From: a virus
DNA length: 64,000 nucleotides
UHGV virus genome: UHGV-0076294
Strand: one strand, 5' to 3'
Position numbers and translations under genes: made by a program
The notes under the pieces: generated by a model
What the model was told of the DNA's origin: nothing
The model's database searches: none
The model's input: the letters and a program-made list of their open reading frames with translations, nothing else
Shown here: positions 1 through 64,000 of the stretch, piece by piece
How the letters are laid out: every line of letters begins with the position of its first letter
Position numbering within the stretch: position 1 is the first letter of the stretch

Positions 1-303
1 AAAATCTTTCATGAATCTGAACACGTTGGATTTCGTATCTATTTAACGCACAAGAGGCCATTTACCGTGATTCATCTTGTTACCGTACCCGAAGGCTCGG
101 CAGTCGTACGTGAACTTCCTGACGCACGTGACCGTAGTCCTAATGAGCCACTTTACTTAATGTCAGGAACAAAATCAGAATCTTTGATGTCCCGTTACAG
201 CATGGTTGATGTTGTTGATACTGCTATGAAATTAGGTTGGAAAGAAGTACAACAGCACGGCAAACAATTGCTGTTTATCGCAGATGTAAATCTCAATAAC
301 TAA
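1..303 (+). CDS. hypothetical protein, probably 5'-truncated at window edge
   Basis: Frame is open from position 1 to the stop at 301-303; first in-frame start (GTG) at 67. Likely the 3' end of a gene beginning upstream. Confidence 0.4.
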   Translation, partial: KIFHESEHVGFRIYLTHKRPFTVIHLVTVPEGSAVVRELPDARDRSPNEPLYLMSGTKSESLMSRYSMVDVVDTAMKLGWKEVQQHGKQLLFIADVNLNN

Positions 304-315
304 AGAGGTGGTACC

Positions 316-894
316 GTGTACCGATTAATAGAAATGAGAAAAGACGTTTGGTTGGAAAACCTCGTCGACGGGGAGCTTGAGGGAATAGAGCTTTCCTTAC
401 CAGAGAGAGCGGACACGGTATTGGCCTTTCTGGTAAAACAGGCAGACCGTGAGCCGGTAGGAATCTTCAGCGTGGACTATAAAGACCCGCGAGGGATTCA
501 TTTACGGAACATTTGCAGTGGTTTGGAAAACTTACCGGCTAATCCGTTCTTAAACTACGCAAAACGTAAACTCCGACCGGGACAACACCTCTGGGTAACG
601 TTAGCGCCTGACATTAGAATCATGCGTGACGATTACTCGGCGTTTGTACAGGCAACGAAAGTCAGTCTGTATAACCCGAACGCAGAGCGTACCGATATGC
701 CGTTTATAATTACCTTAGAAGACGATGGAACGCAAGAAGGTATTGAGGCAATTACGGAATTAGTAAACTCTTATCCGGTTGCCACTATCGAGTTAGAAAA
801 CCCAAGTCGTTTACAACTGGGTGACCTGCTCGAATGGATTGAACTGAATACAGAATTCTTAATCAATTCTCGTCAGTATCGATTCGACGTTTAA
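316..894 (+). CDS. hypothetical protein
   Basis: 192-aa ORF, GTG start 5 nt after GAGGTGG RBS; followed by intrinsic terminator. Confidence 0.6.
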   Translation: MYRLIEMRKDVWLENLVDGELEGIELSLPERADTVLAFLVKQADREPVGIFSVDYKDPRGIHLRNICSGLENLPANPFLNYAKRKLRPGQHLWVTLAPDIRIMRDDYSAFVQATKVSLYNPNAERTDMPFIITLEDDGTQEGIEAITELVNSYPVATIELENPSRLQLGDLLEWIELNTEFLINSRQYRFDV

Positions 895-898
895 CAAC

Positions 899-929
899 GG
901 TGGGGTGTAAACCCCACCTTTTATTTTTT
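899..929 (+). terminator. intrinsic terminator
   Basis: Hairpin GGTGGGG-tgtaaa-CCCCACC followed by TTTTATTTTTT. Confidence 0.65.
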
Positions 930-951
930 GTTCTCTAACATTAAAAATAAT

Positions 952-976
952 CTCAGATATATATTACTTAGGTGAG
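952..976 (+). promoter_or_regulatory. phage promoter-like motif CTCAGATATATATTACTTAGGTGAG
   Basis: Intergenic, 48 nt upstream of ATG 1024; near-identical copy at 58177-58201 and related copies at 18684, 27784, 9216. Confidence 0.45.
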
Positions 977-1023
977 AGTTAAGATTAACTCTTTTACTTG
1001 TTAACCCCACGAGGAGAAAAACA

Positions 1024-1485
1024 ATGAAAATCTTCACTTCCTTTTTAATCGGCCTTCTCGCAATCGGATTCAATACTGCACACGCTGCAATCAATAGTTG
1101 GGAACAACTACAGAACCCAGGTCAAGCTGTTTACGAAATCGAAGACACCACCGGAAACGGACTGTCTATCAACTGTGACACTGAAACCGCGAATCGCAAA
1201 TTTTACGGTCGCATGGTTTGGTATTACGGGGAACCTGTAGGTGCAACTAACGCTGAAGACAACACGCTGGATATTGTCGTAAATGGCAAAACTTACAACA
1301 TCCCTACCGTGGATGGTAGTGACAAAGCAGAACTCGCTTGGGTGGCTTTCGTTAATGCTATCGGCAATGCCAAAACTTTCAGTGTGAATATCAACGGAAA
1401 CGAAGCCGCTAACTTTACCGTAGAAGGCGAACGTCTGTCTGAAACTTTCTTCCAGAACTGTGGACACACCCGTCCTAACAAATAA
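1024..1485 (+). CDS. small secreted protein (signal peptide), unknown function
   Basis: N-terminal MKIFTSFLIGLLAIGFNTAHA signal-peptide-like; GAGGAG RBS; 2 Cys in mature part. Confidence 0.7.
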   Translation: MKIFTSFLIGLLAIGFNTAHAAINSWEQLQNPGQAVYEIEDTTGNGLSINCDTETANRKFYGRMVWYYGEPVGATNAEDNTLDIVVNGKTYNIPTVDGSDKAELAWVAFVNAIGNAKTFSVNINGNEAANFTVEGERLSETFFQNCGHTRPNK

Positions 1486-1506
1486 GTATTAATCTTTTTA
1501 GAGTGC

Positions 1507-1899
1507 GTGAAAATGAATATCAGAACTATACTTTATACCATCATTATTTTCTGTGCAGTCGGTATTACTGCCACTTATGCTTTCGGTGATTCGGATGTCC
1601 GCTATTACGAACCGGCTCCTGACTCACCGATTATCAACCCGGATGAGTCGCCTACGTTAATGCGCAGTTTCGGTAAACTGCAAGTTTATCGTTTAGTGCG
1701 TGGTGAATCGTGTACCGGATTACTCATTGCTGACACCCGTGCACAAGTCTACCAACGTCTGACGGATATCGCCTGCGAACAACCAAAAGTCATGTCGGTC
1801 AGTATTCATCCGTTAGAGGTCGGTAACTATACTGCTGTGGACTTCTTCCATAATGCAGAACTGATTGGTCGTATTACTTTAAATCGTAGCGCTGAATAA
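1507..1899 (+). CDS. small secreted or membrane-anchored protein
   Basis: Hydrophobic N-terminus ILYTIIIFCAVGITATYAFG; 130 aa; tightly spaced after previous gene. Confidence 0.65.
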   Translation: MKMNIRTILYTIIIFCAVGITATYAFGDSDVRYYEPAPDSPIINPDESPTLMRSFGKLQVYRLVRGESCTGLLIADTRAQVYQRLTDIACEQPKVMSVSIHPLEVGNYTAVDFFHNAELIGRITLNRSAE

Positions 1900-1917
1900 T
1901 TTAATGGAGAAATTACA

Positions 1918-2400
1918 ATGAAACGTTTACACACCCTGATGCTCTTCGTGGCTATTCTGTTCACGGGCTTTAACTTTAACGCAGAAGCGGCTAGTGTAAA
2001 ACAAGCACTTAGTTGTAACCCGGAAGCCTGGGCTGAACAACCCGGTGCGTGTCCTGATATCAATACGCTCTATACCGACGACGCTACTTATAAAGCCGCG
2101 ATCGATAAAGCGTTGAAACCGGTCGGACTGGACGGATTATTCGGTAAAGATGGTGTAATGAATGGTCCTGGCGGCGATGTTATTCCCGTGCAAATCAACG
2201 GCAAAATCTGGCTTGAAGCTACTGGTTGTAAAAGCAATGCTTGTGGTTGGGAATACATCACGACGCTTTATAACCCGCAGACCCATGTCGTGGTAGGTTA
2301 CTATTACAACGTCGACCCAGGTTACCTGGTTTGGTTTGGCGATATCGGCGTTAATGAATTCGCCTATCTGGTTAAGAAATACGTAGCTACGGTTAATTAA
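1918..2400 (+). CDS. small secreted cysteine-containing protein
   Basis: Signal peptide MKRLHTLMLFVAILFTGFNFNAEA; 4 Cys in mature region; RBS GGAGAAA. Confidence 0.7.
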   Translation: MKRLHTLMLFVAILFTGFNFNAEAASVKQALSCNPEAWAEQPGACPDINTLYTDDATYKAAIDKALKPVGLDGLFGKDGVMNGPGGDVIPVQINGKIWLEATGCKSNACGWEYITTLYNPQTHVVVGYYYNVDPGYLVWFGDIGVNEFAYLVKKYVATVN

Positions 2401-2415
2401 TTTAAGGAGTCTGTC

Positions 2416-2826
2416 ATGAAAACGTTTATCAAAACTTTACTCGTTGCTGTAACTGTTCTGTTCTCTCTTAACGTAGCAGCAAAAACAGTAAAACTACCGG
2501 CGGGTATCAAATACGTCAACAGTACCGATGAATTCTACTGCACAGAAATCGACGGTCTGTATTGCCAGACAAAGAATTTGTTTGAATACAAAGGTAACAG
2601 ATATGTTTTCGTTGTTGAGCAAGGTGGTGCCTGGTGCTACGACAGCCCTATGTCGGTACTCAACCTGGAAACTTGGAAAGCACAGAAAATTGAATACAAA
2701 GACAACCAATTGTGTTCAGGCGAAAACAAACCGTTCTTCAAAATCAAAAATGGTGTCCCGACTGTAGGTATTATCGACACCTCTGGAGCACCAATCGTTG
2801 TAGCTCAGGACAAACTTAAAATCTAA
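2416..2826 (+). CDS. small secreted cysteine-containing protein (paralogue of 2837-3226)
   Basis: Signal peptide; shared pattern C-x6-CQ...GNRYVFVVEQGGAWC with the next gene; RBS AAGGAG. Confidence 0.7.
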   Translation: MKTFIKTLLVAVTVLFSLNVAAKTVKLPAGIKYVNSTDEFYCTEIDGLYCQTKNLFEYKGNRYVFVVEQGGAWCYDSPMSVLNLETWKAQKIEYKDNQLCSGENKPFFKIKNGVPTVGIIDTSGAPIVVAQDKLKI

Positions 2827-2836
2827 GGAGTAAACC

Positions 2837-3226
2837 ATGCGTCTTATCTGCGCTTTGTTGGCGTTTTTCTCAATCGGAGTTATGGCTTCTACACACATCG
2901 ACGATTTATTACTTACCCCGGCAACGAACACAGACTATCACTACAACCCACCGGGTTTTGAAGTCTGCGAAGGCGATGCAGGCGAATGCCAAGAAGTTGG
3001 CGCAGATGGACGCTATATACTCGTAAAAGCAGACGGAGGAACAACCTGCCCTGCGGGTTATTATTTCGTACTTGACTCTGTAGCAAAAGAGGTACTTCCT
3101 GTAACGACCAAAACGTGTGACCCCACAGTTGTACTAACGCTTGCGAAAAGCAAATCACGTGACCGTCACTTTATTGTCATCGAAGAACGCGGTGAGATGT
3201 TAGGTGCTATCGAATTAGATTACTGA
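2837..3226 (+). CDS. small secreted cysteine-containing protein (paralogue of 2416-2826)
   Basis: Signal peptide MRLICALLAFFSIGVMAS; CEGDAGECQ...DGRYILVKADGGTTC matches previous gene; RBS AAGGAG. Confidence 0.7.
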   Translation: MRLICALLAFFSIGVMASTHIDDLLLTPATNTDYHYNPPGFEVCEGDAGECQEVGADGRYILVKADGGTTCPAGYYFVLDSVAKEVLPVTTKTCDPTVVLTLAKSKSRDRHFIVIEERGEMLGAIELDY

Positions 3227-3237
3227 TGTGTAGTCTT

Positions 3238-3277
3238 GACCCCGGCACGTGCCGATTCGTCCGGGGTCCTTTTTACG
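3238..3277 (+). terminator. intrinsic terminator
   Basis: GACCCCGG / CCGGGGTC stem with 15-nt loop, then CTTTTTACG. Confidence 0.55.
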
Positions 3278-3305
3278 ACCTGTTTTACCTAAAGGAGAAT
3301 TAAAA

Positions 3306-3782
3306 ATGCGTTTATCTAATGTTTATCAAGCGGCCCAATTCCATCACGAGCTGACGGCTAAGCCTGAATATATTCGCCACAACTTAACGGTGGCTTGGAA
3401 ACTGCTATTGATTGCTGATGCTGCACGACACAACGACCAGGAAACTATTATCAAAACCGTGCGTACTTTACGCCCTATTGACCTGGAAACAATTTGGTCG
3501 TTTGACTTAACTCGAATTTATCATCGTCGCTTTAATGCGGCGGTGGATGCGATACGTCCTTATTTCCACTATTTGCAAGCAACATCAGACTGTGGTCCAT
3601 CCTTAGAGTGGGTCTTGGTACAAAGCGTATGGAGCGATTACATTTATCTCCTATCTTTAGAGACGGGTGAATGCATTATCGCTAACGAGGTATTCTCAAC
3701 CAACGCCGAAATGTATCGTTCCCACGCTACTATCCAGGGTGTCTCACAGCCTATCTTATCACTCACGCACTTAGGGCTGTGA
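3306..3782 (+). CDS. hypothetical protein
   Basis: ORF track starts at 3249 but ATG 3306 follows AAAGGAGAA RBS and lies downstream of the terminator; 158 aa. Confidence 0.6.
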   Translation: MRLSNVYQAAQFHHELTAKPEYIRHNLTVAWKLLLIADAARHNDQETIIKTVRTLRPIDLETIWSFDLTRIYHRRFNAAVDAIRPYFHYLQATSDCGPSLEWVLVQSVWSDYIYLLSLETGECIIANEVFSTNAEMYRSHATIQGVSQPILSLTHLGL

Positions 3783-3787
3783 TTAGC

Positions 3788-3820
3788 CCGGCCCCGCTGT
3801 GTACGGGGCTTCTTTTTTGC
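3788..3820 (+). terminator. intrinsic terminator
   Basis: GCCCCG-ctgtgta-CGGGGC hairpin followed by TTCTTTTTTG. Confidence 0.6.
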
Positions 3821-3836
3821 CAAAGGAAACTGAAAC

Positions 3837-4445
3837 ATGAACGAAATTACTTTGGTTCGTTTTATCGAAGCGATGCGACTAAACGAAGCTAATCCTCACT
3901 CTCCGTTATTTATCGATTTAATGGAGGAAGAAGTCGAAGGGTTCTTAGCGTACCCGCGTTTGAAAGCGTATTTCGAACGTAAAACACCAACCGCTTACGA
4001 AAAGCTGATGTACGCGTTAGATAACCGTACTACGCTAAATAATACGCCGTTTAAAGCGCTGGAAGCAATAGACCCTACCGGGGGTGCAGGTATCCCACAA
4101 CGTGTTGTGTTCTACTACATCGACAACGGTCGTATTAAGGCCGACGTTGTAAATTGGATCTCTGAAGGGGAAATTCCAGAAACGCGTACTTTTAACCTCT
4201 GCCCGGTAGAAGAAGGTTGGGTCGCAGGAACACATTATTCCTATCCGTATCAAAGCATCAAATCACCTTATCTGTACCCGGTGTATTTGGATGACGTTAC
4301 GCCAGGCAAATGTGTTCCCGTTACCAATCTGATTTGTTTACTGACGATGGAAGTTGTTGCGTCTGACGCAGGCCAGGCTTGGGTTGAGCAATCGAAAAAT
4401 ATCCAAAACTGGCAGGGGATGGGTTACAAACTCTACCAGCCGTAA
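3837..4445 (+). CDS. hypothetical protein
   Basis: 202-aa ORF with AAAGGAAA RBS, bounded by terminators on both sides. Confidence 0.6.
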   Translation: MNEITLVRFIEAMRLNEANPHSPLFIDLMEEEVEGFLAYPRLKAYFERKTPTAYEKLMYALDNRTTLNNTPFKALEAIDPTGGAGIPQRVVFYYIDNGRIKADVVNWISEGEIPETRTFNLCPVEEGWVAGTHYSYPYQSIKSPYLYPVYLDDVTPGKCVPVTNLICLLTMEVVASDAGQAWVEQSKNIQNWQGMGYKLYQP

Positions 4446-4451
4446 TACCAC

Positions 4452-4495
4452 GAGAGAACCTTCGGGTTCTCTCCCTTCTCTTTTATTTTTTTCTT
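4452..4495 (+). terminator. intrinsic terminator
   Basis: GAGAGAACC-ttcg-GGTTCTCTC hairpin followed by long T-rich run. Confidence 0.7.
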
Positions 4496-4528
4496 TTTAC
4501 ACCACGCTCCGTGAATATGGAGGTGGAC

Positions 4529-7033
4529 ATGTTAAAAGTTGAACGTATTGTACTTAAAGGGTTTACCGGAATGGGATTACACGAAATCGAAACCTTCGAT
4601 TTTACTATCCATTCCCCAACCACCATTATCCTCGGTGGTAACGGCTGCGGTAAGACCAGCTTACTGTCCGTGTTTCTACCTATCGCACCTTCGAAATCCG
4701 AATTCCGTGACGGGGGTTCTTACACCAACATCTGTTTGGTTAACGACCATCGTTACAAATTTAAGGTTGCACGTAAAGGCAACTCACTGGTTTGCGATAT
4801 CGAGAACCTGACGACGGGCACCAAAATCGTCGAACAAGGTAATGCGAAAGTGTATAACTCTCGTGTAGAAGAAATCACGGGCATTACAAAAGAGATTAAA
4901 GAGTTACTGAACGGAGAAGTGCTTTTAACGGATGCAGGAACGGAACTGCGTCGTAAGTGGTTCTACCGTTTAAGTACGTCAGACTTAACTTACGCGTTAG
5001 GTTTTTATCAACGTTTACGAAAAAACCTGACGATGTTAAACGGCGGTATTGAAATCACCAGCCGCAAGATTGCAGAGTTGCGTACCCGCGTGATTGATAA
5101 CGAGGAAGAACGTCAGCAGTTAGCAACACGGTTAAAAGCATTAGAAGTGGATTTACGTGAAGTCAACAAACAGATTGAACAACTGCCTGGTCTGAATCGC
5201 GACGTTACGGTGGCAACGATTCAATCGCTATTGCTTAAAATCGAAGCACCGATTAATGCTATCTTGGAACACCGTGGCGGATTACCTACGGAAGAACGGG
5301 TAGAGGAAGCACGACGCGTTGAAGCCACTGCCCGTGAAGCGGTGGTCTCTGCTGAAACAGAACTGTCCATGCTAAACAAAGATTTGTCTTTGTTGATGGA
5401 CGAGTCTACCCGCCAAGATTACCTGATGCGGAATCACGAAGGGTTAAAGAACACGGTTGCAAAACTGCGTGAGTTATTAAAGCAGTGGGACACCGAACAT
5501 CTTTTCCCTGAACTGTTTGCGGAGACCGTTAACATCGACCAGCTTAAAGCAGCGACGGATGCGCGTGTCTGGGGACAACGTTTAGGAACAACGCTGGACG
5601 CCATTAAATCGACAGAACGGTTGAACGTACTGGAAGAGAAACTGTTGACCTTAGACCAAAACTCATCTGGGTTGCGTGACCGACTACAACGCGTTGAAAA
5701 CGTATTGCAGAACCTCAACCACGAACGGAATCACTATTTGGAAACCGCCGAGGTTGATTGTCCGCAGTGTCAATTTAAATTCCGTCCGGGCGTGCGTCGT
5801 TCTTTGCCTGAATTGGAAGAAGCCATTCGTGGACAAATGGAGCAACGTAATACGTTACAGACTCAGCTTGATTCCGTATTGCGAGACCGTACGGAATTAG
5901 AGTCGGACGTTAATTACATGCGTCAAGTACGAGAAATCGTTTTAACATACTCGAAAGACCCGGTATTGAGTTTGTTCTTTAAACGTCTCCAGGAGCGGAA
6001 TGTCTTTACGGATAACCGCAGTCAATTCGGCAGTTTGTGTGCAGAGTTCGATCGTGAACTTTATTCCGCAATTGAATACCACGAAACGAAACACCGTTTT
6101 GCTAAAGCGGAAAAAGAGTGGGCAAACGCAGTTGCAGCGGTAGGTAACGTTGACGGTGCACTACAGCAGAAAATTGCCTTCCAGCAGGAGCGTTTGGGTA
6201 AGGCGACAGAAACGCTCTCAGAGCGCCGTAGAGAGCACGCAGTTGCTAATGATACCTTTTGTTATCTAAACGAACTTAAAGCCACTGTAGACAATTTTAA
6301 TGCGGTTTTTGAGCGTTTAGAGAACGATGTTAAGGTAACATTAACCAATACGGTGGTCGAAACGTTATTAAACGCCCGAGAAAACAAGTTGGATGCGTTC
6401 ACCACAGCACGGGAACGGTACCGTCAGATGGAAAACGAGCTCAACCAACTTACTGCGTTAGAAAAGGAGTTATCGGATTTACAGGCACAGCAATTCAATA
6501 ACAAACTGATGATTCAAGCGTTCTCGCCCGAGAAAGGGGTATTACGCAAATACTTCTACAACGCTATCGTGAGAATCACAGAATTAATGACGCGCTATAT
6601 CGAACAAGTCTGGACCTACCCTATGCGGGTCATGCCGTGTGACTTAACCGATGGTGACTTAGACTACACGTTCCCAGTGCAGTTAAAAACCCATCCTGAA
6701 CCGGTACCTGACGTGCGGAAAGGGTCGAAAGCACAGCGAGCCATCTTTAATTTGATGTTTCGTTTAACCGCTTACAAAGCCCTGAAACTTCATCAGTATC
6801 CGCTACTGTTGGATGAACCGTCAGAAGGGATGGATGAGGAACACCGAAATAACCTCGTCGGGTTTATTAAAACCCTGGCGAATTCCGGTGAGTTCTCTCA
6901 GTTACTGGTGGTATCTCACGAAGCAGAAATTCATTCAAAACTTAACGAAGCCGCATACTGTGTTATTGAACCTGAAGGCGTAACACTGCCTGCGGTATAC
7001 AACGAGGGAGTAAAAATTGTCTACGCAAACTGA
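4529..7033 (+). CDS. Rad50/SbcC-like recombination ATPase (T4 gp46-like)
   Basis: Walker A GGNGCGKTS, long coiled-coil middle with CPQC zinc-hook-like motif, Walker B LLLDEPSEGMD and VVSHE H-loop near C-terminus. Start moved to ATG 4529 after GGAGGTGG RBS (ORF track 4511). Confidence 0.7.
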   Translation: MLKVERIVLKGFTGMGLHEIETFDFTIHSPTTIILGGNGCGKTSLLSVFLPIAPSKSEFRDGGSYTNICLVNDHRYKFKVARKGNSLVCDIENLTTGTKIVEQGNAKVYNSRVEEITGITKEIKELLNGEVLLTDAGTELRRKWFYRLSTSDLTYALGFYQRLRKNLTMLNGGIEITSRKIAELRTRVIDNEEERQQLATRLKALEVDLREVNKQIEQLPGLNRDVTVATIQSLLLKIEAPINAILEHRGGLPTEERVEEARRVEATAREAVVSAETELSMLNKDLSLLMDESTRQDYLMRNHEGLKNTVAKLRELLKQWDTEHLFPELFAETVNIDQLKAATDARVWGQRLGTTLDAIKSTERLNVLEEKLLTLDQNSSGLRDRLQRVENVLQNLNHERNHYLETAEVDCPQCQFKFRPGVRRSLPELEEAIRGQMEQRNTLQTQLDSVLRDRTELESDVNYMRQVREIVLTYSKDPVLSLFFKRLQERNVFTDNRSQFGSLCAEFDRELYSAIEYHETKHRFAKAEKEWANAVAAVGNVDGALQQKIAFQQERLGKATETLSERRREHAVANDTFCYLNELKATVDNFNAVFERLENDVKVTLTNTVVETLLNARENKLDAFTTARERYRQMENELNQLTALEKELSDLQAQQFNNKLMIQAFSPEKGVLRKYFYNAIVRITELMTRYIEQVWTYPMRVMPCDLTDGDLDYTFPVQLKTHPEPVPDVRKGSKAQRAIFNLMFRLTAYKALKLHQYPLLLDEPSEGMDEEHRNNLVGFIKTLANSGEFSQLLVVSHEAEIHSKLNEAAYCVIEPEGVTLPAVYNEGVKIVYAN

Positions 7034-7217
7034 TTGGTGGCGTCAGTTACTAAGCGTTTTAGGGTTTAGCGTCATGGTGCTGGTTGCCATTCTGTACGTG
7101 CTATTTTGTATAACGGCGATTTTATGGGTGGTCTTAGCGTACGCGATTAGGCTCACCTGGGGTTCAATTTGGCACCAACGCGAATGTGAGTGGCGGTGTG
7201 TTGGAGGGAAGTCATGA
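7017..7217 (+). CDS. small membrane protein (2 predicted TM helices)
   Basis: 66-aa ORF, TTG start 7 nt after GAGGGAG RBS; hydrophobic LLSVLGFSVMVLVAILYVLFCITAILWVVLAYAI. Confidence 0.4.
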   Translation: MSTQTDWWRQLLSVLGFSVMVLVAILYVLFCITAILWVVLAYAIRLTWGSIWHQRECEWRCVGGKS

Positions 7218-7324
7218 TTGAGGGTATTCTGTTAACACTTGGGTCGTTGTGGATTATTGGGAAATCCCTCAACTGGCTGATTAATAAGTACGGATGGGCT
7301 TTCAAAGGCTCTACGCACAGTTAA
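7214..7324 (+). CDS. micro membrane peptide (36 aa)
   Basis: Not in ORF track (<60 aa). ATG after GGAGGGAAG RBS; translation MIEGILLTLGSLWIIGKSLNWLINKYGWAFKGSTHS, one TM helix. Confidence 0.35.
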   Translation: MIEGILLTLGSLWIIGKSLNWLINKYGWAFKGSTHS

Positions 7325-7374
7325 GTTAGGACCCCCTCCTGGGTAACTGGGAGGGTGTTTTACGAGGGAAAACC

Positions 7375-7503
7375 ATGACTGTTGTCAATACTACCAATGC
7401 TGCAATTGGCGCTTTATACAACGCGGAACTAACATGGGGTGCGGGTTTTATTACCGTACTACTTCTTGCCGCAGCCGCTTTTATCATTGGACGTTGGTTT
7501 TAA
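7375..7503 (+). CDS. micro membrane peptide (42 aa)
   Basis: Not in ORF track. ATG after GAGGGAAAA RBS; translation MTVVNTTNAAIGALYNAELTWGAGFITVLLLAAAAFIIGRWF, one TM helix. Confidence 0.35.
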   Translation: MTVVNTTNAAIGALYNAELTWGAGFITVLLLAAAAFIIGRWF

Positions 7504-7535
7504 TTTCATCTTTTTGCGTCTGTAAGGTCTGATAA

Positions 7536-7979
7536 ATGGAAATTTATTTGTTGAACGCACTTTCTAAAATCGGTGAAGAACAAGCGAAAGATTTACTCGC
7601 ACTTCATTACCGTTACTTAGATCATCAAGCAACGATGCTGAAAATCAAAACCGCTGTACCGAAATTAAACGTGCGTCAACTGATCGAAGGCAACTGTGTT
7701 GTTCTGATTTATATCGACGATGTTGCGGCGGGTTATTGCAGTTACCGTAATCGCAACGGGGTACTCAAAATTCGTTCGCTATACGTGCTGCCCGATTACC
7801 GTCAGCGTGGGGTAATGAAAGAAATCTTCAAAGCGATAGCCGCTGATGAAGCATTCGGTGAAATTGCAATTGGGATGTACACGAAGTGCAAAGAAGCGAA
7901 AGAGTATTTCATTCGTCGTGGCTACAAAGCAACCTATTCTCACGATAAAGAATGGGTGGATTTCAGTAAAACTTTCTAA
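7536..7979 (+). CDS. GNAT-family N-acetyltransferase
   Basis: Core VLIYIDDVAAGYCSY...LKIRSLYVLPDYRQRGVMKEIF matches the GNAT acetyl-CoA binding motif (Q/R-x-x-G-x-G/A); 147 aa. Confidence 0.65.
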   Translation: MEIYLLNALSKIGEEQAKDLLALHYRYLDHQATMLKIKTAVPKLNVRQLIEGNCVVLIYIDDVAAGYCSYRNRNGVLKIRSLYVLPDYRQRGVMKEIFKAIAADEAFGEIAIGMYTKCKEAKEYFIRRGYKATYSHDKEWVDFSKTF

Positions 7980-8045
7980 AACAATAAAGGCTCTCTTGAC
8001 GTTCCTCACTATGAGTGTGAGAATTTTACGTCGGGAGAGCTACTT

Positions 8046-8282
8046 ATGTTAAACAGTTTCGGTGTAGGTGGAATGGATACAAGCATTTGCTGGAAAGAAT
8101 ACGAACGCGCAAAGGCATTTCTCCAGCATCCCAACGTGGGTAAGATCGGTCAGGTGTGCTTTGGTAAACCTGCACTGACAGCCTGTATTCAAGGTGCGTT
8201 AGGGACGCTGCCACCTGAATCACCTTTCGAGCCTAAGGAGAATCCAGATGTTACCAGGAACCCAAACCCCGTATCTATTTAG
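8046..8282 (+). CDS. hypothetical protein
   Basis: 78-aa ORF with GGGAGAG RBS; overlaps next gene by 35 nt. Confidence 0.35.
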   Translation: MLNSFGVGGMDTSICWKEYERAKAFLQHPNVGKIGQVCFGKPALTACIQGALGTLPPESPFEPKENPDVTRNPNPVSI

Positions 8283-8622
8283 TGAACCACTGGATAACAG
8301 CGACATCTTACAAATCTGCTATCAGTGTCACGAAATCGGTGGTAGTGAACTTACGCGGGTTAATAAACTGCTGTGGCTGATTCCAGAAATCGAATTACCG
8401 TTTGTTAAGCCTAGCTTGTGGCGTCGTGGTGCGTGTCGCGAAGCGTATATGCTGTCAAAATTTAACATTAATCTGGAGAAGGTCTGGGAGAAGATGAACG
8501 ACACCCAAACCCGAGAACAGATTACTCACACGCTGGAATTGCACCTTGCCATGAAACGCCTCGGTCTCGAACACGAAGGACTGGAGTCCGTTATCAGTCA
8601 ATGGGTGAAAAGGAATCGTTAA
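8248..8622 (+). CDS. hypothetical protein
   Basis: 124-aa ORF; ATG preceded by AAGGAGAA RBS. Confidence 0.5.
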   Translation: MLPGTQTPYLFSEPLDNSDILQICYQCHEIGGSELTRVNKLLWLIPEIELPFVKPSLWRRGACREAYMLSKFNINLEKVWEKMNDTQTREQITHTLELHLAMKRLGLEHEGLESVISQWVKRNR

Positions 8623-8695
8623 TGTCTAAAACGTATATAGCGATTTTGGTTGAGTTGGCGATTGGTGGTACGCGGTTTATCCCTGTGCATCAATT

Positions 8696-9220
8696 ATGCT
8701 TACCTCACTCGGTAAGACCGTTATGCTAACGATACTTCCAGAATCGGATATTGACAACGACCTGTTTAACGCCCCTGAGCGCTTCAAGGTCGTTACGATA
8801 AATTGTGTAGGGGCAATGGGTCGGGGTATCGCTTTAGCGTGCAGAGAACGCTATCCTGGTCTTTATCAGGACTACCGAGAACGTTGCTTCGCTAACGAGA
8901 TACGAATAGGGAATGTGTACGTTTATCCCGAGGAAAACTGCATTCTCTTACCAACTAAAACACATTGGAAACTGAAATCCCAGGTTTCTTATGTTATCGC
9001 GGGTATCACCGCGTTGGCAGATGCCGCAGAAAACTTAGAGGGTGGGGTGGCTTTACCGCCGTTAGGGATGGCCACCGGTTGGTTGACAAAAGCTGAACGT
9101 CAACAAATCTTTTTGTTTATCGAAAAGAAACTCGTACCAAGGAGACAACATTACCGTTTCTATTTACCCGAACCGCTTTACCAAGAAGCAAAACCTTTAA
9201 TTCCAAACCTTTTTAAATAG
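8696..9220 (+). CDS. macro-domain-like protein (putative ADP-ribose binding/hydrolase)
   Basis: FKVVTINCVGAMGRGIALA ... ILLPTK ... VALPPLGMATGWL resembles the macro-domain motif order (N-x-x-G-x-x-G-x-G then PxxGxGxxG). Start uncertain (8696 or 8723); possible 35-aa ORF 8622-8729 in another frame. Confidence 0.45.
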   Translation: MLTSLGKTVMLTILPESDIDNDLFNAPERFKVVTINCVGAMGRGIALACRERYPGLYQDYRERCFANEIRIGNVYVYPEENCILLPTKTHWKLKSQVSYVIAGITALADAAENLEGGVALPPLGMATGWLTKAERQQIFLFIEKKLVPRRQHYRFYLPEPLYQEAKPLIPNLFK

Positions 9221-9238
9221 ATATTATCATTAGGGCAC
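9216..9238 (+). promoter_or_regulatory. promoter-like motif (weaker copy) AAATAGATATTATCATTAGGGCAC
   Basis: Intergenic upstream of SLT gene; shares AGATATTAT...TAGG core with copies at 952, 18684, 27784, 58177. Confidence 0.3.
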
Positions 9239-9320
9239 ACAACAAAGGAGTACCAGCTGTCCGCGCCGTGATTTCGTTCTACGGAATACGGAAATGTATA
9301 AATCCAACTGGAGAACTAGT

Positions 9321-10007
9321 ATGTTTCGTATCTTCTTTCTTTTACTGGTAACACTTTTCGCGTTTAACGCATACGCATCCAAATCCGCACCCAGTGCCAA
9401 ACACCATCGTGAATTCGAAATGATTCAAGACCGTTTCGAACGGGTAAAACCGTTGATTGTGGAAATCTCTCGAAAGCAGGGTGTTGATCCTAATTTAATG
9501 ACCACGCTAATCTATCGAGAGTCACGGTTTAATCCGAAGGCGTATAATCGAACGTCTAAAGCGCACAGTCTGGTTCAGATGCTACCGAGCACAAAGCGCA
9601 ATTTGCTAAAACTCTACGGTGCCGAAATCGGACTTAGTCGCAATGCGGATTTGTACAATCCTCGTAATGCGGTGCTATTGGCTTCCGTCTACGTTAAACA
9701 TTTAGAAAAGGGGTTAACTAAACGACTCAAACGCAAGCCCACTATTGCAGAAATAGCATTGGCTTATCACTGGGGTGAAAGCGGTGCACACGCCAGGATT
9801 AAAAGCAAGTCTCGGGCAGCACAACGAGAAATGGCGAGCTTTATGAAAGATGCAACGTTCTACAGTGCGAAAATCAACAAGCCTGTAGCATCTCGTCAGC
9901 TTGCGTTTGCGAAGAAACCAGAACGCCAGATTCAGTTAGCAGAAGTTAACCGAATTTGGGATACGATAAACACCAGTTTTCCATTTAAACAAGGAGTCAC
10001 CCTTTGA
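9321..10007 (+). CDS. secreted lytic transglycosylase (SLT domain), endolysin or periplasmic candidate
   Basis: Signal peptide MFRIFFLLLVTLFAFNAYA; SLT motif LIYRESRFNPKAY...SLVQMLPST (catalytic Glu-Ser context). Start at ATG 9321 after GGAG RBS (ORF track 9294). Confidence 0.75.
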   Translation: MFRIFFLLLVTLFAFNAYASKSAPSAKHHREFEMIQDRFERVKPLIVEISRKQGVDPNLMTTLIYRESRFNPKAYNRTSKAHSLVQMLPSTKRNLLKLYGAEIGLSRNADLYNPRNAVLLASVYVKHLEKGLTKRLKRKPTIAEIALAYHWGESGAHARIKSKSRAAQREMASFMKDATFYSAKINKPVASRQLAFAKKPERQIQLAEVNRIWDTINTSFPFKQGVTL

Positions 10008-10513
10008 GCATCGTTGTAACCGATTGGTATAAAGGTATCACTAAGGCTACCCAAATTACTGCCCAGGACGTGTACAGTATCGTTCGTAGCAGTAACGAAG
10101 ACCAGATAAAGTCCGACGAAGACTTTGCAACGCGTCATGAGTTTTACGATGCCCTTAAAACGGCTTTCGGTGACGACGAAGAAGAAGGTTTAGAGTTTGA
10201 CTGGAACGTCAACCTTGCCTTATTGTGGATTTGCGGATTGCGTCCGAGTGTGAGAGACACGGAGCAAGGAAAAGTTCTGTTGTGGCATCACACCGGTAAA
10301 TACAATCCGAACCAGGTCTTTAAAGAAGCGTATATGGAAGCCACTGTAGAGTTACAGAATCTGCTGTTGGGTGAGAACACCTACTGTCAACGCAGCTTCC
10401 TGACGATTCTGGAGAAACTGGCGTCTACACACAAAATCTGGCGTCAGGCAGATGCCCCTGAGCACATCTTCGTTCTGGAATTTGCTGTGATTCCAAACCA
10501 GCCGTTCTTTTAA
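10004..10513 (+). CDS. hypothetical protein
   Basis: 169-aa ORF, TTG start overlapping the previous stop (TTGA), AAGGAG RBS 8 nt upstream. Confidence 0.5.
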   Translation: MSIVVTDWYKGITKATQITAQDVYSIVRSSNEDQIKSDEDFATRHEFYDALKTAFGDDEEEGLEFDWNVNLALLWICGLRPSVRDTEQGKVLLWHHTGKYNPNQVFKEAYMEATVELQNLLLGENTYCQRSFLTILEKLASTHKIWRQADAPEHIFVLEFAVIPNQPFF

Positions 10514-10519
10514 TACTTG

Positions 10520-10557
10520 CCCCTAATCCAATCGGATTAGGGGTACTTTTATTTATT
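10520..10557 (+). terminator. intrinsic terminator
   Basis: CCCCTAATCC-aatc-GGATTAGGGG followed by TACTTTTATTTATT. Confidence 0.7.
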
Positions 10558-10576
10558 CCCCTAAAGGAGCAAAGGT

Positions 10577-11056
10577 ATGTTGAAGTTTATCTGGCGTTAC
10601 CCAACCCGCTTTTGGTTCGTGGTATTAGAGGTAATCACCGTTTTACTGTTAGTGACGTTCGTAAACGCCTCTACGAAACAAATGGTGATTTTCTGTGTAT
10701 TCGACGCTATACCGTTGTGGGTATTTGCAAAGATTATTAAGTTTTACATGATAAGCTGGGCGAACTACACCTGTCCATTTAAACCCAGAGAAATCATGAA
10801 CTGGTTGATGTATATCGAAGACCGTTTACCCGCTCAGTCTAAAACGTTAGGCTGGCAATCGATGTTGGATATTGCGCTAGAAACAAACGCAAAATTCCCT
10901 GGGTCAAAGAATCCTTATTTGCTGCTGGCTGTTATTGTTGCCCAGCAGAAACGTGCAGGCGAACGTTGGTTACCGAAAGAAGCGAAAGAGTATATTCGTA
11001 AACATCCGAAGGCTTTCTATTCCGTAGGTCAATGGCGTAACCTCCCACTCTTTTAA
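10577..11056 (+). CDS. membrane protein (2 TM helices), holin-like topology
   Basis: Hydrophobic segments FWFVVLEVITVLLLVTFV and MVIFCVFDAIPLWVFAKII; RBS AAAGGAG; follows the SLT gene. Confidence 0.55.
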   Translation: MLKFIWRYPTRFWFVVLEVITVLLLVTFVNASTKQMVIFCVFDAIPLWVFAKIIKFYMISWANYTCPFKPREIMNWLMYIEDRLPAQSKTLGWQSMLDIALETNAKFPGSKNPYLLLAVIVAQQKRAGERWLPKEAKEYIRKHPKAFYSVGQWRNLPLF

Positions 11057-11109
11057 CTTTTTTACAAAACCCTTAGTTGATTTGAATAAACCTAAAGAGG
11101 ACTATTAAA

Positions 11110-12045
11110 ATGACTTTTCCATCTGAAGTAATTTACGAACTGGCTAACACACTACGTCGTCACTATAGCGCCAAGATGATGCAAACCCATGTGGGTGCGA
11201 CCGCTGACTTTTTGCGCGGCCATTTCCTGGGCAATAACCCGCCATCTATTACACAGGAAACGGTTTTCTCTATCGATCGTGCCTCCTTAATTCTTCCAAT
11301 CGACCACGCCATTGCGGTTCAAGAAGGGAATACGTTCAACTTCTCTATGGGAATGCGACGTTCGTCTATCGCCGTTAACTCAAACATGGGAAATAACCCG
11401 TCTTTCGTACAGAACACGCACTCTGCAGAACACGGTAACTGGTTCGTTGTTGTAGAACAAGGCGTGAATCAGTATGACGTTGTTGCAGCTCGCGATGAAT
11501 CTTTCTTTGAGCTGGGACAGATTTCTCGCCGTCGTGAAATTGCGCTTGACCTACGTCAAGGTAATATCGGATTAAGTGGGACCAGTGTCTATTTCATCCT
11601 GAGCAGTTGGGCACATGTAAGTTATGTGCTGAAAAATGCCAGTCCGACGTTCCACGCAACGACGGTAGAATTTCGTGGCCTTGAGATAGAATATCGTGAC
11701 GAAGAAGAAACGGTACCTGGCACAGAGGTCGCCATTTGTGAAAACTACGATGATCTGAAATCTGTGCTTGTTAAGCGTGATGTTTTCGAATCGTTAAACT
11801 TGGATTTCCCCGGCGATGAAAATGAAATATCCGTAGCTGACCTGGTAGAAACATTGTGTCAGAAAGACCAAGCTAACGAAATTAGCGACGAAGAAGCAGA
11901 ACTCTTCCAAGTTCAACAACTCATCAGCAAGGTTATCGGCGGTCAGGAAATTGTTGACACCCTTATGGCTTTACCACCGAAGAAACGTACTCAAAAGTAC
12001 ATTCGTGAACTGGTTCTTGAAAACCTGGGTCAAGCCAAAAAGTAA
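11110..12045 (+). CDS. hypothetical protein (paralogue of 12107-12655)
   Basis: N-terminus MTFPSEVIYELANTLRR and internal SGTSVYFILSSW resemble MFPSSEYLTHLAYGIRR and NGDTVYFIFRTW of the next gene. Confidence 0.6.
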   Translation: MTFPSEVIYELANTLRRHYSAKMMQTHVGATADFLRGHFLGNNPPSITQETVFSIDRASLILPIDHAIAVQEGNTFNFSMGMRRSSIAVNSNMGNNPSFVQNTHSAEHGNWFVVVEQGVNQYDVVAARDESFFELGQISRRREIALDLRQGNIGLSGTSVYFILSSWAHVSYVLKNASPTFHATTVEFRGLEIEYRDEEETVPGTEVAICENYDDLKSVLVKRDVFESLNLDFPGDENEISVADLVETLCQKDQANEISDEEAELFQVQQLISKVIGGQEIVDTLMALPPKKRTQKYIRELVLENLGQAKK

Positions 12046-12053
12046 TTTAAATC

Positions 12054-12088
12054 CCCTACTCCCGGAGGAGTAGGGTTAATTCTTTTTC
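12054..12088 (+). terminator. intrinsic terminator (CCCTACTCC family)
   Basis: CCCTACTCC-cgga-GGAGTAGGG followed by TTAATTCTTTTT. Confidence 0.7.
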
Positions 12089-12106
12089 CATCTTAGGAGT
12101 ATTAAA

Positions 12107-12655
12107 ATGTTTCCATCATCTGAATATTTAACCCACCTGGCTTACGGTATTCGTCGAGGTTCTGTTTTCCGTACACGTTTAAAGGACGTAAATTTCCTGG
12201 CTAATTTCTTATTTAACCATTTGGGAGATGGAACTAACGTTTACAAAAAGATCACCACAACACAACTTTATTCCCTTATAGCGGCGTCTGAAATTGTACC
12301 TACAGATATTTGGCGATTCAAGCGTTATAACGGAGATATTACGATCAGTTTTCTTGATCATTCTCCTATTACCGTTGAAATCGTCGAACGCGTTGATATT
12401 AATAGTGAAGTGTCTGGTTGGAAGATTCTGTTTGATTGTGGCAATCGTTATGCGGTACTTGGCTCCTCTGATGAACGTGACTTCCCATTCGACAAACCCT
12501 ACTACTACCTCAGCGAAGATGATTTCCCGGATAAAGAATCCAATATCTTTTTAAACGGGGATACCGTTTACTTCATTTTTCGTACTTGGAACGATGTTGC
12601 TGCTATGATTGCTCAAGGTGTCATCGATTACCGTAAACTAGAAGTCGACATTTAA
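12107..12655 (+). CDS. hypothetical protein (paralogue of 11110-12045)
   Basis: 182-aa ORF; RBS TAGGAG; shared motifs with upstream gene. Confidence 0.6.
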   Translation: MFPSSEYLTHLAYGIRRGSVFRTRLKDVNFLANFLFNHLGDGTNVYKKITTTQLYSLIAASEIVPTDIWRFKRYNGDITISFLDHSPITVEIVERVDINSEVSGWKILFDCGNRYAVLGSSDERDFPFDKPYYYLSEDDFPDKESNIFLNGDTVYFIFRTWNDVAAMIAQGVIDYRKLEVDI

Positions 12656-12666
12656 AATAAAAGCTA

Positions 12667-12702
12667 CCCTACTCCTTTTCGGGAGTAGGGTAATTTCTTT
12701 TA
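12667..12702. terminator. bidirectional intrinsic terminator (CCCTACTCC family)
   Basis: CCCTACTCC-ttttcg-GGAGTAGGG flanked by T-run on plus strand and A-run (T-run for minus strand) between convergent genes. Confidence 0.7.
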
Positions 12703-13323
12703 GTTAACTAACCCGTTAGCTTTAAGAATCTCTAACATCTGGTTGTTTAACTCTTTTAATTTTTTGTTTTCGTTTGTCAACGAAGTAACTTGTTCTGACA
12801 ACGGAATAGCCTCTCGAATTTTCCTTTTCCGAGCCGCTTCCATTTGCAGGTGTTGCTCCTCCGTCACTTTCCCTTCATACTCCATGGTCGTGATTTCGAC
12901 TTTCGGGTCGATACCCAACGTACGGGTAAGAATATCCGAAACGTCTTTAGTCATCACCGACACATCTACATAATCCGGTACAAACGATAAGTCCACCACC
13001 ATCACATTACGCTGGTACGCGATTCCCGATAAACCGGGGCACGATTCTACGTAAGTGTCGGGGATATAAACGACTTGACCATCGCGTGATTTAAACGTAA
13101 GTATTGACGCGTTAACAGTGGCATCAGCAAGATATTCTTCTCGCTCCAACCCAACGGGCTTGTAATACTCGTTGTAAACATCAATATTCTGACGTACTAA
13201 ATCTGGGAAGGTACGTGATGCCTCCACCGTGAAGATAACCGTTTCGGCTAACGTAAACGGTGTTTTTACCTTAAATAAACCCGTTGTGTTAACGGGAACC
13301 AAAAGAGGTAAACGCGTAGCCAT
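12700..13323 (-). CDS. hypothetical protein
   Basis: 207-aa ORF on minus strand, 3 nt downstream of the preceding minus-strand gene. Confidence 0.55.
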   Translation of the reverse strand: MATRLPLLVPVNTTGLFKVKTPFTLAETVIFTVEASRTFPDLVRQNIDVYNEYYKPVGLEREEYLADATVNASILTFKSRDGQVVYIPDTYVESCPGLSGIAYQRNVMVVDLSFVPDYVDVSVMTKDVSDILTRTLGIDPKVEITTMEYEGKVTEEQHLQMEAARKRKIREAIPLSEQVTSLTNENKKLKELNNQMLEILKANGLVN

Positions 13324-13326
13324 TCA

Positions 13327-14697
13327 TTACTCCTCGTCGATTTCAGTGTACCATTTCGCTTTACGAGACAGTATGCGATATTCGACGTTATCGTATTCAA
13401 ACACCCAGAAGTAGTTATCGGGATCAGCTTCATCAACGAGTTTCACGACATCCAGACTGGTCTGGTACGGATGGTATTCTTCCGCTGCTATTAGTGCCTG
13501 GAAGAACAATGCTAACCACTCGGTGGTGGATTTTGACATTCGTGCAATGTCTGGGTTCGTTGTTGCAATCAGTGCGTAGTCTGGTAACGTCTCGTGTAAG
13601 GTATTCTTACGAGTGTCGTTCTCAGGGCCACTGATAACCACCATGTTCAGCGATTTATACACGGTAGGTAAATCGGTAACATCCGTTGTCGGTTTGCTTA
13701 CCGTATTACTATTTCTTTCTGCAACAGACTGATCAGACCATTCCCCAAACTTTGTAATGGCTTTGACCCAGAAATCATATGGAAGGATGGGGGAATAGAG
13801 AGCCGCCACGTCTTCCTCATTCGGTATACCACGGATTTTCCACCCCGGAACCATTGTGAATTTCGTAGTGGTAAAGATCTCAGGGAATACCTTCACCCCA
13901 ATCGGAACCGTAAAGCTGGAGTTTGCAAGAATATGTTCACGCAACGCTTGCTTTATTTTCGTTGGGTTTTTTCCTGCACGTCCGTAAATGATAACCGACA
14001 TTGGAACAACCAGTGTTGACTCGTAGTTTTCTTGGTCATGCCAGGTGTAGTAGTTAGTTTGGATGGCAGTATACGGGAACCCTGCCATTAACTCGTTGAT
14101 TTTCTTATGGTGTTCGGTAAGGTTAAACCCTTCCATCGCTTTTTCAACGACTGACTTTGTGGCCAAGAATGTGTCGATTGGCTCAATCGGCATCTGTACT
14201 TCGATTTCAAAACCCGTGTAGTCCTGGTCGAAGTCTTCATCCGAGAACCAAACTATGATTTGGTTATCTACATCAGTGTCATCTTGTACTTGATCTGCTG
14301 TTGCTTCATATTTCCAGCTCACCCAACGTGGGAACCAGTTACTGTTCGTCTGGATCATCGCACCGGACTGAACACCGGAAATGGTTGTTTGGAATTGACC
14401 TAATAATAGGCGCTGGAATTCAAGTTCGTCATTTCTCAGATTCCCCAAGATGGCTTGCTGGTAAATCCATTGAGAAACGGTTAGAATATGATCAGAAAAC
14501 TCGGCTGGAACAACAACCGTCTGTTTTTCTCGTTTAGACGTAAATGTCACCAACTGCACTTGCAGATTGGATTTAGTAAACGTCTGTTTACTCTTCGCGT
14601 ACGAGAGGGTCAGATCAGACAGCTCACCTACCGGAGCGGTGACGCCGTCCTGATTGTCAAACAGAGCCGGTATCTGAATAAAACCTTGTAAGTCTAA
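13327..14697 (-). CDS. hypothetical protein
   Basis: ORF track gives 13327-14760; ATG at 14697 (MLDLQG...) has a GGAG RBS whereas 14760 has none. Confidence 0.55.
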   Translation of the reverse strand, partial: LDLQGFIQIPALFDNQDGVTAPVGELSDLTLSYAKSKQTFTKSNLQVQLVTFTSKREKQTVVVPAEFSDHILTVSQWIYQQAILGNLRNDELEFQRLLLGQFQTTISGVQSGAMIQTNSNWFPRWVSWKYEATADQVQDDTDVDNQIIVWFSDEDFDQDYTGFEIEVQMPIEPIDTFLATKSVVEKAMEGFNLTEHHKKINELMAGFPYTAIQTNYYTWHDQENYESTLVVPMSVIIYGRAGKNPTKIKQALREHILANSSFTVPIGVKVFPEIFTTTKFTMVPGWKIRGIPNEEDVAALYSPILPYDFWVKAITKFGEWSDQSVAERNSNTVSKPTTDVTDLPTVYKSLNMVVISGPENDTRKNTLHETLPDYALIATTNPDIARMSKSTTEWLALFFQALIAAEEYHPYQTSLDVVKLVDEADPDNYFWVFEYDNVEYRILSRKAKWYTEIDEE

Positions 14698-14725
14698 CAT
14701 AATTAAAAATACTCCGAGGTGAGCA

Positions 14726-15229
14726 ATGGGTTCATTTCTTAAAGTGCTTCCGTTCTTCATTCAGATGTTGATGGAAGCATTTAAACCAGGAGAAGGAGAG
14801 AACGTATCAAGAGCAAACAAGATAATGACTTTAATCATCACGGTCTTGTTATCCTACTCGGCTTTCGTCTCCTATGCGTACGTAGTGCAGTTTCACAAGC
14901 TCGTTACAGTACAATCGCATGATCAATACATGTCGCAATCTTACCAAGAGATGAAGCAAGATCGTGACAAACTGAAAGATGATAATGGTAGATTATACGA
15001 CAAGCTCTTTATTTGCCTCGGCCAGAAACCGCCATATGAAAGCGGGTACAGCTCGGTAAAAGAAGACGTCTCTGCCAAAGATTTAACACCTAAGAAACCA
15101 GAAACTCCTGTTAGCCCAGCTTCAACACCAGAACAACGCAAAGAAGCTTCGGCACGACCTGTTGGTAGTCAAGACGCTAACAGTTTCCGTCAGGAGATCA
15201 TAAAGACGTTATCGTCACCTAAGGAGTAA
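14726..15229 (+). CDS. membrane protein with TM helix, charged helical region and Pro-rich tail
   Basis: TM segment IMTLIITVLLSYSAFVSYAYVV; RBS GAGGTGAG; 167 aa. Confidence 0.55.
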   Translation: MGSFLKVLPFFIQMLMEAFKPGEGENVSRANKIMTLIITVLLSYSAFVSYAYVVQFHKLVTVQSHDQYMSQSYQEMKQDRDKLKDDNGRLYDKLFICLGQKPPYESGYSSVKEDVSAKDLTPKKPETPVSPASTPEQRKEASARPVGSQDANSFRQEIIKTLSSPKE

Positions 15230-15232
15230 CTG

Positions 15233-15688
15233 ATGAAATCGCTGTTATTCATCATGATTTTGTGCGTGGGTTTGGTGAGTAATAGCTATGGAGAACCCGG
15301 TAAACGGTCATCCTATACTGCGTTACAGCCTCCGCCAGCGCCACCTATCATGTTAAATTGGAAAATTGATAAAGACGCGATGCGGGAATATGTTGCGGAT
15401 GTGAATACATACGCTTATTACGTTTATCTCTACACACGAAACTTAAATCAGCAAGCAGTCAAACGCGGGTGGAATCCACCGATGTTAGCACCTATCTGCG
15501 AACGGTTTGAAATTCCTAAATTACATTCCGTTCCAGAAAAGATGCTATTAGACGAGAAAGCGTTAACGCCACAAGAAATCAGTCGGGATTTATCACGTAA
15601 ACTGAATTCGTTGTTGTGGAATTATCGCTCTGACCGGCAAGCTTTATTAGACGCCTACGATCAGTATCTGACAACGTGTTTGAACTGA
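15233..15688 (+). CDS. secreted protein (signal peptide)
   Basis: N-terminal MKSLLFIMILCVGLVSNSYG signal-like; starts 3 nt after previous stop. Confidence 0.55.
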   Translation: MKSLLFIMILCVGLVSNSYGEPGKRSSYTALQPPPAPPIMLNWKIDKDAMREYVADVNTYAYYVYLYTRNLNQQAVKRGWNPPMLAPICERFEIPKLHSVPEKMLLDEKALTPQEISRDLSRKLNSLLWNYRSDRQALLDAYDQYLTTCLN

Positions 15689-15693
15689 CAACG

Positions 15694-15735
15694 CCTCCTG
15701 TATCCTTCGGGGTACAGGAGGTATTTTCTTTTTAA
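15694..15735 (+). terminator. intrinsic terminator
   Basis: CCTCCTGTATCC-ttcg-GGGTACAGGAGG hairpin followed by TATTTTCTTTTT. Confidence 0.6.
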
Positions 15736-15775
15736 CGTTTAACCCCCTTCTAATGTATAGAGAAAGGAGCTTAAC

Positions 15776-16510
15776 ATGACATACCCGAAAACGATTCAAC
15801 CCACCTTACCGACGCTGGTAATTGGTGCTGACGCAGAAACCAAATCACTGCGTCCTGATGCGTATTTGTTAACCACAGGCTTAGTTGCCTTTGACGTACC
15901 GACTTTAAAAATGGTAGGGTCGTCGTATATGCGTATTGATCCTAACGACCCTAAAGCAAAAGCTGTGTTCCACGAAGACCCGCAAACCGTGGGGTGGTGG
16001 GAAGGTAAAGGAGAACCTGAATACGCGCCGTCTCGTGAAGCCTACACGGAAGCATGGGGTGGTACAACTCCTATGCCGGAAGCGCTGTGGGCAATGCGGA
16101 AGTGGTTAGACGAAATCACCGGCAAACACAATTTCGTTATTACCATGCGTGGGCCAGATTTCGATTCTCCGATTTTCATGAACGCGTTCGCACAATGTGA
16201 CGTCCCTCCAGGTAAGTTCCGTAAGTTTAGTGCGTTAGACAGCGACCGCACCGCAGAGCGTTTAGCGCTGGCGTTTGGTTTTGAGCCTGACTTGACCGTT
16301 GAGCAAGTTTACTGGACGCGGGGTAAACCGGCATTTGAACACCATGCTTTGTGGGATGCCGCGAAAGAAGCGTACACCACCGCACGTATTTATCACCTTG
16401 CACTGATTACCCGCGAGTATGGGTACGAACGTGCTAAAACCTGTCACGAAGAACTGAAAACCGGTGAGTATATTCCACCACAGATTCGTGATCAGTTAAC
16501 CAGGGATTAA
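15776..16510 (+). CDS. DEDDh-type 3'-5' exonuclease (DnaQ-like fold)
   Basis: Exo I-like LVIGADAET and Exo III-like HHALWDA (H-x4-D) motifs; RBS AAAGGAG. Confidence 0.55.
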   Translation: MTYPKTIQPTLPTLVIGADAETKSLRPDAYLLTTGLVAFDVPTLKMVGSSYMRIDPNDPKAKAVFHEDPQTVGWWEGKGEPEYAPSREAYTEAWGGTTPMPEALWAMRKWLDEITGKHNFVITMRGPDFDSPIFMNAFAQCDVPPGKFRKFSALDSDRTAERLALAFGFEPDLTVEQVYWTRGKPAFEHHALWDAAKEAYTTARIYHLALITREYGYERAKTCHEELKTGEYIPPQIRDQLTRD

Positions 16511-16512
16511 GA

Positions 16513-18024
16513 ATGAAGAACGTTGATGTTGCTGTACTTTATACCGACGGTAGCCATTTAACCTCACCGATGGGAACAGGCGGTGGGATTCACGGCTACC
16601 TGTTTAACAAGGAAGAGATTGTTGACGGTGGCGTTTATCGCCACCCTACCATTCCCGAAGGGATTACGACCTCTGGTTATCGTCAGATTAACAAAGAGGA
16701 AAAACTTCCTGCGTTACCAGACTCTGTTGAGTTCGTAGACTGTGTTATTCCGGTACCGAAACACCACCACTCTGATGTTGCAGAGATTGTTGCTTTTTTA
16801 ACCGTTTTCGAAAAAGCACCGTTCGTTGCAAAAAACTACGTTATCTATATCGACGCGTCTTACGTTGTGAATACGTTTAACGATTGGATTGACGGTTGGG
16901 CTAAGCGGGACTGGCGACGGGCTGATGGAACCCCTATCGCGAACCTTGAACTGGTTCAACGGATGTGGGAAATTAAGAAACGTCTGAAGAGAGAAGGGAA
17001 AGGGATTCGTGTTCTTAAAATCAAAGGACACTCTGGTCACTACGGTAACGAACGGGCTGACGGGCTGGCACGAAAGGGATCATCCATCTCTGCGCACGGA
17101 GAAGGTTTAGATTATCAGGCGTACTGGTCAGCAGACGAAATCCCGGAAGAACAGCAGGAAGAAATCGTCAGTGAAGGCGTTAACGTTGCCGCGTTTCCTG
17201 ATATTTGCGTAACTAAGTTCTGTTACCCGATGGTAAATGAGCAACACCCTACGGTTAAAGTAAACGGTGAAAATCTCTATTACATGTTCGGGGGTAACCA
17301 CGCAAAACAGAAGGACGATATTGTCTTCGTCGGAAAATACATCCCTGATGCGCAGTTTTGTGTGATGTTTACACGTGAACCGTGGACGAACGTTTACGAT
17401 TTGGTTAACGCCCACGCTGCTAAAGCCTGGGAGGGCGTACCACGTTTGCGTCAGTTTGACCCTATCGCTGTTGTGTTCAACCTGTTCGTAAAACGTAAGA
17501 AGTTTGCGGAAGCAGCGGCTAACGGTATCCCGGTTGACAAAATGCACTTTAGCGAAGACAAAAACCTGTGGATGTACGAAGACTTGTCTATCAGTCGTAT
17601 TCTGCGTCCCGCGTTATTGTCATACCGCTGCGTAACCATTCGTGATGAACTGGCAGAGTGGCTGCGTGACTGTTTGGAAGGCAAATCGAACGTTGTCTTA
17701 AATGACATTACCGATTTGCTTTATGACGAAAAAGGTAAACCCACCAAAGACTTTTACCGAAACGTGGATAAAGGGTTTGACGTTTCCATTAAAATTCCTA
17801 ACGGGAAGGTTGACGTTAAAACTATTCTGACGCGTGCTATCGACATACCGACACGTACGGAAATCAACCGTATCAAAGAACCAAACGGGAGATTCTACAT
17901 TGCCGTACGACGTCCAGAACGTCAGTATATTGAATATGCGTTAGTGTATATCGGTGAGAAGTATCATGGTCTGTGGTGTGGTTATTATTCAAACAAACGA
18001 ATATTGACCGATAAGGAACTTTGA
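16513..18024 (+). CDS. RNase H-like nuclease with ~300-aa C-terminal extension
   Basis: N-terminal VLYTDGS..., mid YIDASY, and KIKGHSGHYGNERADGLA match RNase HI catalytic motifs; 503 aa total. Confidence 0.7.
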   Translation: MKNVDVAVLYTDGSHLTSPMGTGGGIHGYLFNKEEIVDGGVYRHPTIPEGITTSGYRQINKEEKLPALPDSVEFVDCVIPVPKHHHSDVAEIVAFLTVFEKAPFVAKNYVIYIDASYVVNTFNDWIDGWAKRDWRRADGTPIANLELVQRMWEIKKRLKREGKGIRVLKIKGHSGHYGNERADGLARKGSSISAHGEGLDYQAYWSADEIPEEQQEEIVSEGVNVAAFPDICVTKFCYPMVNEQHPTVKVNGENLYYMFGGNHAKQKDDIVFVGKYIPDAQFCVMFTREPWTNVYDLVNAHAAKAWEGVPRLRQFDPIAVVFNLFVKRKKFAEAAANGIPVDKMHFSEDKNLWMYEDLSISRILRPALLSYRCVTIRDELAEWLRDCLEGKSNVVLNDITDLLYDEKGKPTKDFYRNVDKGFDVSIKIPNGKVDVKTILTRAIDIPTRTEINRIKEPNGRFYIAVRRPERQYIEYALVYIGEKYHGLWCGYYSNKRILTDKEL

Positions 18025-18692
18025 TGCTGATTGTTTTTAGTCAAGCGTTATCGATGGCACCGAGTTATATCCAGATACGCTTTTCAGCAATTGCGCGTCA
18101 GCAGTGGGGCTTTAAAGCCCCCTATTCTGACGACCACTATACACTCGGTGAAGTAGCACTTGAACTTGCTTTACGTTCATTGTGGGAAATCATTGCATTG
18201 TACAATGCAGGTTGTGATATACCGAAAGATTGTTTCCCACAGCGGGTGATTGCACAAGGCACTACGAACACTTACGGTAATCCGGCATTGGTGGAAGAGT
18301 GCTTAGGCTACGCTAACCAGTCTGGGGAACTGCAACATAACTTTAATCTGGTGATTAACAAAGTCTGGAGTGAGCTGGAAAGCTACCCTGAAAAGATTAT
18401 CTGGTTTGATCGTAACCAATTCGTTAAGGAGGTGGCCAGTAAACGACCCGTACGTTTAGTTGCCTTAAAGCCCACCGACCTTGATTTGAAACAAACCTAT
18501 CCCTTCCCAGAGGAAATTCGACTTTCTCCAGAAACCGTAGGTCACACTATTTTCAAACAAGGTGACGCCTGGATACTTCCTCACGATCTAGACCGTTTCC
18601 TGCTCAACTCCGATCAGATTCACTCCGGCTATGATTCTCTCGTAAAAGAGTTTCACATCGATCCCTATTTCGCTAAAAACTTTCTTAGATAG
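18024..18692 (+). CDS. hypothetical protein
   Basis: ATG overlaps RNase H stop (TGATG); AAGGAA RBS 5 nt upstream. ORF track start 18021 is TTG. Confidence 0.5.
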   Translation: MLIVFSQALSMAPSYIQIRFSAIARQQWGFKAPYSDDHYTLGEVALELALRSLWEIIALYNAGCDIPKDCFPQRVIAQGTTNTYGNPALVEECLGYANQSGELQHNFNLVINKVWSELESYPEKIIWFDRNQFVKEVASKRPVRLVALKPTDLDLKQTYPFPEEIRLSPETVGHTIFKQGDAWILPHDLDRFLLNSDQIHSGYDSLVKEFHIDPYFAKNFLR

Positions 18693-18706
18693 ATATTATT
18701 CAGGTG
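18684..18706 (+). promoter_or_regulatory. promoter-like motif CTTAGATAGATATTATTCAGGTG
   Basis: Overlaps stop of previous gene, 24 nt upstream of ATG 18730; matches copies at 952 and 58177 at most positions. Confidence 0.35.
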
Positions 18707-18729
18707 TAGAACCCTCGGAGTTAATCACC

Positions 18730-19467
18730 ATGTTGAAAGTTTATGTCCCTCAATTACAACGTATTAATCCCTCGTTGTTCGAGGGATTCTTTTATAAAAT
18801 TTGGCCACAATACTTCAATGAACACCTGAAAGACTCAAAATGGTCATCTGTCCAAGGAGAATTCTTTTACACCGCACAATCAGCCTGTACAAATGTCTTT
18901 ACCCACCTCATCTCTGAGGTTATTGACGCTGTCAACACCAACCGAAACTTTGACCTTCGTGACGTCATAATAGATCTCTCAGCGATCTTCGATAACTACG
19001 ATTGCGATGACGCAGTATTCGAACATTTCTCCTCTGAAGATGTGTGGGAGGCCGTTTATCAATGGCTAGAATACTACGTGAATTTTCTACTTTCCTCGAA
19101 CATGTTAGAAAATTACAATAAAGCACTCTTTCCCATTTATAACGACTTAATGAACGTTAAACTGACAAAGAATCTCGTTGGTTTTTGGTATTCGACCTAC
19201 GACGCTGAAAGCAGGTTGTGGGAAAAAGAAATGATCGCTTACGGCATCGAGCGCGGCGATTATGATGAATTATATCGATGTTATTGGCCATTCAATCATT
19301 ACGAAAAAGGGTGTCAAGGCGATCCGTATTTGTGGTCTTTTTATTTCTGTAATCAGACTGGTGTTATTTATCTTGAAGACACCGGTGTACGAATCCCTAA
19401 CGGTACTGATGTAACATACTGCCAATTACGTAAAGACCGGGCTGACGCCATTTATCAGGATTATTAA
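18730..19467 (+). CDS. hypothetical protein
   Basis: 245-aa ORF; RBS CTCGGAG region upstream. Confidence 0.55.
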   Translation: MLKVYVPQLQRINPSLFEGFFYKIWPQYFNEHLKDSKWSSVQGEFFYTAQSACTNVFTHLISEVIDAVNTNRNFDLRDVIIDLSAIFDNYDCDDAVFEHFSSEDVWEAVYQWLEYYVNFLLSSNMLENYNKALFPIYNDLMNVKLTKNLVGFWYSTYDAESRLWEKEMIAYGIERGDYDELYRCYWPFNHYEKGCQGDPYLWSFYFCNQTGVIYLEDTGVRIPNGTDVTYCQLRKDRADAIYQDY

Positions 19468-19468
19468 C

Positions 19469-20011
19469 ATGAAATTACTTATCGATTTTTCTCTGAGTTC
19501 GTCACGCGACAGGCTAAATAAAATACTTACTGAAATGCGAAGTAAAGTGACGTTAGAATTGCACGATGCGATAGCGGTATACGAGAGAAAGCTAACGAAA
19601 GAGAACAACGGGGAGACCGTGGTGATCTTAGACGCTAAAGCGATGGTGGATTTTCTGGTAGACGTTTTAGAAAGACGGATACACGCAGTGATAGAACGAC
19701 CCTACCTGGTTCGTGTGACCGACCCAGACACTACGGTAGATTCGATACTGGAAAAAGCATTCGTTGACGCAGCACACTATTTACAAAATCATTCCCCAGA
19801 CGATTTCGAAACGATTTACGTTGGTGTTATACAGCAACAGAATGCTGAAACCAACATAGTCGATACTGTGTGCTGGAGCGATATTCTTACTAATGAAACC
19901 ATGTCTCGCATTCGAGATATCTTTATTGAAAATTTGGCATTAGTAAAAAGGGTGTGTAGTTCCGAGATTATTTATTTATCATCGAAATACGAAAAACCTA
20001 AAGGGGTATAA
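19469..20011 (+). CDS. hypothetical protein
   Basis: 180-aa ORF starting 1 nt after previous stop. Confidence 0.55.
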   Translation: MKLLIDFSLSSSRDRLNKILTEMRSKVTLELHDAIAVYERKLTKENNGETVVILDAKAMVDFLVDVLERRIHAVIERPYLVRVTDPDTTVDSILEKAFVDAAHYLQNHSPDDFETIYVGVIQQQNAETNIVDTVCWSDILTNETMSRIRDIFIENLALVKRVCSSEIIYLSSKYEKPKGV

Positions 20012-20013
20012 CC

Positions 20014-20538
20014 ATGGATATTTTAATTCAGCTTCGTAAGAAAACAACCATTGCCACGCCGATAGCGTTAGAGGAGAAAATCTCTGGCGCGGTTGCACGC
20101 AAGCTCTGTGGTGCTCACGGCTTTAGCAGTCATCAGGAACAGGTCGTTACTGCCGCCACATTACACAACTTACGGCACACAGTACATTACTGTTTAGCTG
20201 ACAACGTCACCATCACTCTTGATGATGGCGCAGCAGCCGACCAACTGCGTCGTGAAATTGACCACAAGATCGGCGTTTATAAAAGACGTTTTGATCGTGC
20301 CTGTGCACGTTTAACCGATGACAAGGAATTATGGAAACGTTTGAAACTTGAAATTGAGTATGCGGCGCAGCGTTACGGGATTGGCGGTACCGAACCGTTG
20401 CTGTCCGAACAAGAAATCATGTTAGCAATCGAAGTTTACATCACCGTTTGTATCGCCATCCTGAAAGAAACCGACTACGAAATTACAAAAGCGTTGTTAA
20501 ACACCGCAGACAGACTCACCCCAATTTTAGGACAGTAA
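20014..20538 (+). CDS. hypothetical protein
   Basis: 174-aa ORF; AAAGGGG RBS. Confidence 0.55.
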   Translation: MDILIQLRKKTTIATPIALEEKISGAVARKLCGAHGFSSHQEQVVTAATLHNLRHTVHYCLADNVTITLDDGAAADQLRREIDHKIGVYKRRFDRACARLTDDKELWKRLKLEIEYAAQRYGIGGTEPLLSEQEIMLAIEVYITVCIAILKETDYEITKALLNTADRLTPILGQ

Positions 20539-20539
20539 A

Positions 20540-21025
20540 ATGAACTTAAATGCAATTATCAATCTCTCTAATAGCGACATTGTCCACGAGTTTCTGAACC
20601 ACTGCGATCGCACAGAACAGTCTATCCGTAACATGTTAGCTCCGAAAACAGTGGATGCCATTTGGATAGCTTCACAGGCAGCGGGCGTTATCGTTGCAAG
20701 ATATCGCGCGACATTACTAATGAGTCTGGACATTTTCTTCGATCGACCAGGGCCTATTACATGGACTTCTATCGGACGTCGGCTTTATGACATACGTATC
20801 GAAACCCTACGCTCGATAATTAATGGCTGGCACAACGGGTATATGCCTGACGTAATAGTACCCTACACTGTTCCCGAATGGCGACGCTTTTATAGTCAGA
20901 TTTGGAGTAATGAAAGCGTTTATCATGAAATAGTGGCTCTTATCAGTGCTGACCAAAGCCAACTTGCATACCAGCTATGGGAGTGGCTAAAAGCTAATTA
21001 TCCTGATTACGTCAAAATCGACTAA
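20540..21025 (+). CDS. hypothetical protein
   Basis: 161-aa ORF starting 1 nt after previous stop; terminator follows. Confidence 0.55.
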   Translation: MNLNAIINLSNSDIVHEFLNHCDRTEQSIRNMLAPKTVDAIWIASQAAGVIVARYRATLLMSLDIFFDRPGPITWTSIGRRLYDIRIETLRSIINGWHNGYMPDVIVPYTVPEWRRFYSQIWSNESVYHEIVALISADQSQLAYQLWEWLKANYPDYVKID

Positions 21026-21030
21026 TAGAC

Positions 21031-21065
21031 ACCCTAGCTTCGGCTAGGGTTACTTTATTTTTAAC
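21031..21065 (+). terminator. intrinsic terminator
   Basis: ACCCTAGC-ttcg-GCTAGGGT followed by TACTTTATTTTT. Confidence 0.65.
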
Positions 21066-21084
21066 CATTTTAGGAGAATATACC

Positions 21085-22017
21085 ATGTATTTGTACAAAA
21101 GTAAAAAAGTAAAAGGTATTAAAGACTGCCTTAGACAAATGGGGAGTCAGCATCTAGAAAATGTCATGGAAGAAAATCAAACAAAAGAAAATCCTGTCTC
21201 GAAATGGATAAAAAAGAATCGTAATCATCTAACCAATAGCTTTATACCGTATAATGAAGATTTAGGTCTCAAAGATCCACGTTCCCTTCACGCTCAAACA
21301 TTGGCAATTGGATGGCTATACGGCGGGGCTTCCTTAATATCCGATCGAGCACTTAGAGAACTTGTTTTTGAGACTGAGATGCCCAGTAAATTCCCTGAAG
21401 AATGGTTGGACTTTATACCTACTTGGACTGTGGCAATCGATGTAGGTAAAGAGGATGAGACTTTCTTTCTCGGTTATCGAAAAAATGGGAAGAGAAGGTT
21501 TATTATAATTGCTACAAATACTGATTACGGGTTAACAGAAGGCGTTACCACGATTGCCACTTGTTCGTTAGAGCTTCGTAGTGCAGGAAACGGACTTGTG
21601 GAAATCGACTATGCCGACGGTGTGGAGAACGAACAAGAAAAGATGCTATGGTTATCTCTGGCCAAAGCCGCCACATCGATGATATTTCTGTGTACGCTAA
21701 TCCCACCTAATCTCAAAACGTCTTACAATGACGTTAAGTTCAAAGAAATCAAAAAGAACGGCAGTATTAGCTACGAAGTCAAACCTCGTGAACGTGATGT
21801 TAAAGTGGATATCACACCAGGACAAGTAAAATATCTAAAAGGATTTAACACCGACTTGAAAGCCATGCAGGGTATCAAACACGCTAAAGCTGCGCACATT
21901 CGTCGTGCCCACTGGCGTAGATACTGGGTTGGTCCAAGAAACGGTGAAAGAAAAAGAAAACTTTGCTGGATTCCACCGACATTTGTTCGCGGCTACGTAC
22001 CCCACACGCAAGACTAG
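21085..22017 (+). CDS. hypothetical protein (paralogue of 22028-22912)
   Basis: C-terminus AAHIRRAHWRRYWVGP...WIPPTFVRG nearly repeats in next gene; RBS TAGGAG. Confidence 0.6.
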   Translation: MYLYKSKKVKGIKDCLRQMGSQHLENVMEENQTKENPVSKWIKKNRNHLTNSFIPYNEDLGLKDPRSLHAQTLAIGWLYGGASLISDRALRELVFETEMPSKFPEEWLDFIPTWTVAIDVGKEDETFFLGYRKNGKRRFIIIATNTDYGLTEGVTTIATCSLELRSAGNGLVEIDYADGVENEQEKMLWLSLAKAATSMIFLCTLIPPNLKTSYNDVKFKEIKKNGSISYEVKPRERDVKVDITPGQVKYLKGFNTDLKAMQGIKHAKAAHIRRAHWRRYWVGPRNGERKRKLCWIPPTFVRGYVPHTQD

Positions 22018-22027
22018 GAGAATTATA

Positions 22028-22912
22028 ATGTTAAGACGCAGAATTTATGGAGACACGCTTCGACGTATTAGTGAAGCTATAGAGACTGCACACAAAGACT
22101 TGTTTGGTCTGAAGGAAGATCGTTTTCTAACGTTTGTCAGGGAACACAAGAGGCAACTTCCTGTAACCTTTCTGCCCGTTAACGACCCAACGTACCGTGT
22201 GTTCGGCACCACCAAACAGGTGCCGTATTCTATTCGCCAATCGTTAGGTTTGGGCTGGCAATACGCAGGTATTGAAATTATCTCTGATAAAGAGTTGATG
22301 GGACTACTTGCAGACACAGAACGTTTAACGGATATTCCGTACGCGTGGATTGAAGCAATTCCTTCATTCACCTTTTCCGTGACTGTAAAGATTAACGAAC
22401 TACCCGCTACGCTCTTTATCGGTCGTCGTAAATTCGAAGGTGAGGAAGTATTGTTCGTTTTACGATGGGTGGAGATAAATCAGCGGCACTGTTGGTCAAC
22501 CAAGATTTATCGGTTCAACAGAAAGGCAGATGACTTTGTTAGTTTAGAGCCTTACTTTGCTAACGAGTCAAAGGACGAGGAACTTCTGGATGAGGTACAT
22601 ATCGGTTTATATCTTTCCTCGCGGGTGAAGAAATCGGAACGCGAGAGACGGGAATACCGTGGTAGAACGACACGTTACGTACCTGATACAGAAATCCTCC
22701 CACGCAGAGAACCTGTCGTCGTTGACGTAAGTCCAGTACAACGCGAAGACTTAGAAAAACAACGCAGGGAAGGCAGGAGAATCTGTTTAACGCCTCATCG
22801 CGCAGCACACATACGCAGGGCTCATTGGAAACGGGTCTGGTGTGGGCCAATGACAGGACCACGCTGGCAGGAGTGGCGATGGATTGCACCCACCTTTATA
22901 TCTGGTTTTTAA
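22028..22912 (+). CDS. hypothetical protein (paralogue of 21085-22017)
   Basis: Start set at ATG 22028 after AGGAGAA RBS (ORF track 21905 overlaps upstream gene); C-terminus AAHIRRAHWKRVWCGP...WIAPTFISG. Confidence 0.6.
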   Translation: MLRRRIYGDTLRRISEAIETAHKDLFGLKEDRFLTFVREHKRQLPVTFLPVNDPTYRVFGTTKQVPYSIRQSLGLGWQYAGIEIISDKELMGLLADTERLTDIPYAWIEAIPSFTFSVTVKINELPATLFIGRRKFEGEEVLFVLRWVEINQRHCWSTKIYRFNRKADDFVSLEPYFANESKDEELLDEVHIGLYLSSRVKKSERERREYRGRTTRYVPDTEILPRREPVVVDVSPVQREDLEKQRREGRRICLTPHRAAHIRRAHWKRVWCGPMTGPRWQEWRWIAPTFISGF

Positions 22913-22927
22913 TGTGAAAATAAAGAT

Positions 22928-22975
22928 TACCCCTAGACCACAAGGTCTAGGGGTAGCTTTTACTTTTTATTTTTT
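22928..22975. terminator. bidirectional intrinsic terminator
   Basis: TACCCCTAGACC-acaa-GGTCTAGGGGTA flanked by T-rich runs for both strands, between convergent genes. Confidence 0.65.
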
Positions 22976-23722
22976 GTTTGCCTTCAGCGCTTTCAGGCGT
23001 TCAGCCGTCACGTTCAGACATTCAATCAATTCGTTCACCTGTTTCATGAACAAACCAAACAGTTCAACCCAATCGGATGCAAAGTCTAACATCGCTGTCA
23101 GTTCTTTTGCCACGTTAGGATGAATGTTTTGTTCAGACAGAATCGTTGCAGAGGCTTTAATAGACTCGATGGATTTGTCGATGTTCGTACGAAGTTTCTT
23201 CGTGATTTCAACGTTCAGTGCTTTTGCACGGTTAAACGCAATATCGATCTCCGTAGCACTGTGGTACGTTTTCTCAATCGGACGCTGGTCAATAACGTTG
23301 TTGATGTAAGACTTAGCCAACTGGTTAACCAGGTCTTTCGGATTCACGTTACGTAACGGAATGTTAACGTTTTTATAACGGAAACCGATAGGTAATGACA
23401 GTACGCCCACATCATGTGTAAGGGCGGAAAGTTGCAACTCAACAGGTAAAAGGACACCGTCGTAGATCTTCTGTAATGAACTCCATACCGATTCTAAGCG
23501 GTTAATGTGATCCATTACGTAGGTATTGAAGCCTGGCGGTACAATAACCAACATGCCTGCAAAGTGTAAGAATTTTTCCTGTTGCATCCACTTGGAAACG
23601 TCTGACATGTCGTCGTAAGTGGTTAATGCAATCTCTTGTTGAGGGCCACTGAACCCTTTGGGTAAGATTGCAGACGCTTTAGCGGCAAAGCTAGTTAACG
23701 CTGCAAGTGGATTTACGTTCAT
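22967..23722 (-). CDS. hypothetical protein
   Basis: Lone minus-strand 251-aa ORF inside a plus-strand block; own terminator and divergent upstream region. Confidence 0.55.
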   Translation of the reverse strand: MNVNPLAALTSFAAKASAILPKGFSGPQQEIALTTYDDMSDVSKWMQQEKFLHFAGMLVIVPPGFNTYVMDHINRLESVWSSLQKIYDGVLLPVELQLSALTHDVGVLSLPIGFRYKNVNIPLRNVNPKDLVNQLAKSYINNVIDQRPIEKTYHSATEIDIAFNRAKALNVEITKKLRTNIDKSIESIKASATILSEQNIHPNVAKELTAMLDFASDWVELFGLFMKQVNELIECLNVTAERLKALKANKK

Positions 23723-23819
23723 TTAAAACCTCGGATTATAAGTCAGGGTTACATAGTAAAGTCTTTTTACAGTTCATCCTGAACTTATGACCGAGATTAT
23801 CTCATAAAGGTAAAGCTCG

Positions 23820-24119
23820 ATGAAAATCAAATTACTGACTCGAAACACCACGCCTCGTCTGGAACCGGAAATCTATCTTACCCCGGTGAAAAAAGACAAA
23901 GAAGGTAAGCCTATTCAAGTAGGTAAGATTCTTAGCGTGACCTCTTTACCTAACGGTAAGCGCGTGATGGAATTAGAAATCGACGAGCGCAACAAACGTC
24001 GTTTCGAGTCTATTGAGAACCCCTATCCTGAAAAATCGGAAGAAGTCACCGAGTGGGTAGAGACCTACTTTGAATTCTGGCACAAACGCCGTCTTCTTCT
24101 TCCGACCAAGAATCGTTAA
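23820..24119 (+). CDS. hypothetical protein
   Basis: 99-aa basic ORF immediately upstream of the recombinase-like gene. Confidence 0.5.
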   Translation: MKIKLLTRNTTPRLEPEIYLTPVKKDKEGKPIQVGKILSVTSLPNGKRVMELEIDERNKRRFESIENPYPEKSEEVTEWVETYFEFWHKRRLLLPTKNR

Positions 24120-24134
24120 TTATTGGAGCGCTAA

Positions 24135-25631
24135 ATGGCAGGCCCAACTAAGCAAGTTATCGGTGAAGTAATTCGTCCTCGTTTTAACGTTTATACCATC
24201 ATGGACCACGCCTTAGGCAACTACGAAAGAGGCGAAGATGGTTTATACTACCTTAACGGTGGTTTTGCCCACATCATGGGTTTCGCGGGTCGTGGTAACA
24301 CCTTCAAATCCACACTGTTGGATTTCTGTATCTTCCAAATCCTACAACGCTATAAAGCAGAGTGGGGTTCGAAATACGATACCGAAGTGTCTGCTGCCCT
24401 CGATCGCTTAGAGACCGGTTATATTTCTGCCATGCACGCCAACGGTATTGACGATGGAACTTCGGTACTGGAACTTATTCACGAAGGTCGTTATAACCTC
24501 GTTGGTTCTGACGTGATGCCAGGGGAACAATATTACAGTGACTATATTCGTGATGAAGTGGAAAAACGCTTCAAGCAGTATATGTCTGGTAAAACGCGTG
24601 TAACGCCGTTCCTCGACCCGGTTCGTCGTAAGCAAAAAGAAATCCTTGACCCGTGGCTGTATTCTATCGACTCCCTGTCGGAGTGGCACTCGTCTTCTCT
24701 GGAAGACAAGCACGCTAAAACGGATATCGGTGATTCCGATCAGAACATCCTCAACGCCCACGACGCCTTACAGAAATCGAACATGATGAGCCGTTGGCCG
24801 TCTGCGTTTGCCCGTGGTGGTTTCTACATGGGCTTTGTTGCACAGATGGCCGATGACTCCGGTAAGGCGATGGCAGGCGGTCGTCAAGGACAGAAAGCAA
24901 ATGCGAAACTGCTGGACGATGCGAACGACGATCTCAAATTCGCAGGGATTCCTCGTCGTCAGTTAAGCTTCCTGACTAACTCGTTTATTGTTGCGACAAA
25001 ATCAGGCGAGCTGAAAAAAGACCAGAGTTATAACGCCCAGACCGGTGTTAACGAAGAACTTTACCCAACCGCACGTTCAAAAGCCATGAACGCGTCGGTT
25101 AACGACCTGAAAGTTATCACCTTTACGCAGTACCGTGCTAAAGGCGGTCACACAGGCGTGAAGTTCCAGATGATCTTCTCGCAAGAGATGGGTCTACTGT
25201 ATCACCTGAGCCTGTGGCACTACCTGAGTGATACCCTGAAAAAATCCGAATTTGGATTTACATCCAGCGGTAGCGGTGGTTCCATTAAAGAACTCCAGAT
25301 TCTGCCTGGTGTTAAATTCCAGCGTACGACGATTCGCGACATGATCGACGATAACCCGAAACTGCGTCGGGCATTAGAAATCACGGCCGCGATTGCGTAC
25401 ATGCAGAACAACTACCATCGTTTAGAGGTTAAATACCACCTCACGATGGAAGAAATCTACAAACTCATTGATGAAAAATGGGATTGGAATGAGATTCTGG
25501 AGAACACCGTAGAATACTGGATGTTTAAAGACCAAGAAACGAAAGGTGGTAAACGTACGTTAACTGCCCGTACGATTCTGGGTATGGCCGTGGACGGCCT
25601 GGAACCGAAGTTCCTCACCAAAAAGAAATAA
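24135..25631 (+). CDS. UvsX/RecA-like recombinase (divergent)
   Basis: GFAGRGNTFKST resembles the atypical Walker A of T4 UvsX (AGPSKSFKS, recalled from memory); ILDPWLYSIDSLSEW resembles the RecA-family Walker B (..IDSL..). 498 aa with extra regions. Confidence 0.5.
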   Translation: MAGPTKQVIGEVIRPRFNVYTIMDHALGNYERGEDGLYYLNGGFAHIMGFAGRGNTFKSTLLDFCIFQILQRYKAEWGSKYDTEVSAALDRLETGYISAMHANGIDDGTSVLELIHEGRYNLVGSDVMPGEQYYSDYIRDEVEKRFKQYMSGKTRVTPFLDPVRRKQKEILDPWLYSIDSLSEWHSSSLEDKHAKTDIGDSDQNILNAHDALQKSNMMSRWPSAFARGGFYMGFVAQMADDSGKAMAGGRQGQKANAKLLDDANDDLKFAGIPRRQLSFLTNSFIVATKSGELKKDQSYNAQTGVNEELYPTARSKAMNASVNDLKVITFTQYRAKGGHTGVKFQMIFSQEMGLLYHLSLWHYLSDTLKKSEFGFTSSGSGGSIKELQILPGVKFQRTTIRDMIDDNPKLRRALEITAAIAYMQNNYHRLEVKYHLTMEEIYKLIDEKWDWNEILENTVEYWMFKDQETKGGKRTLTARTILGMAVDGLEPKFLTKKK

Positions 25632-25676
25632 AGTCGTTAGGGTAGGGTAATCCCCTACCCTAGCTAAGGAGTCGTT

Positions 25677-25976
25677 ATGCGTTATCAAACGGAGATTGTG
25701 GAGCGCTTAAGCGAAGGTTTAGCCAGCGTCAGTCTGGAAACAGCAGCGGCATTTCGTGAGACTTTCGCTACTTTCTTTCCCGATCGTGAATCTTTTTGTT
25801 TAAAGGTCGGTGAATATTATTCCAAGTTACTCGAACACTACGGTTACCCGCCGGTGAAATTCGACGTACCTGAAAACACCGACGACATCAGTTATTGGAT
25901 TGAAACCCTCGAAGCAGGGACACTTTCCAACTTGCGTAAGGCGGTAGAAAATGAGACTCGATCCAGCGCGGCGTAA
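25677..25976 (+). CDS. hypothetical protein
   Basis: 99-aa ORF; AAGGAG RBS. Confidence 0.45.
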   Translation: MRYQTEIVERLSEGLASVSLETAAAFRETFATFFPDRESFCLKVGEYYSKLLEHYGYPPVKFDVPENTDDISYWIETLEAGTLSNLRKAVENETRSSAA

Positions 25977-26619
25977 AAAAGCAGAAGCTTACGCCTTACA
26001 AATCTTAAACCTGGTTGACCCCTCTGGGATTAATGCAGAGGCAGCAAAGAAAGCTTTTGCTCGAATGACAGACGAACAGTTTAATCGTCTTCGTGAAGGG
26101 CTACCGATTTACAACCCGGTTGGCAGCAAAGTTAAAATAGACCACATGCGAAACGTTGAGCTATGTCGTGTTTTAGGTTTGAACCTGGAACAGCGGTTGT
26201 GGTTAACTGAGCCGAAAACGGGTGTTTTCCATCGTACCCGCTACCCACATCTGGTATTGCGCTTGCCTGCGCGTCGTCAAACGCAGATGCAAGAAAAGAA
26301 AATGGCAGTAGCGAAGAACGACAAAGTTCGTGATAAACTCTCCGGTCAAGTTGTTGGTCCTTCTAAAGCATCTGGTGTATCTTTCCCAGAAGCGTACATC
26401 ATGTACTCCGATGGTCACGACTGGACACTGAAAGAGTTTCTGTGGGCGCGTGGGGGTAACGAAGCTTTACAACGTGCGTTCTATCAATCGTTACGTCAAA
26501 CCGGTAAGGGACGTATTGACCTGCCGGGAGCAGAACGTACCAGTTCGAAAGCAACACGTACCTGGTCTGCGTATCTGAAAGCGATGCACATTGGTAACAA
26601 CATAGGCCATCCGTCATGA
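25951..26619 (+). CDS. hypothetical protein
   Basis: 222-aa ORF; start uncertain (overlaps previous gene by 26 nt). Confidence 0.45.
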   Translation: MRLDPARRKKAEAYALQILNLVDPSGINAEAAKKAFARMTDEQFNRLREGLPIYNPVGSKVKIDHMRNVELCRVLGLNLEQRLWLTEPKTGVFHRTRYPHLVLRLPARRQTQMQEKKMAVAKNDKVRDKLSGQVVGPSKASGVSFPEAYIMYSDGHDWTLKEFLWARGGNEALQRAFYQSLRQTGKGRIDLPGAERTSSKATRTWSAYLKAMHIGNNIGHPS

Positions 26620-27338
26620 GATTTTCTCGACGTTTTTTGATTGATATCGATGCGTTGTTTGACACCCGAATCGGTTGGGTCAAAGCCATCAAACCTGAAA
26701 GATTGGAAATTATGGATTACGACGTTTATCGTCGTCGTTTTACGGAGGAATGGGCGACTGTCTTGGGGTTTGAGAATTGGAAAGAGGAATATCAGAAACG
26801 TGATAAACGCGCGTTAATGAATGCGGAACCCACCGAACTGTTGTTGACGATGAAGAACGAGTTCGAATGTATGTTACTCGAAATCGAGATGCATTCGCCT
26901 ATCGAAAAACCGACGCTGACAATTAACACCTGGCCGTATACTGATCTTACTGACCAAGAAATGCAAACGTTCTTGCAGATGTTCCGTATCTATTACGATA
27001 TGGTGCAGGTTGAGTTAGTGTCGTGGCCGCATTCGGAACTTACGCCGGGTCGTTTAGCGACAGCTTGGGATTGTTGGATAATGTACGATTGGTTCGCTTG
27101 GATTGAACTCAATGCGAAACATCTGAAAAAGCCTATCCCTAGCTTTACCATTACGCACCCTGCCCTGCTAACGCCGGAACTTACAAAAGAGACGGTAGAG
27201 CAGCTTAAACGCGATGGTGTGAATCCGTTCAAGGAACACATCCGGTTTATGGCAGAGTGGGTCGGTGTCGACCCACGTGATTCTGCGCTATTTAGTCTGG
27301 CTCGTCCGAAGAAGGACGCGCAAACGCCGCAGTCATAA
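26616..27338 (+). CDS. hypothetical protein
   Basis: 240-aa ORF, start overlaps previous stop (ATGA). Confidence 0.5.
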   Translation: MRFSRRFLIDIDALFDTRIGWVKAIKPERLEIMDYDVYRRRFTEEWATVLGFENWKEEYQKRDKRALMNAEPTELLLTMKNEFECMLLEIEMHSPIEKPTLTINTWPYTDLTDQEMQTFLQMFRIYYDMVQVELVSWPHSELTPGRLATAWDCWIMYDWFAWIELNAKHLKKPIPSFTITHPALLTPELTKETVEQLKRDGVNPFKEHIRFMAEWVGVDPRDSALFSLARPKKDAQTPQS

Positions 27339-27756
27339 TGGACTTCACGTCAATTTGTTCGCCAACCGGAGCCAACTCCCCTTCCGAGATTTCTACGTTA
27401 GGAATGTCTGGAAGGGTGGGTTGGTAACCATTATTTTCATCAAGTTCTTCATCGTGACGTTTTATTTTCACGTTACCGCGTTGCATCAGAATTGTATTCA
27501 GTGCGTTAGCCAAGTCTTGGTTCGCTTCACTGTTTTTCTGGGCAGCGGCAACACGACGTTTAGAAATGATCTGCTTATCTAGGTCGTTTAATAACGTCCC
27601 GATACGATCCACAGTCTTTAAGTCTTTGTGAGCATTAGGATCGTCTAAGATTAGATTGACGATTCTGACACGGGCTTGTTGCGTTTGGCGGAGAAGCGAT
27701 TCTTCGTCGTCTACTTCACCATCTAACGCCTGGTATTTCACTTCTTCTTCAGCCAT
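27292..27756 (-). CDS. hypothetical acidic protein
   Basis: Lone minus-strand 154-aa ORF; N-terminus MAEEEVKYQALDGEVDDEE; overlaps the 3' end of the convergent plus gene by 47 nt. Confidence 0.45.
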   Translation of the reverse strand: MAEEEVKYQALDGEVDDEESLLRQTQQARVRIVNLILDDPNAHKDLKTVDRIGTLLNDLDKQIISKRRVAAAQKNSEANQDLANALNTILMQRGNVKIKRHDEELDENNGYQPTLPDIPNVEISEGELAPVGEQIDVKSIMTAAFARPSSDEPD

Positions 27757-27783
27757 TTAAAACCACCTCATTTTCAAAAAGAA

Positions 27784-27808
27784 GTCAGACAGATATTATT
27801 TACGTGAG
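27784..27808 (+). promoter_or_regulatory. promoter-like motif GTCAGACAGATATTATTTACGTGAG
   Basis: In divergent intergenic region 21 nt upstream of ATG 27829; shares AGATATTA..T.A.GTGAG with the other copies. Confidence 0.3.
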
Positions 27809-27828
27809 ACATTCTTTCGGAGTGAATT

Positions 27829-28377
27829 ATGTTTACAGGATTAATAACACGTTTTAAGAAACGTCTACAGCAAAAGCGTTTACAGGCTCTCAGAGAGTCT
27901 CTAAGGCAGGAGTTTCATAAGAACATCCATAACCCCTGCGCGAGAACGTTTAGCGGCTTACGGTTGCTTACGTTGCCTATAAACGTAGATACCGAACCCT
28001 ACCACCCCAGCTTACGTGGTAATCTCGAGTTACGTATCGCTAATCTCGATATTCTTTACCAACGTCTTGCTTTTTATATCAACGAATACCAACGCACGAT
28101 TAATGGAACCTCTATCGAGTGGTTATCATTGCCAGAGTCGTTAAGTAAACAAAAAGACTCATCGGAAAACCGCTGGTTAGACACTTATTTTGGGACGTCC
28201 AATCCGGCGGTTGCCTATTATAAGCTAACGCAGTTACTCGAGCTTATCGAACCTTACGAAGATATTTTCTTAAAGCCCAAGACCGATGAAGATCGGGCAT
28301 TGGTAAATCACTGTGCACATTTGTTTCGTGAAATGGAGGTACTCATCGAACACTACCTTTTAAACCGACCTGTTTAA
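27829..28377 (+). CDS. hypothetical protein
   Basis: 182-aa ORF; RBS CGGAG. Confidence 0.5.
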   Translation: MFTGLITRFKKRLQQKRLQALRESLRQEFHKNIHNPCARTFSGLRLLTLPINVDTEPYHPSLRGNLELRIANLDILYQRLAFYINEYQRTINGTSIEWLSLPESLSKQKDSSENRWLDTYFGTSNPAVAYYKLTQLLELIEPYEDIFLKPKTDEDRALVNHCAHLFREMEVLIEHYLLNRPV

Positions 28378-28410
28378 TAATCAGTTAACCCCTTGTAACA
28401 AGGTGAAGTG

Positions 28411-29223
28411 ATGGATAACGAAGCAAAAGCAAAACTGCAACGAGACGAAGAAGAACGTGCGGGTAAACCGTTGCAAAAACTTTACTGGGAATATAAAACT
28501 CAGATTGGGTGGGAACCTAAAGATTATAAGCTTGCAGTTGCAAGACACATCCTGTCCCCTGATTTCCGCACACGTTCGAAGGCCGTTCTCGAAGATCGAG
28601 TACAACGCATCTCAACGAAACTTACCTCAGGTAACAACCGTGACTTACCAGTTGACCTCACGTGGCGAGGTTTCACGGAAGGGTTAGTGATTACCGGGGT
28701 GGAATCGTTGAGAATCTGTATAACGACTTACCGTGGACGTTTCCAGACAAAAACCATTTCTGAAGTCACCACACGAGTGCGTGACGATCTTATCCGCTAC
28801 GATTTTGAAGACTGTAACGAGAAACCGACGGCCAGTGCTAGTACGGAACTGAATCGTTTCTTCCGAGATTGTGCGGGGACAGCAAAGACGATGGAGCACC
28901 CCCTTTCGAGACTCCTGTGGACAATCTTTGCGAATATCAAAATGACTTCGGATTGGTGGCATCGACTTTCAACGAACTATGTTAATAATCCAGAGAACTG
29001 TCTTCCTATCGCTTCTAAACGCAATGACATGCGGCACAATATGCAGCACAACATGCGACTGAAAAAGAAGCTGTCTTGGAAATGGTTTATGAGGATACTC
29101 AAGGCGATTGATGTGAAGAAATTCGATATTCTGTTGACGTTAAAACGCAAAAACGACAACAAGATTTACGAAGTCGTTCACACGGTTGACCTCGAGGCTT
29201 ATCAATTTCGGAGTACAGAATGA
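28411..29223 (+). CDS. hypothetical protein
   Basis: ATG 28411 follows AAGGTGAAG RBS (ORF track begins at GTG 28408); 270 aa. Confidence 0.5.
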   Translation: MDNEAKAKLQRDEEERAGKPLQKLYWEYKTQIGWEPKDYKLAVARHILSPDFRTRSKAVLEDRVQRISTKLTSGNNRDLPVDLTWRGFTEGLVITGVESLRICITTYRGRFQTKTISEVTTRVRDDLIRYDFEDCNEKPTASASTELNRFFRDCAGTAKTMEHPLSRLLWTIFANIKMTSDWWHRLSTNYVNNPENCLPIASKRNDMRHNMQHNMRLKKKLSWKWFMRILKAIDVKKFDILLTLKRKNDNKIYEVVHTVDLEAYQFRSTE

Positions 29224-30494
29224 AACTCGATCAGATAACCGGCCAGATTAACAAAGGTCAATCGGCTATCGACAACTCGGTTAATACCGCGAAGAATGCG
29301 GTTAACCGAGTACAGTCTACGGTAGAGAACGCCGAACGTGGCATTCAGAATACCGTAGATAAAGTCAGCCAGCTTTCCGATCGTGCCGGTGAAACCTTTA
29401 ACAAACTCATCAGCGGTGGAAGTGAACTGACCTCAAAAATCGGTAACCTATTCGGCGGTAGTGACATTGCCAGCGTGGGGGGTACCAAAACAGCAGGCAG
29501 CTCCACCTCCGGTGTTTCCCCAGGACAAAAAGTTCCTGGGTTTGCTTCTAACACTAAAGAGACACTACCTGTTCTCGATCCGCAGAAGCGTGATGTTTCA
29601 GAACCTTTCAAAAAGGTTAATGAGGAAGGGCTTAAAGCACTAGGGTATCTGTCACCCGGTGACTCAGGAAGTTTACTGGGCAAAGGTTGGGACAGCATTT
29701 CGTCGCTGAGTGATTCTCTTCTATCAGGAATTGGTACTGACTTCTCCTCCGTGAAGAAGCGTCTCGAAGGAACGCTGAATATCGCAGGTCAACTGGCTAA
29801 GCTTCCTTCAGAAATCAGTCATGAAGTCAACAACTTTATGTCTGAAGTCAACAGTATGCGTTACCAGATAACCTCGGTTATTGATGACGTACAACACACG
29901 TTTGACAGCTATAAAGACCTTGACGATTTCTTAGCCATCGACAACTTGATTAACAGTTTCAAAGGCAGCGACAGTTTTTCAGCGTTAGACATTAACACGT
30001 CGTCTGCTTTGATCTACGGTCTGTCTACGAAACTTAACAGTTACGGATTGCCTGCAAAAATCGACCCGATGATTCAGGCTATCAGTGACGATCAAGCAAA
30101 AGAGGCGCTTTACGGGGAGCTGATGATTCAAGCTGCTGCTACCGGTAACTTGGACTCAACAGAATATTACCTGAACAAACTTCAGGAAGGTCAGGGCAAA
30201 CAGATTGCGGAAACCGTGATTCAAAACATCATGGCTAACTTGCGTGTGGAAACCGGTACGAGTTTTAGTACGTACGGTACACGAATGTTAGCATTATTTA
30301 AAGCACTTGATGCCAAATGGGATAAAACGAAAAACGTTACTCCTGAAACTACCGAACTGAAACTTTATACTTACGCAGGCGCTAACGCGATACAAGCGCT
30401 GATGACCACCGAAAAACGTAACTACGTTTTAGCGGCAGGTAGTGTAAGTTATCAGTCTACCGATGAAATCGTGGAAGACTACTTTGCAATCTAA
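29220..30494 (+). CDS. hypothetical Ser/Gly/Thr-rich protein
   Basis: 424-aa ORF with low-complexity S/G/T-rich N-terminal half; start overlaps previous stop (ATGA). Confidence 0.55.
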   Translation: MKLDQITGQINKGQSAIDNSVNTAKNAVNRVQSTVENAERGIQNTVDKVSQLSDRAGETFNKLISGGSELTSKIGNLFGGSDIASVGGTKTAGSSTSGVSPGQKVPGFASNTKETLPVLDPQKRDVSEPFKKVNEEGLKALGYLSPGDSGSLLGKGWDSISSLSDSLLSGIGTDFSSVKKRLEGTLNIAGQLAKLPSEISHEVNNFMSEVNSMRYQITSVIDDVQHTFDSYKDLDDFLAIDNLINSFKGSDSFSALDINTSSALIYGLSTKLNSYGLPAKIDPMIQAISDDQAKEALYGELMIQAAATGNLDSTEYYLNKLQEGQGKQIAETVIQNIMANLRVETGTSFSTYGTRMLALFKALDAKWDKTKNVTPETTELKLYTYAGANAIQALMTTEKRNYVLAAGSVSYQSTDEIVEDYFAI

Positions 30495-30504
30495 GAGGCC
30501 GGAT

Positions 30505-31326
30505 ATGTCCGAACCACAATTACTGCGCTCCGTATTAAAGAAAATCAAAAGTCAAAGTGAAGACATTCAATCACTGGCTTTAACGCTCGGTTATGCGCCG
30601 GGTGACTTACGTTCTAAATCCTACGTGAACGCGTCAAGCATTGTACTCACGCCTGATGAGCTCCTTGCTTATGTCCTATACCTGAGACGGTTAGGCTATG
30701 TTTGTGCTTTACCTGAACAACTCCCGTTTACCGATGGGGTGAACCACATCAACTTTTACTCCAACGGTCGTACTACCGTGGGTAAGATGATCAGTAACTT
30801 CTACGCGAAACCTGACGGGTCAAAATTCGACACGATACACGGTCAGTTCCTGACGTTAGAAGGTTACTATCACTACTTGCGTATCGTTGACTACATGTTA
30901 CACATGGGTTACTCGATTAAAACGATGGGACGTCTGGAGACTGAATTTCCTGATATTCTTCGTTTACGTACGTTAACGGGTGCTGAGTGTATTCAGTTAG
31001 GTCGTCGATTAAAAGCGGCAATTTACGGGAAAACGGATTACCGTCCCGGTGAGTTTAGTAGCTACGCGACTGGCGCATTTAAGAATGCGCTGCTGCGTAA
31101 GTTGCACCTGTTGCAATACGACGGGTCTTGTTTAGGTAATACCCTGTCTTACTGCCATTCGATGAATCTTCCGTTCTTGCATTATTACGTCATGAACGGT
31201 CGGGTGATTACACCACCACATTCTGAATGGCTTCCTAATCTGGTGGTTTCTATTGTTGAAAACATCGACTATAACGACTCGACGTTCGATATTACGGACG
31301 TCAGTGAACGTATGGGATTAATCTAA
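30505..31326 (+). CDS. hypothetical protein
   Basis: Start set at ATG 30505 after AAGAGG RBS (ORF track 30463 lies inside previous gene). Confidence 0.5.
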   Translation: MSEPQLLRSVLKKIKSQSEDIQSLALTLGYAPGDLRSKSYVNASSIVLTPDELLAYVLYLRRLGYVCALPEQLPFTDGVNHINFYSNGRTTVGKMISNFYAKPDGSKFDTIHGQFLTLEGYYHYLRIVDYMLHMGYSIKTMGRLETEFPDILRLRTLTGAECIQLGRRLKAAIYGKTDYRPGEFSSYATGAFKNALLRKLHLLQYDGSCLGNTLSYCHSMNLPFLHYYVMNGRVITPPHSEWLPNLVVSIVENIDYNDSTFDITDVSERMGLI

Positions 31327-31985
31327 TGGGATTGTTCGATACCCTAGCGCGGCTGGATAAAGCGCAGGAAGAAGAAATCATTCGTGTTGCTGGTGAGTCC
31401 ATTAAACACGAAGTCGAAAAGGAATACTGCGTTTGGGTAAAACCTACGCAAGCGGGATGGGATTGGCTCCACGCACAAGAAGCCAAGATGTTCATGGACA
31501 TTCTCATGCCGATAGAAGGTGGGCGTCGTCGTATCCGTATTAAAGAAGACGGTACGGCACAGCTAACGCTTAAGCGTAAGTTCCAGGACGGAAAGGTTGA
31601 AGAGAATTCGGATATCGGTATTAGTTCCGCACTCTCTTTTTACAAAGACGGTTATTTGGCACACCTGGTGAAACGTATTCACTTAGAGCCGGGTGAATTA
31701 GCCGAGAAAGGGGCTAAGCATTGGGATATTGATATTTTCACTATCACCACCGGACACCCTGCCATTGAAGTTTCAGCTGACTTTAACGATCTCATCACCG
31801 AGATGCGTAGTAGCACCAGCGTTGGTGACTGGGTGAAAGTTGAACTGGAAGTCGAACGTTACGAGATTGCAGATGTGCTGTCTGTAATTCCGTTTGAGTT
31901 TGACGGCCATATTCCGGCTACGCCGAAAGATCCTGAAGACCAAGAATATCTTCGTGATTACTGGGATTCAGTTACCCGTATGTAA
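31326..31985 (+). CDS. CYTH-like (triphosphate tunnel metalloenzyme-like) protein, tentative
   Basis: Pattern HEVEKEY, then RRRIRIKEDGTAQLTLKRK, then KVELEVERYE resembles CYTH hallmarks (ExExK; RxR...LTxK; ExE). Spacing of first motif imperfect. Confidence 0.4.
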   Translation: MGLFDTLARLDKAQEEEIIRVAGESIKHEVEKEYCVWVKPTQAGWDWLHAQEAKMFMDILMPIEGGRRRIRIKEDGTAQLTLKRKFQDGKVEENSDIGISSALSFYKDGYLAHLVKRIHLEPGELAEKGAKHWDIDIFTITTGHPAIEVSADFNDLITEMRSSTSVGDWVKVELEVERYEIADVLSVIPFEFDGHIPATPKDPEDQEYLRDYWDSVTRM

Positions 31986-31991
31986 CACCTA

Positions 31992-32028
31992 CCCTACTCC
32001 CAGACAGGAGTAGGGTATTTTCATTTTT
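31992..32028 (+). terminator. intrinsic terminator (CCCTACTCC family)
   Basis: CCCTACTCC-cagaca-GGAGTAGGG followed by TATTTTCATTTTT. Confidence 0.7.
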
Positions 32029-32048
32029 ACCCTAAAGGAGAATTTACC

Positions 32049-32417
32049 ATGCAAGCTCAGTTTTTTAATACCCCCAACGGGTTCGGTTTTAGATTCCCTG
32101 AATTTGTTTTACCAAAACAAGTTATTGAAGTACCCTTCCCCCGTTATGTGCTATTAGGACTGCGCACTGTACTTGCCAACTTTTCGGGAAAGACTGTGGA
32201 AATTCGTGTGTGGTCAGGTTCGGGAAGTCCTGGTGGTGTTTTGTTTGTCGATTACAATTGGATTAAAAGAACAGGTTTTCCGCTTGTACGAAAAGTTGAA
32301 GCTGTACACGGATTATCCTTCCACACTCTACTAGGGGATTTATCGTTTCCTGAAACCGGCGATTATTCTTCTCCTGCGGATGACGAATACCAAATTCATC
32401 TTGTTTTGTTGAAATGA
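32049..32417 (+). CDS. hypothetical protein
   Basis: 122-aa ORF; RBS AAAGGAGAA. Confidence 0.45.
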   Translation: MQAQFFNTPNGFGFRFPEFVLPKQVIEVPFPRYVLLGLRTVLANFSGKTVEIRVWSGSGSPGGVLFVDYNWIKRTGFPLVRKVEAVHGLSFHTLLGDLSFPETGDYSSPADDEYQIHLVLLK

Positions 32418-32477
32418 TTTTTACAGTTGGGAACAAACTTATGTCTCCCAAGACTGCGTTTAAGCGGAGAAACAATT

Positions 32478-32942
32478 ATGCGTGGATATATTCTCGATCT
32501 TGCAATTTCTGTAGAAGAACTTGTGGAAAAACTCGGCGGTACCGGTCATGGGCTTCATGGGAAGACCAAAAGCATAGCTCATATTCTCGAACCAAAATAC
32601 GAACGGAAACTCCACATGATTGCTTCCGTTCGCAACAAAGCCGCTCACAGGAGAATTCTTCCTGATCGCATAGACGACTATGAACAGGCTGTGGAAGAAA
32701 CGAGGCTCTATTTAGAAGAGCTGATTGGGGAAGAAGAACGGAAACGTCGTTGTGAAGAGGAAATAAATCCCAGCTGTCTGGAACGCGAAGCGATGTGGAG
32801 AGAACGGGCAGACGAGGCCAAACGACGTAACGAAGAGAAAAGATGGGACGATATGAGTGTAATAGAAAAGATAGGTTGGGGTGCCGGTATTGCAATCATG
32901 GGAGCTGCGGTTGCGTACCTTAAAATAAAGTCTCGTGACTAA
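32478..32942 (+). CDS. HEPN-like protein with C-terminal transmembrane helix, tentative
   Basis: Start set at ATG 32478 after GGAG RBS (ORF track 32427). IASVRNKAAHRR fits the HEPN R-x4-H motif; charged coiled region; C-terminal IGWGAGIAIMGAAVAYL hydrophobic anchor. Confidence 0.35.
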   Translation: MRGYILDLAISVEELVEKLGGTGHGLHGKTKSIAHILEPKYERKLHMIASVRNKAAHRRILPDRIDDYEQAVEETRLYLEELIGEEERKRRCEEEINPSCLEREAMWRERADEAKRRNEEKRWDDMSVIEKIGWGAGIAIMGAAVAYLKIKSRD

Positions 32943-32956
32943 ATCGGGTATCGGAA

Positions 32957-33502
32957 ATGAAACAAATACAGTTAACTGATCACGTTAATGCGTTTAAACA
33001 CTTTCTGGATAACGCGGGTATAAAACCTGGCGAACAGACAGACGCATGGACTGCACGTGTTTACGGAAGTATTGGCAAAGTCTGTGAGTCCACGACAACA
33101 CAGGACGGGTTGTTTGTTGCTAAAGCAGTAGGTATTGCCTTGTGGGATATTGCTGCTTTGGTTTACGTGATGAATAACGGGGATTTACGTCCCCTTGAAA
33201 AATCTTTACACCGACTACTGGCCATTAAGAAATGGAAAAATGAACATCCTGAGTCAATCGCGATTACGTTGATGCCAGAAGCGGTACTTGCTATCAAAGC
33301 GGTACGCAGTTGTACCGCCCGTGCACAAATGGAGCGTCGGTTACATCTCACGACGCTCTTTTATCAATTGGCCAGAATTGTAAAGATGAACGGCCTAATC
33401 TTCGACCGGGTTCTACAGAACGGACGTATAAGTTGGACAGAAGAACTAAGTAGTTCTCCGTTCTATACAAAACTGAAGCTTAAAGATATTTTGAAGGATT
33501 AA
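32957..33502 (+). CDS. hypothetical protein
   Basis: 181-aa ORF; RBS region ATCGGAAATG. Confidence 0.5.
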   Translation: MKQIQLTDHVNAFKHFLDNAGIKPGEQTDAWTARVYGSIGKVCESTTTQDGLFVAKAVGIALWDIAALVYVMNNGDLRPLEKSLHRLLAIKKWKNEHPESIAITLMPEAVLAIKAVRSCTARAQMERRLHLTTLFYQLARIVKMNGLIFDRVLQNGRISWTEELSSSPFYTKLKLKDILKD

Positions 33503-33503
33503 C

Positions 33504-33812
33504 ATGGAAAACTATTCGGGTTGGGCGATTTCGCAGTGCATTGGCTATTCTTTACGTTCTTTAGTGCGTACACTTTATAACAAAAACTCGGGTGAAGCTA
33601 TTACACCGCAGTTATTGGGCAAACTGGAAGTCGAAGTTAACTATAAACTAAAACAGTTACTCGACAACCACGTAAGAACAATGCGTTGGGAGTTCTTGCT
33701 ACGTGGTAAGAAGCCTTCAATTACCGTTGTAGCAGAAGGTAGTGAAATCGTACTGCAATCCAACGCAGACCTGTTTGAAATTTTAACTGAACTAGAAAAG
33801 GACAAAATCTAA
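33504..33812 (+). CDS. hypothetical protein
   Basis: 102-aa ORF; stop overlaps thyA start (TAATG). Confidence 0.5.
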
Positions 33813-34852
33813 TGAAACAGTATTTAGCGTTAATGCAAGACATTCTGGATAACGGCGTTGTCAAAAAAGACCGTACGGGCGTAGGGACACTTTCTGTATT
33901 TGGTCGCCAACTACGTTTTGACCTGAAAGAAGGTTTCCCATTAGTTACTACGAAAAAGGTTCACCTGAAAAGTATCATTCATGAACTGTTATGGTTCTTG
34001 AACGGTGACACTAACGTGAAGTACCTGCAAGAGAATGGGGTAAGAATCTGGAACGAGTGGGCGAATGAAGAAGGGGAATTAGGCCCTGTCTACGGACACC
34101 AGTGGCGAGAATGGATGGATACCAAACTGGTTTATCTTTGGGACGAGCGTAGCAAGGACGTATTGAGAAAACGAGGATATCGCTACGTTGGGACTATCGC
34201 AAAGGACGATCCTGAAGAAAGTATCGTTATTTATCGCAAATCTCACGACCAGATCAGCAAAGTTATCCAGCAACTTCGTGAAGACCCTGACTCCCGCCGT
34301 ATTATCGTTAGTGCCTGGAACGTAGCCGACCTAGACGATATGGCACTTAACCCATGTCACAACTATTTCCAATTCTACACAACGGAAATGACGTTGCCTG
34401 AACGACTGGATTGGTACGAAGTAAACGAACCGGAAAAATTTGCGAACGCACCACTTATTAATCACGAAGATATCGATAGCGAAGAACGACTTCACGAAAT
34501 TTTAGATCGTGAAGGTATCCCACGTCGTAAACTTTCGTGTTTTTACATGATGCGGAGCAACGATTACCTACTCGGCGCGCCGTTTAACGTCGCTTCTTAC
34601 GCGTTGTTAACCCACATGATTGCTCAACAACTCAATATGGTTCCAGACGAGTTAGTTTACAGTGGCGTGGACGTTCATCTGTACTCTAACCATCTGGAGC
34701 AGGCAAAACTTCAACTTACTCGCGAACCTTACCCGCTACCTAAACTGGTTATCAAACGTAAACCTGATTCTATCTTCGATTACAAATACGAAGACTTCGA
34801 ATTGGTTGGATATCAATCGCACGACACAATTAAAGCTCCCATAGCTGTCTAA
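33812..34852 (+). CDS. thyA: thymidylate synthase (ThyA family) with two internal insertions
   Basis: Near-identity to E. coli ThyA over conserved blocks (MKQYL..., DRTGTGT-like, [17 protein letters not shown], catalytic [29 protein letters not shown]); 346 aa versus ~264. Confidence 0.9.
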
Positions 34853-34859
34853 GGGGTAC

Positions 34860-35156
34860 ATGATGATTAATGAGAAATCGTACGCGGAGTTAACTTCTTT
34901 CGGTATTAGTCGATTAGCTGAACTAAAAACTATCACCGAGCGTGCCGGAATAGCATTGCAGGCCAAAGGTAAGTTTGATCAAGGCGATATCGAAATCTTA
35001 GAAAAGATTTCGGCAACGTTAAAAGACTTACGTGTATTGAATATTCTTGTTGGTAAATTGGGTGGCCTAAGTAACAAGAAATTGGCCGAAATACACGGAG
35101 TGACGCCAAGCCGAATATCTCAAATCATCAGCAAGGCCAAACGAGATTTTCAATAA
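34860..35156 (+). CDS. small DNA-binding protein with sigma-70 region-4-like HTH
   Basis: C-terminal LAEIHGVTPSRISQIISKAKRDF resembles sigma-70 region 4.2 helix-turn-helix; 98 aa. Confidence 0.5.
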   Translation: MMINEKSYAELTSFGISRLAELKTITERAGIALQAKGKFDQGDIEILEKISATLKDLRVLNILVGKLGGLSNKKLAEIHGVTPSRISQIISKAKRDFQ

Positions 35157-35190
35157 GGTTATTTCGCTTGTAGTTAAAAGGAACATTGAA

Positions 35191-35637
35191 ATGTCTAAAA
35201 CTCATGTTAACTATAACATCGTAGTAGAAGAATTATCAAAAGGTTTAACCGACCTGGATTCTAAAGATAACCCATTTACCGATCGTTATGGAGCCAAAGC
35301 TTTATCTGAGTTCCGTACTATCCGCTACGGTACAGGTAGACAGACAGGGCTTACAGACTTTGCTGTCGAGTTAGCTAAGAACCATAAAGGGAAGGTATTA
35401 TTCGTTAATCCAAAAGGGTTCTTAGAGGACGATGTGCTATTCCGTTTGGGTCTCGAAGACTTACCGGAGAATATCACCCAAATCATTGGTTACCAAATGG
35501 GTACAGAAAAAGAAAAATACAGCCTTGTTATTGTAGACAACGCTGGGGTTTTCTTTAGCATTTTCCGTTACATGAAGTTCTTTCGCTTACTGGCAAACTC
35601 AGTAACTAAAGACGTCGTAATACATTTAATGGGTTAA
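35191..35637 (+). CDS. hypothetical protein
   Basis: 148-aa ORF; RBS AAAGGAAC. Confidence 0.5.
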   Translation: MSKTHVNYNIVVEELSKGLTDLDSKDNPFTDRYGAKALSEFRTIRYGTGRQTGLTDFAVELAKNHKGKVLFVNPKGFLEDDVLFRLGLEDLPENITQIIGYQMGTEKEKYSLVIVDNAGVFFSIFRYMKFFRLLANSVTKDVVIHLMG

Positions 35638-35655
35638 TCAGTGGGGGTTAGTTCT

Positions 35656-35826
35656 ATGGAAGAATTAGAGGCGGTTCCCTGTTACATTCCTAGAAGAGGT
35701 GTTATAAAAGAATGTTTCATCGATCGTATTTTGATCTCTCGTATCAAGAAAGGTCCAAGAAAACATCAAACCAAGAAGGTATTTATTTATAAATACTTCG
35801 AAAAGATTCTATTCCAACCTTACTGA
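35656..35826 (+). CDS. small basic protein with KGPxK motif (repeat 1 of 3)
   Basis: 56 aa from ATG 35656 (ORF track begins at GTG 35641); IKKGPRKHQTKKVFIYKY. Confidence 0.3.
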   Translation: MEELEAVPCYIPRRGVIKECFIDRILISRIKKGPRKHQTKKVFIYKYFEKILFQPY

Positions 35827-35854
35827 CTAAATTAACTCAGGGAGTAAATTTGCT

Positions 35855-36052
35855 ATGTTAGACGATGTTCTTAATTTCACGATAATGTATTTCGAACCGA
35901 AGAAGTTCCGTACTATCGCCACACGTTACTGTAAAGGGCCGAACAAAGGACGTAAACGTTTCCAAGTAATTCAACTTGATTATTCCAAGTTCCTTGTAGC
36001 TAATCCATTCGAGCGGAAACCTAATGAAGAAACTGGATTTGGTCAAAATTGA
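35855..36052 (+). CDS. small basic protein with KGPxK motif (repeat 2 of 3)
   Basis: 65 aa; CKGPNKGRKRFQVIQLD; different frame from neighbours. Confidence 0.3.
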   Translation: MLDDVLNFTIMYFEPKKFRTIATRYCKGPNKGRKRFQVIQLDYSKFLVANPFERKPNEETGFGQN

Positions 36053-36239
36053 TTATCTCGTTGGAGGGGTAATTTTTATCGGTTACGCGCATAAACGCAA
36101 AGGTCCTGGTAAATCCAGGACTCGCGGGTTCCGTATAGTGAAAAGAAACCATAATATTAATCCTCTAATAATGGTCTTAGGAAAGCTAACCTTTTTAATT
36201 TCAAAACGTGTGCCATCTTTGGTAAAATTTGGAGAGTAA
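36024..36239 (+). CDS. small basic protein with KGPxK motif (repeat 3 of 3)
   Basis: 71 aa; KRKGPGKSRTRGFRIVKRN; overlaps previous ORF by 29 nt in a third frame. Confidence 0.3.
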   Translation: MKKLDLVKIDYLVGGVIFIGYAHKRKGPGKSRTRGFRIVKRNHNINPLIMVLGKLTFLISKRVPSLVKFGE

Positions 36240-36241
36240 AA

Positions 36242-36385
36242 ATGACTGAAGAAGTTAAAGTAGAAACCGTTAAAGAAACTGACGAATTTGCAATCCCTGG
36301 CTTAGACCCGGAAGCTACTGTAGAGAAGGGTGCTGACCCAACCACGGAAGACGATAACTGCTCAGGCGGGGCTTGCAAAATTTAA
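36242..36385 (+). CDS. small acidic protein (47 aa)
   Basis: Not in ORF track. ATG after GGAGAG RBS; MTEEVKVETVKETDEFAIPGLDPEATVEKGADPTTEDDNCSGGACKI; followed by its own terminator. Confidence 0.35.
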   Translation: MTEEVKVETVKETDEFAIPGLDPEATVEKGADPTTEDDNCSGGACKI

Positions 36386-36393
36386 CAGTTCAC

Positions 36394-36432
36394 GGGGTGC
36401 TTATGTAGCACCCCTAATCCTTATTCTTTTTT
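36394..36432 (+). terminator. intrinsic terminator
   Basis: GGGGTGC-ttatgta-GCACCCC followed by TAATCCTTATTCTTTTTT. Confidence 0.65.
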
Positions 36433-36453
36433 GTTAATCTAATGGAGTTTAAA

Positions 36454-37284
36454 ATGGGCGAACGTTTTGACATCAACGCTATCTACAACATCGTAGTTAA
36501 TCCTGGTCAACACCTGGAAGAAGTTAATGCACAACTGCGTGCTCTGAACGAGAAAGCGATTCAGTTTGATGCTATCTACACCATCGGCGTAAATCCTGGT
36601 ACTAACCGTGTTCGTGTAGAAGGTAAACGCCACACCGGTAATCAGGAACTGGACATTGAAACGATCGAAGCCCCGATTAAACTTACCGATGCCGAATATA
36701 ACGGTACAGTAATGCACACCGTATCGGTTCCGGTCTACTCTATCGAGAACTGTGTAGAACGTGTTAAAGGTTGGTCTAAAGAACGTGGTATTCTCGACAA
36801 CGGTAAACTGGAAACACAAATCACGAAGTTCTTTGAAGAGTTTGGTGAAATCGCAACAGGTATCAGCAAAAACAAACCTGAACTGATCATGGACGGTATC
36901 GGCGATGCGTTAGTGGTTCTGGTGAACATTCTGGAACTGGGTAAAGAATACCATGACGAATACTTAACAACGGCCGATATTATTAGTAGCGGTTTAACTA
37001 TGCAACTTCGTGATGTTGCAAATGTTGAAGCTTGTGCAAACGATCATAAATTCCCACATCGAAAATACCTGGAAGCAACTAATTCTTTTTCCACGTCTTT
37101 CTTAAATACTAACAAAGACGATAACCTGTTCGATCATGGTTTGTATTGCCTTGCTTGTCTCGCGCTGTATTACAAACTGGACATTCGCCATTGCTTCTCT
37201 TTAGCCTGGCACGAAATCAAAGACCGTAAAGGTTACCTGAACGCCGACGGCATCTTTGTAAAAGATGCAGACTTGGCGAAATAA
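36454..37284 (+). CDS. MazG-like nucleotide pyrophosphohydrolase domain protein, tentative
   Basis: Start set at ATG 36454, 6 nt after GGAG (ORF track 36442). C-terminal region ...FFEEFGEIATGI...MDGIGDALVVLVNILEL resembles the MazG EExGE / D-x-x-GD helices. Confidence 0.45.
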   Translation: MGERFDINAIYNIVVNPGQHLEEVNAQLRALNEKAIQFDAIYTIGVNPGTNRVRVEGKRHTGNQELDIETIEAPIKLTDAEYNGTVMHTVSVPVYSIENCVERVKGWSKERGILDNGKLETQITKFFEEFGEIATGISKNKPELIMDGIGDALVVLVNILELGKEYHDEYLTTADIISSGLTMQLRDVANVEACANDHKFPHRKYLEATNSFSTSFLNTNKDDNLFDHGLYCLACLALYYKLDIRHCFSLAWHEIKDRKGYLNADGIFVKDADLAK

Positions 37285-37292
37285 ATAAAAGT

Positions 37293-37338
37293 ACCTACCT
37301 CCTTTCGGAGGTAGGTTAACTTTCTTATTTTTTCTTTT
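37293..37338. terminator. bidirectional intrinsic terminator (ACCTACCTCC family)
   Basis: ACCTACCTCC-tttc-GGAGGTAGGT flanked by A-run upstream and long T-run downstream, between convergent genes. Confidence 0.7.
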
Positions 37339-37902
37339 TTAAGCGCCAGGAACAATTCCAGAAGAGATATACGTCAAACCGTCAAGTTCGGTGACTTTAA
37401 TCAACTTCGAAATGTCCTTACCGTCAGACGGCAGCTCTGTTAAGTACACCTCCAGCCGACCTGTCCACGCCAAAGATCTCCCATTCATGATAATGATGGT
37501 TTTATCTTTGCTGTCTGGTGCAGCTGTTGGGTTCTCAACTTCGTCGTCGGTAATCTGTAAATTGTACTTATTGCGGAAAAGTTGTAGTACCTCAGATACC
37601 GTAGTCGCATTAACACCCGCAACAGAAACTACAAAGTCACCTAAGAGGTGCTCTAAATCCAATCGACGATAAATAACGTCGATTTTACCAAATGTTTTCT
37701 GCTCGATGATACCCTGGACGCTAAGTTGAGTATTTAATCGTGTAAATTGAGTTTCTGGTGTTTCTACCGCAGGAATATGTGACGGCGTGCCAAAATCCAA
37801 CTTATCGATTGTAATACCTTTATCTACCAAACCTGGATTCTTTTTTACTAATAACTCATAAACCAGTTGTTTTCCTGATTTACCTAATAGCGTATTAGCC
37901 AT
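37339..37902 (-). CDS. hypothetical protein
   Basis: 187-aa ORF, last gene of the minus-strand block containing the giant SLT protein. Confidence 0.55.
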   Translation of the reverse strand: MANTLLGKSGKQLVYELLVKKNPGLVDKGITIDKLDFGTPSHIPAVETPETQFTRLNTQLSVQGIIEQKTFGKIDVIYRRLDLEHLLGDFVVSVAGVNATTVSEVLQLFRNKYNLQITDDEVENPTAAPDSKDKTIIIMNGRSLAWTGRLEVYLTELPSDGKDISKLIKVTELDGLTYISSGIVPGA

Positions 37903-37927
37903 TGCCTTCCCTCAGACTTTAATAACG

Positions 37928-40129
37928 TTATCGCGCTTGCGGTAGGAAGATGTTCGCGATTTGTCGTGCCGGGATAACATCCAACGCAGCGTTGATGAAA
38001 CTCCCCTGCGACCACGCAGATGCCCAGTTCTGCGCCCAGATAGAAGCGTTAATCTTAGCGCGGGCGATACCGTTAGTACGTTCGTACAACGTAGCACCAC
38101 CTAAACACGCCATAAACTCACTGAACTTGTTATCGTCATCCCAGACCTTAGTGTCGGTCACAATCGGCATGTACATGACGCGAGTCAAATCACGAATAGT
38201 AACAGAAATATCGCAGGACAGTGGAACACTATCACCAGGACGCCAACCTAGACCACCTACACCGAACTGTAAGGACATCGACGTTACCATTGCATTACGG
38301 AACGAGAAACGTCCTTGAGAGTAACACTCTAAGTAAAACGGATGGGTAAAGGTTTGTTTACCGGTTGCGATCGGACACACTGCTGCAATCCAAAACGAGA
38401 GCGGGACTAACAAATCCTGGAAAATGTCCAGGTCGTTACCCGACCAACAACGTAAAGGAATGGTTAAAGTAATGTCATCTCCTGATGCGTCAGAACTATC
38501 CCAGACTTCTGGGAAGTCTATCACTGAGGAGTTGTACAACGACATTATCCCCGTCAAATGTAGGGTGTCTGCAACGCCTCGCATCGCTGACTTAATACCG
38601 GAAACTAAAGCATCGACCGCACTAAAACCGGTTTGACCGCCAGACAGGTTAACTTCCAGCGAACGTGCTTTTGCTGTTGCGGAGTTTACCATCCCGGAAA
38701 TTTCAGGTTCTTTCGTGGAGTTAGAGAACGAACGCGAAACGGTGTCTTTACCGTCAATACGCCAAGTAACCCACTGTGAACCGTTCTTAATCTCCGACAA
38801 GACGTTATCGCCAACGTCTGCAACCATATCGGTAAACTCTTTAAAGAACGTTCCTACTTTGGATTCATCTTTACCTTTGTTCATCCAATCTTGAACTTCA
38901 GCAATATCTCCTTCGGTAAGATCTTCTGGATTCTTTTCATCCAACGTAGAGTTCAGCTGCTTAGCTGCCGCTGCACGTTTCTCCATAGCCTGACGGGTTT
39001 TCTCCTGCTCTGACTGAATCTCTGCTGCTCGCTGCTGTAATTCAGTAGCAGTCCCCCCGACCACCAAGCTATTACTCATCTGGCCAATCAATTGGTCTTC
39101 CTGAGTATCAATGTCCTGTATAGAGGAGGCATACCCACCCTTTTCACTTCTGGCAACTTTCTCCAAGTCGTATAACGAAACTTCAAATCCTTCTGCTTTC
39201 TGTCGTACACGATCGCTATAAGTAGCATTATAGTAAAACGCGCGCAAACGACTGGCAAACAACTCTTCATCGTCGCCGGATTCTACACGAATCATATCGA
39301 TGGTTTTAGCCTGATAGTTCGCCAAGGTCTGGTAACGGTTAATCATTCGGTAAATGTCAAACTCACCATTCGCTTTCCAGACTTCTGGTAAGGATTTATA
39401 CCACTCTTCACGATCTTTATGGTAGCTATTTTCTTTGCTTTCGGTATCGTAACCCAACGCAAAAGTCCCTAACACACCCGTTGGCACTAAACGACGATAA
39501 ATTAGCTGGGTGTTCAGGATGTTTTGCACAGCGCGTAAATACAGATGCATTGCGGGCTTAACGTAATAGTATCTTGACGTTTCTTTATTCAGTGCTGCCG
39601 AAAGAATCCTCGGTGTAATCAGAATCACCGCGAATGCTACAGTACCAACCGTCGCCCAAATAGCGGCCGCACCGATATACGAAGCTGCTGTTCGAATAAT
39701 TCCTGGATAGTCACCTGTACGTGCGAGGTATGCCAGGTTAGAATCGTACATGTTCGCAAAGAACGAAGCCATACCCAGATACTTCGGCTTACCGAAACGA
39801 CAATGAACGTAAAATGAGTTTTGGCTAATGCTTTCGTAGTAATACGTCCCTAAACGATAAGACCCTGCGGCTGAGGAGTTATAAAAGGATTCACTACCGC
39901 TCTTAGTCGCATCGGGTTGTGCAAACGCGCCTGTTGAGGAAGGGTCTGCAAAAAGTGTAAACTGGGGCGGACTATTAATCGCTTTACTGCCACCGACTGT
40001 GGTGTCTTCAAACGACAACATACCACCGGAATAGCGGCGCAAGGCCAGGAAACGTTCATCTCGACCATCGACTGCGCCATTAAATAGGTTTTTGACCCAG
40101 CTTGAGTCGTTAACTGTTCTAGCGTCCAC
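37928..40129 (-). CDS. hypothetical large protein with internal TM segment, putative virion protein
   Basis: 733-aa ORF immediately downstream of the giant gene; hydrophobic IGAAAIWATVGTVAFAVILI segment. Confidence 0.55.
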   Translation of the reverse strand: MDARTVNDSSWVKNLFNGAVDGRDERFLALRRYSGGMLSFEDTTVGGSKAINSPPQFTLFADPSSTGAFAQPDATKSGSESFYNSSAAGSYRLGTYYYESISQNSFYVHCRFGKPKYLGMASFFANMYDSNLAYLARTGDYPGIIRTAASYIGAAAIWATVGTVAFAVILITPRILSAALNKETSRYYYVKPAMHLYLRAVQNILNTQLIYRRLVPTGVLGTFALGYDTESKENSYHKDREEWYKSLPEVWKANGEFDIYRMINRYQTLANYQAKTIDMIRVESGDDEELFASRLRAFYYNATYSDRVRQKAEGFEVSLYDLEKVARSEKGGYASSIQDIDTQEDQLIGQMSNSLVVGGTATELQQRAAEIQSEQEKTRQAMEKRAAAAKQLNSTLDEKNPEDLTEGDIAEVQDWMNKGKDESKVGTFFKEFTDMVADVGDNVLSEIKNGSQWVTWRIDGKDTVSRSFSNSTKEPEISGMVNSATAKARSLEVNLSGGQTGFSAVDALVSGIKSAMRGVADTLHLTGIMSLYNSSVIDFPEVWDSSDASGDDITLTIPLRCWSGNDLDIFQDLLVPLSFWIAAVCPIATGKQTFTHPFYLECYSQGRFSFRNAMVTSMSLQFGVGGLGWRPGDSVPLSCDISVTIRDLTRVMYMPIVTDTKVWDDDNKFSEFMACLGGATLYERTNGIARAKINASIWAQNWASAWSQGSFINAALDVIPARQIANIFLPQAR

Positions 40130-40174
40130 TTTCTACCTCTTTAAGATGGGGGTGGTTTCCCACCCCCGTGTTTA

Positions 40175-43100
40175 TTAACCCGCACGTCTAACGTTAAGCT
40201 GTCGTGCTGGCTGTTCAACGGACATTTGTCGTGATGCTGAGCCTGCTGGTGCCATAGGTTGGGTCGATACGGTGTTTTGTACCGGCTGCGGACGTTGTTT
40301 AAGAATCGTGACAATCTCTCTGAGATACCCCGCCGATTCTTTCGCAACAGCCAACTGCTGGACACTAATCGGATCACCGCTACTGAGTGTAGGCCCGTTT
40401 TGTGCATCAGAAGTAACCGCAGGTGCCGGTTTACTCGTTGCTGCTACGCGCTGCACAGCGCCTTCTTTCACCTTCTCGACATCTTCTTCAGGCAACCCTT
40501 CGTTTCTAGCTCCAGCCGCAACGGTCTCCGCAATCGTAGAGGCGTCGCCGCCAGCACTACTACCGCCAGGTGACGGTACTGCCGGACCACCACTGGTTGC
40601 AGCTTTGACATTGTCTGCACCCATCGCACCTTTCTCTGCTAACGCATCGTCACGACGCGCAGCATTCGATGCGGGCAAGTTATCCGTCGCTCCAGAAATT
40701 GATGGATCGTTAGCTGCTCCTGCTGCTACCGCTGGAGAGGAGGCAACCGCAGGCGTTAGCCCTTTCACCATGTCTTTCGTTGAAGCTGGGTTAGCCGCAA
40801 TTTCGTTTGTCGCCACAGCACCCATACGGCGGTTCAGTTCATTAATAACTTCGCCAACAGTACGAATACGAACAATCTGTTCGCCTCGCATTTCGTAGAA
40901 GACTCCCTTATTACCTCTAAGGATTTGAGGAGTAATACCTTCTGCTTTGTCGGCTGGCATGTTCGGATTCTGCCGCCATGCATTAAGGAACTTCTTACCA
41001 CCGCCTGGACCCAAGAAGTGATACAGATACGCAACAGCCGGGGGCGGTTCTACACCACCCAGGTCTTTCTGCGCCTGCATGATATTATCACGAATAAACT
41101 GTACCCCGAGGATGGTATTTGCCCACGGGTCATACTGGTTTACTTGCGGAATACCGTACCGACGAGAATACCCCTTCATCATTCCAGACCACGTACTGTC
41201 GATGAACTGGAACAACCCTGCTGCTGACGCACCTGGGTTCTTGACGCCGTATCTGAAACCAGATTCAGCTTTCGCCATCGCAATCGCAATCGCAGGCGGA
41301 ACACCTAAGGTATTTGCGACATCTGCAATCATTGCTTTAACGCCTTCTACGTTAGGTGTCTTACCACTACCCAGTTTACTGATTGGATATTTCTCAGCCA
41401 AGGTTTTGTAATCACCTTCTTTGACGTCCCCGAGTTTAATCCCGGATTGGCCCGTAGAGAACTTCGCGTAATTGCTGATCCCCATCTCACCCACAACTTG
41501 AGATAAGTCACCCGGTGTACCGTAAGACGACCCACCGTTTGGCAAGTACCCATCGTTAGACGCTGTACCCCAATCAACGACACCTTTAAAGCGTTCTTTG
41601 CCATCTTCGTCGGTTTGGTACATTCTCGTCGCACGATCGGCTTTCTGCCACTTCGCACGTTTACCTGCTGCGGGAGTAGAGCGCAGGGTGTTACGAACAG
41701 CCAGGTCAGGTTCTTTTGACAGTTCTTTCAGGTTGGCAAGTTCAGTAGCAACAGAACCTGCATCAGTGTTTGCTTCCTCGCCTAGCGGGTTGAATGGAAT
41801 CTCCCACACGGACTGTCGAATACCGCCCTTCATGTTGTAAGCGCCACGAATCATCAACGCCAATTCGTACATGAACCCACCGGATACTTTCAATTCGGTA
41901 GGGTCTGCTTGCGGAATGTAACGTTTCAGACCAACGACGTAGGTCATATACGCCGGTAAGAAACGGTTGTAGAACCAGTTCTTACAACGCTCCTCTTTAG
42001 GACCACCTATCAAGTCAGGCGAGATAACCGCAATGGCTTCTTTCCAGTTGCCTTTATAGGTACAGTTCTTCACATCAATGTCTTTCAACACGTTCTTCTC
42101 TAACAACGTGAAAAGATTACGCGTTGTTTGGTTGATAGTAACCGCACCGTAGGTTTTCCACCTGACCGATTCCAGGTCTTCCAAATCGCTTTTCTTCGGT
42201 AATGAATGCCAGTCAACTTGGATTTGAACCTGCTCAGTCCCGTCTTCCCATCCTTCAACCTTCGCAACTTTCTCGTTACGTTCAGCATCCGCATTCGCCA
42301 ATACCTGACTGGTTTCAGCAACGGACGCAATTTTGTGGCCTTCGACAGCGTCACGCATACCTGAACGTTGTTTCCGTTTGTCGTCAGTACGCATGTTGAT
42401 TGACCGCCACACACGTTCCTGTGCTTCGACAACCTCTTCCCCTGACAAGAACTCTGCCGGAGTAAAGGTAACGAAATCCCACGCTTTAGAGAACCAACCC
42501 TGGTTAACTTTACGCGGGTCAGTCAACGAACGGAATTCCGCAGAATCTTTACCCATCTTCATTTTGTTGTAGAGGGTAATCATATCCGCTTTCGACACTT
42601 TCTTCGGATCACCAACATCTGCCAAAGCGATATCGTTATCCATAGACTTCAGTGCTGAAATCCAACGGAGGTAAATCGGTGCGAAACGTTGTAGCATAAA
42701 CGCAGTAAATGCTAACATCTCACCACGTTCTTCCAAGTTTACACCAAACCCTTCTGCGAGTTTCTTCACGTCTTCGGAAGACAAGCCACGTAATTGTGCT
42801 TCACCCCCTTCGGTATACGAGACGTAAGGTTTCAAAGCGTCTTCTAAATAACGGGCTTTCATACCGTCTTCAGAAGACCACTGGTCGTAGTCACGGAAAC
42901 CGTATTGTGCCAGACGCATATAGTCGAGGTACTGCGCTTTCACACGGGTAGCGCATTTATACGCCCAATAACCCAGACCAGCGGCAGTCGCACCGATCAC
43001 AATTGCAGGCCAACCCACCGCAGCTACCACCGTAGATGCAGCTGAGGCTACCGCAGTCACCGCCGGAACCGCTAAACGCTGTACGGCAAACTTACCAACA

Positions 43101-46100
43101 TTCCACGCTGCTTTACCGATGAACCCGGTAGGTTTAAAAATACCCCACTTCGCAACTTTACCCAGTATGGAACCCACCGTACCTAAGATACTCACGATTG
43201 GTCCTACTAACGGTAGCCCTTTGAGGAAGTCCATCACCCCGCCTTTACGTCCTTTCTGTTCGGCGGATTTCTTGGCTTTCTCTTCTTCCTTAGAACGTCT
43301 ACGACGACGGAAGAATTGGAAGTAGTCGCGTTTTTCATCATTGGCTGCCGGTTTGTTACGTTGTCCGAACTTACTGAACATCGTACGAATCAAGCCATCA
43401 GGCGCACCAGCACGTTCCGCAGAGTCACGCATGGTGTTAAACCAGGACATTTCCTGGAGGTTAACCATCCGGTTCAAACGTTCCAGTAATGCTGAACCAA
43501 CACTCTTCGCTTTCTGCTTACCTTTGTTGATAACGCGCCCTGCGCTATCCGTTGCGGTTTCGAAATCCTCCTTCGCTGCGTTAATCACGCGTGTTGGAGA
43601 AACCTTACCACGGGCGTATAAGTGTTGGCGGTAAAACTCAGCAACGTCATCGTCACGACCTGCTAAACGAGACTCCGCCCGATAACGTGTACCGATATCG
43701 TAGCGTGGATCACGGAAGCTATCCACCGTTTCGCCAAAGCGTCCACGGAAACGGTCAAACCACCCTTTACCCGCAGCACCCCAACGAGACAGTCTATCGC
43801 CAACACCCTGACGGAAACGTGAGAATCGGTCACGTTGTCTGCCTCGCCAATCCCGGAAACTCTGGAAATAGTCTTTAAACCCATCGCGGAAATCCTTAAC
43901 GCGGTTAAGCATCCCTTTGATAGATTTCGACCCAACGTTTTTCTCCAGTTGCTCCGTCCAGGATTCATCTTCAGGCTCACCATCTAAACGACGGTTAAGG
44001 AGTTTATAGATACGAATCAGGATATGGTTGGTCTTACGGCCATTCGACCAGGAGAACATGCTGAAACCGCCACCAGAACCCCCGTCCTTACGATTCTGCC
44101 ACCACCGGGTAAGCGGGTTGTCGGTCGCTAACTCTTTGAATTTCTCAAAGCCACGTTTTGCATTGTTCCACAAACGAGCAGGCATTCCGGTTACACGGGA
44201 AATCATGCTTTGTAAACGTGTTTTCTCACTGCCTTCAGGAATCTCGTTAAGCCACTCACGTGCTTTCTCAAAGATAGACGCTGCTCTTGGTGAAATTAGA
44301 CCAATAAGTTTCTTCGGTAAGTTAACAGCTTTGTTTACCGCTGTACCTGCTTTACCGGAGATATACTGGAACAGGGCCTGGAGTTTACCGCCTTTATAGA
44401 AGCGCAGTTTACCCGCAGCCGCTAAGTCCGCCGCTGCGAGAATCAAGTTCCCGGCTTCGTCAACAATATCACGACCCAGCTTAATGTCGTCTAACGAGCG
44501 GAGTTGTACCAGTTTGTTGGTTTTAGGGTCAGCCTGATAATACTCACCTGCCTCTAAACGGTTTCCTTGTAAAACAACATTGCCTTTCTCGTCGTAGATG
44601 TCTCGAACACCAAGAACGCCTTTCCCGAACGCTACTGCTGAATTCCAGCCTGTGGACAGCGTACCAGTAACTAAACCTTTCAGTCGTTCAAAAACACCTG
44701 GACCGTCAGAAGACCCACCGGAGAACTTCCCACGGATAAAACTGCCCAGTGACTGTAAACGCCCTTTTCCTCTCAGGAACATGTTCTTCGCAAAACGACC
44801 AGCGCCCGTACCGGTGTCCCAAAGTACGCCCGCCCAACGACGGAACAGCCCGCTTTCACCAAGCACAATGCGCTTACGTTTGCGTTTGTTGCCGGTACTA
44901 CCCGCGTCTTCGGATGCGACACCCTCACCGTCACGACCACCACCTAAGCTTGCCAACAGAATACCTTCTTCATCCATGTTCTTGACATGTTTCAGAATTT
45001 CCTGCACGGTGTTGGATTCGGATTTGTTACGGATAGCATCAACGATTCTATCAAACTGTTGCTCTAAACCCGCATTAGTGTCAGGCCGTTCGCTTAACAG
45101 TTCAACAAAGTTGGTGGATTTTTCACCGTAGAGGACAGCAGCGAGTTGTCGTGCTGACAGCCCACGGCCACCACGTCCACCTTTACCTCTAACGGTGTCG
45201 ATAGTCGACTCATCACCGGTTACGGAAGCGTCTACACCTAAACGACGCAAATAGTCACCTAACGCAGAACCGTTTTTCAGTTTGCGCTGGATTTCTTGTT
45301 CACGCGTTAACGAACGACCAGAGCGAGTTTTCCCCATGGCCAGGTCGTTGTATAGCGTATACGGATCGTTAATGTCTTTATCTACATCAAACCGATCGTT
45401 CTTCGCATCGTACTTAAAGATACCTGCGTCACGTAACGCATTCTCACCGTAGATAATTGAAGCTTCGTCTACCGTGTTTTGACGTGCACGAATTGTTGAC
45501 TGAATAGCTGAAATCTTACCAGCAATCTCATTGCTAAGTTCATGATGCCCACCAACCAGTTCCGCAGAACGGGCTTCTAAGACCGCCTGAATCGCTTCTA
45601 CCGCGTTTGCATTCATGTAACGATACATGTGCATCGGGTCTTTCAGCAGACTGCCTACGTCGAATGCCTTACCTTCAGACGCACGGGATTCGATATAGTC
45701 CGCCAGCGCCTGGCGAGTTTTCGAATCCAGAGTTTTGTCTTTGTCGATAAAGTCAACGGTTTCGTTAATGTACTGCTGTAAACGTTTACGCTGTTCGTCA
45801 TTAGCAACTGCCTTACGTACGCGATTGCCAATAACTTTACGATCCACCATACCTCGCGTGGTCAGGTCATAAACCTGATCGTGGTGTTCGCCATATCCAC
45901 GACGAATAGATTTGTTAATCTCCGTCAGCAAGGTCGGGATGACTTCCGTGATGCTAAGATATGCTTTACGGTCGAACTTCGCTGCTGCTGATAACGCCTC
46001 TGCTGAACGTTCTTCTAAAGCTAATCCCTCACGACGCAGCGGTGTCACTAACCCCATCTCGTGCATTAAACGGAAGACAGTGGCCAATGGACCATCTATC

Positions 46101-47308
46101 TCACCAGCTATCGCTGAGTTAGAGATAGAAGATAAGTTACCGAACCCGTAGCGTGCCAACTGAAGCCGTTTCATGACTTCTGGGTTCTTTTCTAACTCAC
46201 TGCGTGTCCAGTTCTGTAAACGTTCTACTTGCGGTTGTAAGAATCGTTTTGCTAACCAACCACCGGCAAACCCTGCGACTTTACCTCGGCTATTCGTACG
46301 ACGACGTTCTGGCGACAGTGTAGAACTGTCTTCCATGTCGAAGTCGTCTTCCTGACCCATTGACAGAACTTGTTCTAATAACCCACGTCCGTCACTGAAG
46401 ATATTCGAAATCTTTTTCTTCGCGTTCTCACGGATTTGTTCAATGAACGAATCTGCGTAACGTAAGGGGTTCATCCATTCAGCGGCTTTACGTTTTACGT
46501 TAGCCCAACGAATTTCAGAGAATTCCTCTTTTGCATAATCCGGCAACGCGGTGTTTTTAACAATCGCTTCAAGTGCCGGAGTGTTACGGCTAAACTCGTC
46601 CTGTTTAAGTTTAGCAATATCTTGCAATGCGAATAACGTACGGTATTGCAGCTCTAGCTGTTTACGCTGAACGTTAAGCATCACCCCGCGACTTAAACTG
46701 GTCGTCAGGTTAACGTCTTTCGCAATACCGATAACCGTCTGGAACAGCGCATCGGACTTCATGTCCTTGATGGTGTCACGAAGACGGTCTTCTACCATTC
46801 CTTCCTGAACTTCACGTTGTTGTTCAGGTGTTTGTGGGGTACCTGCAAAAACAGTGTCTAACTCACGATCCATTAACGCTTGTTTAGGATCGTAATTCCC
46901 GTAATCGTACTGGTCGCTTTTCGCCCATTTATCGATCTTACGGGTTACGCTGTCAGGCAAATACCGTTTTAGGGTTGGGCCTAATTGACGAGCTTGTGCC
47001 TTCACCACGCGGGAGGTCTTTTCAATCTCGTCTTTCGTATGGGCCAGAATGTCTTGACCTGCGGCTTTGACGTTCTTATAACCTTCATAAGCGTCAGACG
47101 CCGGTTTTGGCATTCCTTTTAAAATGACCTGATCACGTTTATTTTCGGGCCAGATAGTCGACAATGCCGACTTACGGGCAGCACGAAATGTGTCCATGAC
47201 CGGGTTACGCGATTGGTCTTGTTGACGAGGGGGCTCATCAAAATCGTCCCAGTCGTCCATGTTATCAAGATCGATTTCATCGAAATCGTCTTTACCTTTT
47301 TTAGCCAT
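40175..47308 (-). CDS. giant protein (2377 aa) with lytic transglycosylase (SLT) domain and central TM helices; ejection or tape-measure-like candidate
   Basis: SLT motif AIAMAKAESGFRYGVKNPGASAAGLFQFIDSTW in C-terminal third; highly acidic N-terminus (DDFDEIDLDNMDDWDDFDE); central hydrophobic helices; Ala/Pro/Gly-rich C-terminus. Confidence 0.8.
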   Translation of the reverse strand: MAKKGKDDFDEIDLDNMDDWDDFDEPPRQQDQSRNPVMDTFRAARKSALSTIWPENKRDQVILKGMPKPASDAYEGYKNVKAAGQDILAHTKDEIEKTSRVVKAQARQLGPTLKRYLPDSVTRKIDKWAKSDQYDYGNYDPKQALMDRELDTVFAGTPQTPEQQREVQEGMVEDRLRDTIKDMKSDALFQTVIGIAKDVNLTTSLSRGVMLNVQRKQLELQYRTLFALQDIAKLKQDEFSRNTPALEAIVKNTALPDYAKEEFSEIRWANVKRKAAEWMNPLRYADSFIEQIRENAKKKISNIFSDGRGLLEQVLSMGQEDDFDMEDSSTLSPERRRTNSRGKVAGFAGGWLAKRFLQPQVERLQNWTRSELEKNPEVMKRLQLARYGFGNLSSISNSAIAGEIDGPLATVFRLMHEMGLVTPLRREGLALEERSAEALSAAAKFDRKAYLSITEVIPTLLTEINKSIRRGYGEHHDQVYDLTTRGMVDRKVIGNRVRKAVANDEQRKRLQQYINETVDFIDKDKTLDSKTRQALADYIESRASEGKAFDVGSLLKDPMHMYRYMNANAVEAIQAVLEARSAELVGGHHELSNEIAGKISAIQSTIRARQNTVDEASIIYGENALRDAGIFKYDAKNDRFDVDKDINDPYTLYNDLAMGKTRSGRSLTREQEIQRKLKNGSALGDYLRRLGVDASVTGDESTIDTVRGKGGRGGRGLSARQLAAVLYGEKSTNFVELLSERPDTNAGLEQQFDRIVDAIRNKSESNTVQEILKHVKNMDEEGILLASLGGGRDGEGVASEDAGSTGNKRKRKRIVLGESGLFRRWAGVLWDTGTGAGRFAKNMFLRGKGRLQSLGSFIRGKFSGGSSDGPGVFERLKGLVTGTLSTGWNSAVAFGKGVLGVRDIYDEKGNVVLQGNRLEAGEYYQADPKTNKLVQLRSLDDIKLGRDIVDEAGNLILAAADLAAAGKLRFYKGGKLQALFQYISGKAGTAVNKAVNLPKKLIGLISPRAASIFEKAREWLNEIPEGSEKTRLQSMISRVTGMPARLWNNAKRGFEKFKELATDNPLTRWWQNRKDGGSGGGFSMFSWSNGRKTNHILIRIYKLLNRRLDGEPEDESWTEQLEKNVGSKSIKGMLNRVKDFRDGFKDYFQSFRDWRGRQRDRFSRFRQGVGDRLSRWGAAGKGWFDRFRGRFGETVDSFRDPRYDIGTRYRAESRLAGRDDDVAEFYRQHLYARGKVSPTRVINAAKEDFETATDSAGRVINKGKQKAKSVGSALLERLNRMVNLQEMSWFNTMRDSAERAGAPDGLIRTMFSKFGQRNKPAANDEKRDYFQFFRRRRRSKEEEKAKKSAEQKGRKGGVMDFLKGLPLVGPIVSILGTVGSILGKVAKWGIFKPTGFIGKAAWNVGKFAVQRLAVPAVTAVASAASTVVAAVGWPAIVIGATAAGLGYWAYKCATRVKAQYLDYMRLAQYGFRDYDQWSSEDGMKARYLEDALKPYVSYTEGGEAQLRGLSSEDVKKLAEGFGVNLEERGEMLAFTAFMLQRFAPIYLRWISALKSMDNDIALADVGDPKKVSKADMITLYNKMKMGKDSAEFRSLTDPRKVNQGWFSKAWDFVTFTPAEFLSGEEVVEAQERVWRSINMRTDDKRKQRSGMRDAVEGHKIASVAETSQVLANADAERNEKVAKVEGWEDGTEQVQIQVDWHSLPKKSDLEDLESVRWKTYGAVTINQTTRNLFTLLEKNVLKDIDVKNCTYKGNWKEAIAVISPDLIGGPKEERCKNWFYNRFLPAYMTYVVGLKRYIPQADPTELKVSGGFMYELALMIRGAYNMKGGIRQSVWEIPFNPLGEEANTDAGSVATELANLKELSKEPDLAVRNTLRSTPAAGKRAKWQKADRATRMYQTDEDGKERFKGVVDWGTASNDGYLPNGGSSYGTPGDLSQVVGEMGISNYAKFSTGQSGIKLGDVKEGDYKTLAEKYPISKLGSGKTPNVEGVKAMIADVANTLGVPPAIAIAMAKAESGFRYGVKNPGASAAGLFQFIDSTWSGMMKGYSRRYGIPQVNQYDPWANTILGVQFIRDNIMQAQKDLGGVEPPPAVAYLYHFLGPGGGKKFLNAWRQNPNMPADKAEGITPQILRGNKGVFYEMRGEQIVRIRTVGEVINELNRRMGAVATNEIAANPASTKDMVKGLTPAVASSPAVAAGAANDPSISGATDNLPASNAARRDDALAEKGAMGADNVKAATSGGPAVPSPGGSSAGGDASTIAETVAAGARNEGLPEEDVEKVKEGAVQRVAATSKPAPAVTSDAQNGPTLSSGDPISVQQLAVAKESAGYLREIVTILKQRPQPVQNTVSTQPMAPAGSASRQMSVEQPARQLNVRRAG

Positions 47309-47337
47309 AACGTTTAATCCGTATCAGGAGATTTAGC

Positions 47338-48963
47338 GTGAATAAACTTAATTGGGTTGACTTTTATCTGCTCAATGTAAACAAGTCTCTTGTGTCGCGA
47401 TTACGACCCGTCACGACCACAGATACTTTTCAAGGGTTGACAAAAAACTTTCACCCTGAAGGGTTGTACTCCACGGAGATTTTCGGTCTTACGGGAAGTG
47501 AAGCCCGAGACTCAACGTTTTCTTACATTGATATTAAATTAGATATCATTTCGCCGACGGTGTGTTTGGCGTTATTCCAACTAAAACAACTCTACGAAGA
47601 AATTTGTTCTGGAAAACGCTACGCAACCTGGAACGAAAAAGAAAAAGATTTTGAACCGGCTTTGCCTGGCGACGCTGGCGCAGATACCGGTTTTAACTTT
47701 TTCCTTAGTCACTACAACGACTTAAAACCCGGACGTAACGAATCGTTACAACGTGACGAAACGGTGGATTTCTTCGAGAAGTTCCGTCCCGTGAGTCTTA
47801 GCCGCTATGTTCTCGTATTACCCGCGGGTTTACGTGATTTGGTGGTTAGACAAGACGGTAGGGAACAGGAAGAGGAAATCGGTGGGTTATATCGTCGTTT
47901 GATTTCTTTGGCCAGGGCGATTCCTGACCGTGCTACACGGGTTGAATTAACGAACCCTGTGCGATGGAAACTCCAACAAACCTTTAACGAAATCTGGATG
48001 TACTTCTTTAACATCCAGGACGGTAAAGGAGGTTTCCAACGTCGTAAAGTGACGTCGCGTAAACTGATGAACGGGACACGTAACGTATTGTCCTCATTCT
48101 CCACAGGCTCTAAATGCATGGGGCGTGAGGATGCGATTCGACCGACCGACACCAAAATTGGTTTGTATCAGGGTCTGAAAGCGTTGCTACCTGTTGCGCA
48201 ATACCAGATACGTGAACGTTACCTCGGTAACATTCGTGCTGGCGATGGCAACCTTTATGGCGTAAACACCAAAACGCTTAAACGCGAGTTCTTGGAGGTT
48301 GGGGGTCGTGTTTACGACACCTTTACCACAGACGACGGTATCGAAACATTAATTAACCGGATGGAAGCTCGCGAGCTTCGTCATCAACCGTTAATGATTA
48401 ACGATACCCATTACGTCGCACTGGTCTACCAAGACAACAAACATTTTAAGGTGTTCTACGATATCGATGAACTGCCTAAAACGTTTGACCGTAAAAACGT
48501 CCACGGAATGACCCTGGTAGAATTACTCTACTTATCGGGTTACGAACTGTGGAACAACTATTTCGGTTTCGTTACGCGTTATCCCGTCACCGGTCGAGGC
48601 TCGACGTACTCATCGACCATAAGATTGGAGACCACCACGTCATCTTTATACCTAAAAGAACTGGAAGATGACTGGGAGACTGAAAAGCCACACGGAGCTA
48701 TCAGTTATCCTGACAGGTCGGTTCCAACCTTTGTTGAGTCGATGGCACCGCACCCGTCACGATTGGGTGGCTTAGGGGGTGACTACGATGGTGACACCGG
48801 TTCACTTAACGCGCCTATGTCGCAAGAAGCACTCGAGGAAAACCGTAACTGGATACACTCGAAGAACTACTGGTTCGATTCTGACGGGAATTTCAAAATC
48901 AATCCTGTCAACAACGTGATTAAACGTGCGACGCAAGCGTTATTAAAGAATCCAAAAGGCTAA
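47338..48963 (+). CDS. RNA polymerase beta-prime-like subunit, N-terminal fragment type, tentative
   Basis: GTG start after AGGAGA RBS. C-terminal ...TRYPVTGRG...APHPSRLGGLGGDYDGDTGSLNAPMSQEALEE parallels beta-prime NRAPTLH...LHP...[23 protein letters not shown]; motif position (~485 of 541) matches E. coli beta-prime (~460). Confidence 0.5.
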   Translation: MNKLNWVDFYLLNVNKSLVSRLRPVTTTDTFQGLTKNFHPEGLYSTEIFGLTGSEARDSTFSYIDIKLDIISPTVCLALFQLKQLYEEICSGKRYATWNEKEKDFEPALPGDAGADTGFNFFLSHYNDLKPGRNESLQRDETVDFFEKFRPVSLSRYVLVLPAGLRDLVVRQDGREQEEEIGGLYRRLISLARAIPDRATRVELTNPVRWKLQQTFNEIWMYFFNIQDGKGGFQRRKVTSRKLMNGTRNVLSSFSTGSKCMGREDAIRPTDTKIGLYQGLKALLPVAQYQIRERYLGNIRAGDGNLYGVNTKTLKREFLEVGGRVYDTFTTDDGIETLINRMEARELRHQPLMINDTHYVALVYQDNKHFKVFYDIDELPKTFDRKNVHGMTLVELLYLSGYELWNNYFGFVTRYPVTGRGSTYSSTIRLETTTSSLYLKELEDDWETEKPHGAISYPDRSVPTFVESMAPHPSRLGGLGGDYDGDTGSLNAPMSQEALEENRNWIHSKNYWFDSDGNFKINPVNNVIKRATQALLKNPKG

Positions 48964-48966
48964 TCA

Positions 48967-51900
48967 ATGCTGCTCATTAAACAGTTTAACCAACGCTTCT
49001 CTGTGCGTAAAACAGACGAGTTTGGTAATCCGAGGATTATCCCGCTCGAGAAGCTCCAGATACCACGAGGCTCTATACTGCACGTCGTGGATCTCGATCA
49101 GGTGGTCTTAGCGCCACCTGCTACGCTGGAAATCATCCAGCCGTTGGAAAAACCTGCACAAATTCGCCACCACTTTAAACTTCCCGAAGAAGGGATCAGT
49201 GGGCATCCACGTAACAAACCTGTGCAGGGGCAAGAACGTGCTATCTTTGCGTACCATCGCGCTAACCGTCCAATTCGTCGCCTGACTTCAGACGACCTGA
49301 TTCGTAAAGACTTAAAAGTTCTCCTTATCGAGAACTACACACCGATGTTATCGCATTACTACTATCCAGACACTCAGTTAGCCTGGTACGATAGACTGCG
49401 TAACATCCAGCTGTTAATGACTAACCAGTTCAAATACGACACGCAAGAATACATGCGTCAAAACTACTTCGTGATTGAGCTGGGGTCAACGTTACCGTCT
49501 TTCCAGAAGTTCCAAACGACGTATAACGATCGTGTTAAAAGCAAGATTGAAAAGTTCCAGGACTTTAACCTGTTGTGGTTATTGGAACTGTTCGCTTGGG
49601 CATACGGTAAACAGTCCGATTCTCTGTTTGCAGGAATGGACTTAACGCAACTGTCTCGAATGAACTTCATCTTCACCCACAACAGCGGCTTTACGTCGAT
49701 GAACATGGGTGTCGTGGAGAAGATGCGTAAATCGTCCGGTGGTCGTTTAAGTGACGATCAAATGGCCAGGATGTTCTATCGTACGTTAGTGCGTGTAATG
49801 ACACAAGCACCGTCTAATGCGTACGAAGCTGAATTCCTGACACCGGAAGGTGATGAACGTATCTTTGTTAAGGACATCGAAGAGGATACCGTTGACGTCG
49901 TTGACGATACAGACGTTGTTAACGACGCTGTGGTTGAATCGGATAACGCTTTCGATGAAAAAGAAGACCTCGTTATTGAGGAGCCGAAAGAAGACGTTAA
50001 GCCGACGACTATCGTTATCGAAAAAACGATTGCTCACGATGACATTATCAAACAGGAAGCGCAGAAACTGGCTGAGGCGGGCCGCTTAAGCTCCAAAGCG
50101 TATCAGTTCCTGTCTGATTCGACCAAACGTTTCGTTCAGTTACCAAACCCGTACAACCCGAAAGAGACTTACGGCGAAGCATTAACCATTCACGAAAAAG
50201 ACATTGCCGTGAAAGCGGAACCGAAGAAAGTCCAGCGACTGGTTACGGATGAAGGTTGGGCAGAAAACGTCACCGACCAAATGGTGAAACAATACAACCA
50301 GACCATGATGAGTAAAGACGTGCTGGCAGCAGTCGCCAGCTCGCAGCGTCTTGGTTTGGCTATTCACAACCACACGATCGAGAAAGAGATTTCCGTTACG
50401 GGAACTATCGAACACCACACCCTGCGAGTTCAACCGATTGGTGGTGAACCGACGACAGTGCGTTTCTCTATCCCTGGTTTAACCGAAGACGGTACCTGGG
50501 TAGCAAACGGTGTTGAATACACCATGCGTCGTCAGCGTGTAGACGTGCCGATTCGTAAGGTCGCCCCAGACACCGTAGCGTTAACTACCGCTTACGGTAA
50601 AAACTTCGTACGTCGTAGTGACAAAGTCGCAAACGACTACGGCCGTTGGTTAACGAACGCGATTATCACGCGTGCCGTAGACCCGACCAACACGGAGATC
50701 ACAGACGCACGACTCGCGAACGTTTTCGATCCTACTGAGAAACTTCCTCGTCAGTACACGGAGATTGCACGTCGTATCGCCAGCTTCAATGCAGGCGGGT
50801 ATATGTGGAACTTCGATTATAAAGAAGCGGTTAACTTCTTTAATGACGAACAACTTACTGACGCAAATAACGTTGAGATGTTGCCGGTTGCGAAACGTCC
50901 GCGCAGTGAAGTTATTGTGGTGATGGATACCAAGTCCATGCTCTATACCGTTAAAGGTAAAGAGTGTACACCACTGGGTACCATCTTGGAAGTGCTTGGT
51001 TTCAGTAGCCAGAAAGCGCCAAGAGAAATGACTGAGCTTTCACTGATGGGCAAATCGCTCTCACTGGGCTTCATCTTCTCGTTCTATTTAGGTCTGCAAG
51101 GGATGCTTAAACATTTCGGCATTCAGTACGAAATCGTCCCTGTTGGCCAACGTGTAGATAAGAGCACGTACGATTCTATTATTCGTCTCCAGGACAGTAA
51201 GTTCCTGGTAACGTGTGATAACGATCAGCAACGAATGATTCTACACGGTCTGGATAAGTACCTGAAACACCTGGTGGCTTATACCGAGTCCGAAGTCGAC
51301 CGCGAAGACATTTACCTGAACTTAATACGTGATGCAGATGGGCTAACCCCACGCTACATCAACGAGCTGAAACAAATGCGGGCCGCGTTTGTTGATGACA
51401 TGCACGCACGTATCCTCAGGAAAATGGGTGAACCGGAAACCTTTATCGGGCTATTGGAACGTTCTAACGAACTGTTACAAACCGACCACTCTTTACCGGA
51501 GATTAACGGTGATGAGATGATGTTCTTAGGGAACCAACGTATTTCCTACCACATCTACACTGCGATGGTCAGGGCGATGCGTAACTACAACAACGCACCG
51601 AACAGTAACCGTAAGTTCGAGCTTACTCAGGACATGATTTGGGGCGCAATTAACTCCGACCCGTCTGTTCTGTTAGCGCCGGGTGCTAACCCTATCCAGT
51701 CGATTAAAGAGAAAGACGTTATCACCATGGGGGGTACGGGCGGCCGTAACCGTAAAACAATGGTTTATCACACGCGTGAGTTCCAACCGAGTGACCTGGG
51801 TATTGTTTCCGGTAACACGGTGGATAACGGTGATGTAGGTATTACTGCTTTCGCCACTAACAACCCACGTTTCGATACCGTTGACGGCACAACCTATAAA

Positions 51901-53133
51901 CGGGATGAAAAGAAACTGAAACCGAGCGACACTCTGTCATTTATTGACGGTCTCGTGCCGGATACCCTGATGGATGACGCTAAACGTCAAAACTTCGTTG
52001 GGATTCAGTTAGGTTCTGCCACCAGTTGCAACGGCGCTACCACTACCCCTTATCGTACCGAACAGGAGAAATTTGTCGCTCACCGTACGTCGGTGAAACA
52101 CGCACGCGTTATTGATAAAGCAGGTAAAATCACCGGTCTGTCTAAAGACCATATCGAAATTACGTACGAAGATGGAAGTAAAGAAGCCTTTCCTCTAGGG
52201 CGCTGGTTCGGCCCCCACGAAGGTACCTTCTATCCGCACACCCTGGTGACTCGCTGGAAAGCCGGTGACAAACTCCCGGCCGGGGCAGTCATCACTTATA
52301 ACGAGCAACACTTTGAACCCGATATCTACGACCCTACTCAGGTTTCCTGGAAAAACGGGGTGCTGGCTACCGTCGCTTTAATCGAGGCTGAAGAAGTAAT
52401 CGAAGACTCCAATGCTATTTCTGAACGGTTCGCGAAGAAAATGGTTGGGCAGGTTACTAAGCTGAAAGAAGTGGTGATTAACAGCAACCAGATGCTCCTG
52501 GAAATCGTTAACGAAGGGGAACACGTTGACGTCGACACAATCCTATGCACATTTACTGACGACCTTACGGGGGATATGAGTACCTTTAGTAAGGAAGCAG
52601 CACAAACGTTGCAAAGTTTAAGTTCGTACGCACCTCGTGCTGGGGTTCGTGGTATCGTGGATAAAATCGAAGTCGTGTATCACGGTGAAACCGAAGACAT
52701 GACGCCTTCACTGGCAGAACTGGTACGCAAATACGATCGTATTCGTCGTAAAGCAGCGTTGGCTGTTAATCGTGGCGATCCGGTATCAGGGAGTGTTAAT
52801 GGGGATTACCGTGTAGAGGGTGTACCGTTAGCCTTTAACTCGCTTTGTGTTCGATTCTTTATTACGCACGAAGTTGAAATGGCCGCAGCGGATAAGATGG
52901 TTATTGCTAACCAGCTGAAAACCACTGTACAAGAAGTGATGTACGGGGAAAACAAAACAGAAGATGGCGACGACATTGACATTTTGTTCGGTCGTGATTC
53001 TGTCGACGCACGTATTGTAGGTTCTATCCAACGAATCGGTACCGCAAATGCTGTGGGTGAACAAGCAGGGATTCTTATCGGTCGTATTCTCGACGGCGAG
53101 TCCGTGCCTGAGTTACCAGCGACACTTAAATAA
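48967..53133 (+). CDS. large hypothetical protein (1388 aa), possibly another RNAP subunit or virion protein
   Basis: Starts 3 nt after the beta-prime-like gene; acidic low-complexity insert (DTVDVVDDTDVVNDAVVESDNAFDEKEDL); no canonical beta or beta-prime motif recognised by eye. Confidence 0.6.
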   Translation: MLLIKQFNQRFSVRKTDEFGNPRIIPLEKLQIPRGSILHVVDLDQVVLAPPATLEIIQPLEKPAQIRHHFKLPEEGISGHPRNKPVQGQERAIFAYHRANRPIRRLTSDDLIRKDLKVLLIENYTPMLSHYYYPDTQLAWYDRLRNIQLLMTNQFKYDTQEYMRQNYFVIELGSTLPSFQKFQTTYNDRVKSKIEKFQDFNLLWLLELFAWAYGKQSDSLFAGMDLTQLSRMNFIFTHNSGFTSMNMGVVEKMRKSSGGRLSDDQMARMFYRTLVRVMTQAPSNAYEAEFLTPEGDERIFVKDIEEDTVDVVDDTDVVNDAVVESDNAFDEKEDLVIEEPKEDVKPTTIVIEKTIAHDDIIKQEAQKLAEAGRLSSKAYQFLSDSTKRFVQLPNPYNPKETYGEALTIHEKDIAVKAEPKKVQRLVTDEGWAENVTDQMVKQYNQTMMSKDVLAAVASSQRLGLAIHNHTIEKEISVTGTIEHHTLRVQPIGGEPTTVRFSIPGLTEDGTWVANGVEYTMRRQRVDVPIRKVAPDTVALTTAYGKNFVRRSDKVANDYGRWLTNAIITRAVDPTNTEITDARLANVFDPTEKLPRQYTEIARRIASFNAGGYMWNFDYKEAVNFFNDEQLTDANNVEMLPVAKRPRSEVIVVMDTKSMLYTVKGKECTPLGTILEVLGFSSQKAPREMTELSLMGKSLSLGFIFSFYLGLQGMLKHFGIQYEIVPVGQRVDKSTYDSIIRLQDSKFLVTCDNDQQRMILHGLDKYLKHLVAYTESEVDREDIYLNLIRDADGLTPRYINELKQMRAAFVDDMHARILRKMGEPETFIGLLERSNELLQTDHSLPEINGDEMMFLGNQRISYHIYTAMVRAMRNYNNAPNSNRKFELTQDMIWGAINSDPSVLLAPGANPIQSIKEKDVITMGGTGGRNRKTMVYHTREFQPSDLGIVSGNTVDNGDVGITAFATNNPRFDTVDGTTYKRDEKKLKPSDTLSFIDGLVPDTLMDDAKRQNFVGIQLGSATSCNGATTTPYRTEQEKFVAHRTSVKHARVIDKAGKITGLSKDHIEITYEDGSKEAFPLGRWFGPHEGTFYPHTLVTRWKAGDKLPAGAVITYNEQHFEPDIYDPTQVSWKNGVLATVALIEAEEVIEDSNAISERFAKKMVGQVTKLKEVVINSNQMLLEIVNEGEHVDVDTILCTFTDDLTGDMSTFSKEAAQTLQSLSSYAPRAGVRGIVDKIEVVYHGETEDMTPSLAELVRKYDRIRRKAALAVNRGDPVSGSVNGDYRVEGVPLAFNSLCVRFFITHEVEMAAADKMVIANQLKTTVQEVMYGENKTEDGDDIDILFGRDSVDARIVGSIQRIGTANAVGEQAGILIGRILDGESVPELPATLK

Positions 53134-53180
53134 TCTCAAGGGGTGGGTCGCTCCCACCCTGATAAACTCCGGAGTAGAGA

Positions 53181-53474
53181 ATGTCTATTTTAGATAAAAT
53201 CAAACAGCGACACGGTATTCCGACTGGGAAAAATATTACCCAGCAAAGCGTGGAAGGCTATAGCCCTATCCAACGTACTAACTACGTGTCTTTGGGTAAC
53301 ACGGTTGAACTGACGACCGAAATCGTGCACGGATTGATTCGTGGCAATTCTGGAATGTCTGACCGTATCGGCGATCAGAAACTGCTGAAACGCGATATCG
53401 CTGACCTGGTGGGAGCTCGTTTGTACACGAAGCTTCAGGACGCCATCACCACCAACAAAGAGGCTAAACAATGA
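53181..53474 (+). CDS. hypothetical protein
   Basis: 97-aa ORF; RBS CGGAG. Confidence 0.5.
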   Translation: MSILDKIKQRHGIPTGKNITQQSVEGYSPIQRTNYVSLGNTVELTTEIVHGLIRGNSGMSDRIGDQKLLKRDIADLVGARLYTKLQDAITTNKEAKQ

Positions 53475-54931
53475 TCAGTTTATACTCGCTGAACGCGGTT
53501 ACCAACGCCATGAAGCTGTGCAAACAGCACAACATTCAACTCGGCACCGACGTTGACTCTCCGGTTGACCTGTTAAACCGTGCGGTAGACCCATCGCGTG
53601 TTTTCGATACCACCATTACTGACGAACAGTTCTTCCAAGAATTGCCAGCAATCACTCAGCTGAAACGTCCGACGGAGGCAACGTCAGAAGCATCCGTTAT
53701 CCGTGACGGTGCCATTGAGCCAGAAGCGCTGCGTGTTGACGATCATGAAACTACGCTGTTCGAACTGAAGAACATGGCAATTCAACGCTGCAACGGGATG
53801 CTTGATTTCGCCCGTAACGTGGTACAGCCGTTCGTTCAGTTGGTTATTCAGAACAACGTTATCGACGAAGTTAAACCGTTGGTAGAAGACTGGAACCTGA
53901 TTCCGGTGGGTATCGACAGCTGTGTTGATTCTCCAGTTGTCCAGGCGCTGGTTCAGGAAATCGCTAACCCGATGGGTAACGGGACGACTTACGACCCGAT
54001 TAATTTCGACGTTCCAACCAACATCGAAATCCCAGAAACCGGTGTTAAGGCGTACGACGAATTAGTACGTAGCCTGCTTAACGATTTGGATATTAGTATT
54101 TACGATGCGGCTAAACTGATCCTGGCCGGTAACAACACCGTACCAGTTGCAAGCAACGCACCGATGATTCTGAAAGAGCGTGTGCTGGTTCTGCTGCTGT
54201 CTTCCTACTACATCGAACGTCCTTGGCCTGACTCAGGCGTTGACGCTCTGAAGTGGAAAGCAGAGATGGGTCGTGCTTACTACACCTCTATCGGTTGGGT
54301 TTACGGTTTCGAAAAAGAAATCCTGAACCGTGTCGCGACAGGTAACATCATCTACAGCTACGACACCGATAAGAAAGACGTGTACATCTGTCAGGAAACG
54401 ATGGATGACTATCTGTCTAAAGGTGGTATCGTTGAAGGTCTGCTGGGTGCTATCTATCTGATGGACGAAGGCGACTATAACGTTTCTGCGCGCGTTCCTT
54501 CGCTGCTGGAAAACCAGAATACGTACGTCGACGCTTATAACCGTCGTGCGATTATTACGCAGAAGAAAAACGAGCAGGACTGGGTAACACGTAACCGTCA
54601 GTCACTGAAAACAGCATTCTCTCTGGCTATCGACCAGCTTGACCAGGGATACTTCGATAACGGAGAAGACCAGCGTACGCGTGAAGATGTGAAGCGTTGG
54701 GTCATGGCAAGTTGCGACACCTTCTTTAGCAATGCTGATGACGACATCACGCTCTTTATTATCCAAACCGCGTGTAACGACGTGTTCCGCGTATGGGAAA
54801 TTGGCCCACTGATGCGGACGATTCACCAGGCGATGGTGGATAATCAAGACCCGTCACAAGCAGCAACCAGTTGGATGATTGACTACGTTCTGGACTGGAT
54901 TTCAGGTTCTGTGTTTGTTGACAAACTCTAA
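53471..54931 (+). CDS. hypothetical protein
   Basis: 486-aa ORF; start overlaps previous stop (ATGA). Confidence 0.55.
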   Translation: MISLYSLNAVTNAMKLCKQHNIQLGTDVDSPVDLLNRAVDPSRVFDTTITDEQFFQELPAITQLKRPTEATSEASVIRDGAIEPEALRVDDHETTLFELKNMAIQRCNGMLDFARNVVQPFVQLVIQNNVIDEVKPLVEDWNLIPVGIDSCVDSPVVQALVQEIANPMGNGTTYDPINFDVPTNIEIPETGVKAYDELVRSLLNDLDISIYDAAKLILAGNNTVPVASNAPMILKERVLVLLLSSYYIERPWPDSGVDALKWKAEMGRAYYTSIGWVYGFEKEILNRVATGNIIYSYDTDKKDVYICQETMDDYLSKGGIVEGLLGAIYLMDEGDYNVSARVPSLLENQNTYVDAYNRRAIITQKKNEQDWVTRNRQSLKTAFSLAIDQLDQGYFDNGEDQRTREDVKRWVMASCDTFFSNADDDITLFIIQTACNDVFRVWEIGPLMRTIHQAMVDNQDPSQAATSWMIDYVLDWISGSVFVDKL

Positions 54932-54948
54932 TGCAATAGGAGGTGATC

Positions 54949-55677
54949 GTGAGTGCGATTGAAACAGCCCGTCGTGATCCCACTAAGATTCATGCGGACT
55001 TGGTAAATAACGGCACGGTCACCACTACCAAAGGGGGATGTTACATTTACATCCCCGTTGGGTTTGTGGCGAAAGAGTTGGCGGTTATTTCTTCTACGGT
55101 AACGATTGTAGGTATTTTTGCTATCTCAACGGACCGTAAAACTTACGGGGTTTCCAGTGTCACTACACTGATTGAGATTACCCCAACGGCGTTTGAAGAG
55201 ATTGACGTCTTTGGCGTCCCTTATTACGAATTTCGTTTTGACCCCGGCACAGTGGTTTTCCCCAACTGCAATTTACAGGTGTTATCCGCACCGATATACA
55301 ACATTGCGTCGTATATTTACGACTTTGGTAACCGTCCTTTCTGGTTTACCGCTTACGACGATGCTGAACTATTAGCACCGGATAAGGTAAAGCGATGGAA
55401 CGGTTTTACTGTATTTGCCGATCAGATTACCGCTGACGTTTATGCTGCACACACGCAGCGTAAAGTGGGTGATCCAAAAACGTTTTTCCGTTACACCTTG
55501 AAAAAAGACAGTGACTTAAACAACCCTGTCCAATTCATCCCACTACGTAGTGGGTCTCTTAACAAAACGTCGAGACTGGCGAAGCTTGCAGACGTAGAAC
55601 TGAAACGTGGTATTCGTTCTGCACTACAAGTTGACCCAGTACGTGCCGAACCGCTCGAAGATTTGTTTATGAGGTAA
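54949..55677 (+). CDS. hypothetical protein
   Basis: GTG 54949 lies 5 nt after AGGAGG RBS (ORF track begins 54943); 242 aa. Confidence 0.5.
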   Translation: MSAIETARRDPTKIHADLVNNGTVTTTKGGCYIYIPVGFVAKELAVISSTVTIVGIFAISTDRKTYGVSSVTTLIEITPTAFEEIDVFGVPYYEFRFDPGTVVFPNCNLQVLSAPIYNIASYIYDFGNRPFWFTAYDDAELLAPDKVKRWNGFTVFADQITADVYAAHTQRKVGDPKTFFRYTLKKDSDLNNPVQFIPLRSGSLNKTSRLAKLADVELKRGIRSALQVDPVRAEPLEDLFMR

Positions 55678-55708
55678 TTTACCTTTTTACTTTCACTCGG
55701 GGAAAACA

Positions 55709-56512
55709 ATGGACAACTTGACCCTACGTTACAATTGCGTAGCGTTAGCCGGTGTTAATGCTCCAGCCACTCTGGAGAAAGACGCGGATGGTTATTACCG
55801 CGTATTATTGGGTGCTCTGAATATTTTTAACTCGGAAGGGATTTTCTACGCCTATAACGAGTCTAAGCACGTATTCGAGCGCTCTAACATTTTCATGCGT
55901 AAAGTAAAAGCCGGTAACCTGTTCGGGGAAGAAGACCACCCTGCACCAGAACCGGGAATGACCGAAGCGCAGTGGATTGACCGTAACGAATGGATTGAGA
56001 CGAAAAACGTCTGTATGCACATTCGTGAAGTCGAAGTTATTCCAACCGATCAGACCTGTAACGGTTTGCCAGTAATGGAAATCTGGGGCTGGATTAAACC
56101 GAACCGTGAACGTGGTCCGTATCTGGCAGAAGCGTTAGAGAATCCACATCAAAACGTTTGCTTCTCTCTGCGTGCTATCGTACGTGAAGGGTATGTTGGT
56201 GGGGTGAAAACGCGTCGTCTGGATCGTCTGGTCACCTTCGACTGGGTTATCGAAGATGGGCTTCAGATTTGCAACAAATACTCCGCGATTCAGCGTGGTA
56301 GCAAAGTGGCTCAGGAATCTACCCGTGTCCTGCTGGACCGTCGTGTATCGCTTCAGGCGCTGGAAGACATCCTGCGTAATCCAAACACCACTTCAACTAT
56401 CGCAACGGAATCTCGTCGCGGTGAAGTCCGTGCTTTGGCTCAGGAGTATCTGGCAATTGCCAACAAACGCACTAACCTGCGTGTTATGGGCTTAGGGAAC
56501 GGGAAGTGGTAA
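55709..56512 (+). CDS. hypothetical protein
   Basis: 267-aa ORF; GGGGAAAA RBS. Confidence 0.55.
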   Translation: MDNLTLRYNCVALAGVNAPATLEKDADGYYRVLLGALNIFNSEGIFYAYNESKHVFERSNIFMRKVKAGNLFGEEDHPAPEPGMTEAQWIDRNEWIETKNVCMHIREVEVIPTDQTCNGLPVMEIWGWIKPNRERGPYLAEALENPHQNVCFSLRAIVREGYVGGVKTRRLDRLVTFDWVIEDGLQICNKYSAIQRGSKVAQESTRVLLDRRVSLQALEDILRNPNTTSTIATESRRGEVRALAQEYLAIANKRTNLRVMGLGNGKW

Positions 56513-57151
56513 ATGGCTGATAATGTCGAACCTTCGCTGGTAAAGTGGTTGGAGCAACAGTTGCCACGTACCGCGAAAAAAGTTTCGTTGAAAAAACTGG
56601 ATACTGCTCCACTCCATATCAGCGATAAAAAAATCCCGGTCTTTACGCCCAGGATTCCTCATAGCGTTTACAGCGACGAAGACAAAACGGTTCCCCGTAT
56701 TTGTTGTTCTGTCGATTTAGAAAAATGTTTGCGCGGCGTTCGACGTTACTTCGTACCGAGTCCTTATGAGGACCTGAGACACCGTTACTATCTTCATGCA
56801 TTTGATGAGCGCGACGTTGTTCAACCATCGGTAGAACTCTCAAGTGAACCTTTCCGTGCGAACGAGGTTTGGATTGTTCCACATCGTTTATCGAACTGGG
56901 AAATTAAACCCACCGTTATCGGTGAGTTGCGTTTAGTTCGATTAGCAGATAACGGATATAAACACACACTCGCTGTTGCATTACACGAAGACGTTCGTTT
57001 AAACAGTAACCAGCTGTTAAAGGCAGGTAAGTTTTACGAAATCACGGTGACTATCTCTGAACGGGAACCGTTGATTGTTGTTAGTGATGCGACAGAAATC
57101 TCGCGTGGTATTTTTGACGCTGCGTTAAACGAATACACTGTAACTCCATAA
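56513..57151 (+). CDS. hypothetical protein
   Basis: 212-aa ORF starting directly after previous stop. Confidence 0.55.
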   Translation: MADNVEPSLVKWLEQQLPRTAKKVSLKKLDTAPLHISDKKIPVFTPRIPHSVYSDEDKTVPRICCSVDLEKCLRGVRRYFVPSPYEDLRHRYYLHAFDERDVVQPSVELSSEPFRANEVWIVPHRLSNWEIKPTVIGELRLVRLADNGYKHTLAVALHEDVRLNSNQLLKAGKFYEITVTISEREPLIVVSDATEISRGIFDAALNEYTVTP

Positions 57152-57200
57152 TCGCCCAGTTCATGGTCTGCAACCCGAATTTGTCGATTGTGAGGGAAGC

Positions 57201-57500
57201 ATGAAAGTGGTTAACATTGCCATACCTCCGACTTTGCAAACTTTAACGCCTGAGGAATTGAAAGCACTAACAATCTTTGCCGTCCAAGGACGTGCAGGAA
57301 AGGAGGTGCTTTCCGAAATACTCGCTGAACGTTTCGACACCAAACGTAAAGTAAACAACATTGTCGCAGGTATTTCACAACAAGATATCGCAAAGTTTTA
57401 TTGCGACGTCCGTAAAGCTGGAACCGAAATCGACTTTACGCGTACGTATCTCTTGTTAACTGAACCTTGTCGGTTCATTCTTTCGATTAAGCAGTCTTAA
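57201..57500 (+). CDS. hypothetical protein
   Basis: 99-aa ORF; GAGGGAAG RBS. Confidence 0.5.
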   Translation: MKVVNIAIPPTLQTLTPEELKALTIFAVQGRAGKEVLSEILAERFDTKRKVNNIVAGISQQDIAKFYCDVRKAGTEIDFTRTYLLLTEPCRFILSIKQS

Positions 57501-57558
57501 TTTTTTACAATTTCTACCGTTTACTGTGTCGGAGGAAAATTACAAAGGATAACCAAAT

Positions 57559-58110
57559 ATGTTTAATTTAGACAGCGACGGCGTTTTCGCAAACTGGCGT
57601 GGTTACGTTTTGGAACACCACCTTAAAGGAATGAGTATAGAAGAATTTCACGGAATGCCAGAGTTGCATCGTCGTGCTTTGATGCGGGAAATCTATTTAA
57701 ACGACCCGGATCTTTTTTATAAACTAGACCCGATACCCGAGGCCGTTAAAATCCTCGAAACAGTAGAAAGTCTGGGAGAATGTTGGGCGATTTTAACGTC
57801 AGGTTCAGAAGATCATTTCGACCACGACCGTGTTGTAGAAAGCAAAAAATTATTCTTCGAAAAACACTTCGGTGTCCCTGGCCATAAAGTCATCGTGACA
57901 ACTTCCTCTGCGGAGAAAGCGACCTACGCGGAGAAGGGAAGATTGTTGGTTGACGATTATGGTCGTAATTGCCGTGAGTGGGTGTTAAAGGGCGGGACCG
58001 CAATTTATACGCGGACGAACGAACCTGAAGTCGATGCGATTTGCCGACAAATCAGGACGTTTGCAGAAAGTCCCTTAGAATACTCAGGTCAAATTTTGTG
58101 CGTGCAGTAA
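57559..58110 (+). CDS. HAD-superfamily hydrolase, 5'(3')-deoxyribonucleotidase-like
   Basis: N-terminal MFNLDSDGVF (HAD motif I D-x-D-G-V) and later LVDDYG (motif IV-like); 183 aa. Confidence 0.6.
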   Translation: MFNLDSDGVFANWRGYVLEHHLKGMSIEEFHGMPELHRRALMREIYLNDPDLFYKLDPIPEAVKILETVESLGECWAILTSGSEDHFDHDRVVESKKLFFEKHFGVPGHKVIVTTSSAEKATYAEKGRLLVDDYGRNCREWVLKGGTAIYTRTNEPEVDAICRQIRTFAESPLEYSGQILCVQ

Positions 58111-58118
58111 AACCTTTC

Positions 58119-58158
58119 GGGTAGTCTATCCAGTGGATAGACTACCCTACCTATTTTT
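58119..58158 (+). terminator. intrinsic terminator
   Basis: GGGTAGTCTATCCA / TGGATAGACTACCC inverted repeat followed by TACCTATTTTT. Confidence 0.6.
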
Positions 58159-58176
58159 AACCCTATTGAAAAATAT

Positions 58177-58201
58177 CTTAGATATATATTACTTAGGTGA
58201 G
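58177..58201 (+). promoter_or_regulatory. phage promoter-like motif CTTAGATATATATTACTTAGGTGAG
   Basis: 24 of 25 nt identical to 952-976; 51 nt upstream of ATG 58253; conserved ACTTGTTAACC box in the leader of both copies. Confidence 0.45.
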
Positions 58202-58252
58202 CGTTGTAGAATTACACGCTATTCGACTTGTTAACCTAAAGGAGTATTAAAG

Positions 58253-58642
58253 ATGAAAAACGAATTATTCAAAGACCCGTTTGTTGTATTACTGATTTCT
58301 ACTCGTGCTATCATGCGTCCAGATGACCTGGAACGATTAATTACAGACGAAGCTTATCTGTGCGAGCAGCGTGACAAACTACTGAACAAAGAATGTCCAG
58401 ATGAGTTAATCGAACCTTTTGTACGTATCATTCGCGATGAAGAATGGCGTAAAAAAAATCAACTGTCTGAAAACATCGCCGTATCAGTTGGATGTCTGTT
58501 TATGGTTTTTAAGTTCGACAAAGACATCTGGTACCTCTTTACTGACGAAGAACGCAAAGTCTTAATGGACGATCTTCAACTTGCCACAAAACGTGTTAAC
58601 AAATTCGTCGCTAACCGTACGCAGGTAAATCTGGAAAGATAA
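58253..58642 (+). CDS. hypothetical protein (paralogue of 58644-59033)
   Basis: 129 aa; N-terminal ELFKDPFVVLLIS resembles ELIEVCRDPFTLWLLCS of the next gene; AAAGGAG RBS. Confidence 0.55.
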   Translation: MKNELFKDPFVVLLISTRAIMRPDDLERLITDEAYLCEQRDKLLNKECPDELIEPFVRIIRDEEWRKKNQLSENIAVSVGCLFMVFKFDKDIWYLFTDEERKVLMDDLQLATKRVNKFVANRTQVNLER

Positions 58643-58643
58643 A

Positions 58644-59033
58644 ATGGAATGGTCAAAAGAACTTATCGAGGTCTGTCGTGACCCGTTCACACTGTGGTTA
58701 CTGTGCAGCTTACGACGTGACGACAGATTCTATACTTTCGTCAAAGACCCACAAGCGTTAGCCAATCACGTAAAACGTGAGGAGACGCGTTTAGAGACGC
58801 TTAAAGAGGAAAGTAATACCCTAGAACCAGCTGATGCGTTTTATGTCCGTATGATGTCTCCTACGTGGCGTAGAACGCATCGGTTAAAGGCACCGACGTT
58901 AGCAGATATGGTACAAGAACTTGCCCGAGCGGTGAGTTCTGACCATCTGCTCTATCGGAATATCATTCAACAACCTGACAGTTGGCACGACTTACGTCTG
59001 ATGTTAATCCGCTGTCAGTTCACTTTCTCCTAA
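58644..59033 (+). CDS. hypothetical protein (paralogue of 58253-58642)
   Basis: 129 aa; starts 1 nt after previous stop. Confidence 0.55.
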   Translation: MEWSKELIEVCRDPFTLWLLCSLRRDDRFYTFVKDPQALANHVKREETRLETLKEESNTLEPADAFYVRMMSPTWRRTHRLKAPTLADMVQELARAVSSDHLLYRNIIQQPDSWHDLRLMLIRCQFTFS

Positions 59034-59054
59034 TCGACATGTAAGGTTTTATAA

Positions 59055-59726
59055 ATGGAAGCTATCGAAATTAACAAATTCTGGGAACAAGTCATTGCTC
59101 AATTCCGCGATTTCTATCGCTACACAGACAGCGCCCACCGTATTGACCACATCCAGTCAGTGAAGTCTAATGCCATCCGCATTGCTTATCTGCTGGGTGA
59201 GTCTAAGCACCTTAAAAATATCCTGGTCGCTGTTGCGGCACATGACATATTCTCAACTAAAGCCGATCGTGCTTCCCATCACATCAAAGCCTTCAACTAC
59301 GTTCTGGATTCTGCGCCGATTCTAAAACGTCGCTTTAAGCTTACCTGTGATGACGTTACCGAGATAGCTTACGCGGTACTAGAACATCGCAGTTCACACA
59401 AAGGCGGGTACAACTCTATCGTATCCGAAATTGTCGCGGCTGCGGATCGTGGTATCCCTTCTATCGATGAAGTGAAAAATTACATGTACCGCTCTTACTT
59501 ATACGCACGTGACCATGGAAAATCCATTACCGATTCGAAGTTCCATGCGATTCGTCACGTACAAGAAAAGTTCGGTCGCAATGGCAAATCTCGCGTTCCA
59601 GAATGGTACGAGAAACTCTTCGCGAAAGAGATTCTGGAACGTCAAGAGTACGTAGAGATGCTCGGCCTCGAGCACTTTACTTTTGAAATCACCAACGACT
59701 TAGAAAGTCGTATCCAAAACCAGTAA
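59055..59726 (+). CDS. HD-domain metal-dependent phosphohydrolase
   Basis: SAHRIDH ... VAVAAHDIFS gives the H...HD signature; 223 aa. Confidence 0.6.
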   Translation: MEAIEINKFWEQVIAQFRDFYRYTDSAHRIDHIQSVKSNAIRIAYLLGESKHLKNILVAVAAHDIFSTKADRASHHIKAFNYVLDSAPILKRRFKLTCDDVTEIAYAVLEHRSSHKGGYNSIVSEIVAAADRGIPSIDEVKNYMYRSYLYARDHGKSITDSKFHAIRHVQEKFGRNGKSRVPEWYEKLFAKEILERQEYVEMLGLEHFTFEITNDLESRIQNQ

Positions 59727-59747
59727 TAACCTGAAGGAATAAAACTA

Positions 59748-60230
59748 ATGGCTAAAGTAACTTCTATCAAAGACCTGGCTGCAATGATCGATGCACTGGA
59801 AACTCCGGCAATGACCATGAACGACGACCTGGTGGTCAACGCTGACCCGATGGTAAAAATTTATGAAGAAACGCTGCCGGTTATCAAAGTTAACGATACT
59901 GACTATCGCTTAACGCTGAAAGACGCCGACGCGGTTCGTCAACACGATGCTAACTTCCTGGAAGTGTACGGGAAAGTCGCTTCTGGTCTGATTGTGGAAA
60001 AAGCGAAAGCCGATGCTGAGATGGCCGCGATGAACATCACCACCGAAATCGGCAACGCATCGTTCTCCACGGTGTTCTCTCGCCCGACCGGGGACACCAT
60101 CAGCCAGAAAGAATGGGCTGCATCCATCGGTTTCGGTTACGGTGTGCCGAAGTCTAAAGCACTGGAAGGCAAACTTCGTAAGCAATTCGCTGCGGACATG
60201 ATGGCTTCCGATGACGAAGACGACGAATAA
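59748..60230 (+). CDS. hypothetical protein with acidic C-terminal tail
   Basis: 160 aa; strong RBS GAAGGAATAAAA; ends MASDDEDDE. Confidence 0.55.
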   Translation: MAKVTSIKDLAAMIDALETPAMTMNDDLVVNADPMVKIYEETLPVIKVNDTDYRLTLKDADAVRQHDANFLEVYGKVASGLIVEKAKADAEMAAMNITTEIGNASFSTVFSRPTGDTISQKEWAASIGFGYGVPKSKALEGKLRKQFAADMMASDDEDDE

Positions 60231-60239
60231 GGTTGCGAT

Positions 60240-60386
60240 ACTCGGAGGGAAGGTAAAACATACCTATATCCCTCCTACACCGATTAACCCTACGGCCTGG
60301 CAGAATCCACTCTCCAGAACGCTAGGGTTACCTAAACCGATTGACGGTTTGGTGTATCTGTCGCATCGACGGAGAAAATAAAAGTT
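60240..60386 (+). ncRNA. structured non-coding region, candidate small RNA or structured 3' UTR
   Basis: No ORF; nested hairpins (GGAGGGAAGGTA...TACCT..TCCCTCC; TAACCCT...AGGGTTA; AAACCG-attga-CGGTTT) immediately upstream of a terminator. Confidence 0.25.
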
Positions 60387-60416
60387 AAGGCGGTTTTATG
60401 ACCGCCTTATTTTTTT
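60387..60416 (+). terminator. intrinsic terminator
   Basis: AAGGCGGT-tttatg-ACCGCCTT followed by ATTTTTTT. Confidence 0.7.
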
Positions 60417-60434
60417 GATCTCAGGAGATATAAA

Positions 60435-60995
60435 ATGTCAAACCCTAACCTTTTTGGTGGGCCTGTTACGCCAGGACATCAGATTGTCGACGATGTAAAA
60501 CCGTTACCTAACGTCATGACGCGTACTGAGGTTATTAATCGCCTAAACCAAATCGGTGAAGTTTTTACACTGTCAATGAAATCTGTGTTGGAAGATGCGT
60601 TCCCACACATTGCAGGCTGGCCTGCTGAAACCATCCCCCACACCATCAACGGGTACCAACGTTTCCTGACTGAAATCAGATCAACGGCTTCGGGTAACAT
60701 TATCGCCGGTTTTGTTATTCGTTTCAAACAGTTACTGTTAATCGAATTCGGTAAAGACGTTATCGATTCCCTTGAACGTGAACTGGTTTCGTTACACGAC
60801 AACGAAATCGTACGTAACGAAAAAGGTGAGGGTTCCAACGGATTAACACTGTGGAAACTCGCTTATCCTGACGATATCACCAACACCCCACCGACCACTT
60901 ACGATTTAATTTCAACCTTCCTGTTGTTGATGCAGATGAAAAACTTAATCATCCGTGCATCCGCATCGAAAGTCCTAGGAACGGAAGAAAAATAA
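60435..60995 (+). CDS. hypothetical protein
   Basis: 186-aa ORF; CAGGAGAT RBS. Confidence 0.55.
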   Translation: MSNPNLFGGPVTPGHQIVDDVKPLPNVMTRTEVINRLNQIGEVFTLSMKSVLEDAFPHIAGWPAETIPHTINGYQRFLTEIRSTASGNIIAGFVIRFKQLLLIEFGKDVIDSLERELVSLHDNEIVRNEKGEGSNGLTLWKLAYPDDITNTPPTTYDLISTFLLLMQMKNLIIRASASKVLGTEEK

Positions 60996-61000
60996 AAAAG

Positions 61001-61041
61001 TACCTACCTCCATTACGGAGGTAGGTAAACTTATTTTTTTC
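61001..61041. terminator. bidirectional intrinsic terminator (ACCTACCTCC family)
   Basis: TACCTACCTCC-attac-GGAGGTAGGTA flanked by A-run and T-run between convergent genes; same stem as 37293-37316. Confidence 0.7.
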
Positions 61042-61917
61042 TTAACGAAGCTGATTGGCCATCTGCTCGTCGGACACAGAACGATAACCGCCAGCCGTAG
61101 CATCGACGTCTGGGTTGATACCGTCGGTCTGTTGAGACGGAGTGAGCCACAGTTTGCGCTCGTAAGGACGCAGACCGTACAGTTTCATACGTTCCAGTTC
61201 CTTCTGCGCTGCCTGCATCGGACCCCAACCTGTCCATTGCTGGGAGGTAAAGGTGATGGACAGTTCGTTAGTTTGCGGACCGGTGTTCGGGTCACGTTCA
61301 CCGATATCCTGACCGTTAGACTCAGGAGCCATGTTGGTCAGCCACCATGCGTTCTGCGGTTTACGCTGATACGCATCCGGTTCGAAGTACAGCACAGTCA
61401 TGCTGTACATATCCGGCAGGTGGTCAGGAACGTTCGGGTTGATTGCCGCCAGACCAGGGTGGCCTGTGTGCGGGTCACAAACACCGTATACCAGCCACGC
61501 CCAGAGCATGTTCTGATACACTTTACCCAGTTTATCCGGGGTAGTGTGCGTAACAGAAGACAGAGCTTCCGTTACCAGACCAGCTTCATACTGGACGCGG
61601 TTGTTACGACCCTGTTGGGTCTGCACGTACTCAGCACTCAGGGATTTATCCAAACCGGTAATCGTGGTGTGAACCTCGATAAACGATTTGATTGCCTGAC
61701 GCCACAATTGTGGGTTCGGCATGTAATCAACCCAGCGAGGGAATTCCATCACACGGGCGATTACGTTACGACGCAGACGGTGGGCGTTGGTAACAAACTT
61801 ACCAACCTGTCCGACCGGACCGTTTTGACCCGAGCTGAACGGGTTGACCATGTCGTACTGACCACCGTCAACATGCAAGCCCTGGTCAGGTAAAATCATG
61901 CGTTCTTTGATGGACAT
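61042..61917 (-). CDS. hypothetical protein, putative virion structural protein (tail-tube-like size and position)
   Basis: 291-aa ORF 3 nt downstream of a 685-aa gene, with GGAGAG RBS; function inferred only from size, order and strand block. Confidence 0.5.
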   Translation of the reverse strand: MSIKERMILPDQGLHVDGGQYDMVNPFSSGQNGPVGQVGKFVTNAHRLRRNVIARVMEFPRWVDYMPNPQLWRQAIKSFIEVHTTITGLDKSLSAEYVQTQQGRNNRVQYEAGLVTEALSSVTHTTPDKLGKVYQNMLWAWLVYGVCDPHTGHPGLAAINPNVPDHLPDMYSMTVLYFEPDAYQRKPQNAWWLTNMAPESNGQDIGERDPNTGPQTNELSITFTSQQWTGWGPMQAAQKELERMKLYGLRPYERKLWLTPSQQTDGINPDVDATAGGYRSVSDEQMANQLR

Positions 61918-61920
61918 CTA

Positions 61921-63978
61921 TTAGCTCTCCGTACTGTCGCGACGATAAACTTTGATCGTCGTGTTGAACTGCGTCAACAGTACACCGCCTTCAGCTTTAA
62001 TGTCCAGCGTGATGGAATAGCCGTTAGCTTTGTCATCCGCTGTCATGTACGCACTCGGAGTAATGTTGGCAATACTATCCAGGCGACCTTCCAAACGCTC
62101 GGTGATTTTGTTCTCAATCATTTTCGCGCGTTCGTCGTCCGTCATACGGCTCTCACCGGACATATCTGCCCAAACTTGATCACTGACACGATAAACGTAG
62201 GTCATGATGAAGTTAAACAGTGCGTTATTCAGCACTGAACGTTCTTCGCTATAGATGGACTGAAGTGCTGGGATGAACAAACGATAGTAGTCGCGGGAAC
62301 GTGCAGTAACCAGTGACACATCCCAGTCGGATGCGTAAATCTCGTTACCTTTCCACGGCATACTCAGATCGTACAGATCTTCGATAATCGTCTCTTCACC
62401 ACGGCTGAAGCGATAAGCAGGTTTAGCGCGACCTTCACCGGAACCCAAATACTTCGAGAAGAAGTTCGCGATGCTGTAACACATCGGAACCGGTTTCTTG
62501 TAAGAGGAGTTACGGATGTAAGCGTCCTGACCACAAATCATCCCACGGCACGCTGGGGTACCGTAATAAGACGATTCAGGTACAGACGTGATCATTTCGA
62601 TCAGCGCTGTCTTCACGTTCTCTTCCGTTTGCAGATCGTTACGACCTTGATTGTAAACGTGGGTGCAAAGAGTCAGGAACGTGTTACGAGAACGACCGAT
62701 GAAGTTCGTCAGGGCTTTCTTGGTATCCATGCTGAAGCCGGAGTCCCAGAAGCAACCCAGAGAGTATTTCAGTTCGTTATCGTAGCGGACTTTACCGCCG
62801 TCCGGGAACAGAGACATTTCACGGCGAACCAGTTCGTCGTAAACATCGTTGTTCATGGTCCCGTTACTACCGCCTTGCAGGTAGTGGATATTCGAAGCAG
62901 AGAAAACAATTTTACCTACTTCTTCAGACGGGTTAACTTGTAAACCGTCGTAGAGCTGACCGGTTAAGTCAACGCCACCGAAAATATCGACCATATACGG
63001 ATCGGTAATTGCCGGTTTTGCGTTTTGAATCTTAGATTGGGCCAGTTTCAGCACCGTTTCCAGGTTTTCACGGTAGATGTAAAACTCTTCGAACGGGCCG
63101 TAATCCGGCAGACCACCGATATCCGGCATCGTCTGACGATACGCATCTGGAACGACGACTTCGAAGTCCAGCTGGGTGCTCATCGGCTGATAGTATGCAT
63201 CGGGCTTGAAGCTAACATTGATGCTGCTAAGACCTTTGAGGGTCTTCCAAATCACCGGTGATGTTACCCCTGCTAAGGTCTCGAACCATTGCAGTGCGTA
63301 CATACGTCCGCCTACATTCGTCTGATAAGCAGACGCAATAGACGGGCTGGATTTTTCGTTCAGCGGAACCAGTTTGAAACCAAATCCGTTGACATCAGAA
63401 CCCGCGTACGGACCTTTGATATCAAAAATCGGATAGAGTTTTGATTTCGCCTGAGTCTCGGTATCAGTCATCGTACCTTCGGTGACGGTGCCCGCTTTTA
63501 CGTTGCTGACATCATCGATGACGGACAGTCGGAAGACGATTTTCAGACCGTCTACCTGTTCTTTGACTTTCGGCTTACCGCTTACGTCGTACTGAATCGC
63601 GCCGTTCTCACGCTCATAAGCGGGAACTTTCGTTTCCAGTACGTCAGCAACCAGACGGATAGCTGCGGTTTTCGCATCATCCGGTACCAGGCGCTGATAC
63701 ATGCAATCGTTACCGTTAGCGTTGAACATCGCCTGGAAAGGTGTGTTAAACGTCGCGTAATCGCCACGCAGGTCGAACAAATCGCGACCAAGCAGAGACA
63801 ATGCATTATCCCCGGATAACGGGAACGCCTCGTCGTCTACCCCGCGTGAAGCAAAGGTGAAGATCAGCGGCTTATGAATCGGATCACCCGTGGGGGTCCG
63901 AACAAGCTCAGGGACAGAATTGTCCTGCCACCCCTGCTTGTTATTCAACGGCGCGCCGTTTCGTGGAATAAAACTCAT
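61921..63978 (-). CDS. hypothetical protein, putative virion structural protein (tail-sheath-like or capsid-like size)
   Basis: 685-aa ORF with GGAGA RBS; first gene visible in a minus-strand block running off the window end; no enzymatic motif recognised. Confidence 0.5.
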   Translation of the reverse strand: MSFIPRNGAPLNNKQGWQDNSVPELVRTPTGDPIHKPLIFTFASRGVDDEAFPLSGDNALSLLGRDLFDLRGDYATFNTPFQAMFNANGNDCMYQRLVPDDAKTAAIRLVADVLETKVPAYERENGAIQYDVSGKPKVKEQVDGLKIVFRLSVIDDVSNVKAGTVTEGTMTDTETQAKSKLYPIFDIKGPYAGSDVNGFGFKLVPLNEKSSPSIASAYQTNVGGRMYALQWFETLAGVTSPVIWKTLKGLSSINVSFKPDAYYQPMSTQLDFEVVVPDAYRQTMPDIGGLPDYGPFEEFYIYRENLETVLKLAQSKIQNAKPAITDPYMVDIFGGVDLTGQLYDGLQVNPSEEVGKIVFSASNIHYLQGGSNGTMNNDVYDELVRREMSLFPDGGKVRYDNELKYSLGCFWDSGFSMDTKKALTNFIGRSRNTFLTLCTHVYNQGRNDLQTEENVKTALIEMITSVPESSYYGTPACRGMICGQDAYIRNSSYKKPVPMCYSIANFFSKYLGSGEGRAKPAYRFSRGEETIIEDLYDLSMPWKGNEIYASDWDVSLVTARSRDYYRLFIPALQSIYSEERSVLNNALFNFIMTYVYRVSDQVWADMSGESRMTDDERAKMIENKITERLEGRLDSIANITPSAYMTADDKANGYSITLDIKAEGGVLLTQFNTTIKVYRRDSTES

Positions 63979-64000
63979 GGAACGTCTCCATATTCAGTCT

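Follow-up and report, generated by a model that had tools for sequence, protein, structure and literature searches.

In the jumbo phages phiKZ (a Pseudomonas phage) and 201phi2-1, which carry split multisubunit RNA polymerases, many terminators of a genome share a single stem consensus. In phiKZ, 61 terminators mapped by ONT-cappable-seq carry the motif 5'-BCCYCCCCHWWDGGGRRGGBYTTATKYYGT-3' (Putzeys et al. 2024, PMC10914365), and a similar motif, motif A, is present in 59 of the 132 mapped terminators of 201phi2-1 (PMC11512511). A conserved terminator motif is therefore already published; the sequence variant described below is new. T4-type phages possess another kind of repeated stem-loop, the PeSLs, which are composite terminator/promoter cassettes mediating modular gene shuffling (PMC2839356, PMC4122927).

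The DNA analyzed here, referred to as the window, is a stretch of 64,000 nucleotides from a virus (UHGV-0076294) which, judging from its sequence, is an uncultivated phiKZ-like jumbo phage. A protein search identified its relatives as the Erwinia phages phiEaH2 and Asesino and the Salmonella phage SPN3US, phages encoding split RNA polymerases of the phiKZ type; megablast gave no DNA-level match among GenBank phages. The window phage also has split multisubunit polymerases of the phiKZ type: the beta subunit found in the window is 82% identical in protein sequence to that of the phiEaH2/Asesino/SPN3US group, and the ORFs at 47338-48963 and 48967-53133 are counterparts of the phiEaH2/Asesino beta-subunit genes (82-85% protein identity). 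In phiEaH2, the region at 84.8-153.3 kb is syntenic with it. A covariance-model scan of the whole window found no Rfam family at the gathering score. Four comparison genomes, relatives A to D, were used, of which A is ~98% identical to the window while B and C show 78-83% DNA identity (~20% divergence).

An earlier note on this DNA described five hairpins belonging to two families of identical stems. A search of the window found all five exactly where they had been placed:

12054-12075, + strand: site 1, family 1, CCCTACTCC cgga GGAGTAGGG then ttaattcttttt, -16.4 kcal/mol; between two + strand genes, 8 nt past the stop codon of 11110-12045.
12665-12692: site 2, family 1, TACCCTACTCC ttttcg GGAGTAGGGTA, -22.0 kcal/mol on + and -22.4 on -; A-tract upstream and T-tract downstream, between convergent genes 12107-12655 (+) and 12700-13323 (-).
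31990-32017, + strand: site 3, family 1, TACCCTACTCC cagaca GGAGTAGGGTA then ttttcattttt, -19.4 kcal/mol; 4 nt past the stop codon of 31326-31985 and preceding a 4-gene block absent from phiEaH2.
37293-37316: site 4, family 2, ACCTACCTCC tttc GGAGGTAGGT; between a MazG-like gene, 36442-37284 (+), and a virion protein gene, 37339-37902 (-).
61001-61027: site 5, family 2, TACCTACCTCC attac GGAGGTAGGTA; separates 60435-60995 (+) from the tail tube gene, 61042-61917 (-).

Within the window, the family 1 arms CCCTACTCC/GGAGTAGGG occur only at 12054-62/12067-75, 12667-75/12682-90 and 31992-32000/32007-15 (6 matches against 0.20 expected, a number reached in 0 of 100 shuffles), and the family 2 arms ACCTACCTCC/GGAGGTAGGT only at 37293-302/37307-16 and 61002-11/61017-26 (4 matches against 0.06 expected). 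When extended, the stems at 12665-92, 31990-32017 and 61001-27 reach 11 bp. Both family 2 sites do lie between convergent genes, as had been proposed, and so does site 2 (three of the five sites).

The reading of these hairpins as terminators fits everything that could be tested. They are GC-rich and stable in either orientation: on both strands they fold at -16 to -23 kcal/mol, and comparison with shuffles gives z-scores from -2.8 to -6.9. They stand at gene or operon ends, 4-9 nt past a stop codon at every one of the five sites. The 12 nt past the stem contain 7-10 T, the T-run beginning 3-6 nt downstream rather than at once, and at the convergent junctions an A-tract and a T-tract are placed symmetrically around the stem. 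In their GC-rich hairpin, A- and T-tracts, folding energy and location between convergent genes, they resemble canonical bidirectional Rho-independent terminators of bacteria; the latter, however, have no common stem sequence.

The distinction drawn earlier between two families stood in part. The stems are indeed reused exactly, but the families are not separate: they are variants of one clade-wide consensus class, family 2 having the same base composition as family 1 with one C shifted. Nor are the stems of all the other terminators unrelated, as had been stated, since the hairpins at 10518, 21031 and 22927 have a common CCCTA...TAGGG stem base. The additional hairpins are the following:

10518-10545, + strand: same class, TGCCCCTAATCC aatc GGATTAGGGGTA then cttttattta; loop flipped to gatt in relative A, compensatory stem change in B and C.
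21031-21050, + strand: related hairpin, ACCCTAGC ttcg GCTAGGGT then tactttattttt; no variation in relatives A-D.
22927-22956: same class, looks bidirectional, TTACCCCTAGACC acaa GGTCTAGGGGTAG; between convergent genes 21905-22912 (+) and 22967-23722 (-); loop flipped to ttgt in relative D, phiEaH2 ortholog CTACCCACTCC.
58119-58147, + strand: same words in reversed polarity, GGGTAGTCTATCC agt GGATAGACTACCC then tacctattttt; compensatory changes in relatives B and C.

Members of the class are often bidirectional. They have a pyrimidine 5' arm devoid of G (consensus TACCCYACTCC), then a variable loop of 3-9 nt and a purine 3' arm, followed by a T-rich tail. The clade consensus can be written 5'-(T)ACC(C)YACTCC-loop-GGAGTRG(G)GGT(A)-3'. 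G-free 5' arms are found in 6 of 13 terminators of the window and 18 of 49 of phiEaH2, with a strong positional consensus: counting from the loop, pair position 1 is C in all 23 G-free-arm stems from the two sources and position 8 in 22 of them, and the consensus of these 23 stems is family 1.

This arrangement is close to that of phiKZ and 201phi2-1, where a C-rich pyrimidine 5' arm and a G-rich purine 3' arm are likewise common to many terminators of the genome and the T-rich tail often includes TTAT instead of a clean U-run. Here, sites 2, 4 and 5 have TTAT on one strand or both; within 14 nt past the stem, it is found in 21 of 35 tails of the class against 20 of 35 tails of other terminators. 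The stem sequence differs, being TACCCYACTCC, with an internal TA/CA step, in place of CCYCCCC; the stems are longer (9-13 bp), and the loops are variable and flipping rather than an A/T-rich HWWD tetraloop. Searching the window with the published phiKZ stem-loop CCYCCCCHWWDGGGRRGG, at most 3 mismatches being allowed, gave 2 matches, none of them at a hairpin, and 43 of 100 shuffles did equally well. A further difference is that the phiKZ and 201phi2-1 terminators were mapped as 3' ends, while the hairpins of this clade are known from sequence alone.

In IMG/VR, 84 loci contain the exact family 1 hairpin and 67 the core of family 2; homologs of phiEaH2 proteins stand alongside at 59 of 84 and 49 of 64 loci, respectively. 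A scrambled stem of equal composition occurred at 6 loci, none of them related. Complete relatives contain 5-6 copies of family 1 and 3-4 of family 2 per genome, and the exact stems are carried by phiEaH2, SPN3US, RisingSun, CR5, the Vibrio phages VP4B and pTD1 and the Pseudomonas phage EL. The reversed-polarity hairpin GGAGTAGGG..CCCTACTCC was present at 74 IMG/VR loci, for the most part in different phages that are AT-rich; since many of these loci are orthologs of one site, it cannot serve as a clean negative control. In 596 Gb of bacterial genomes, family 1 was encountered at 81 loci, against ~61 expected by chance, and at none in Enterobacterales; mimicry of host terminators was ruled out on account of this chance-level occurrence. 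A literature search for the exact stem sequences brought up only unrelated primer or shRNA papers, and no paper on the terminators of SPN3US or Erskinevirus phages was found.

We consider it probable that the repeated stems are terminator hairpins of the intrinsic type, forming RNA 3' ends, and that the identical copies realize a selected clade consensus instead of deriving from recent cassette duplications. The phage would transcribe its genome with its own multisubunit RNA polymerases, and the transcript would fold into a perfect stem of 9-13 bp, with only C, T and A in the 5' arm and only G, A and T in the 3' arm, followed by a U-rich tract at which transcription presumably ends. At convergent junctions, the symmetric A-tract/stem/T-tract would halt transcription from both sides. 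The phage polymerase, or a factor acting with it, would make this stem sequence optimal, and variation would be constrained to the narrow clade consensus, which is family 1 itself. Repeated identical stems would then be comparable to promoters repeating a consensus.

The C-rich composition of the stems, and in particular the absence of G from the 5' arm, makes coincidence likelier, and one could suppose that low complexity by itself accounts for the identical copies. This has almost no chance of being correct. When each terminator arm was shuffled with its composition kept, 4 pairs of terminators with a common 9-mer in the window stood against 0.031 expected and 10 pairs in the phiEaH2 genome against 0.19, and in both cases 0 of 5000 shuffles attained the observed number, which bears out the claim that reuse exceeds chance; the scrambled control stem, with its 6 loci against 84 and 67, leads to the same result. 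A more serious alternative is copying, by duplication of terminator cassettes (one of the two origins originally suggested) or by ectopic gene conversion or recombination, as with the PeSL cassettes of T4-type phages. The hairpins are, like PeSLs, multicopy conserved intergenic stem-loops of large lytic phages that sometimes border genus-variable genes. The only gene between sites 1 and 2 (12107-12655) is an orphan without homolog in phiEaH2, Pfam or PHROGs. The stem of site 4 is unlike its phiEaH2/Asesino ortholog, the unrelated CGAGTAGCCC, and identical to that of site 5, with flanks that are partly alike (AAAAGT-stem-AACTT..TTATTTTTT). About 9-10 of ~20 synteny breakpoints with phiEaH2 fall at terminators, against ~4.5 expected, an enrichment that is weak and seen at the genus level, and exact copies exceed what a consensus model with independent positions predicts, which leaves room for some copying. 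Yet the copies have nothing in common beyond the stem and generic A/T tracts, their loops differ, and the unaligned breaks of >120 nt in the comparison of the window with relatives A-D are all more than 60 nt away from the nearest hairpin, so that PeSL-like recombination is ruled out at short evolutionary range. Unlike in PeSLs, the stem alone is conserved and no promoter is attached, sigma-70-like sites being fewer than in shuffles. Moreover, the persistence of exact stems across genera and hosts, alongside the drift of orthologous stems, cannot be explained by copying within one genome. None of the three exact family 1 copies of phiEaH2 falls in the stretch that is syntenic with the window; in phiEaH2, the genome in which a check was possible, exact copies thus occupy non-orthologous sites. 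The phiEaH2 orthologs of sites 1-5 have different stems which, site 4 apart, are consensus-like (site 2, CTACCTACTCC; the Asesino ortholog of site 3 is CCCTCTCC ttcg GGAGAGGG). At site 5, deep orthologs keep TACCT..TCC and the middle covaries, from ACC/GGT in the window to CTC/GAG in SPN3US and CAC/GTG in phiEaH2. In relatives B and C, family 1 and 2 stems are unchanged at 5 of 5 sites, while 7 of 10 other terminators carry compensatory substitutions (hypergeometric p ~0.02). Unchanged consensus copies, compensatory drift within the consensus and the lack of flank homology together favor selection on the stem sequence, the other origin suggested in the earlier note, over recent duplication, and we regard copying as unlikely.

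Selection could also be exerted by a dedicated phage protein for which the stem would be a binding site and not merely an optimal polymerase hairpin; such a protein might act in termination or antitermination, as a nuclease, or by binding mRNA 3' ends. The stem is kept in phages of Erwinia, Salmonella, Cronobacter, Vibrio and Pseudomonas, even without a T-run, and consensus copies are better conserved than other terminators. Against this, the loops are hypervariable and flip, perfect helices are poorly read by proteins in RNA, a loop length of 3-9 nt speaks against a dimer on double-stranded DNA, isolated half-sites are at chance level and no candidate protein was found; this makes a dedicated factor distinctly improbable. 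The idea of an RNA recognizing the stem was rejected, since single-arm matches with up to one mismatch were only at chance level in the window. It is very improbable that the hairpins are selfish palindromic repeats of the REP/BIME or MITE type, which spread between genes and look like terminators. The hairpins are perfect palindromes that occur in multiple copies, exclusively in intergenic DNA, and their loops are frequently inverted at the DNA level; the tetranucleotide GTAG/CTAC, typical of REP elements too, is part of them. However, no transposase, such as the Y1 enzyme (RAYT) that mobilizes REP/BIME elements, is annotated among 262 phiEaH2 features, their positions are orthologous and stable among relatives, and all ~10 copies per genome stand just past stop codons with T-rich tails.

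The preferred reading, a terminator hairpin held to a consensus, may have to be widened in one respect. The T-run is set off by 3-6 nt from the stem, and it is lacking altogether from many hairpins that use this vocabulary in EL, RisingSun and one uncultivated relative, so that the hairpins may not be purely intrinsic terminators. Tentatively, and with considerable doubt, the CCCTAC/CCTAC-type stem can be viewed as a sequence-specific 3'-end signal read by the phage polymerase or a dedicated factor and conserved in phiKZ-like phages of Erwinia, Salmonella, Vibrio and Pseudomonas even where the U-tract is lacking. If so, these phages would possess a private code for termination and mRNA fate (termination, stabilization and transcript handling), independent of the host machinery. 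Independently of this reading, TACCCYACTCC is a second and different consensus, with exact copies across several genera and hosts, also where the U-tract is weak. This provides a defined sequence pair for testing whether termination by phiKZ-like RNA polymerases depends on stem sequence, as well as an easy genomic marker by which transcription units of the clade can be annotated. If the stem is not read specifically, what remains is a group of ordinary terminators whose consensus is unusually narrow.

Downstream genes often start ~30 nt past the hairpin without a recognizable promoter, which would imply read-through or another role, for instance in transcript stabilization or processing. Mimicry of Shine-Dalgarno and anti-Shine-Dalgarno sequences, suggested by the pairing of GGAGG in the 3' arm with ACCTCC in a 5' arm, the latter being similar to the 16S rRNA end, was set aside because the downstream start codons are at a distance of ~45 nt and each is served by a Shine-Dalgarno sequence of its own. 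Loops often switch orientation between near-identical genomes. Flipped loops are also seen at site 1, where the stem is identical in the orthologs and relatives B, C and D have tccg as the loop, at site 2 (cgaaaa in relative D) and at site 4 (gaaa in relatives C and D). The orthologs of site 3 have the loops tagaca, tgacta and tgtctg, and those of site 5 differ in loop length.

The five hairpins that the earlier note had assigned to two families of reused terminator stems lie exactly where it placed them. The convergent position that it gave to sites 4 and 5 was borne out, and site 2 likewise stands between convergent genes.

Hairpins of families 1 and 2 in the window
12054-12075: site 1, family 1
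12665-12692: site 2, family 1
31990-32017: site 3, family 1
37293-37316: site 4, family 2
61001-61027: site 5, family 2

The window has six occurrences of CCCTACTCC and its complement, every one of them inside the hairpins at 12054-12075, 12667-12690 and 31992-32015, against 0.20 expected from shuffles, none of which (0/100) gets to six. The four occurrences of ACCTACCTCC and its complement all fall within the hairpins at 37293-37316 and 61002-61026. A scan for perfect hairpins gives stems of 11 bp at three sites, TACCCTACTCC at 12665-12692 and 31990-32017 and TACCTACCTCC at 61001-61027. The five hairpins fold as RNA with -16.4 to -23 kcal/mol, on both strands, and none has a match in Rfam. 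Each begins 4-9 nt after a stop codon, a gap shorter than the footprint of a terminating ribosome; this would be harmless if translation were uncoupled from transcription, as it is in jumbo phages that form a nucleus.

To measure reuse, we catalogued every hairpin with a perfect stem and a T-tail (the window has 13, the complete genome of Erwinia phage phiEaH2 has 49) and shuffled each 5' arm at preserved composition (5000 shuffles), the strictest null model that we devised. Four pairs of window terminators have a 9-mer in common, compared to 0.031 expected, and ten pairs in phiEaH2, compared to 0.19, no shuffle reaching the observed count in either genome (0/5000 each). Stems are thus reused beyond chance in both genomes.

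The division into two families did not survive this catalogue, nor did the statement that the other terminators use unrelated stems. About one third to one half of the terminators, in the window and in phiEaH2, combine a pyrimidine-rich 5' arm devoid of G with a 3' arm of purines. The 23 stems of this kind share, from base to loop, the consensus T-A-C-C-C-Y-A-C-T-C-C; counted from the loop, the pair at position 1 has C in 23/23 stems and that at position 8 in 22 of them. Family 1 is this consensus itself, and family 2 (TACCTACCTCC), of equal length and composition, differs from it by the position of one C, so that both form a single class, which includes three further terminators of the window:

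10518: CCCCTAATCC
21031: ACCCTAGC
22927: TACCCCTAGACC

Among the phiEaH2 stems are three copies of ACCCTACTCC, four stems of the CTACCCACTCC type and two copies of TACCTACTCC, plus others. In a second, one-directional class, the first arm starts with purines and ends in ACC, the loop is a ttcg tetraloop, and GGT is followed at once by a T-run (4452-4473 and 15693-15722 in the window; 3689, 21271, 86801, 88883, 92249 and others in phiEaH2); its arm words are likewise reused (GGAGACC/GGTCTCC).

No phage in GenBank matches the window at the DNA level. The ORF at 48967-53133 (1388 aa) shares 82% identity with the RNA polymerase beta subunit of the Erwinia phages Asesino, Stratton and phiEaH2, and 77% with the corresponding protein of Salmonella phage SPN3US; synteny with phiEaH2 (84.8-153.3 kb) extends over the entire window. 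Because of this identity and synteny, we assign the window to an uncultivated member (genome of about 225 kb) of the phiKZ-like phages, which have split multisubunit RNA polymerases of their own. IMG/VR holds four near relatives, two of them (A and D) with about 96-99% DNA identity to the window and two (B and C) with about 78-83%.

Across these four genomes, the five family 1 and 2 stems show no change. Compared to B and C, stem bases have changed in seven of the ten other window terminators (4452, 7334, 10518, 15693, 40146, 58119 and 60386), with compensation in every case, against 0/5 for families 1 and 2 (hypergeometric one-sided p = 56/3003 = 0.019). In deeper orthologs these stems do vary, yet they remain inside the consensus, except at site 4. 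At site 5, the window has TACCT-ACC-TCC, SPN3US TACCT-CTC-TCC and phiEaH2 TACCT-CAC-TCC, the other arm changing complementarily. The orthologs of the other sites are as follows:

Site 1, phiEaH2: CCCCTACC
Site 2, phiEaH2: CTACCTACTCC
Site 3, Asesino: CCCTCTCC
Site 4, phiEaH2/Asesino: CGAGTAGCCC, an unrelated stem

None of the three exact family 1 copies of phiEaH2 (32.8, 38.2 and 236.7 kb) falls within the part that is syntenic with the window. Since orthologous arms covary, pairing is under selection; the particular consensus is favoured as well, given its recurrence at non-orthologous sites and its resistance to change. The most likely reading is that these are terminator (3'-end) hairpins whose stems follow a clade-specific consensus, maintained by selection on both sequence and pairing.

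The loops, by contrast with the stems, are hypervariable. Two near-identical genomes often carry a given loop as exact reverse complements of each other, as found when the window hairpins were compared with their orthologs in IMG/VR loci L235-L238 and L289-L292.

Loop flips
10518-10545: aatc / gatt (window versus the ~98%-identical relative A)
12054-12075: cgga / tccg
12665-12692: ttttcg / cgaaaa
22927-22956: acaa / ttgt
31990-32017: cagaca / tgtctg
37293-37316: tttc / gaaa

On the tree of relatives, loops must have inverted at least 8 times, in 7 hairpins; no hairpin with a ttcg loop was found flipped. The flips show that the two arms frequently undergo exchange at the DNA level, and point to inversion or template switching between them. 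They also show loop identity and orientation to be neutral in the G-free-arm class, whereas the one-directional class keeps its UUCG loop in the orientation that yields a stable tetraloop.

The stem was also sought in larger collections.

Matches in sequence collections
Exact family 1 hairpin, IMG/VR: 84 loci, phiEaH2-protein homologs in 59/84
Family 2 core, IMG/VR: 67 loci, phiEaH2-protein homologs in 49/64
Scrambled stem of equal composition, IMG/VR: 6 loci, phiEaH2-protein homologs in 0/6
Exact family 1 hairpin, bacterial and archaeal genomes (596 Gb): 81 loci

None of the six scrambled-stem matches looks like a terminator. The IMG/VR matches lie mostly on contigs of 210-250 kb, and complete relatives carry 5-6 copies of family 1 and 3-4 of family 2. 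The matches include phiEaH2 and SPN3US (confirmed by protein match), EL and Vibrio phage VP4B (confirmed, 100% DNA identity), putatively pTD1 (a 239,276-bp contig), and presumably RisingSun, Huxley and CR5. The 81 bacterial loci, against about 61 expected by our calculation from sequence length alone, are spread across unrelated taxa, with none in Enterobacterales. Given the excess over the scrambled stem in IMG/VR and these scattered, near-expected bacterial loci, the stem is a signature of this phage group and was not borrowed from its hosts. In EL, RisingSun, SPN3US and VP4B, the words CCCTAC, CCTACC and CTCC also form other long perfect stems, which in EL and RisingSun often have no T-run after them; TTAT is common in the EL tails. 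A hairpin of reversed polarity, GGAGTAGGG-loop-CCCTACTCC, is also frequent in IMG/VR, with 74 loci (L150-L223), the majority in AT-rich phages of other kinds; about 25 loci represent a single orthologous site, whose loops are flipped versions of one another (atttaat/attaaat).

The earlier note had offered two explanations for the identical stems, cassette duplication or selection for recognition; recurrence and conservation speak for selection on the stem sequence. Copying, by duplication or conversion of terminators, was probably a minor contributor: the best hint of occasional conversion is site 4, where the stem was replaced and is now identical to that of site 5, but copies have nothing in common except the stem and generic A/T tracts, and no unaligned break of more than 120 nt between the window and its four relatives falls within 60 nt of a hairpin. 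At the genus level, about 9-10 of some 20 synteny breakpoints with phiEaH2 do coincide with terminators (4.5 expected), including those of the orphan gene at 12107-12655 between sites 1 and 2, as expected if accessory genes sit between transcription units. This ORF (182 aa) occupies a terminator-bounded slot with a family 1 hairpin on either side; it occurs only in the four closest relatives, and neither phiEaH2 nor Pfam or PHROGs contains a homolog. Gene-sized small indels or replacements relative to the closest relatives (34816-35176, 35638-36185 and 19987-20876) are not bordered by hairpins.

Our preferred candidate for a reader of the stem sequence is the phage polymerase itself, a dedicated factor being the alternative; the window contains no complementary RNA partner for the stems. 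Mapping of 133 terminators in phiKZ (Putzeys et al. 2024; PMC10914365) provides a comparison with a phage of the same transcription type: the window hairpins are alike in architecture and arm polarity, but do not match the literal phiKZ motif, differ in their loops and contain a TA/CA step in their consensus. In 201phi2-1, 59 of 132 mapped terminators carry a motif resembling that of phiKZ, and antitermination was speculated (PMC11512511). We found no description of such terminators for SPN3US or Erskinevirus-type phages. A second analogue, the PeSLs of T4-type phages (PMC2839356, PMC4122927), differs in its promoter-plus-stem unit and junction role, both absent in the window hairpins. The stem would gain in significance if the phage transcription machinery proved to recognise its sequence specifically.

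An AT-rich, promoter-like motif follows two hairpins by about 25 nt (AAAAATAATCTCAGATATA at 945-961 after 899-918; ATTGAAAAATATCTTAGATATAT at ~58158-58182 after 58119-58147), each time preceding a gene without a phiEaH2 homolog. It resembles ..TT[C/G]AGATAGA, a sequence that follows family 1 hairpins in phiEaH2 and in a 240,761-bp contig that we take to be Huxley; matches in a pattern search for the motif were not above chance. At 25638-25662, the same words form a hairpin of reversed polarity, TAGGGTAGGG taatc CCCTACCCTA, which lacks a T-tail and stops 3 nt short of the Shine-Dalgarno sequence (aaggag) belonging to the gene that starts at 25677; its role may be stabilising or translational and not that of a terminator. 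The ORF at 18730-19467 contains within its 5' end the hairpin 18766-18788 (AATCCCTCG ttgtt CGAGGGATT, then cttttataaa), which is nearly invariant even in relatives with an overall identity of only about 78%; this hairpin may act as an attenuator within the gene, or the ORF may have a mis-called start codon.

Follow-up and report, generated by a model that had tools for sequence, protein, structure and literature searches.

A tandem pair of divergent AcrVA2/FinQ-family genes in a copy-number-variable cassette of an Enterobacteriaceae jumbo phage

Organization and genomic setting of the gene pair

We analyzed a 64-kb stretch of viral DNA (64,000 nucleotides of the virus genome UHGV-0076294, hereafter the window), in which two adjacent genes on the plus strand encode AcrVA2/FinQ-family proteins. 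Paralogue A (21085..22017) encodes 310 aa, and paralogue B (22028..22912), which starts with ATG, encodes 294 aa. Ribosome-binding sites (AGGAG, both in the context TAGGAGAAT) were read from the sequence on the plus strand at 21072..21076 for A and at 22016..22020 for B; the latter overlaps the A stop codon and lies 8 nt upstream of the B ATG. A longer ORF for B from a GTG at 21905, present in a mechanical listing, was rejected, as it overlaps A and the gene calls of relatives are 294 aa. The coordinates, lengths, and quoted peptides of both proteins in the first-pass annotation were exact on re-reading.

BLASTP with composition-based statistics aligned A and B over approximately 300 residues with 25% identity (E 4e-26). 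As this similarity covers the full length and is composition-corrected, A and B are true paralogues, as first proposed, related beyond the tail. A low-complexity artefact, which the first-pass annotation had named as a possible refutation, is ruled out on the same grounds. Identity was 19% over A residues 1–234, comprising the N-terminal and middle parts, versus 41% over the last 76 residues, which agrees with the earlier description of a conserved tail and divergent N-termini.

Two conserved elements were located in each protein. The central GW...ISD...P...P block, whose sharing by both proteins had also been noticed earlier, spans codons 76–112 of A (21310..21420) and of B (22253..22363) on the plus strand and contains W77, D87, P104, and P112 in both; the A block aligns to W79 and D89 of AcrVA2, and that of B was placed by the family alignment. 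The putative effector motif of A, AAHIRRAHWRRYWVGP...CWIPPTFVRG (codons 269–303, 21889..21993, plus strand), includes H271, R273, H276, W295, and P298 and aligns to AcrVA2 H286, R288, and H291, and that of B, AAHIRRAHWKRVWCGP...RWIAPTFISG (codons 259–293, 22802..22906, plus strand), includes H261, R263, H266, W285, and P288 in the family alignment. Both begin with AAHIRRAHW (A 269–277 and B 259–267). When all 64 kb were scanned in six frames with H-[ILMV]-R-x-[AG]-H-[WYHF], this motif was detected in these two ORFs only.

Judged from its genes, the window is part of a phiKZ/SPN3US-like jumbo phage of Enterobacteriaceae. It encodes a split multisubunit RNA polymerase beta, a tail sheath, RNase H, a tail protein of 2,377 aa with a transglycosylase region, and a UvsX-like protein that is 81% identical to its SPN3US counterpart. 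Megablast of positions 20000–24000 against phage records gave no match, and no cultured phage is near-identical. The locus recurs, exactly or nearly so, in metagenomic contigs of 107–225 kb and in one NCBI bacterial assembly; the exact A protein is encoded on a 219,983-bp contig in GCA_043498625.1. Relatives of the phage are found in Enterobacter, Salmonella, E. coli, and Erwinia, including Enterobacter and Salmonella assemblies. A scan of genome contigs with A alone confirmed no relative.

When plasmids were searched with A by tblastn, the sole match was a 222-kb Enterobacter ludwigii "plasmid" that is a relative of this phage. This record (NZ_CP134650.1, locus L013; strain 51A:C, plasmid unnamed1, 222,441 bp, circular, non-mobilizable) is collinear with the locus and includes both A and B. 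The record probably represents the genome of a jumbo phage that the isolate carried or that was assembled along with it, and it suggests Enterobacter as a host.

The pair lies within a conserved early/replication gene block in the same orientation as its neighbours and is bounded by terminator-like hairpins. The upstream edge of the cassette is a hairpin, ACCCTAGC-TTCG-GCTAGGGT (21031–21050), with a T-tract (21031..21060, plus strand). Downstream, a bidirectional terminator-like hairpin (22927..22956) is common to the pair and the convergent minus-strand gene at 22967–23722. GC-rich hairpins followed by T-runs mark gene boundaries in the window and in intergenic regions of relatives (L007, L008, L009, and L010), and the position of the downstream hairpin (…TACCC…GGGTA…) is conserved across SPN3US, EC001, and Asesino.

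Approximately 20 nt separate the upstream hairpin from the A ribosome-binding site, and no sigma-70-like promoter was detected there. This feature, the shared orientation within an early/replication block, and the close-packed translation signals at the A–B junction would suit a pair that regulates the phage's own expression (for example, early transcript shut-off), possibly as a heteromer. The distribution of the genes, given below, bears on this possibility.

The small neighbour genes of the pair received no Pfam or PADLOC assignment. A 174-aa ORF (20014–20538, plus strand), without a PHROG or Pfam match, had a dN/dS of 0.47 relative to locus L005 (81% aa identity), which is high beside its neighbours.

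Relationship to AcrVA2 and FinQ

On sequence evidence, A and B are members of the known AcrVA2/FinQ family (Pfam PF26125; PDB 7CI1), and their tail motif is the essential His-x-Arg-x-x-His signature of that family. A matched AcrVA2 (7ci1) at E 1.9e-4 by phmmer through ...HTKRPHIRRGHWHGYWQG...VRWQPAVFV. A profile of 11 sequences (A, B, and nine relatives) matched 7ci1 at E 2.6e-9 in two aligned segments, placing the GW...D block on AcrVA2 W79/D89 and HIRRAHW on H286/R288/H291; the PDB index of AcrVA2 is offset by +1 in this alignment. The H-x-R-x-x-H triad is thus represented by H271/R273/H276 in A and H261/R263/H266 in B, and the Trp/Asp block expected near residues 80–90 by W77 and D87 in both. 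A also matched PHROG 6160 at E 5e-37. Precomputed matches to PF26125 ("AcrVA2-like") at E 1e-5 or better exist for the 310/311-aa and 294-aa genes of related contigs, and close homologues of A and B also bear such matches.

The first-pass annotation had treated the motif as unrecognised, which no longer holds, as the motif already defines this family. The pairwise and profile alignments that it had proposed as checks gave the homology of A and B and the profile match to 7CI1, and the positions that it singled out as conserved are exactly the five functional ones of AcrVA2 (H286, R288, H291, W79, and D89). It had further named a match to a well-characterised domain of mundane function as a refutation. 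This holds by half: a characterised family was indeed matched, but one that is far from mundane in function, its founding member acting by an unusual and partly understood mechanism.

Local scans of A and B with Pfam-A, NCBIfam, and PADLOC gave no match. Local Pfam and NCBIfam scans were also blank for members with precomputed PF26125 matches, indicating that these libraries lack the model and that the blanks are uninformative on the membership of A and B.

AF2 models of both proteins were weak (pLDDT 56 for A and 64 for B), with low-confidence prediction of the N-terminal 70 residues of A and 60 residues of B. In both models, N-terminal helices are followed by a beta-rich middle part that includes a long helix, and the C-terminal domain is small and four-stranded. 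Structure prediction, which had been proposed as a check, gave a mixed outcome: the layout matches the three-part fold described for AcrVA2 in 7CI1 (helical NTD, beta-rich MID, and four-strand CTD) at this weak pLDDT, but Foldseek with the models of A and B found no match.

We built a family HMM from A, B, and 160 relatives and counted conservation in the alignment of these 162 diverse members. Every member (162/162) has the three triad residues H, R, and H, the distal W, and the two prolines of the central block, and all of these are present in A and B. The block Trp (W77) is conserved in 161 and the Asp (D87) in 127 of the 162. In P0001, a 95% allele of A, the sequence LISNQAL replaces LISDRAL of the window, changing residue 87 (AcrVA2 D89) from Asp to Asn, which agrees with the only 78% conservation of this Asp across the family. 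An exhaustive profile search, counted in clusters at 50% identity, yielded 4,849 at E <= 1e-3, of which 1,125 reached E <= 1e-30. The family is found in viral contigs whatever their size and across many bacterial phyla. Most profile matches start near the W block, indicating that the first ~70–85 residues vary across the family.

FinQ of the IncI plasmid R621a matched the family HMM at E 2e-56 and bears RPHIRRGHW and a RPHIRRGHWHTYWTG...WLPP tail. Compared directly, A and B resemble FinQ only in the tail, A over 39 residues (E 6e-9) and B over 13 (E 0.001). FinQ resembles A and B in family and in enterobacterial host range, and differs in being plasmid-borne and single-copy. From their sequences, A and B would not be placed in the FinQ fertility-inhibition class, being carried by a jumbo phage and similar to FinQ in the tail only. 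The annotated finQ of R621a (45396–46175, minus strand; L161) is a RefSeq CDS of 259 aa that starts at IISD... inside the block and is missing the W-block region. Stops are present in the upstream frame, and this finQ may have lost its N-terminus or may be annotated from the wrong start.

Copy number and allele exchange at the locus

The number of family genes differs among related phages at the same position: SPN3US has none, EC001, SaP7, and Asesino have one, and the lineage of the window has two. Between gp213 and the convergent gp214 of SPN3US there is only a hairpin of the downstream type, with neither a family gene nor an upstream-type hairpin. EC001, SaP7, and Asesino have at this point an extra hairpin, a T-tract, a ribosome-binding site, and one AcrVA2-like ORF. 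Since the accessory gene carries its own extra hairpin, the insertions resemble hairpin-plus-ORF units. Among 28 phage records with 80–90% UvsX identity, four have a homologue, indicating that the gene is accessory and dispensable at the species level.

Single and duplicated copies among related phages were compared, as the first-pass annotation had recommended. In an HMM scan of all retrieved loci, the tandem pair was limited to the lineage of the window (11 loci, with A at 71–100% identity). All other viral loci with a match had a single copy within +/-4 kb (67/67), as did 68 of the 70 bacterial-genome loci with a match; of the other two, one has a truncated neighbour and one a split ORF. 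In a Blastocatellia MAG contig (JAJTWZ010000024.1; L107, L100), a full-length copy is directly preceded by a 224-aa partial ORF, with a further copy about 6.6 kb away; this was the only other instance that we saw of family members lying near one another.

Single-copy homologues in PHROG 6160 include Asesino gp235, EC001 MGA_211, SaP7 ULF48428.1, and those of Alexandravirus and FBKp24, from phages of Erwinia, Salmonella, E. coli, Dickeya, and Klebsiella; all are labelled "hypothetical protein". They carry the same motifs as A and B, but unlike the pair they occur once per genome, with 20–30% identity to A or B. In Asesino, EC001, and SaP7 the gene also occupies the position of A and B, upstream of the UvsX-like gene and flanked by the homologues of gp213 and of the convergent gp214. 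The distance between A and B matches that from either of them to the single-copy homologues in other jumbo phages, which points to an ancient split or to independent capture of the two copies. A recent tandem duplication is ruled out by the same distance.

We compared the locus with relatives that are approximately 95% identical genome-wide. Three segments were divergent, each assorting independently: an upstream 161-aa gene (~20550–20950), the first ~220 codons of A, and the whole of B in L016 and L018. The front module of A (~220 codons, ~21075–21740) has 52–85% nucleotide identity to relatives, with a sharp return to 93–100% from ~21750, and one recombination breakpoint falls where the conserved C-terminal module of A begins. 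Thus, the variable N-terminal and middle module of A (21085..21740, plus strand), presumed to be the target-recognition part, is exchanged between close relatives.

For A codons 1–234 compared with L001, dS was 1.38 and dN/dS was 0.18, relative to a dS of 0.07–0.33 in conserved flanking genes. The last 76 codons of A had a dN of 0 and a dS of 0.18. As synonymous divergence is also raised and dN/dS is 0.18, replacement of the A front by old divergent alleles through recombination is the better reading of these sequences. Rapid in-situ positive selection on the A front is ruled out by a dS about 10 times that of the flanks and by the same dN/dS.

The dN/dS of B was 0.06, and both copies are kept under purifying selection. 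Tandem duplicates often lose one member, and the low-confidence N-termini of the models could fit a functionless copy in decay. Such a reading is disfavoured by conservation and dN/dS, and we regard it as highly improbable: both copies retain every invariant residue with dN/dS of 0.06–0.18, A and B are intact in 11/11 related loci, and a dead copy would have decayed since a split as old as the 19–41% identity suggests.

L016 and L018 are IMG/VR contigs of 225 and 221 kb whose B allele is only ~61% identical in protein sequence, with A at 90%. This B allele has a different N-terminus (MTTNNRLYGKALRR...) and a ribosome-binding-site context like that of EC001 and SaP7. The independent assortment of A and B alleles in these contigs argues against the obligate co-evolution expected of a heteromer. 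Absence from SPN3US and most of its species group likewise puts the pair outside the core programme, and a role in regulating the phage's own expression is therefore unlikely, despite the arrangement described above.

The 161-aa ORF directly upstream of A (20540–21025, plus strand) had 45–73% aa identity and a dS of 1.5–2.5 among the ~95%-identical relatives and assorts independently of the A allele. It had no PHROG, Pfam, or PADLOC match and may represent a further accessory or conflict gene at this hot spot.

Proposed function of the pair

AcrVA2 recognises the nascent polypeptide of one target and then triggers the loss of that target's mRNA (Marino et al., bioRxiv 10.1101/2022.11.29.518452). 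The loss of cas12a mRNA depends on translation, with promoter and codon sequence irrelevant (bioRxiv 10.1101/2022.11.29.518452). H286A, R288A, and H291A abolish mRNA and protein down-regulation while target binding is kept, W79A and D89A weaken function, and target binding is separable from the C-terminal H/R/H function (bioRxiv 10.1101/2022.11.29.518452). This translation-dependent, polypeptide-specific mRNA loss has been shown for AcrVA2 alone, and FinQ is reported to reduce F transfer-gene mRNA (bioRxiv 10.1101/2022.11.29.518452). Approximately 1,800 AcrVA2 orthologues, with conserved C-termini and divergent N-termini, occur on plasmids and megaphages, mostly without Cas12a; homologues in huge phages are among those already reported, and targets other than Cas12a have been proposed for AcrVA2 homologues (bioRxiv 10.1101/2022.11.29.518452).

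We consider it probable that this divergent AcrVA2/FinQ pair, carried in a dispensable, terminator-bounded cassette, silences two different targets. By analogy with AcrVA2, the variable N-terminal and middle part of each protein would bind a specific target peptide, most likely during translation of the target, and the small basic C-terminal beta domain with H-x-R-x-x-H would then trigger loss of the target mRNA. Because A and B are only 19% identical outside the tail, two different targets are most likely. The earlier suggestion of target-specific variants fits the separable target binding of AcrVA2, the divergence of the family towards the N-terminus, and the divergent front alleles of A on an unchanged tail. 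Nucleic-acid or phosphate binding by the tail, also suggested earlier, is plausible by analogy, because the AcrVA2 motif is needed for mRNA loss.

A locus such as that of A recalls polymorphic effector or toxin loci, in that a constant domain (the C-terminus) is combined with swappable modules (the recombined front and middle). In classical polymorphic toxins the roles are reversed; in A, the variable part is presumed to be for recognition and the constant part to be the effector, and immunity genes are absent. The analogy is inferential.

A and B might instead be literal anti-CRISPRs against Cas12a (type V-A), as is AcrVA2 of Moraxella bovoculi, with which they share family and essential residues; huge-phage proteins clustering with AcrVA2 have been proposed as Acrs. 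To our knowledge, Cas12a is not a usual feature of Enterobacter, Salmonella, E. coli, or Erwinia, where the relatives are found. AcrVA2 (PDB 7CI1/7CI2) comes from a Moraxella bovoculi prophage, unlike the pair, which comes from a lytic phiKZ-like jumbo phage of Enterobacteriaceae. Identity to AcrVA2 is ~10% outside the motifs and merely ~10–20% in the recognition part, and the locus further differs in having no acrVA1-like neighbour, two tandem copies, and a target that is presumably not Cas12a. In addition, phiKZ-like phages already shield their own DNA from DNA-targeting CRISPR, and two different copies would be hard to account for. Homologues also typically occur where Cas12a is absent, with other targets proposed (Marino et al., bioRxiv 10.1101/2022.11.29.518452). 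We regard an anti-Cas12a role as very unlikely and do not class A and B as anti-CRISPRs. A host defence factor or the product of a competing mobile element would be a likelier target than Cas12a, given that homologues are found mostly without Cas12a, the enterobacterial hosts, and the DNA-shielding phiKZ-like relatives.

The pair could also act like FinQ, as a weapon against competing mobile elements (conjugative plasmids or co-infecting phages) and not against host immunity. FinQ, from IncI plasmids of Salmonella and E. coli, is a fellow family member reported to reduce the mRNA of F transfer genes, the hosts overlap, and the presence or absence of the cassette and its allele exchange are typical of conflict genes. 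Similarity to FinQ is, however, confined to the tail, and a strictly lytic jumbo phage has little evident need to block conjugation; F transfer, the target of FinQ, is irrelevant to such a phage unless plasmids compete with it. A FinQ-like role is rather unlikely, and amounts to a variant of the two-target silencing that we favour, with another target class, from which the present data do not separate it.

As a more tentative extension of two-target silencing, the pair may be a two-channel, re-targetable silencing module, in which the constant H-x-R-x-x-H tail would be the recombination anchor for swaps of recognition modules, and a second copy would be stacked, so as to destroy the mRNAs of different host defence or competitor proteins during their translation in the cytoplasm. 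The cytoplasm would be the one compartment that a nucleus-forming phage cannot shield; nucleus formation by this phage is assumed from its relatedness to phiKZ-like phages. If this extension is true, the alleles found here would already provide a library of specificities for mRNA decay directed by nascent chains.

The motif, the family, and its huge-phage members were known already. New in the sampled data are the tandem arrangement, the variation in copy number from none to two at a single locus, and the swapping of the presumed recognition module while the tail stays constant. AcrVA2 is so far the sole bacterial case of a protein that reads a nascent chain and sets off the loss of its mRNA. 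The related jumbo phages with 0, 1, or 2 copies at the same position make the locus a compact comparative system. Its natural chimeras, which differ in the presumed recognition module and have an identical effector tail, make it directly possible to map specificity and look for targets in enterobacterial hosts that are tractable. The "hypothetical proteins" of cultured jumbo phages that infect Erwinia, Salmonella, E. coli, Dickeya, and Klebsiella become annotated candidates for roles in counter-defence or inter-element conflict.

Follow-up and report, generated by a model that had tools for sequence, protein, structure and literature searches.

The 64,000-nucleotide stretch of virus genome UHGV-0076294 that we analyzed (the window) encodes, at 24135–25631, a RecA-fold recombinase that is a full-length, syntenic ortholog of gp152 (Nlp1) of jumbo phage phiKZ. 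Its membership of the RecA/UvsX superfamily is supported by three analyses that agree: a match to the PHROGs family phrog_97, a profile–profile alignment to UvsX (hhalign) and the comparison of an AlphaFold2 model with known structures by Foldseek. These results bear out the identification as a UvsX/RecA-like recombinase made in a first-pass annotation of the sequence. The missing N-terminal helix leads us to place the protein in a separate jumbo-phage clade within the RecA/UvsX superfamily and not among the canonical RecA or UvsX proteins. The gene comprises two features:

24135–25631, plus strand: coding sequence of the jumbo-phage UvsX/RecA-like recombinase, with an ATG start and 498 amino acids (sole ORF, from the ORF list).
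24125–24128, plus strand: ribosome-binding site GGAG, with the ATG 6 nt downstream (sequence reading and string check).

The ORF list confirms the coordinates and the length of 498 residues claimed earlier, and a string check locates both motifs that the annotation had named in their expected places, AGRGNTFKST at residues 51–60 and IDSL within SIDSL at residues 177–181. An in-frame TAA at 24132–24134, immediately 5′ of the ATG (string check), excludes a longer N-terminus. The reading frame is not a chance ORF, because homologs are found in 278 phage records, all of them jumbo phages related to phiKZ (tblastn against phage genomes), and in 869 clusters at 50% identity (508 at E 1e-30) when 1.84 billion representatives were searched with a profile. 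In a scan for sigma-70 promoters and terminators, promoter-like sites around the gene were rarer than expected by chance, a result that is uninformative because such phages carry their own RNA polymerases.

Homology to RecA and UvsX is visible solely in profile–profile and structure comparisons. The protein matches phrog_97, ‘UvsX-like recombinase’, with an E value of 1e-54. The search proposed with the annotation, using the Pfam RecA model PF00154, failed for the recombinase (no match at E up to 10) and for its kin: Pfam searches over 37 aligned relatives at E up to 1 yielded noise only, with no RecA, Rad51, KaiC or AAA match. The NCBIfam search also gave noise only, and searches of PDB sequences with the single protein and with the family profile gave zero matches. 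Two deposited structures labeled ‘putative phage UvsX’, 7z3m and 9gbg, were considered as family members and rejected by sequence because these PDB searches were empty. Identity to T4 UvsX (PDB 3IO5) is ~16–17% in the aligned region, and neither BLAST nor Pfam detects the relationship; identity to Escherichia coli RecA (PDB 3CMU and 7JY6) is 12–14%.

The 37-sequence family alignment, compared with one built from eight bona fide UvsX proteins, gave a probability of 89.3% and an E value of 2.1e-6 over 181 columns (hhalign). The register pairs the P-loop G52..K58-S59 with G60..K66-S67 of UvsX, E84 with E92, D179-S180 with D143-S144 and Q237 with H195. Motifs were also in register when the family alignment was compared with T4 UvsX alone (E 0.004, 8% probability) or with E. 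coli RecA alone (E 0.17); these single-sequence comparisons are not convincing by themselves, and the eight-sequence UvsX alignment was needed.

Structure prediction, which had also been proposed as a check, returned a RecA-like fold. The AlphaFold2 model (pLDDT 87.3, pTM 0.89) is disordered only at residues 242–265 and contains the RecA-type ASCE P-loop ATPase core. In Foldseek comparisons with the PDB, each of the top 50 matches was a RecA or a UvsX, the best with an E value of 4e-10, and the C-terminal domain modeled alone found RecA as its best structural match. We looked for a placement in a non-RecA P-loop family, which would have contradicted the annotation, and found none. That an unrelated P-loop protein resembles UvsX by convergence, or through motifs that match by chance, might be argued from the failure of standard sequence-to-profile searches to detect RecA; the Foldseek matches, the structural ranking and the hhalign alignment to UvsX effectively refute this idea, and we regard it as scarcely credible.

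In the structural ranking, RecA and UvsX stand ahead of Rad51 paralogs (14–17), DnaB (15.2) and KaiC (13.6). The protein might instead be a RecA-fold ATPase that serves phage replication without strand exchange, as a ring motor, a branch-migration protein or a helicase-loader-like protein of the DnaB, RadA/Sms or KaiC type, which we judge to be unlikely. Rad51, RadA and DMC1, together with the Rad51 paralogs, score below both RecA and UvsX. The Rad51-type N-terminal helix-hairpin-helix domain is absent from the recombinase, which possesses the RecA-type C-terminal domain that Rad51 lacks. The preferred reading, a recombinase of the RecA/UvsX superfamily, can be followed to individual residues of the nucleotide site:

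24288–24311, plus strand: Walker A motif (P-loop) G52-R-G-N-T-F-K58-S59, of the UvsX type G-x4-F-K-S, aligned by hhalign to UvsX G60..K66-S67.
24384–24386, plus strand: E84, putative catalytic glutamate in YDTE, equivalent to UvsX E92 and RecA E96 (hhalign).
24654–24674, plus strand: Walker B strand W-L-Y-S-I-D179-S180, with a predicted strand at residues 174–178, aligned by hhalign to D143-S144 in FIDS of UvsX.
24843–24845, plus strand: Q237, at the γ-phosphate sensor position (RecA Q194, UvsX H195; hhalign).
25134–25142, plus strand: R334-A-K336, in a β-hairpin, candidate trans-acting pair of the ATP site (RecA K248/K250, UvsX K246/R248), from conservation and hhalign.

The annotation had described the Walker A motif as atypical, with a displaced lysine. 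The motif is indeed unusual in that the second glycine is replaced by phenylalanine, as in T4 UvsX, but K58 is canonically placed: G52-x4-F57-K58-S59 keeps the Walker A spacing G-x4-x-K-[ST], and the second glycine alone is exchanged. The corresponding P-loop of E. coli RecA reads GPESSGKT. T4 UvsX carries the same Gly-to-Phe swap in G60-x4-F65-K66-S67, which aligns with the motif residue for residue (hhalign), and the UvsX sequence used for comparison, which includes AGPSKSFKS (quoted in the annotation) and FIDSL, agrees with the T4 record at 100% identity.

Across 152 family representatives, phiKZ gp152 included, the functional positions of the P-loop hardly vary: K58 is lysine in 151, position 59 is serine or threonine in 151 and N55 is asparagine in 147. 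The glycines are looser, with G52 kept in 131 of 152 and G54 in 95, 36 representatives having proline there, and position 57 is phenylalanine in 93, tyrosine in 31 and glycine in 14. The P-loop of phiKZ gp152, ASRPNNFKT, has neither glycine, so that GRGNTFKS lies nearer the UvsX consensus than its phiKZ counterpart SRPNNFKT. E84 is glutamate in 149 of the 152 and aligns, within YDTE, with E92 in YDSE of UvsX. The designation of IDSL as Walker-B-like also holds: D179 follows strand 174–178, aligns with UvsX D143 and is invariant (152/152), and S180 is found in 148. At the sensor position, histidine is typical of the family (130 of 152); glutamine, as here, occurs in 20. The F-K-S P-loop and the histidine sensor that the family has in common with UvsX suggest that the clade arose from the UvsX branch and not independently from RecA.

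RecA K248 and K250 complete the ATP site of the neighboring subunit. Candidates for this role are R334 and K336, each conserved in 151 of 152 representatives; a greedy hhalign alignment sets R334 opposite UvsX K246 and K336 opposite R248, in a stretch of low alignment confidence.

The departure of the P-loop from GxxxxGK[ST], which in phiKZ gp152 extends to the loss of both glycines, could also be taken to mean that the protein has no catalytic activity and is a RecA-like scaffold or binds DNA, with a structural or adaptor role inside the phage nucleus. The dispensability of the gene in phage PCH45 (10.64898/2025.12.19.695335) would suit such a role. Against it, the Walker A lysine and Ser/Thr, the catalytic glutamate, the Walker B aspartate and the Gln/His sensor are kept in 149–152 of 152 diverged representatives, a pattern that speaks for ATP hydrolysis being under selection. 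Moreover, T4 UvsX has the identical Gly-to-Phe change and is an active ATPase in spite of it. We therefore hold an inactive scaffold to be very improbable and return to an ATP-dependent recombinase, in which two loops are candidates for contacts with DNA:

24720–24749, plus strand: L1-like loop TDIGDSDQNI (compare RecA EIGDSHMG), candidate DNA-binding, from its hhalign position relative to RecA 143–197.
24846–24944, plus strand: L2-like loop, enlarged, directly after the Q237 sensor, from position and pLDDT.

The alignment that places IGDS (residues 198–201) at L1 of RecA has an hhalign E value of 0.17 and lacks significance by itself. Within this L1-like loop, G199 is conserved in 138 of 152 representatives and N204 in 133. 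The L2-like loop has ~33 residues versus ~15 in RecA, about double, and is also longer than that of T4 UvsX. Its residues 242–265 have pLDDT below 50 and are predicted to be disordered, as L2 is; K258, L260 and K268 are conserved in the family.

The protein had been described as about 100 residues longer than UvsX, and the figure is accurate, T4 UvsX having 391 amino acids and the recombinase 107 more. The extra ~100 residues are accounted for by core insertions, the long L2 loop and a family-specific helical extension at the C-terminus. The regions in which the architecture is altered are as follows:

24135–24194, plus strand: short N-terminal segment, residues 1–20, MAGPTKQVIGEVIRPRFNVY, predicted coil (DSSP, pLDDT).
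24387–24653, plus strand: enlarged segment between β2 and Walker B, from predicted secondary structure and from hhalign, in which UvsX is gapped here.
25191–25412, plus strand: RecA-like C-terminal domain, residues 353–426 (helix, two strands, two helices).
25413–25628, plus strand: family-specific helical C-terminal extension, residues 427–498, ~70 residues, with the basic tail FLTKKK (structure models).

In RecA and UvsX, the N-terminal α-helix packs on the next subunit and builds the filament. Neither the ~30-residue oligomerization helix of E. coli RecA nor that of T4 UvsX has a counterpart here, where a coil of ~16–20 residues takes its place; N18 in this segment is nearly invariant in the 37-sequence family alignment. 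Without this helix, the contacts between subunits probably deviate in detail from those of RecA. Between the catalytic glutamate and the Walker B aspartate lie 94 residues (E84–D179), as against 50 in T4 UvsX (E92–D143) and 47 in RecA. The enlargement includes an extra helix at residues 111–116 and a β-hairpin insertion at residues 155–170 with a conserved TPF, elements that T4 UvsX lacks between β2 and Walker B, and F159 and P173 are nearly invariant in the 37-sequence alignment. Relative to RecA and UvsX, the connection ahead of the R-x-K hairpin (residues 293–324) is also longer.

The C-terminal region spans ~150 residues and is the half of the protein matched most often in distant phages (tblastn). 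It is different from and larger than that of T4 UvsX, whose tail is acidic where the tail here is basic, and it exceeds that of E. coli RecA by the ~70-residue extension. A structural search with residues 427–498 gave no significant match; W451, T458, W462 and M484 are conserved in this extension. The loss of the N-terminal helix and the gain of hairpin 155–170 and extension 427–498 make it conceivable, if somewhat doubtful, that filaments form through an interface unseen in RecA, UvsX or Rad51, and that residues 427–498 offer a surface for Imp1-type import or for phage-specific mediators.

By their sequences, the jumbo-phage UvsX-like proteins are a family of their own, which does not grade into canonical RecA or UvsX, because nearly all members in the 869 clusters fall at 460–510 amino acids. 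Many of the phage records matched by tblastn are already annotated ‘putative UvsX’ or ‘UvsX-like recombinase’. The best phage matches are Salmonella phage SPN3US and its relatives (81.4% amino acid identity), followed by Erwinia phages phiEaH2, Stratton and Asesino. At the DNA level, the match to phage genomes is only ~74% identity over 2.7 kb, so this phage is not among the genomes searched. The sequence is thus new relative to known family sequences, the closest phage protein being 81% identical, although a protein on one metagenome contig, with the same order of genes, reaches 96% identity. In another metagenomic homolog (P0061), seen in one low-coverage 2.5-kb contig, an ATP-dependent DNA ligase and a UvsX-like protein are joined in a single ORF; this fusion lends mild support to a role in DNA repair.

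Orthologs occur in nucleus-forming jumbo phages, namely phiKZ gp152, SPN3US gp216, Asesino gp238, RAY gp150, PhiPA3 gp175 and PCH45 gp72. The recombinase shares family, full-length architecture and gene neighborhood with the phiKZ gp152 group, and it aligns with phiKZ gp152 over residues 12–495 at 28% identity (E 2e-46). The order of the RNase H gene (16513–18024), a reverse-strand gene (22967–23722), the UvsX-like gene and a fragment of the virion RNA polymerase β subunit (25951–26619) parallels that of phiKZ gp155, gp153, gp152 and gp149. The small flanking ORF at 25677–25976 has no similarity to phiKZ gp151. Elsewhere, the window encodes virion RNA polymerase β fragments, a tail sheath, a prohead protease, thymidylate synthase, MazG and a 2,377-residue tail-fiber-like protein, and this gene content fits a phiKZ-like (SPN3US/Asesino-like) jumbo phage. 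Three further genes of the window are relevant to recombination and repair:

4517–7033, plus strand: SbcC/Rad50-like ABC ATPase (phrog_77, E 7.7e-91; Pfam SMC_N at 35 bits, under the 40-bit cut-off).
15776–16510, plus strand: DEDD-type 3′–5′ exonuclease (phrog_255, E 1.5e-45; PF16473 Rv2179c-like, E 2.8e-12).
16513–18024, plus strand: RNase H-domain protein, full-length ortholog of phiKZ gp155 (Nlp2) (phrog_3265, E 1e-167; PF00075, E 2e-20).

The RNase H-domain protein matches phiKZ gp155 by BLASTP with an E value of 8e-33. No SbcD/Mre11 gene was found near the SbcC-like gene among the ten ORFs scanned, from 334 to 12655, and a ‘phosphatase’ at 8696–9220 has only a weak Macro-domain match. The first-pass annotation had read these genes as a toolkit for recombination-dependent replication. 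The named genes do exist, but they are scattered: the SbcC-like, exonuclease and RNase H genes lie 6–20 kb upstream of the recombinase gene, with unrelated and virion-protein genes between, and form no operon or module. Together with the recombinase gene they fit a recombination and repair repertoire, which the phage may also use for replication.

SPN3US gp216 was named a diverged UvsX homolog in 2017 (PMC5694885), and recombination-dependent replication in jumbo phages was earlier proposed from a widespread RecA homolog (PMC7824862). Work by others on orthologs has shown nuclear import, an effect of deletion on fitness and a nuclease-sensitivity phenotype. Asesino gp238 enters the phage nucleus (PMC11724907), and import of the UvsX/RecA homolog Nlp1/gp152 of phiKZ into the nucleus requires Imp1 and Imp2 (10.1101/2024.03.27.586873); Nlp1 also serves to carry EcoRI or transposases into the nucleus (10.1101/2024.03.27.586873; PMC12676376). 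Deletion of nlp1 in phiKZ leads to slow replication, small plaques and a competitive index of 0.05, and the deletion phage is sensitive to, and killed by, the CBASS nuclease NucC (PMC12676376). PCH45 UvsX (gp72) is nuclear and non-essential (10.64898/2025.12.19.695335). Our literature search found no strand-exchange or ATPase assay for any member of the jumbo-phage family.

The fold, the conservation of catalytic residues, the orthology and the synteny are observed here; ATP-dependent filament formation, strand exchange and a part in replication are what we infer. The protein is very probably an ATP-dependent recombinase that coats single-stranded DNA and carries out strand invasion for repair and, probably, recombination-primed replication in the phage nucleus. 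By analogy with RecA and T4 UvsX, ATP would bind at the P-loop site, completed by basic residues of the neighboring subunit; the protein would polymerize on single-stranded phage DNA; and the resulting filament would catalyze homology search and strand invasion. Broken phage DNA would thereby be repaired and recombination-dependent replication probably primed. The presumed site of action is the protein-shelled phage ‘nucleus’, into which orthologs are imported.

The recombinase is a further member of a family already described from phiKZ-like jumbo phages, and it is ordinary for such phages. Its importance beyond correct annotation is small, as the family is annotated in many genomes, is already in standard use as a marker and carrier for nuclear import, and has recently been linked genetically to the fitness of the phage and to its ability to withstand NucC attack by CBASS. 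Our analysis contributes a residue-by-residue explanation for the failure of curated RecA models to detect the family, and a description of the parts that are unlike RecA and UvsX: the absent N-terminal helix, the core insertions, the long L2 and the private C-terminal extension. This account points to the polymerization of a divergent recombinase, and to its recognition by the import machinery, as the question of interest.

The P-loop of the UvsX-like protein varies within its family of jumbo-phage UvsX-like/Nlp1 proteins. In the phiKZ ortholog gp152/Nlp1 (phiKZ sequence 5753-7192, minus strand), it reads ASRPNNFKT and lacks both Walker A glycines. The position equivalent to G54 of the window protein is a proline in 36 of 152 family representatives. 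At position 57, F or Y occurs in 124 of these representatives and the canonical glycine in only 14. At the other end of the protein, tblastn matches from less closely related jumbo phages (the Vibrio, Aeromonas, OBP and Klebsiella N1M2 phages) cover the C-terminal part alone, typically residues ~270-498 or ~310-498, and are limited to residues 389-497 in the Klebsiella N1M2 phage. Because these distant phages match only this part, the best-conserved portion of the family comprises the R-x-K hairpin (R334-A-K336), the RecA-like C-terminal domain (353-426) and the family-specific helical C-terminal extension (427-498).

Several family members are longer. N-terminal extensions of 140 aa are present in P0023 and P0024 (635 aa) and one of 237 aa in P0077 (716 aa); Pfam scans of P0023 and P0077 returned no match for either protein. 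In P0061, an ATP-dependent DNA ligase is joined to a full UvsX-like protein in a single ORF.

82-2403 of metagenome contig ERZ15185956 NODE_22493: P0061 ORF, 773 aa
P0061 residues 11-261: ligase part, PF01068 and PF14743
P0061 residues 285-759: full UvsX-like protein

This arrangement was seen in one contig only, of 2.5 kb and ~1.8 coverage, and could be either a true ligase-UvsX fusion or an error merging two neighboring genes.

Upstream of the UvsX-like gene, the window contains an RNase H-domain protein, a tandem pair of paralogs and a hairpin.

16513-18024, plus strand: RNase H-domain protein, 503 aa
21085-22017, plus strand: first phrog_6160 paralog, 310 aa
22028-22912, plus strand: second phrog_6160 paralog, 294 aa
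22927-22956: hairpin with a perfect 13-bp stem and T-runs on both strands

The 503-aa protein, which combines an RNase H domain (residues 81-190) with a large C-terminal region, is a full-length ortholog of phiKZ gp155 (Nlp2), a nucleus-imported protein. Both paralogs match phrog_6160 and neither has a Pfam match; they share a C-terminal motif, roughly AAHIRRAHW[RK]R.W.GP...W.W[IC].PTF. The hairpin lies between the convergent genes 22028-22912 (plus strand) and 22967-23722 (minus strand) and is a predicted bidirectional terminator-like element.

Elsewhere in the window, a tail-fibre-like protein includes a transglycosylase-like region (near residues 1987-2247), and a separate protein belongs by its match to the same transglycosylase family, phrog_4067.

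8696-9220, plus strand: 'phosphatase' (PHROGs label), 174 aa, phrog_335, E 2e-28
9294-10007, plus strand: transglycosylase-family protein, 237 aa, phrog_4067
40175-47308, minus strand: tail-fibre-like protein, 2,377 aa, phrog_3201

The 174-aa 'phosphatase' also has a weak Macro-domain match (E 0.0012), under the Pfam cut-off.

Matches to 'RNA polymerase beta subunit' PHROGs occur in three distinct genes.

25951-26619, plus strand: RNA polymerase beta subunit gene
47998-48963, plus strand: RNA polymerase beta subunit gene
48967-53133, plus strand: RNA polymerase beta subunit gene

The gene at 25951-26619 is located two genes downstream of the UvsX-like one, a placement shared with phiKZ (gp149). 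Together, the three genes represent a split multisubunit phage RNA polymerase, which is typical of phiKZ-like phages.

Follow-up and report, generated by a model that had tools for sequence, protein, structure and literature searches.

A predicted triphosphate-tunnel head protein and a putatively membrane-anchored HEPN protein are probably unrelated neighbours in an SPN3US-like jumbo phage

Two genes of an SPN3US-like jumbo (giant) phage, here called E and G, are most probably unrelated neighbours, adjacent by genome layout only and without forming a signalling module. E encodes an orthologue of the SPN3US head protein gp225 with a triphosphate-tunnel (CYTH-like) fold in its predicted structure, and would be packaged in the capsid; G encodes a HEPN protein with a probable C-terminal membrane anchor and would be an independent accessory gene. 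We give this explanation as a whole a probability of roughly 0.7. An earlier note on the same DNA had interpreted the two genes as a nucleotide-processing enzyme beside a membrane-anchored HEPN effector, with the architecture of signalling-based abortive-infection or counter-defence modules. Both of its domain calls hold at the level of superfamily, whereas the coupling of a nucleotide signal to an effector is unsupported in view of the packaged orthologue of E, the terminator behind E, the genomes with E and without G, the discordant divergence of the two genes and the lack of a sensor in G. E and G are additional members of protein kinds that are already known.

Phage and gene layout

The window, by which we mean the whole stretch of 64,000 nucleotides that was analysed, belongs to an SPN3US-like jumbo phage, counterparts of which have also been deposited as circular "plasmids" of ~222 kb from E. 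coli and Enterobacter. The gene order gp223-gp225 and thyA is common to the window and SPN3US; megablast of the region against the phage database returned 0 matches, and the lineage of the window phage thus differs from SPN3US. No tRNA genes were found within the window. The open reading frames of E and G are both present as the earlier note had read them (Table 1), G being the second gene downstream of E. The stop codon of gene D and the ATG of E overlap by 1 base, so that E belongs to the upstream transcription and translation unit. The Pfam search took in all ten neighbouring proteins, and PADLOC gave no match for E, F, G, H or I.

Table 1. Positions of genes, protein segments and the terminator-like hairpin in the window
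Feature	Coordinates	Strand	Remarks
Gene D	30463..31326	+	Positional counterpart of SPN3US gp224, PHROG 652
Gene E	31326..31985	+	219 aa; orthologue of SPN3US head protein gp225, triphosphate-tunnel (CYTH-like) fold
E, predicted propeptide, residues 1-24	31326..31397	+	Low-confidence helix; gp225 propeptide length also 24
E, protease site V21-A22-G23-E24/S25 (P4 Val, P1' Ser)	31386..31400	+	Matches gp245 motif A-X-E
Intrinsic terminator-like hairpin	31990..32027	+	11-bp stem, 6 G-C pairs, and T-run; directly 3' of E
Gene F	32049..32417	+	122 aa, clade-specific, own AAGGAG ribosome-binding site
Gene G	32478..32942	+	154 aa; tail-anchored DUF4145-like HEPN protein (anchor probable), clade-specific accessory gene
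G, HEPN domain, residues 1-85	32478..32732	+	All-helical AF2 model, profile relatives with HEPN Pfam matches
G, motif G-x-x-G-x-G-L-H-x-K, G20 to K29	32535..32564	+	Conserved; signature of this HEPN subfamily
G, R52-N53-K54-A55-A56-H57	32631..32648	+	HEPN catalytic-type R-N-x3-H motif
G, charged helical linker, residues 86-131	32733..32870	+	Hypervariable length and sequence between alleles
G, C-terminal hydrophobic Gly/Ala-rich anchor, residues 132-150	32871..32927	+	Probable transmembrane helix
Genes H (181 aa) and I (102 aa)	32957..33812	+	Jointly match single SPN3US gp228; PHROG 10269, weakly MazG-like
Thymidylate synthase	33812..34852	+	~80 extra residues; Pfam PF00303, E 1.7e-110
Head maturation protease	55709..56512	+	Expected cleaver of E; PHROG 3014, E 1.3e-104

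Gene E as orthologue of a head protein

E falls into PHROG 7768 (E 5.6e-98) and is 59% identical to SPN3US gp225 (SPN3US_0225, YP_009153519) over the full 219 aa, with equal length and matching gene order. Mass spectrometry has identified gp225 as a head protein, present in virions and in tailless heads, with about 88-114 spectral matches per replicate in purified heads (PMC10052503). Its 24-residue N-terminal propeptide is removed by the prohead protease gp245, which has the cleavage motif A-X-E (PMC10052503). A V-A-x-E/S site after residue 24 is common to gp225 and E, and among 32 homologues E24 is invariant, while A22 and S25 are kept in at least 90%. Residues 1-30 of the E model have a pLDDT of 48-63, and the tunnel domain begins at residue 26. 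The propeptide of E is probably a capsid-targeting signal; a head location of E itself is transferred from the orthologue at this level of identity and would follow what has been demonstrated for gp225.

Tunnel fold of gene E

The CYTH-like call that the earlier note had made for E from its motifs is right at the level of fold and superfamily, the predicted structure being an eight-stranded antiparallel beta-barrel tunnel fold. The motifs lie at residues 28-32 (HEVEK), 67-73 (RRRIRIK), 80-85 (LTLKRK) and 171-180 (KVELEVERYE). In 32 homologues, with identities down to 42%, the motif residues are mostly invariant; the invariant positions are E31, E33, R68, R69, R71, T81, K83, E92, E93, H113, R117, D134, D136, K171, E173 and E175, which greatly exceeds what chance would give. 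HEVEK is a loose reading, the conserved pattern being E29-x-E31-x-E33. Strand 1 thus keeps its acidic pair, with no exception at E31 or E33 and hardly any at E29; the next in-register residue is E33 or C35, and the canonical Lys of ExExK is absent. The predicted strands carry the invariant R68/R69/R71, K83, H113/R117, D134/D136 and K171/E173/E175, and to judge from the alternating strand positions in the model, these basic and acidic residues would face the tunnel. The dN/dS of E is ~0.04.

In sequence searches, E matched no Pfam family at E <= 1, CYTH (PF01928) included, and its profile found nothing relevant among PDB sequences. Against 5.8 billion proteins, the profile recovered the jumbo-phage family only, with no Pfam domains and no bridge to cellular CYTH proteins. 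A few E homologues already bear the label "CYTH domain-containing" in some databases. In the literature, gp225 stands without fold or function, and the assignment of E as a tunnel enzyme rests on structure prediction. The closest known enzymes are the CYTH or triphosphate tunnel metalloenzymes, namely BH2851, PH1012, YgiF, NE1496, class IV adenylyl cyclase, ThTPase and, among RNA triphosphatases, Cet1 together with the capping enzymes of vaccinia and mimivirus. From these known enzymes E differs in having no Pfam CYTH or PDB sequence match, in its strand 1 with E-x-E-x-E and no Lys, and in carrying a predicted cleavable capsid-targeting propeptide, its virion packaging being transferred from the orthologue. 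With neither a Pfam CYTH match nor the ExExK Lys, E might be inactive or perform unusual chemistry.

The HEPN domain of gene G

Translation of G starts at the ATG at 32478, with GGAG upstream, and the same start is found in all homologues. The R-x4-H motif on which the earlier note had based its HEPN call is confirmed: SVRNKAAH occupies residues 50-57, and the clade shows no variation at R52, N53 or H57; nor does an alignment of 40 remote homologues. Among the 147 listed representatives, only a few lack an RN-x3-H motif. Residues 1-90 are helical in the AF2 model (pLDDT 85-95), and the N-terminal domain has a dN/dS of ~0.3.

The profile of the G domain recovered 339 representatives at E <= 1e-3, with E-values down to 1e-16. 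A minority of the relatives scanned matched DUF4145 (10/51 and 12/40, best E 5.5e-7), and other HEPN families of Pfam (Apea, RiboL-PSP, Swt1, DUF3644 and HepT-like) were matched by 1-5 members each. G itself scores 14.8-16.6 bits against DUF4145 (PF13643), below the Pfam cut-off of 23.1, and has a sub-threshold match to Abi_2 as well. Its link to DUF4145 is therefore transitive, since the G profile reaches relatives of which some match this family. The best Foldseek matches are two HEPN toxins, 5yep at a probability of 0.89 and 6m6u at 0.82, but their E-values (0.35-0.6) are weak; Csm6 and AF_0298 rank lower. Narrow and broad G profiles found nothing significant among PDB sequences, the best being HepS at E 0.69, aligned at the RN-x3-H region. 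At the superfamily level the HEPN call is correct, as DUF4145-like.

Linker, anchor and wider family of gene G

G is composed of HEPN domain, linker and anchor, and neither Pfam nor the model indicated a CARF, SAVED or other sensor domain. The charged region reported earlier is indeed found between domain and anchor, and total lengths of G are 136, 154, 175, 180, 182, 186 and 191 aa. The proposed C-terminal transmembrane helix is probable. Conservation extends to the hydrophobic segment IGWGAGIAIMGAAVAYL (residues 132-148), unlike the linker, but the hydropathy of the window allele is borderline: the Kyte-Doolittle mean calculated by hand is 1.54 over 19 residues and 1.68 over 17, and a threshold of 1.6 did not flag the segment. 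In the model, the anchor has a pLDDT < 50. The segment reaches a hydropathy of 2.0 in a remote relative of 136 aa (P0111). Predicted transmembrane segments follow the HEPN domain in 100 of the 147 listed relatives (68%), and exactly one, at the C-terminus, is present in 32%. The settings of its relatives include a prophage, a conjugative element and also a contig of phage-like character, and G belongs to a wide uncharacterised HEPN-plus-transmembrane family of prophages and conjugative elements.

Like the DUF4145 (PF13643) proteins RAZR and Ishtar and the prophage HEPN tRNase HepS, G has a helical HEPN domain with R-N-x3-H and is a single small gene on a mobile element. HepS is a precedent for defence by a single HEPN protein (PMC13043305), and RAZR and Ishtar are further ones. 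RAZR and Ishtar have zinc-finger or C-terminal sensor domains, whereas G lacks these and has a membrane anchor instead; from all three it differs in scoring below the Pfam threshold and in residing in a lytic-type jumbo phage. Anantharaman et al. 2013 described three groups of bacterial HEPN proteins that are membrane-associated and have a HEPN domain predicted to be cytoplasmic, namely those with an N-terminal WP-type transmembrane region, the Abi2/Swt1 HEPN after a transmembrane region, and HEPN with two transmembrane segments and a zinc ribbon (PMC3710099). G resembles one of these groups in its N-terminal HEPN followed by a transmembrane segment; the arrangement of HEPN, spacer and single C-terminal anchor, as in G and 32% of its relatives, was not singled out there.

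Association of genes E, F and G

The hairpin between E and F is the top terminator match across 27.5-36 kb. A hairpin 3' of E is kept across genera, in the clade, in SPN3US, in Caitlin and in pSal-SNUABM-04, where both arms vary and self-complementarity is retained. This conserved terminator suggests that E is not in one operon with F and G; with leaky termination, which may occur in these phages, part of the transcripts could nevertheless span all three genes.

By tblastn against deposited phages, F and G had no match. The earlier note had named co-occurrence in relatives as a test of its proposal, and here the outcome went against it: E is present in 63 deposited phage genomes and G in 0 of them, F being likewise absent. 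BLASTP and profile comparison gave no supported homology between F and SPN3US gp226, which share only the 8 residues SGxPGxVL in a statistically unsupported match, or between G and SPN3US gp227, and the slot of F and G thus appears to be filled in SPN3US by the unrelated genes gp226 and gp227. In Proteus phage 7, an ORF of 311 aa is inserted directly after the gp225 homologue. F matched no Pfam, PHROG or PADLOC family. A reading of F as a minimal nucleotidyltransferase antitoxin (G-S...D-x-N/D) was rejected, as the spacing leaves no intervening helix and no family was matched.

E, F and G adjoin in every examined member of the ~224 kb clade, an adjacency that by itself leaves room for an interaction. 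Divergence of E and G is discordant. Between the window and L004, dS is 0.29 for E and 0.87 for G, and between the window and L006 it is 2.6 for E and 0.27 for G, which implies recombination between E and G. No Pfam CYTH protein was found among the called neighbours of remote G relatives in four contexts. Modules of the CBASS, type III CRISPR and Thoeris type have a signal enzyme and an effector that are co-inherited, a sensing domain and one operon. E and G share none of these features and lack the signalling-module architecture that had been attributed to them: enzyme and effector are not co-inherited, the effector has no ligand-sensing domain, and, on sequence evidence, a terminator lies between.

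Proposed roles and alternatives

We propose that E closes an operon of virion proteins and is expressed late. The N-terminal helix of 24 residues would steer it into the prohead, where the prohead protease would cut after V-A-G-E24, and mature E (residues 25-219) would be stored inside the capsid and later enter the cell alongside the DNA and the virion RNA polymerase. The tunnel would be lined by E29/E31/E33, R69/R71, K83, R117, D134/D136 and K171/E173/E175. As this is a full conserved set of acidic and basic residues of the tunnel type, an active metal-dependent phosphohydrolase is likely, and conservation and model taken together suggest that E most likely acts on a triphosphate-bearing substrate. 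Its activity, substrate and ejection are inferred. G, by contrast with the E-to-G coupling proposed earlier, would receive no signal from E. It would be an accessory gene that is specific to the clade and recombines, placed where the virion block gives way to the nucleotide-metabolism block, in a slot of variable content. Its minimal DUF4145-like HEPN domain would face the cytoplasm, with the C-terminal anchor tethering it to the inner membrane through the variable helical spacer; most likely G would dimerise into a composite R-N-x3-H RNase site and work alone, as prophage-borne HEPN proteins do. Such a predicted RNase may serve competition against other phages or elements, or may act on host RNA near the membrane.

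The reading in which the membrane HEPN effector G is controlled by a nucleotide signal that E produces or degrades, so that E and G, with or without F, act in abortive infection or counter-defence, is very improbable. It can point to two correct domain calls and to the adjacency of the three genes in all clade members seen, but the E orthologue is head-packaged and processed by the prohead protease, the conserved terminator parts E from F and G, the 63 deposited phage genomes with E lack G, the histories of E and G disagree, G has no sensor, and remote G contexts with a Pfam CYTH neighbour number 0/4. We also doubt, if less strongly, that F and G are a toxin-immunity or sensor-effector pair in which the small F restrains or triggers the HEPN protein. 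Their adjacency is kept across three divergent alleles, both genes are missing from deposited phages, and a small gene often lies beside remote G relatives (L015, L017 and L011), overlapping in one case. These small neighbours, however, lie on either side and have no similarity to F, which itself has no recognisable antitoxin or nucleotidyltransferase domain; and SPN3US gp226 has the length and position of F, with the SGxPGxVL match that lacks statistical support, yet SPN3US has no G.

The proposed function of each protein has its own competitor. G could be a non-nuclease that perturbs membranes and uses its HEPN domain for structure or sensing, comparable to Csx28, an accessory of Cas13b. The small size of G, its helical spacer and its single hydrophobic helix with a GxxxG-type motif agree with this, but the invariance of R-N-x3-H in the 40 remote relatives is what catalysis would lead one to expect, and the rate of change of the N-domain with its fixed motif fits catalysis also, so that we regard a non-nuclease as quite unlikely. 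E, in turn, could be a cytoplasmic nucleotide-pool enzyme that hydrolyses unwanted NTPs, like its MazG-like and ThyA neighbours, and is not delivered by the capsid. Iyer et al. 2021 suggested such a role for jumbo-phage triphosphatases of the CYTH and MazG kinds (PMC7824862), and E adjoins a nucleotide-metabolism block. The abundance of gp225 in purified heads and its cleavage by the prohead protease speak against it, as do the coupling of E to upstream virion genes and the terminator that separates the downstream block, and it seems to us an unlikely account of E. A role in the nucleotide pool and capsid delivery are not mutually exclusive and can coexist.

Implications

Had E and G formed a module, this would have been a new signalling system, and its rejection averts a false lead. 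Under our preferred explanation of a packaged E and an independent G, gp225, whose function is listed as unknown in the literature, and its relatives become candidate capsid-delivered triphosphate-tunnel phosphohydrolases, which could act in the first minutes of jumbo-phage infection beside the injected RNA polymerase. A bolder proposal, tentative and on balance improbable when its two parts are taken jointly, is that SPN3US-like jumbo phages package and inject an active tunnel enzyme with the virion RNA polymerase, to act on the 5'-triphosphates of the first transcripts or on a host triphosphate alarm or defence nucleotide, and that, separately, the HEPN-spacer-anchor family is a widespread single-gene membrane RNase defence of mobile elements. 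If this were true, E would be for a bacterial virus what the tunnel-fold RNA triphosphatases packaged in their virions are for poxviruses and giant eukaryotic viruses.

For G, the comparison of relatives sets apart a compact HEPN subfamily. Its signature is G-A-x-G-x-G-L-H-E-K ... R-N-K-x-x-H-E, after which a membrane anchor usually comes. Phages, prophages and conjugative elements all carry members of this subfamily, which may reasonably be considered as a candidate single-gene factor in competition between such elements.

Identity and occurrence of the phage

The window is part of a jumbo myovirus, kin of Salmonella phage SPN3US. Its genes include those for a UvsX-like recombinase and the split beta subunits of a virion RNA polymerase, together with those for a MazG-like protein, a head maturation protease, a tail sheath and a 2377-aa protein of the tail-fiber family PHROG 3201 with a transglycosylase domain. 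None of the deposited phages searched at the DNA level is close to it, and the top protein identity of its CYTH-like gene E is 59%, to SPN3US and relatives. Near-identical proteins are carried by many contigs of about 221-228 kb from Salmonella, Shigella and E. coli samples. The same element has been deposited as a circular "plasmid" of 221,873 bp from E. coli 98232 (urine, Egypt; NZ_CP173450.1) and of 222,441 bp from Enterobacter ludwigii (gull cloaca; NZ_CP134650.1), which suggests a carrier state or pseudolysogeny, or else culture contamination.

Features discussed in the text
Feature	Sequence	Coordinates	Strand	Protein length (aa)
PHROG 6160 pair	window	21085-22912		310 + 335
Gene E, CYTH-like	window	31326-31985	+	219
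Terminator-like hairpin	window	31990-32027
Gene G, HEPN-like	window	32478-32942	+	154
Linker of G	window	32733-32870	+
gp228 counterparts	window	32957-33812		181 + 102
Thymidylate synthase	window	33812-34852		346
Head maturation protease	window	55709-56512
Extra ORF	Proteus phage 7 (L009)	4201-5136		311
gp226 homologue, unannotated	Proteus phage 7 (L009)	5212-5574
Extra gene	NZ_CP173450.1 (L019)	4996-5316		106

Gene E, a putative capsid-delivered enzyme

Both genes singled out by the earlier note, E and G, are present with the motifs it quoted, as a sequence check and conservation among homologues confirm. In E these motifs occupy residues 28-32, 67-73, 80-85 and 171-180, and their charged residues are mostly invariant among 32 homologues with identities down to 42%. 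The assignment of E as CYTH-like, originally made by eye, is supported at the fold level. Its AlphaFold model (mean pLDDT 88.4) consists of a low-confidence N-terminal helix and, from residue 26, a well-defined beta-rich domain, for which the listed fold relatives are PH1012, a plant TTM3-like cyclase, E. coli YgiF, NE1496, the Yersinia class IV adenylyl cyclase, the capping-enzyme triphosphatase domains of mimivirus and vaccinia, Vtc2/4, thiamine triphosphatase, Cet1 and Pct1; Foldseek gave the same tunnel-type assignment. Invariant residues fall at alternate predicted-strand positions, as in tunnel enzymes (E29/E31/E33, R69/R71, K83, R117, D134/D136, K171/E173/E175); E lacks the Lys of the classic ExExK motif. 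In PHROGs, E belongs to family 7768 (E-value 5.6e-98); the Pfam search of E gave no match, and searches by sequence (Pfam, PDB sequences, a large protein profile search) gave no link from the E family to cellular CYTH proteins. Individual homologues are already labelled "CYTH domain-containing" in two database sources, and CYTH triphosphatases were found scattered among jumbo phages in a 2021 survey (PMC7824862).

By position and sequence, the SPN3US counterpart of E is gp225, which was detected by mass spectrometry in purified virions and tailless heads. The same study added it to the substrates of the prohead protease gp245 and gave it an N-terminal propeptide of 24 residues (PMC10052503). 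The protease cleaves after A-X-E, with Val preferred at P4 and Ser at P1' (PMC10052503). At the predicted site E reads V21-A22-G23-E24, followed by S25; across the family E24 does not vary, and A22 and S25 hardly do. The head maturation protease encoded in the window is the enzyme expected to cut there. The dN/dS of E, about 0.04, indicates strong purifying selection. E would be a late product that its N-terminal helix directs to the prohead and that, once cut after E24, is kept inside the capsid. On the analogy of other internal head proteins of these phages, among them the virion RNA polymerase, it would probably enter the cell with the DNA and there hydrolyse a triphosphate-bearing substrate. 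The remaining interest of E lies in a testable function for this putative capsid-delivered enzyme.

Gene G and the HEPN-anchor family

G starts with an ATG behind a GGAG ribosome-binding site, and all homologues share this start. The motif SVRNKAAH occupies residues 50-57, with R52, N53 and H57 invariant. G has no match in PHROG, PADLOC or the phage database, and full-length homologues occur only in the clade of ~224 kb relatives, with lengths from 136 to 191 aa because the linker varies. Pfam yields DUF4145 and Abi_2 for G, both sub-threshold. A profile of residues 1-85, run against 1.84 billion representatives, retrieved 339 proteins at E <= 1e-3. Of the 147 best, nearly all have RN-x3-H at about the same position; in 100 of the 147, transmembrane segments are predicted C-terminal to the HEPN domain, and 47 have exactly one, at the extreme C-terminus. 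Pfam HEPN families match a minority of the relatives (DUF4145 10/51 and 12/40, best E 5.5e-7; HEPN_Apea, RiboL-PSP, Swt1, DUF3644, Cthe2314 and HepT-like one to five scanned relatives each), and no non-HEPN family matches more scanned members than DUF4145. The subfamily is marked by the signature G-A-x-G-x-G-L-H-E-K ... S ... R-N-K-x-x-H-E. G is modelled as a helical protein, confidently over the domain (pLDDT 85-95), and the best fold matches of the model are HEPN toxins, with weak statistics. The HEPN call likewise finds support at the fold or superfamily level. Of the charged region and C-terminal transmembrane helix also claimed for G, the region and a C-terminal hydrophobic segment are real; by a transmembrane scan and a hand calculation, the hydropathy of this segment is borderline in the window allele.

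Linker alleles (alignment A2) differ by large indels and short duplicated units, e.g. AEINSAEIN, while conservation holds in the HEPN domain and the anchor on either side. The dN/dS of the N-domain is about 0.3. For three remote relatives the flanking sequence suffices to place them in mobile elements: a prophage (adjoining tail-assembly genes), a conjugative element (adjoining TraG and TraI) and a phage-like contig. A small uncharacterised gene usually directly adjoins the remote relatives (L011-L013, L015, L017); the products are a 174-aa zinc-ribbon protein, one of 117 aa that overlaps the start and one of 122 aa. These neighbours show no relationship to each other or to F, the 122-aa gene between E and G, and are possible partner genes.

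A 2013 study predicted HEPN proteins associated with the membrane (PMC3710099). The DUF4145/HEPN proteins RAZR and Ishtar have been shown experimentally to be single-protein defences, as has HepS from a prophage (PMC13043305). The uncharacterised HEPN-anchor family of G is of remaining interest. G is an accessory, fast-evolving gene, its variable spacer probably holding the HEPN domain at the cytoplasmic membrane face. HEPN enzymes require two R-x-H motifs, and this need and the GxxxG-type anchor sequence suggest that G forms a dimer. Most plausibly its role would be RNA cleavage, on host RNA or in competition with other phages or elements.

Do E and G form a module?

The earlier note saw in E and G a possible nucleotide-signal enzyme with its effector. 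Five lines of evidence speak against this coupling. The counterpart of E is a capsid protein in SPN3US, the only studied relative. E begins within the stop codon of the gene upstream, and the region's best terminator-like hairpin comes directly after E; this hairpin persists in the clade and in SPN3US, Caitlin and pSal-SNUABM-04, where both arms differ and self-complementarity is retained. The slot after E is variable, holding gp226 and gp227, unrelated to F and G, in SPN3US and one unrelated gene in machinaviruses; the extra genes of Proteus phage 7 and of the E. coli "plasmid", described below, add to this variation. Divergence is discordant: between the window and clade locus L004 dS is 0.29 for E and 0.87 for G, and between the window and clade locus L006 it is 2.6 for E and 0.27 for G, which therefore indicates recombination between the two. 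Finally, G has no domain able to sense a nucleotide, and the called neighbours of its relatives have no Pfam CYTH match. The observation of E and G is confirmed, the domain reading has support at the fold level and the reading as a module does not; both belong to already known kinds of protein.

Gene flux around the block

In Proteus phage 7 an extra unannotated ORF, absent from SPN3US, lies right after the conserved terminator, between the gp225 and gp226 homologues; possibly this is a mobile insertion of endonuclease type. Gene flux in this block is also seen in the E. coli "plasmid", where an extra gene, missing from the window, separates thyA from the gp228-counterpart genes. The single gp228 of SPN3US (289 aa, PHROG 10269, weakly MazG-like) corresponds to two ORFs in the window, a split found in every clade member examined and therefore conserved rather than a sequencing error. 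The thymidylate synthase covers the whole 266-position Pfam profile and thus has about 80 extra residues; the SPN3US gene is similarly long (1,017 nt, about 338 aa). Elsewhere in the window, two adjacent overlapping ORFs, both of PHROG 6160, appear to be tandem paralogues.
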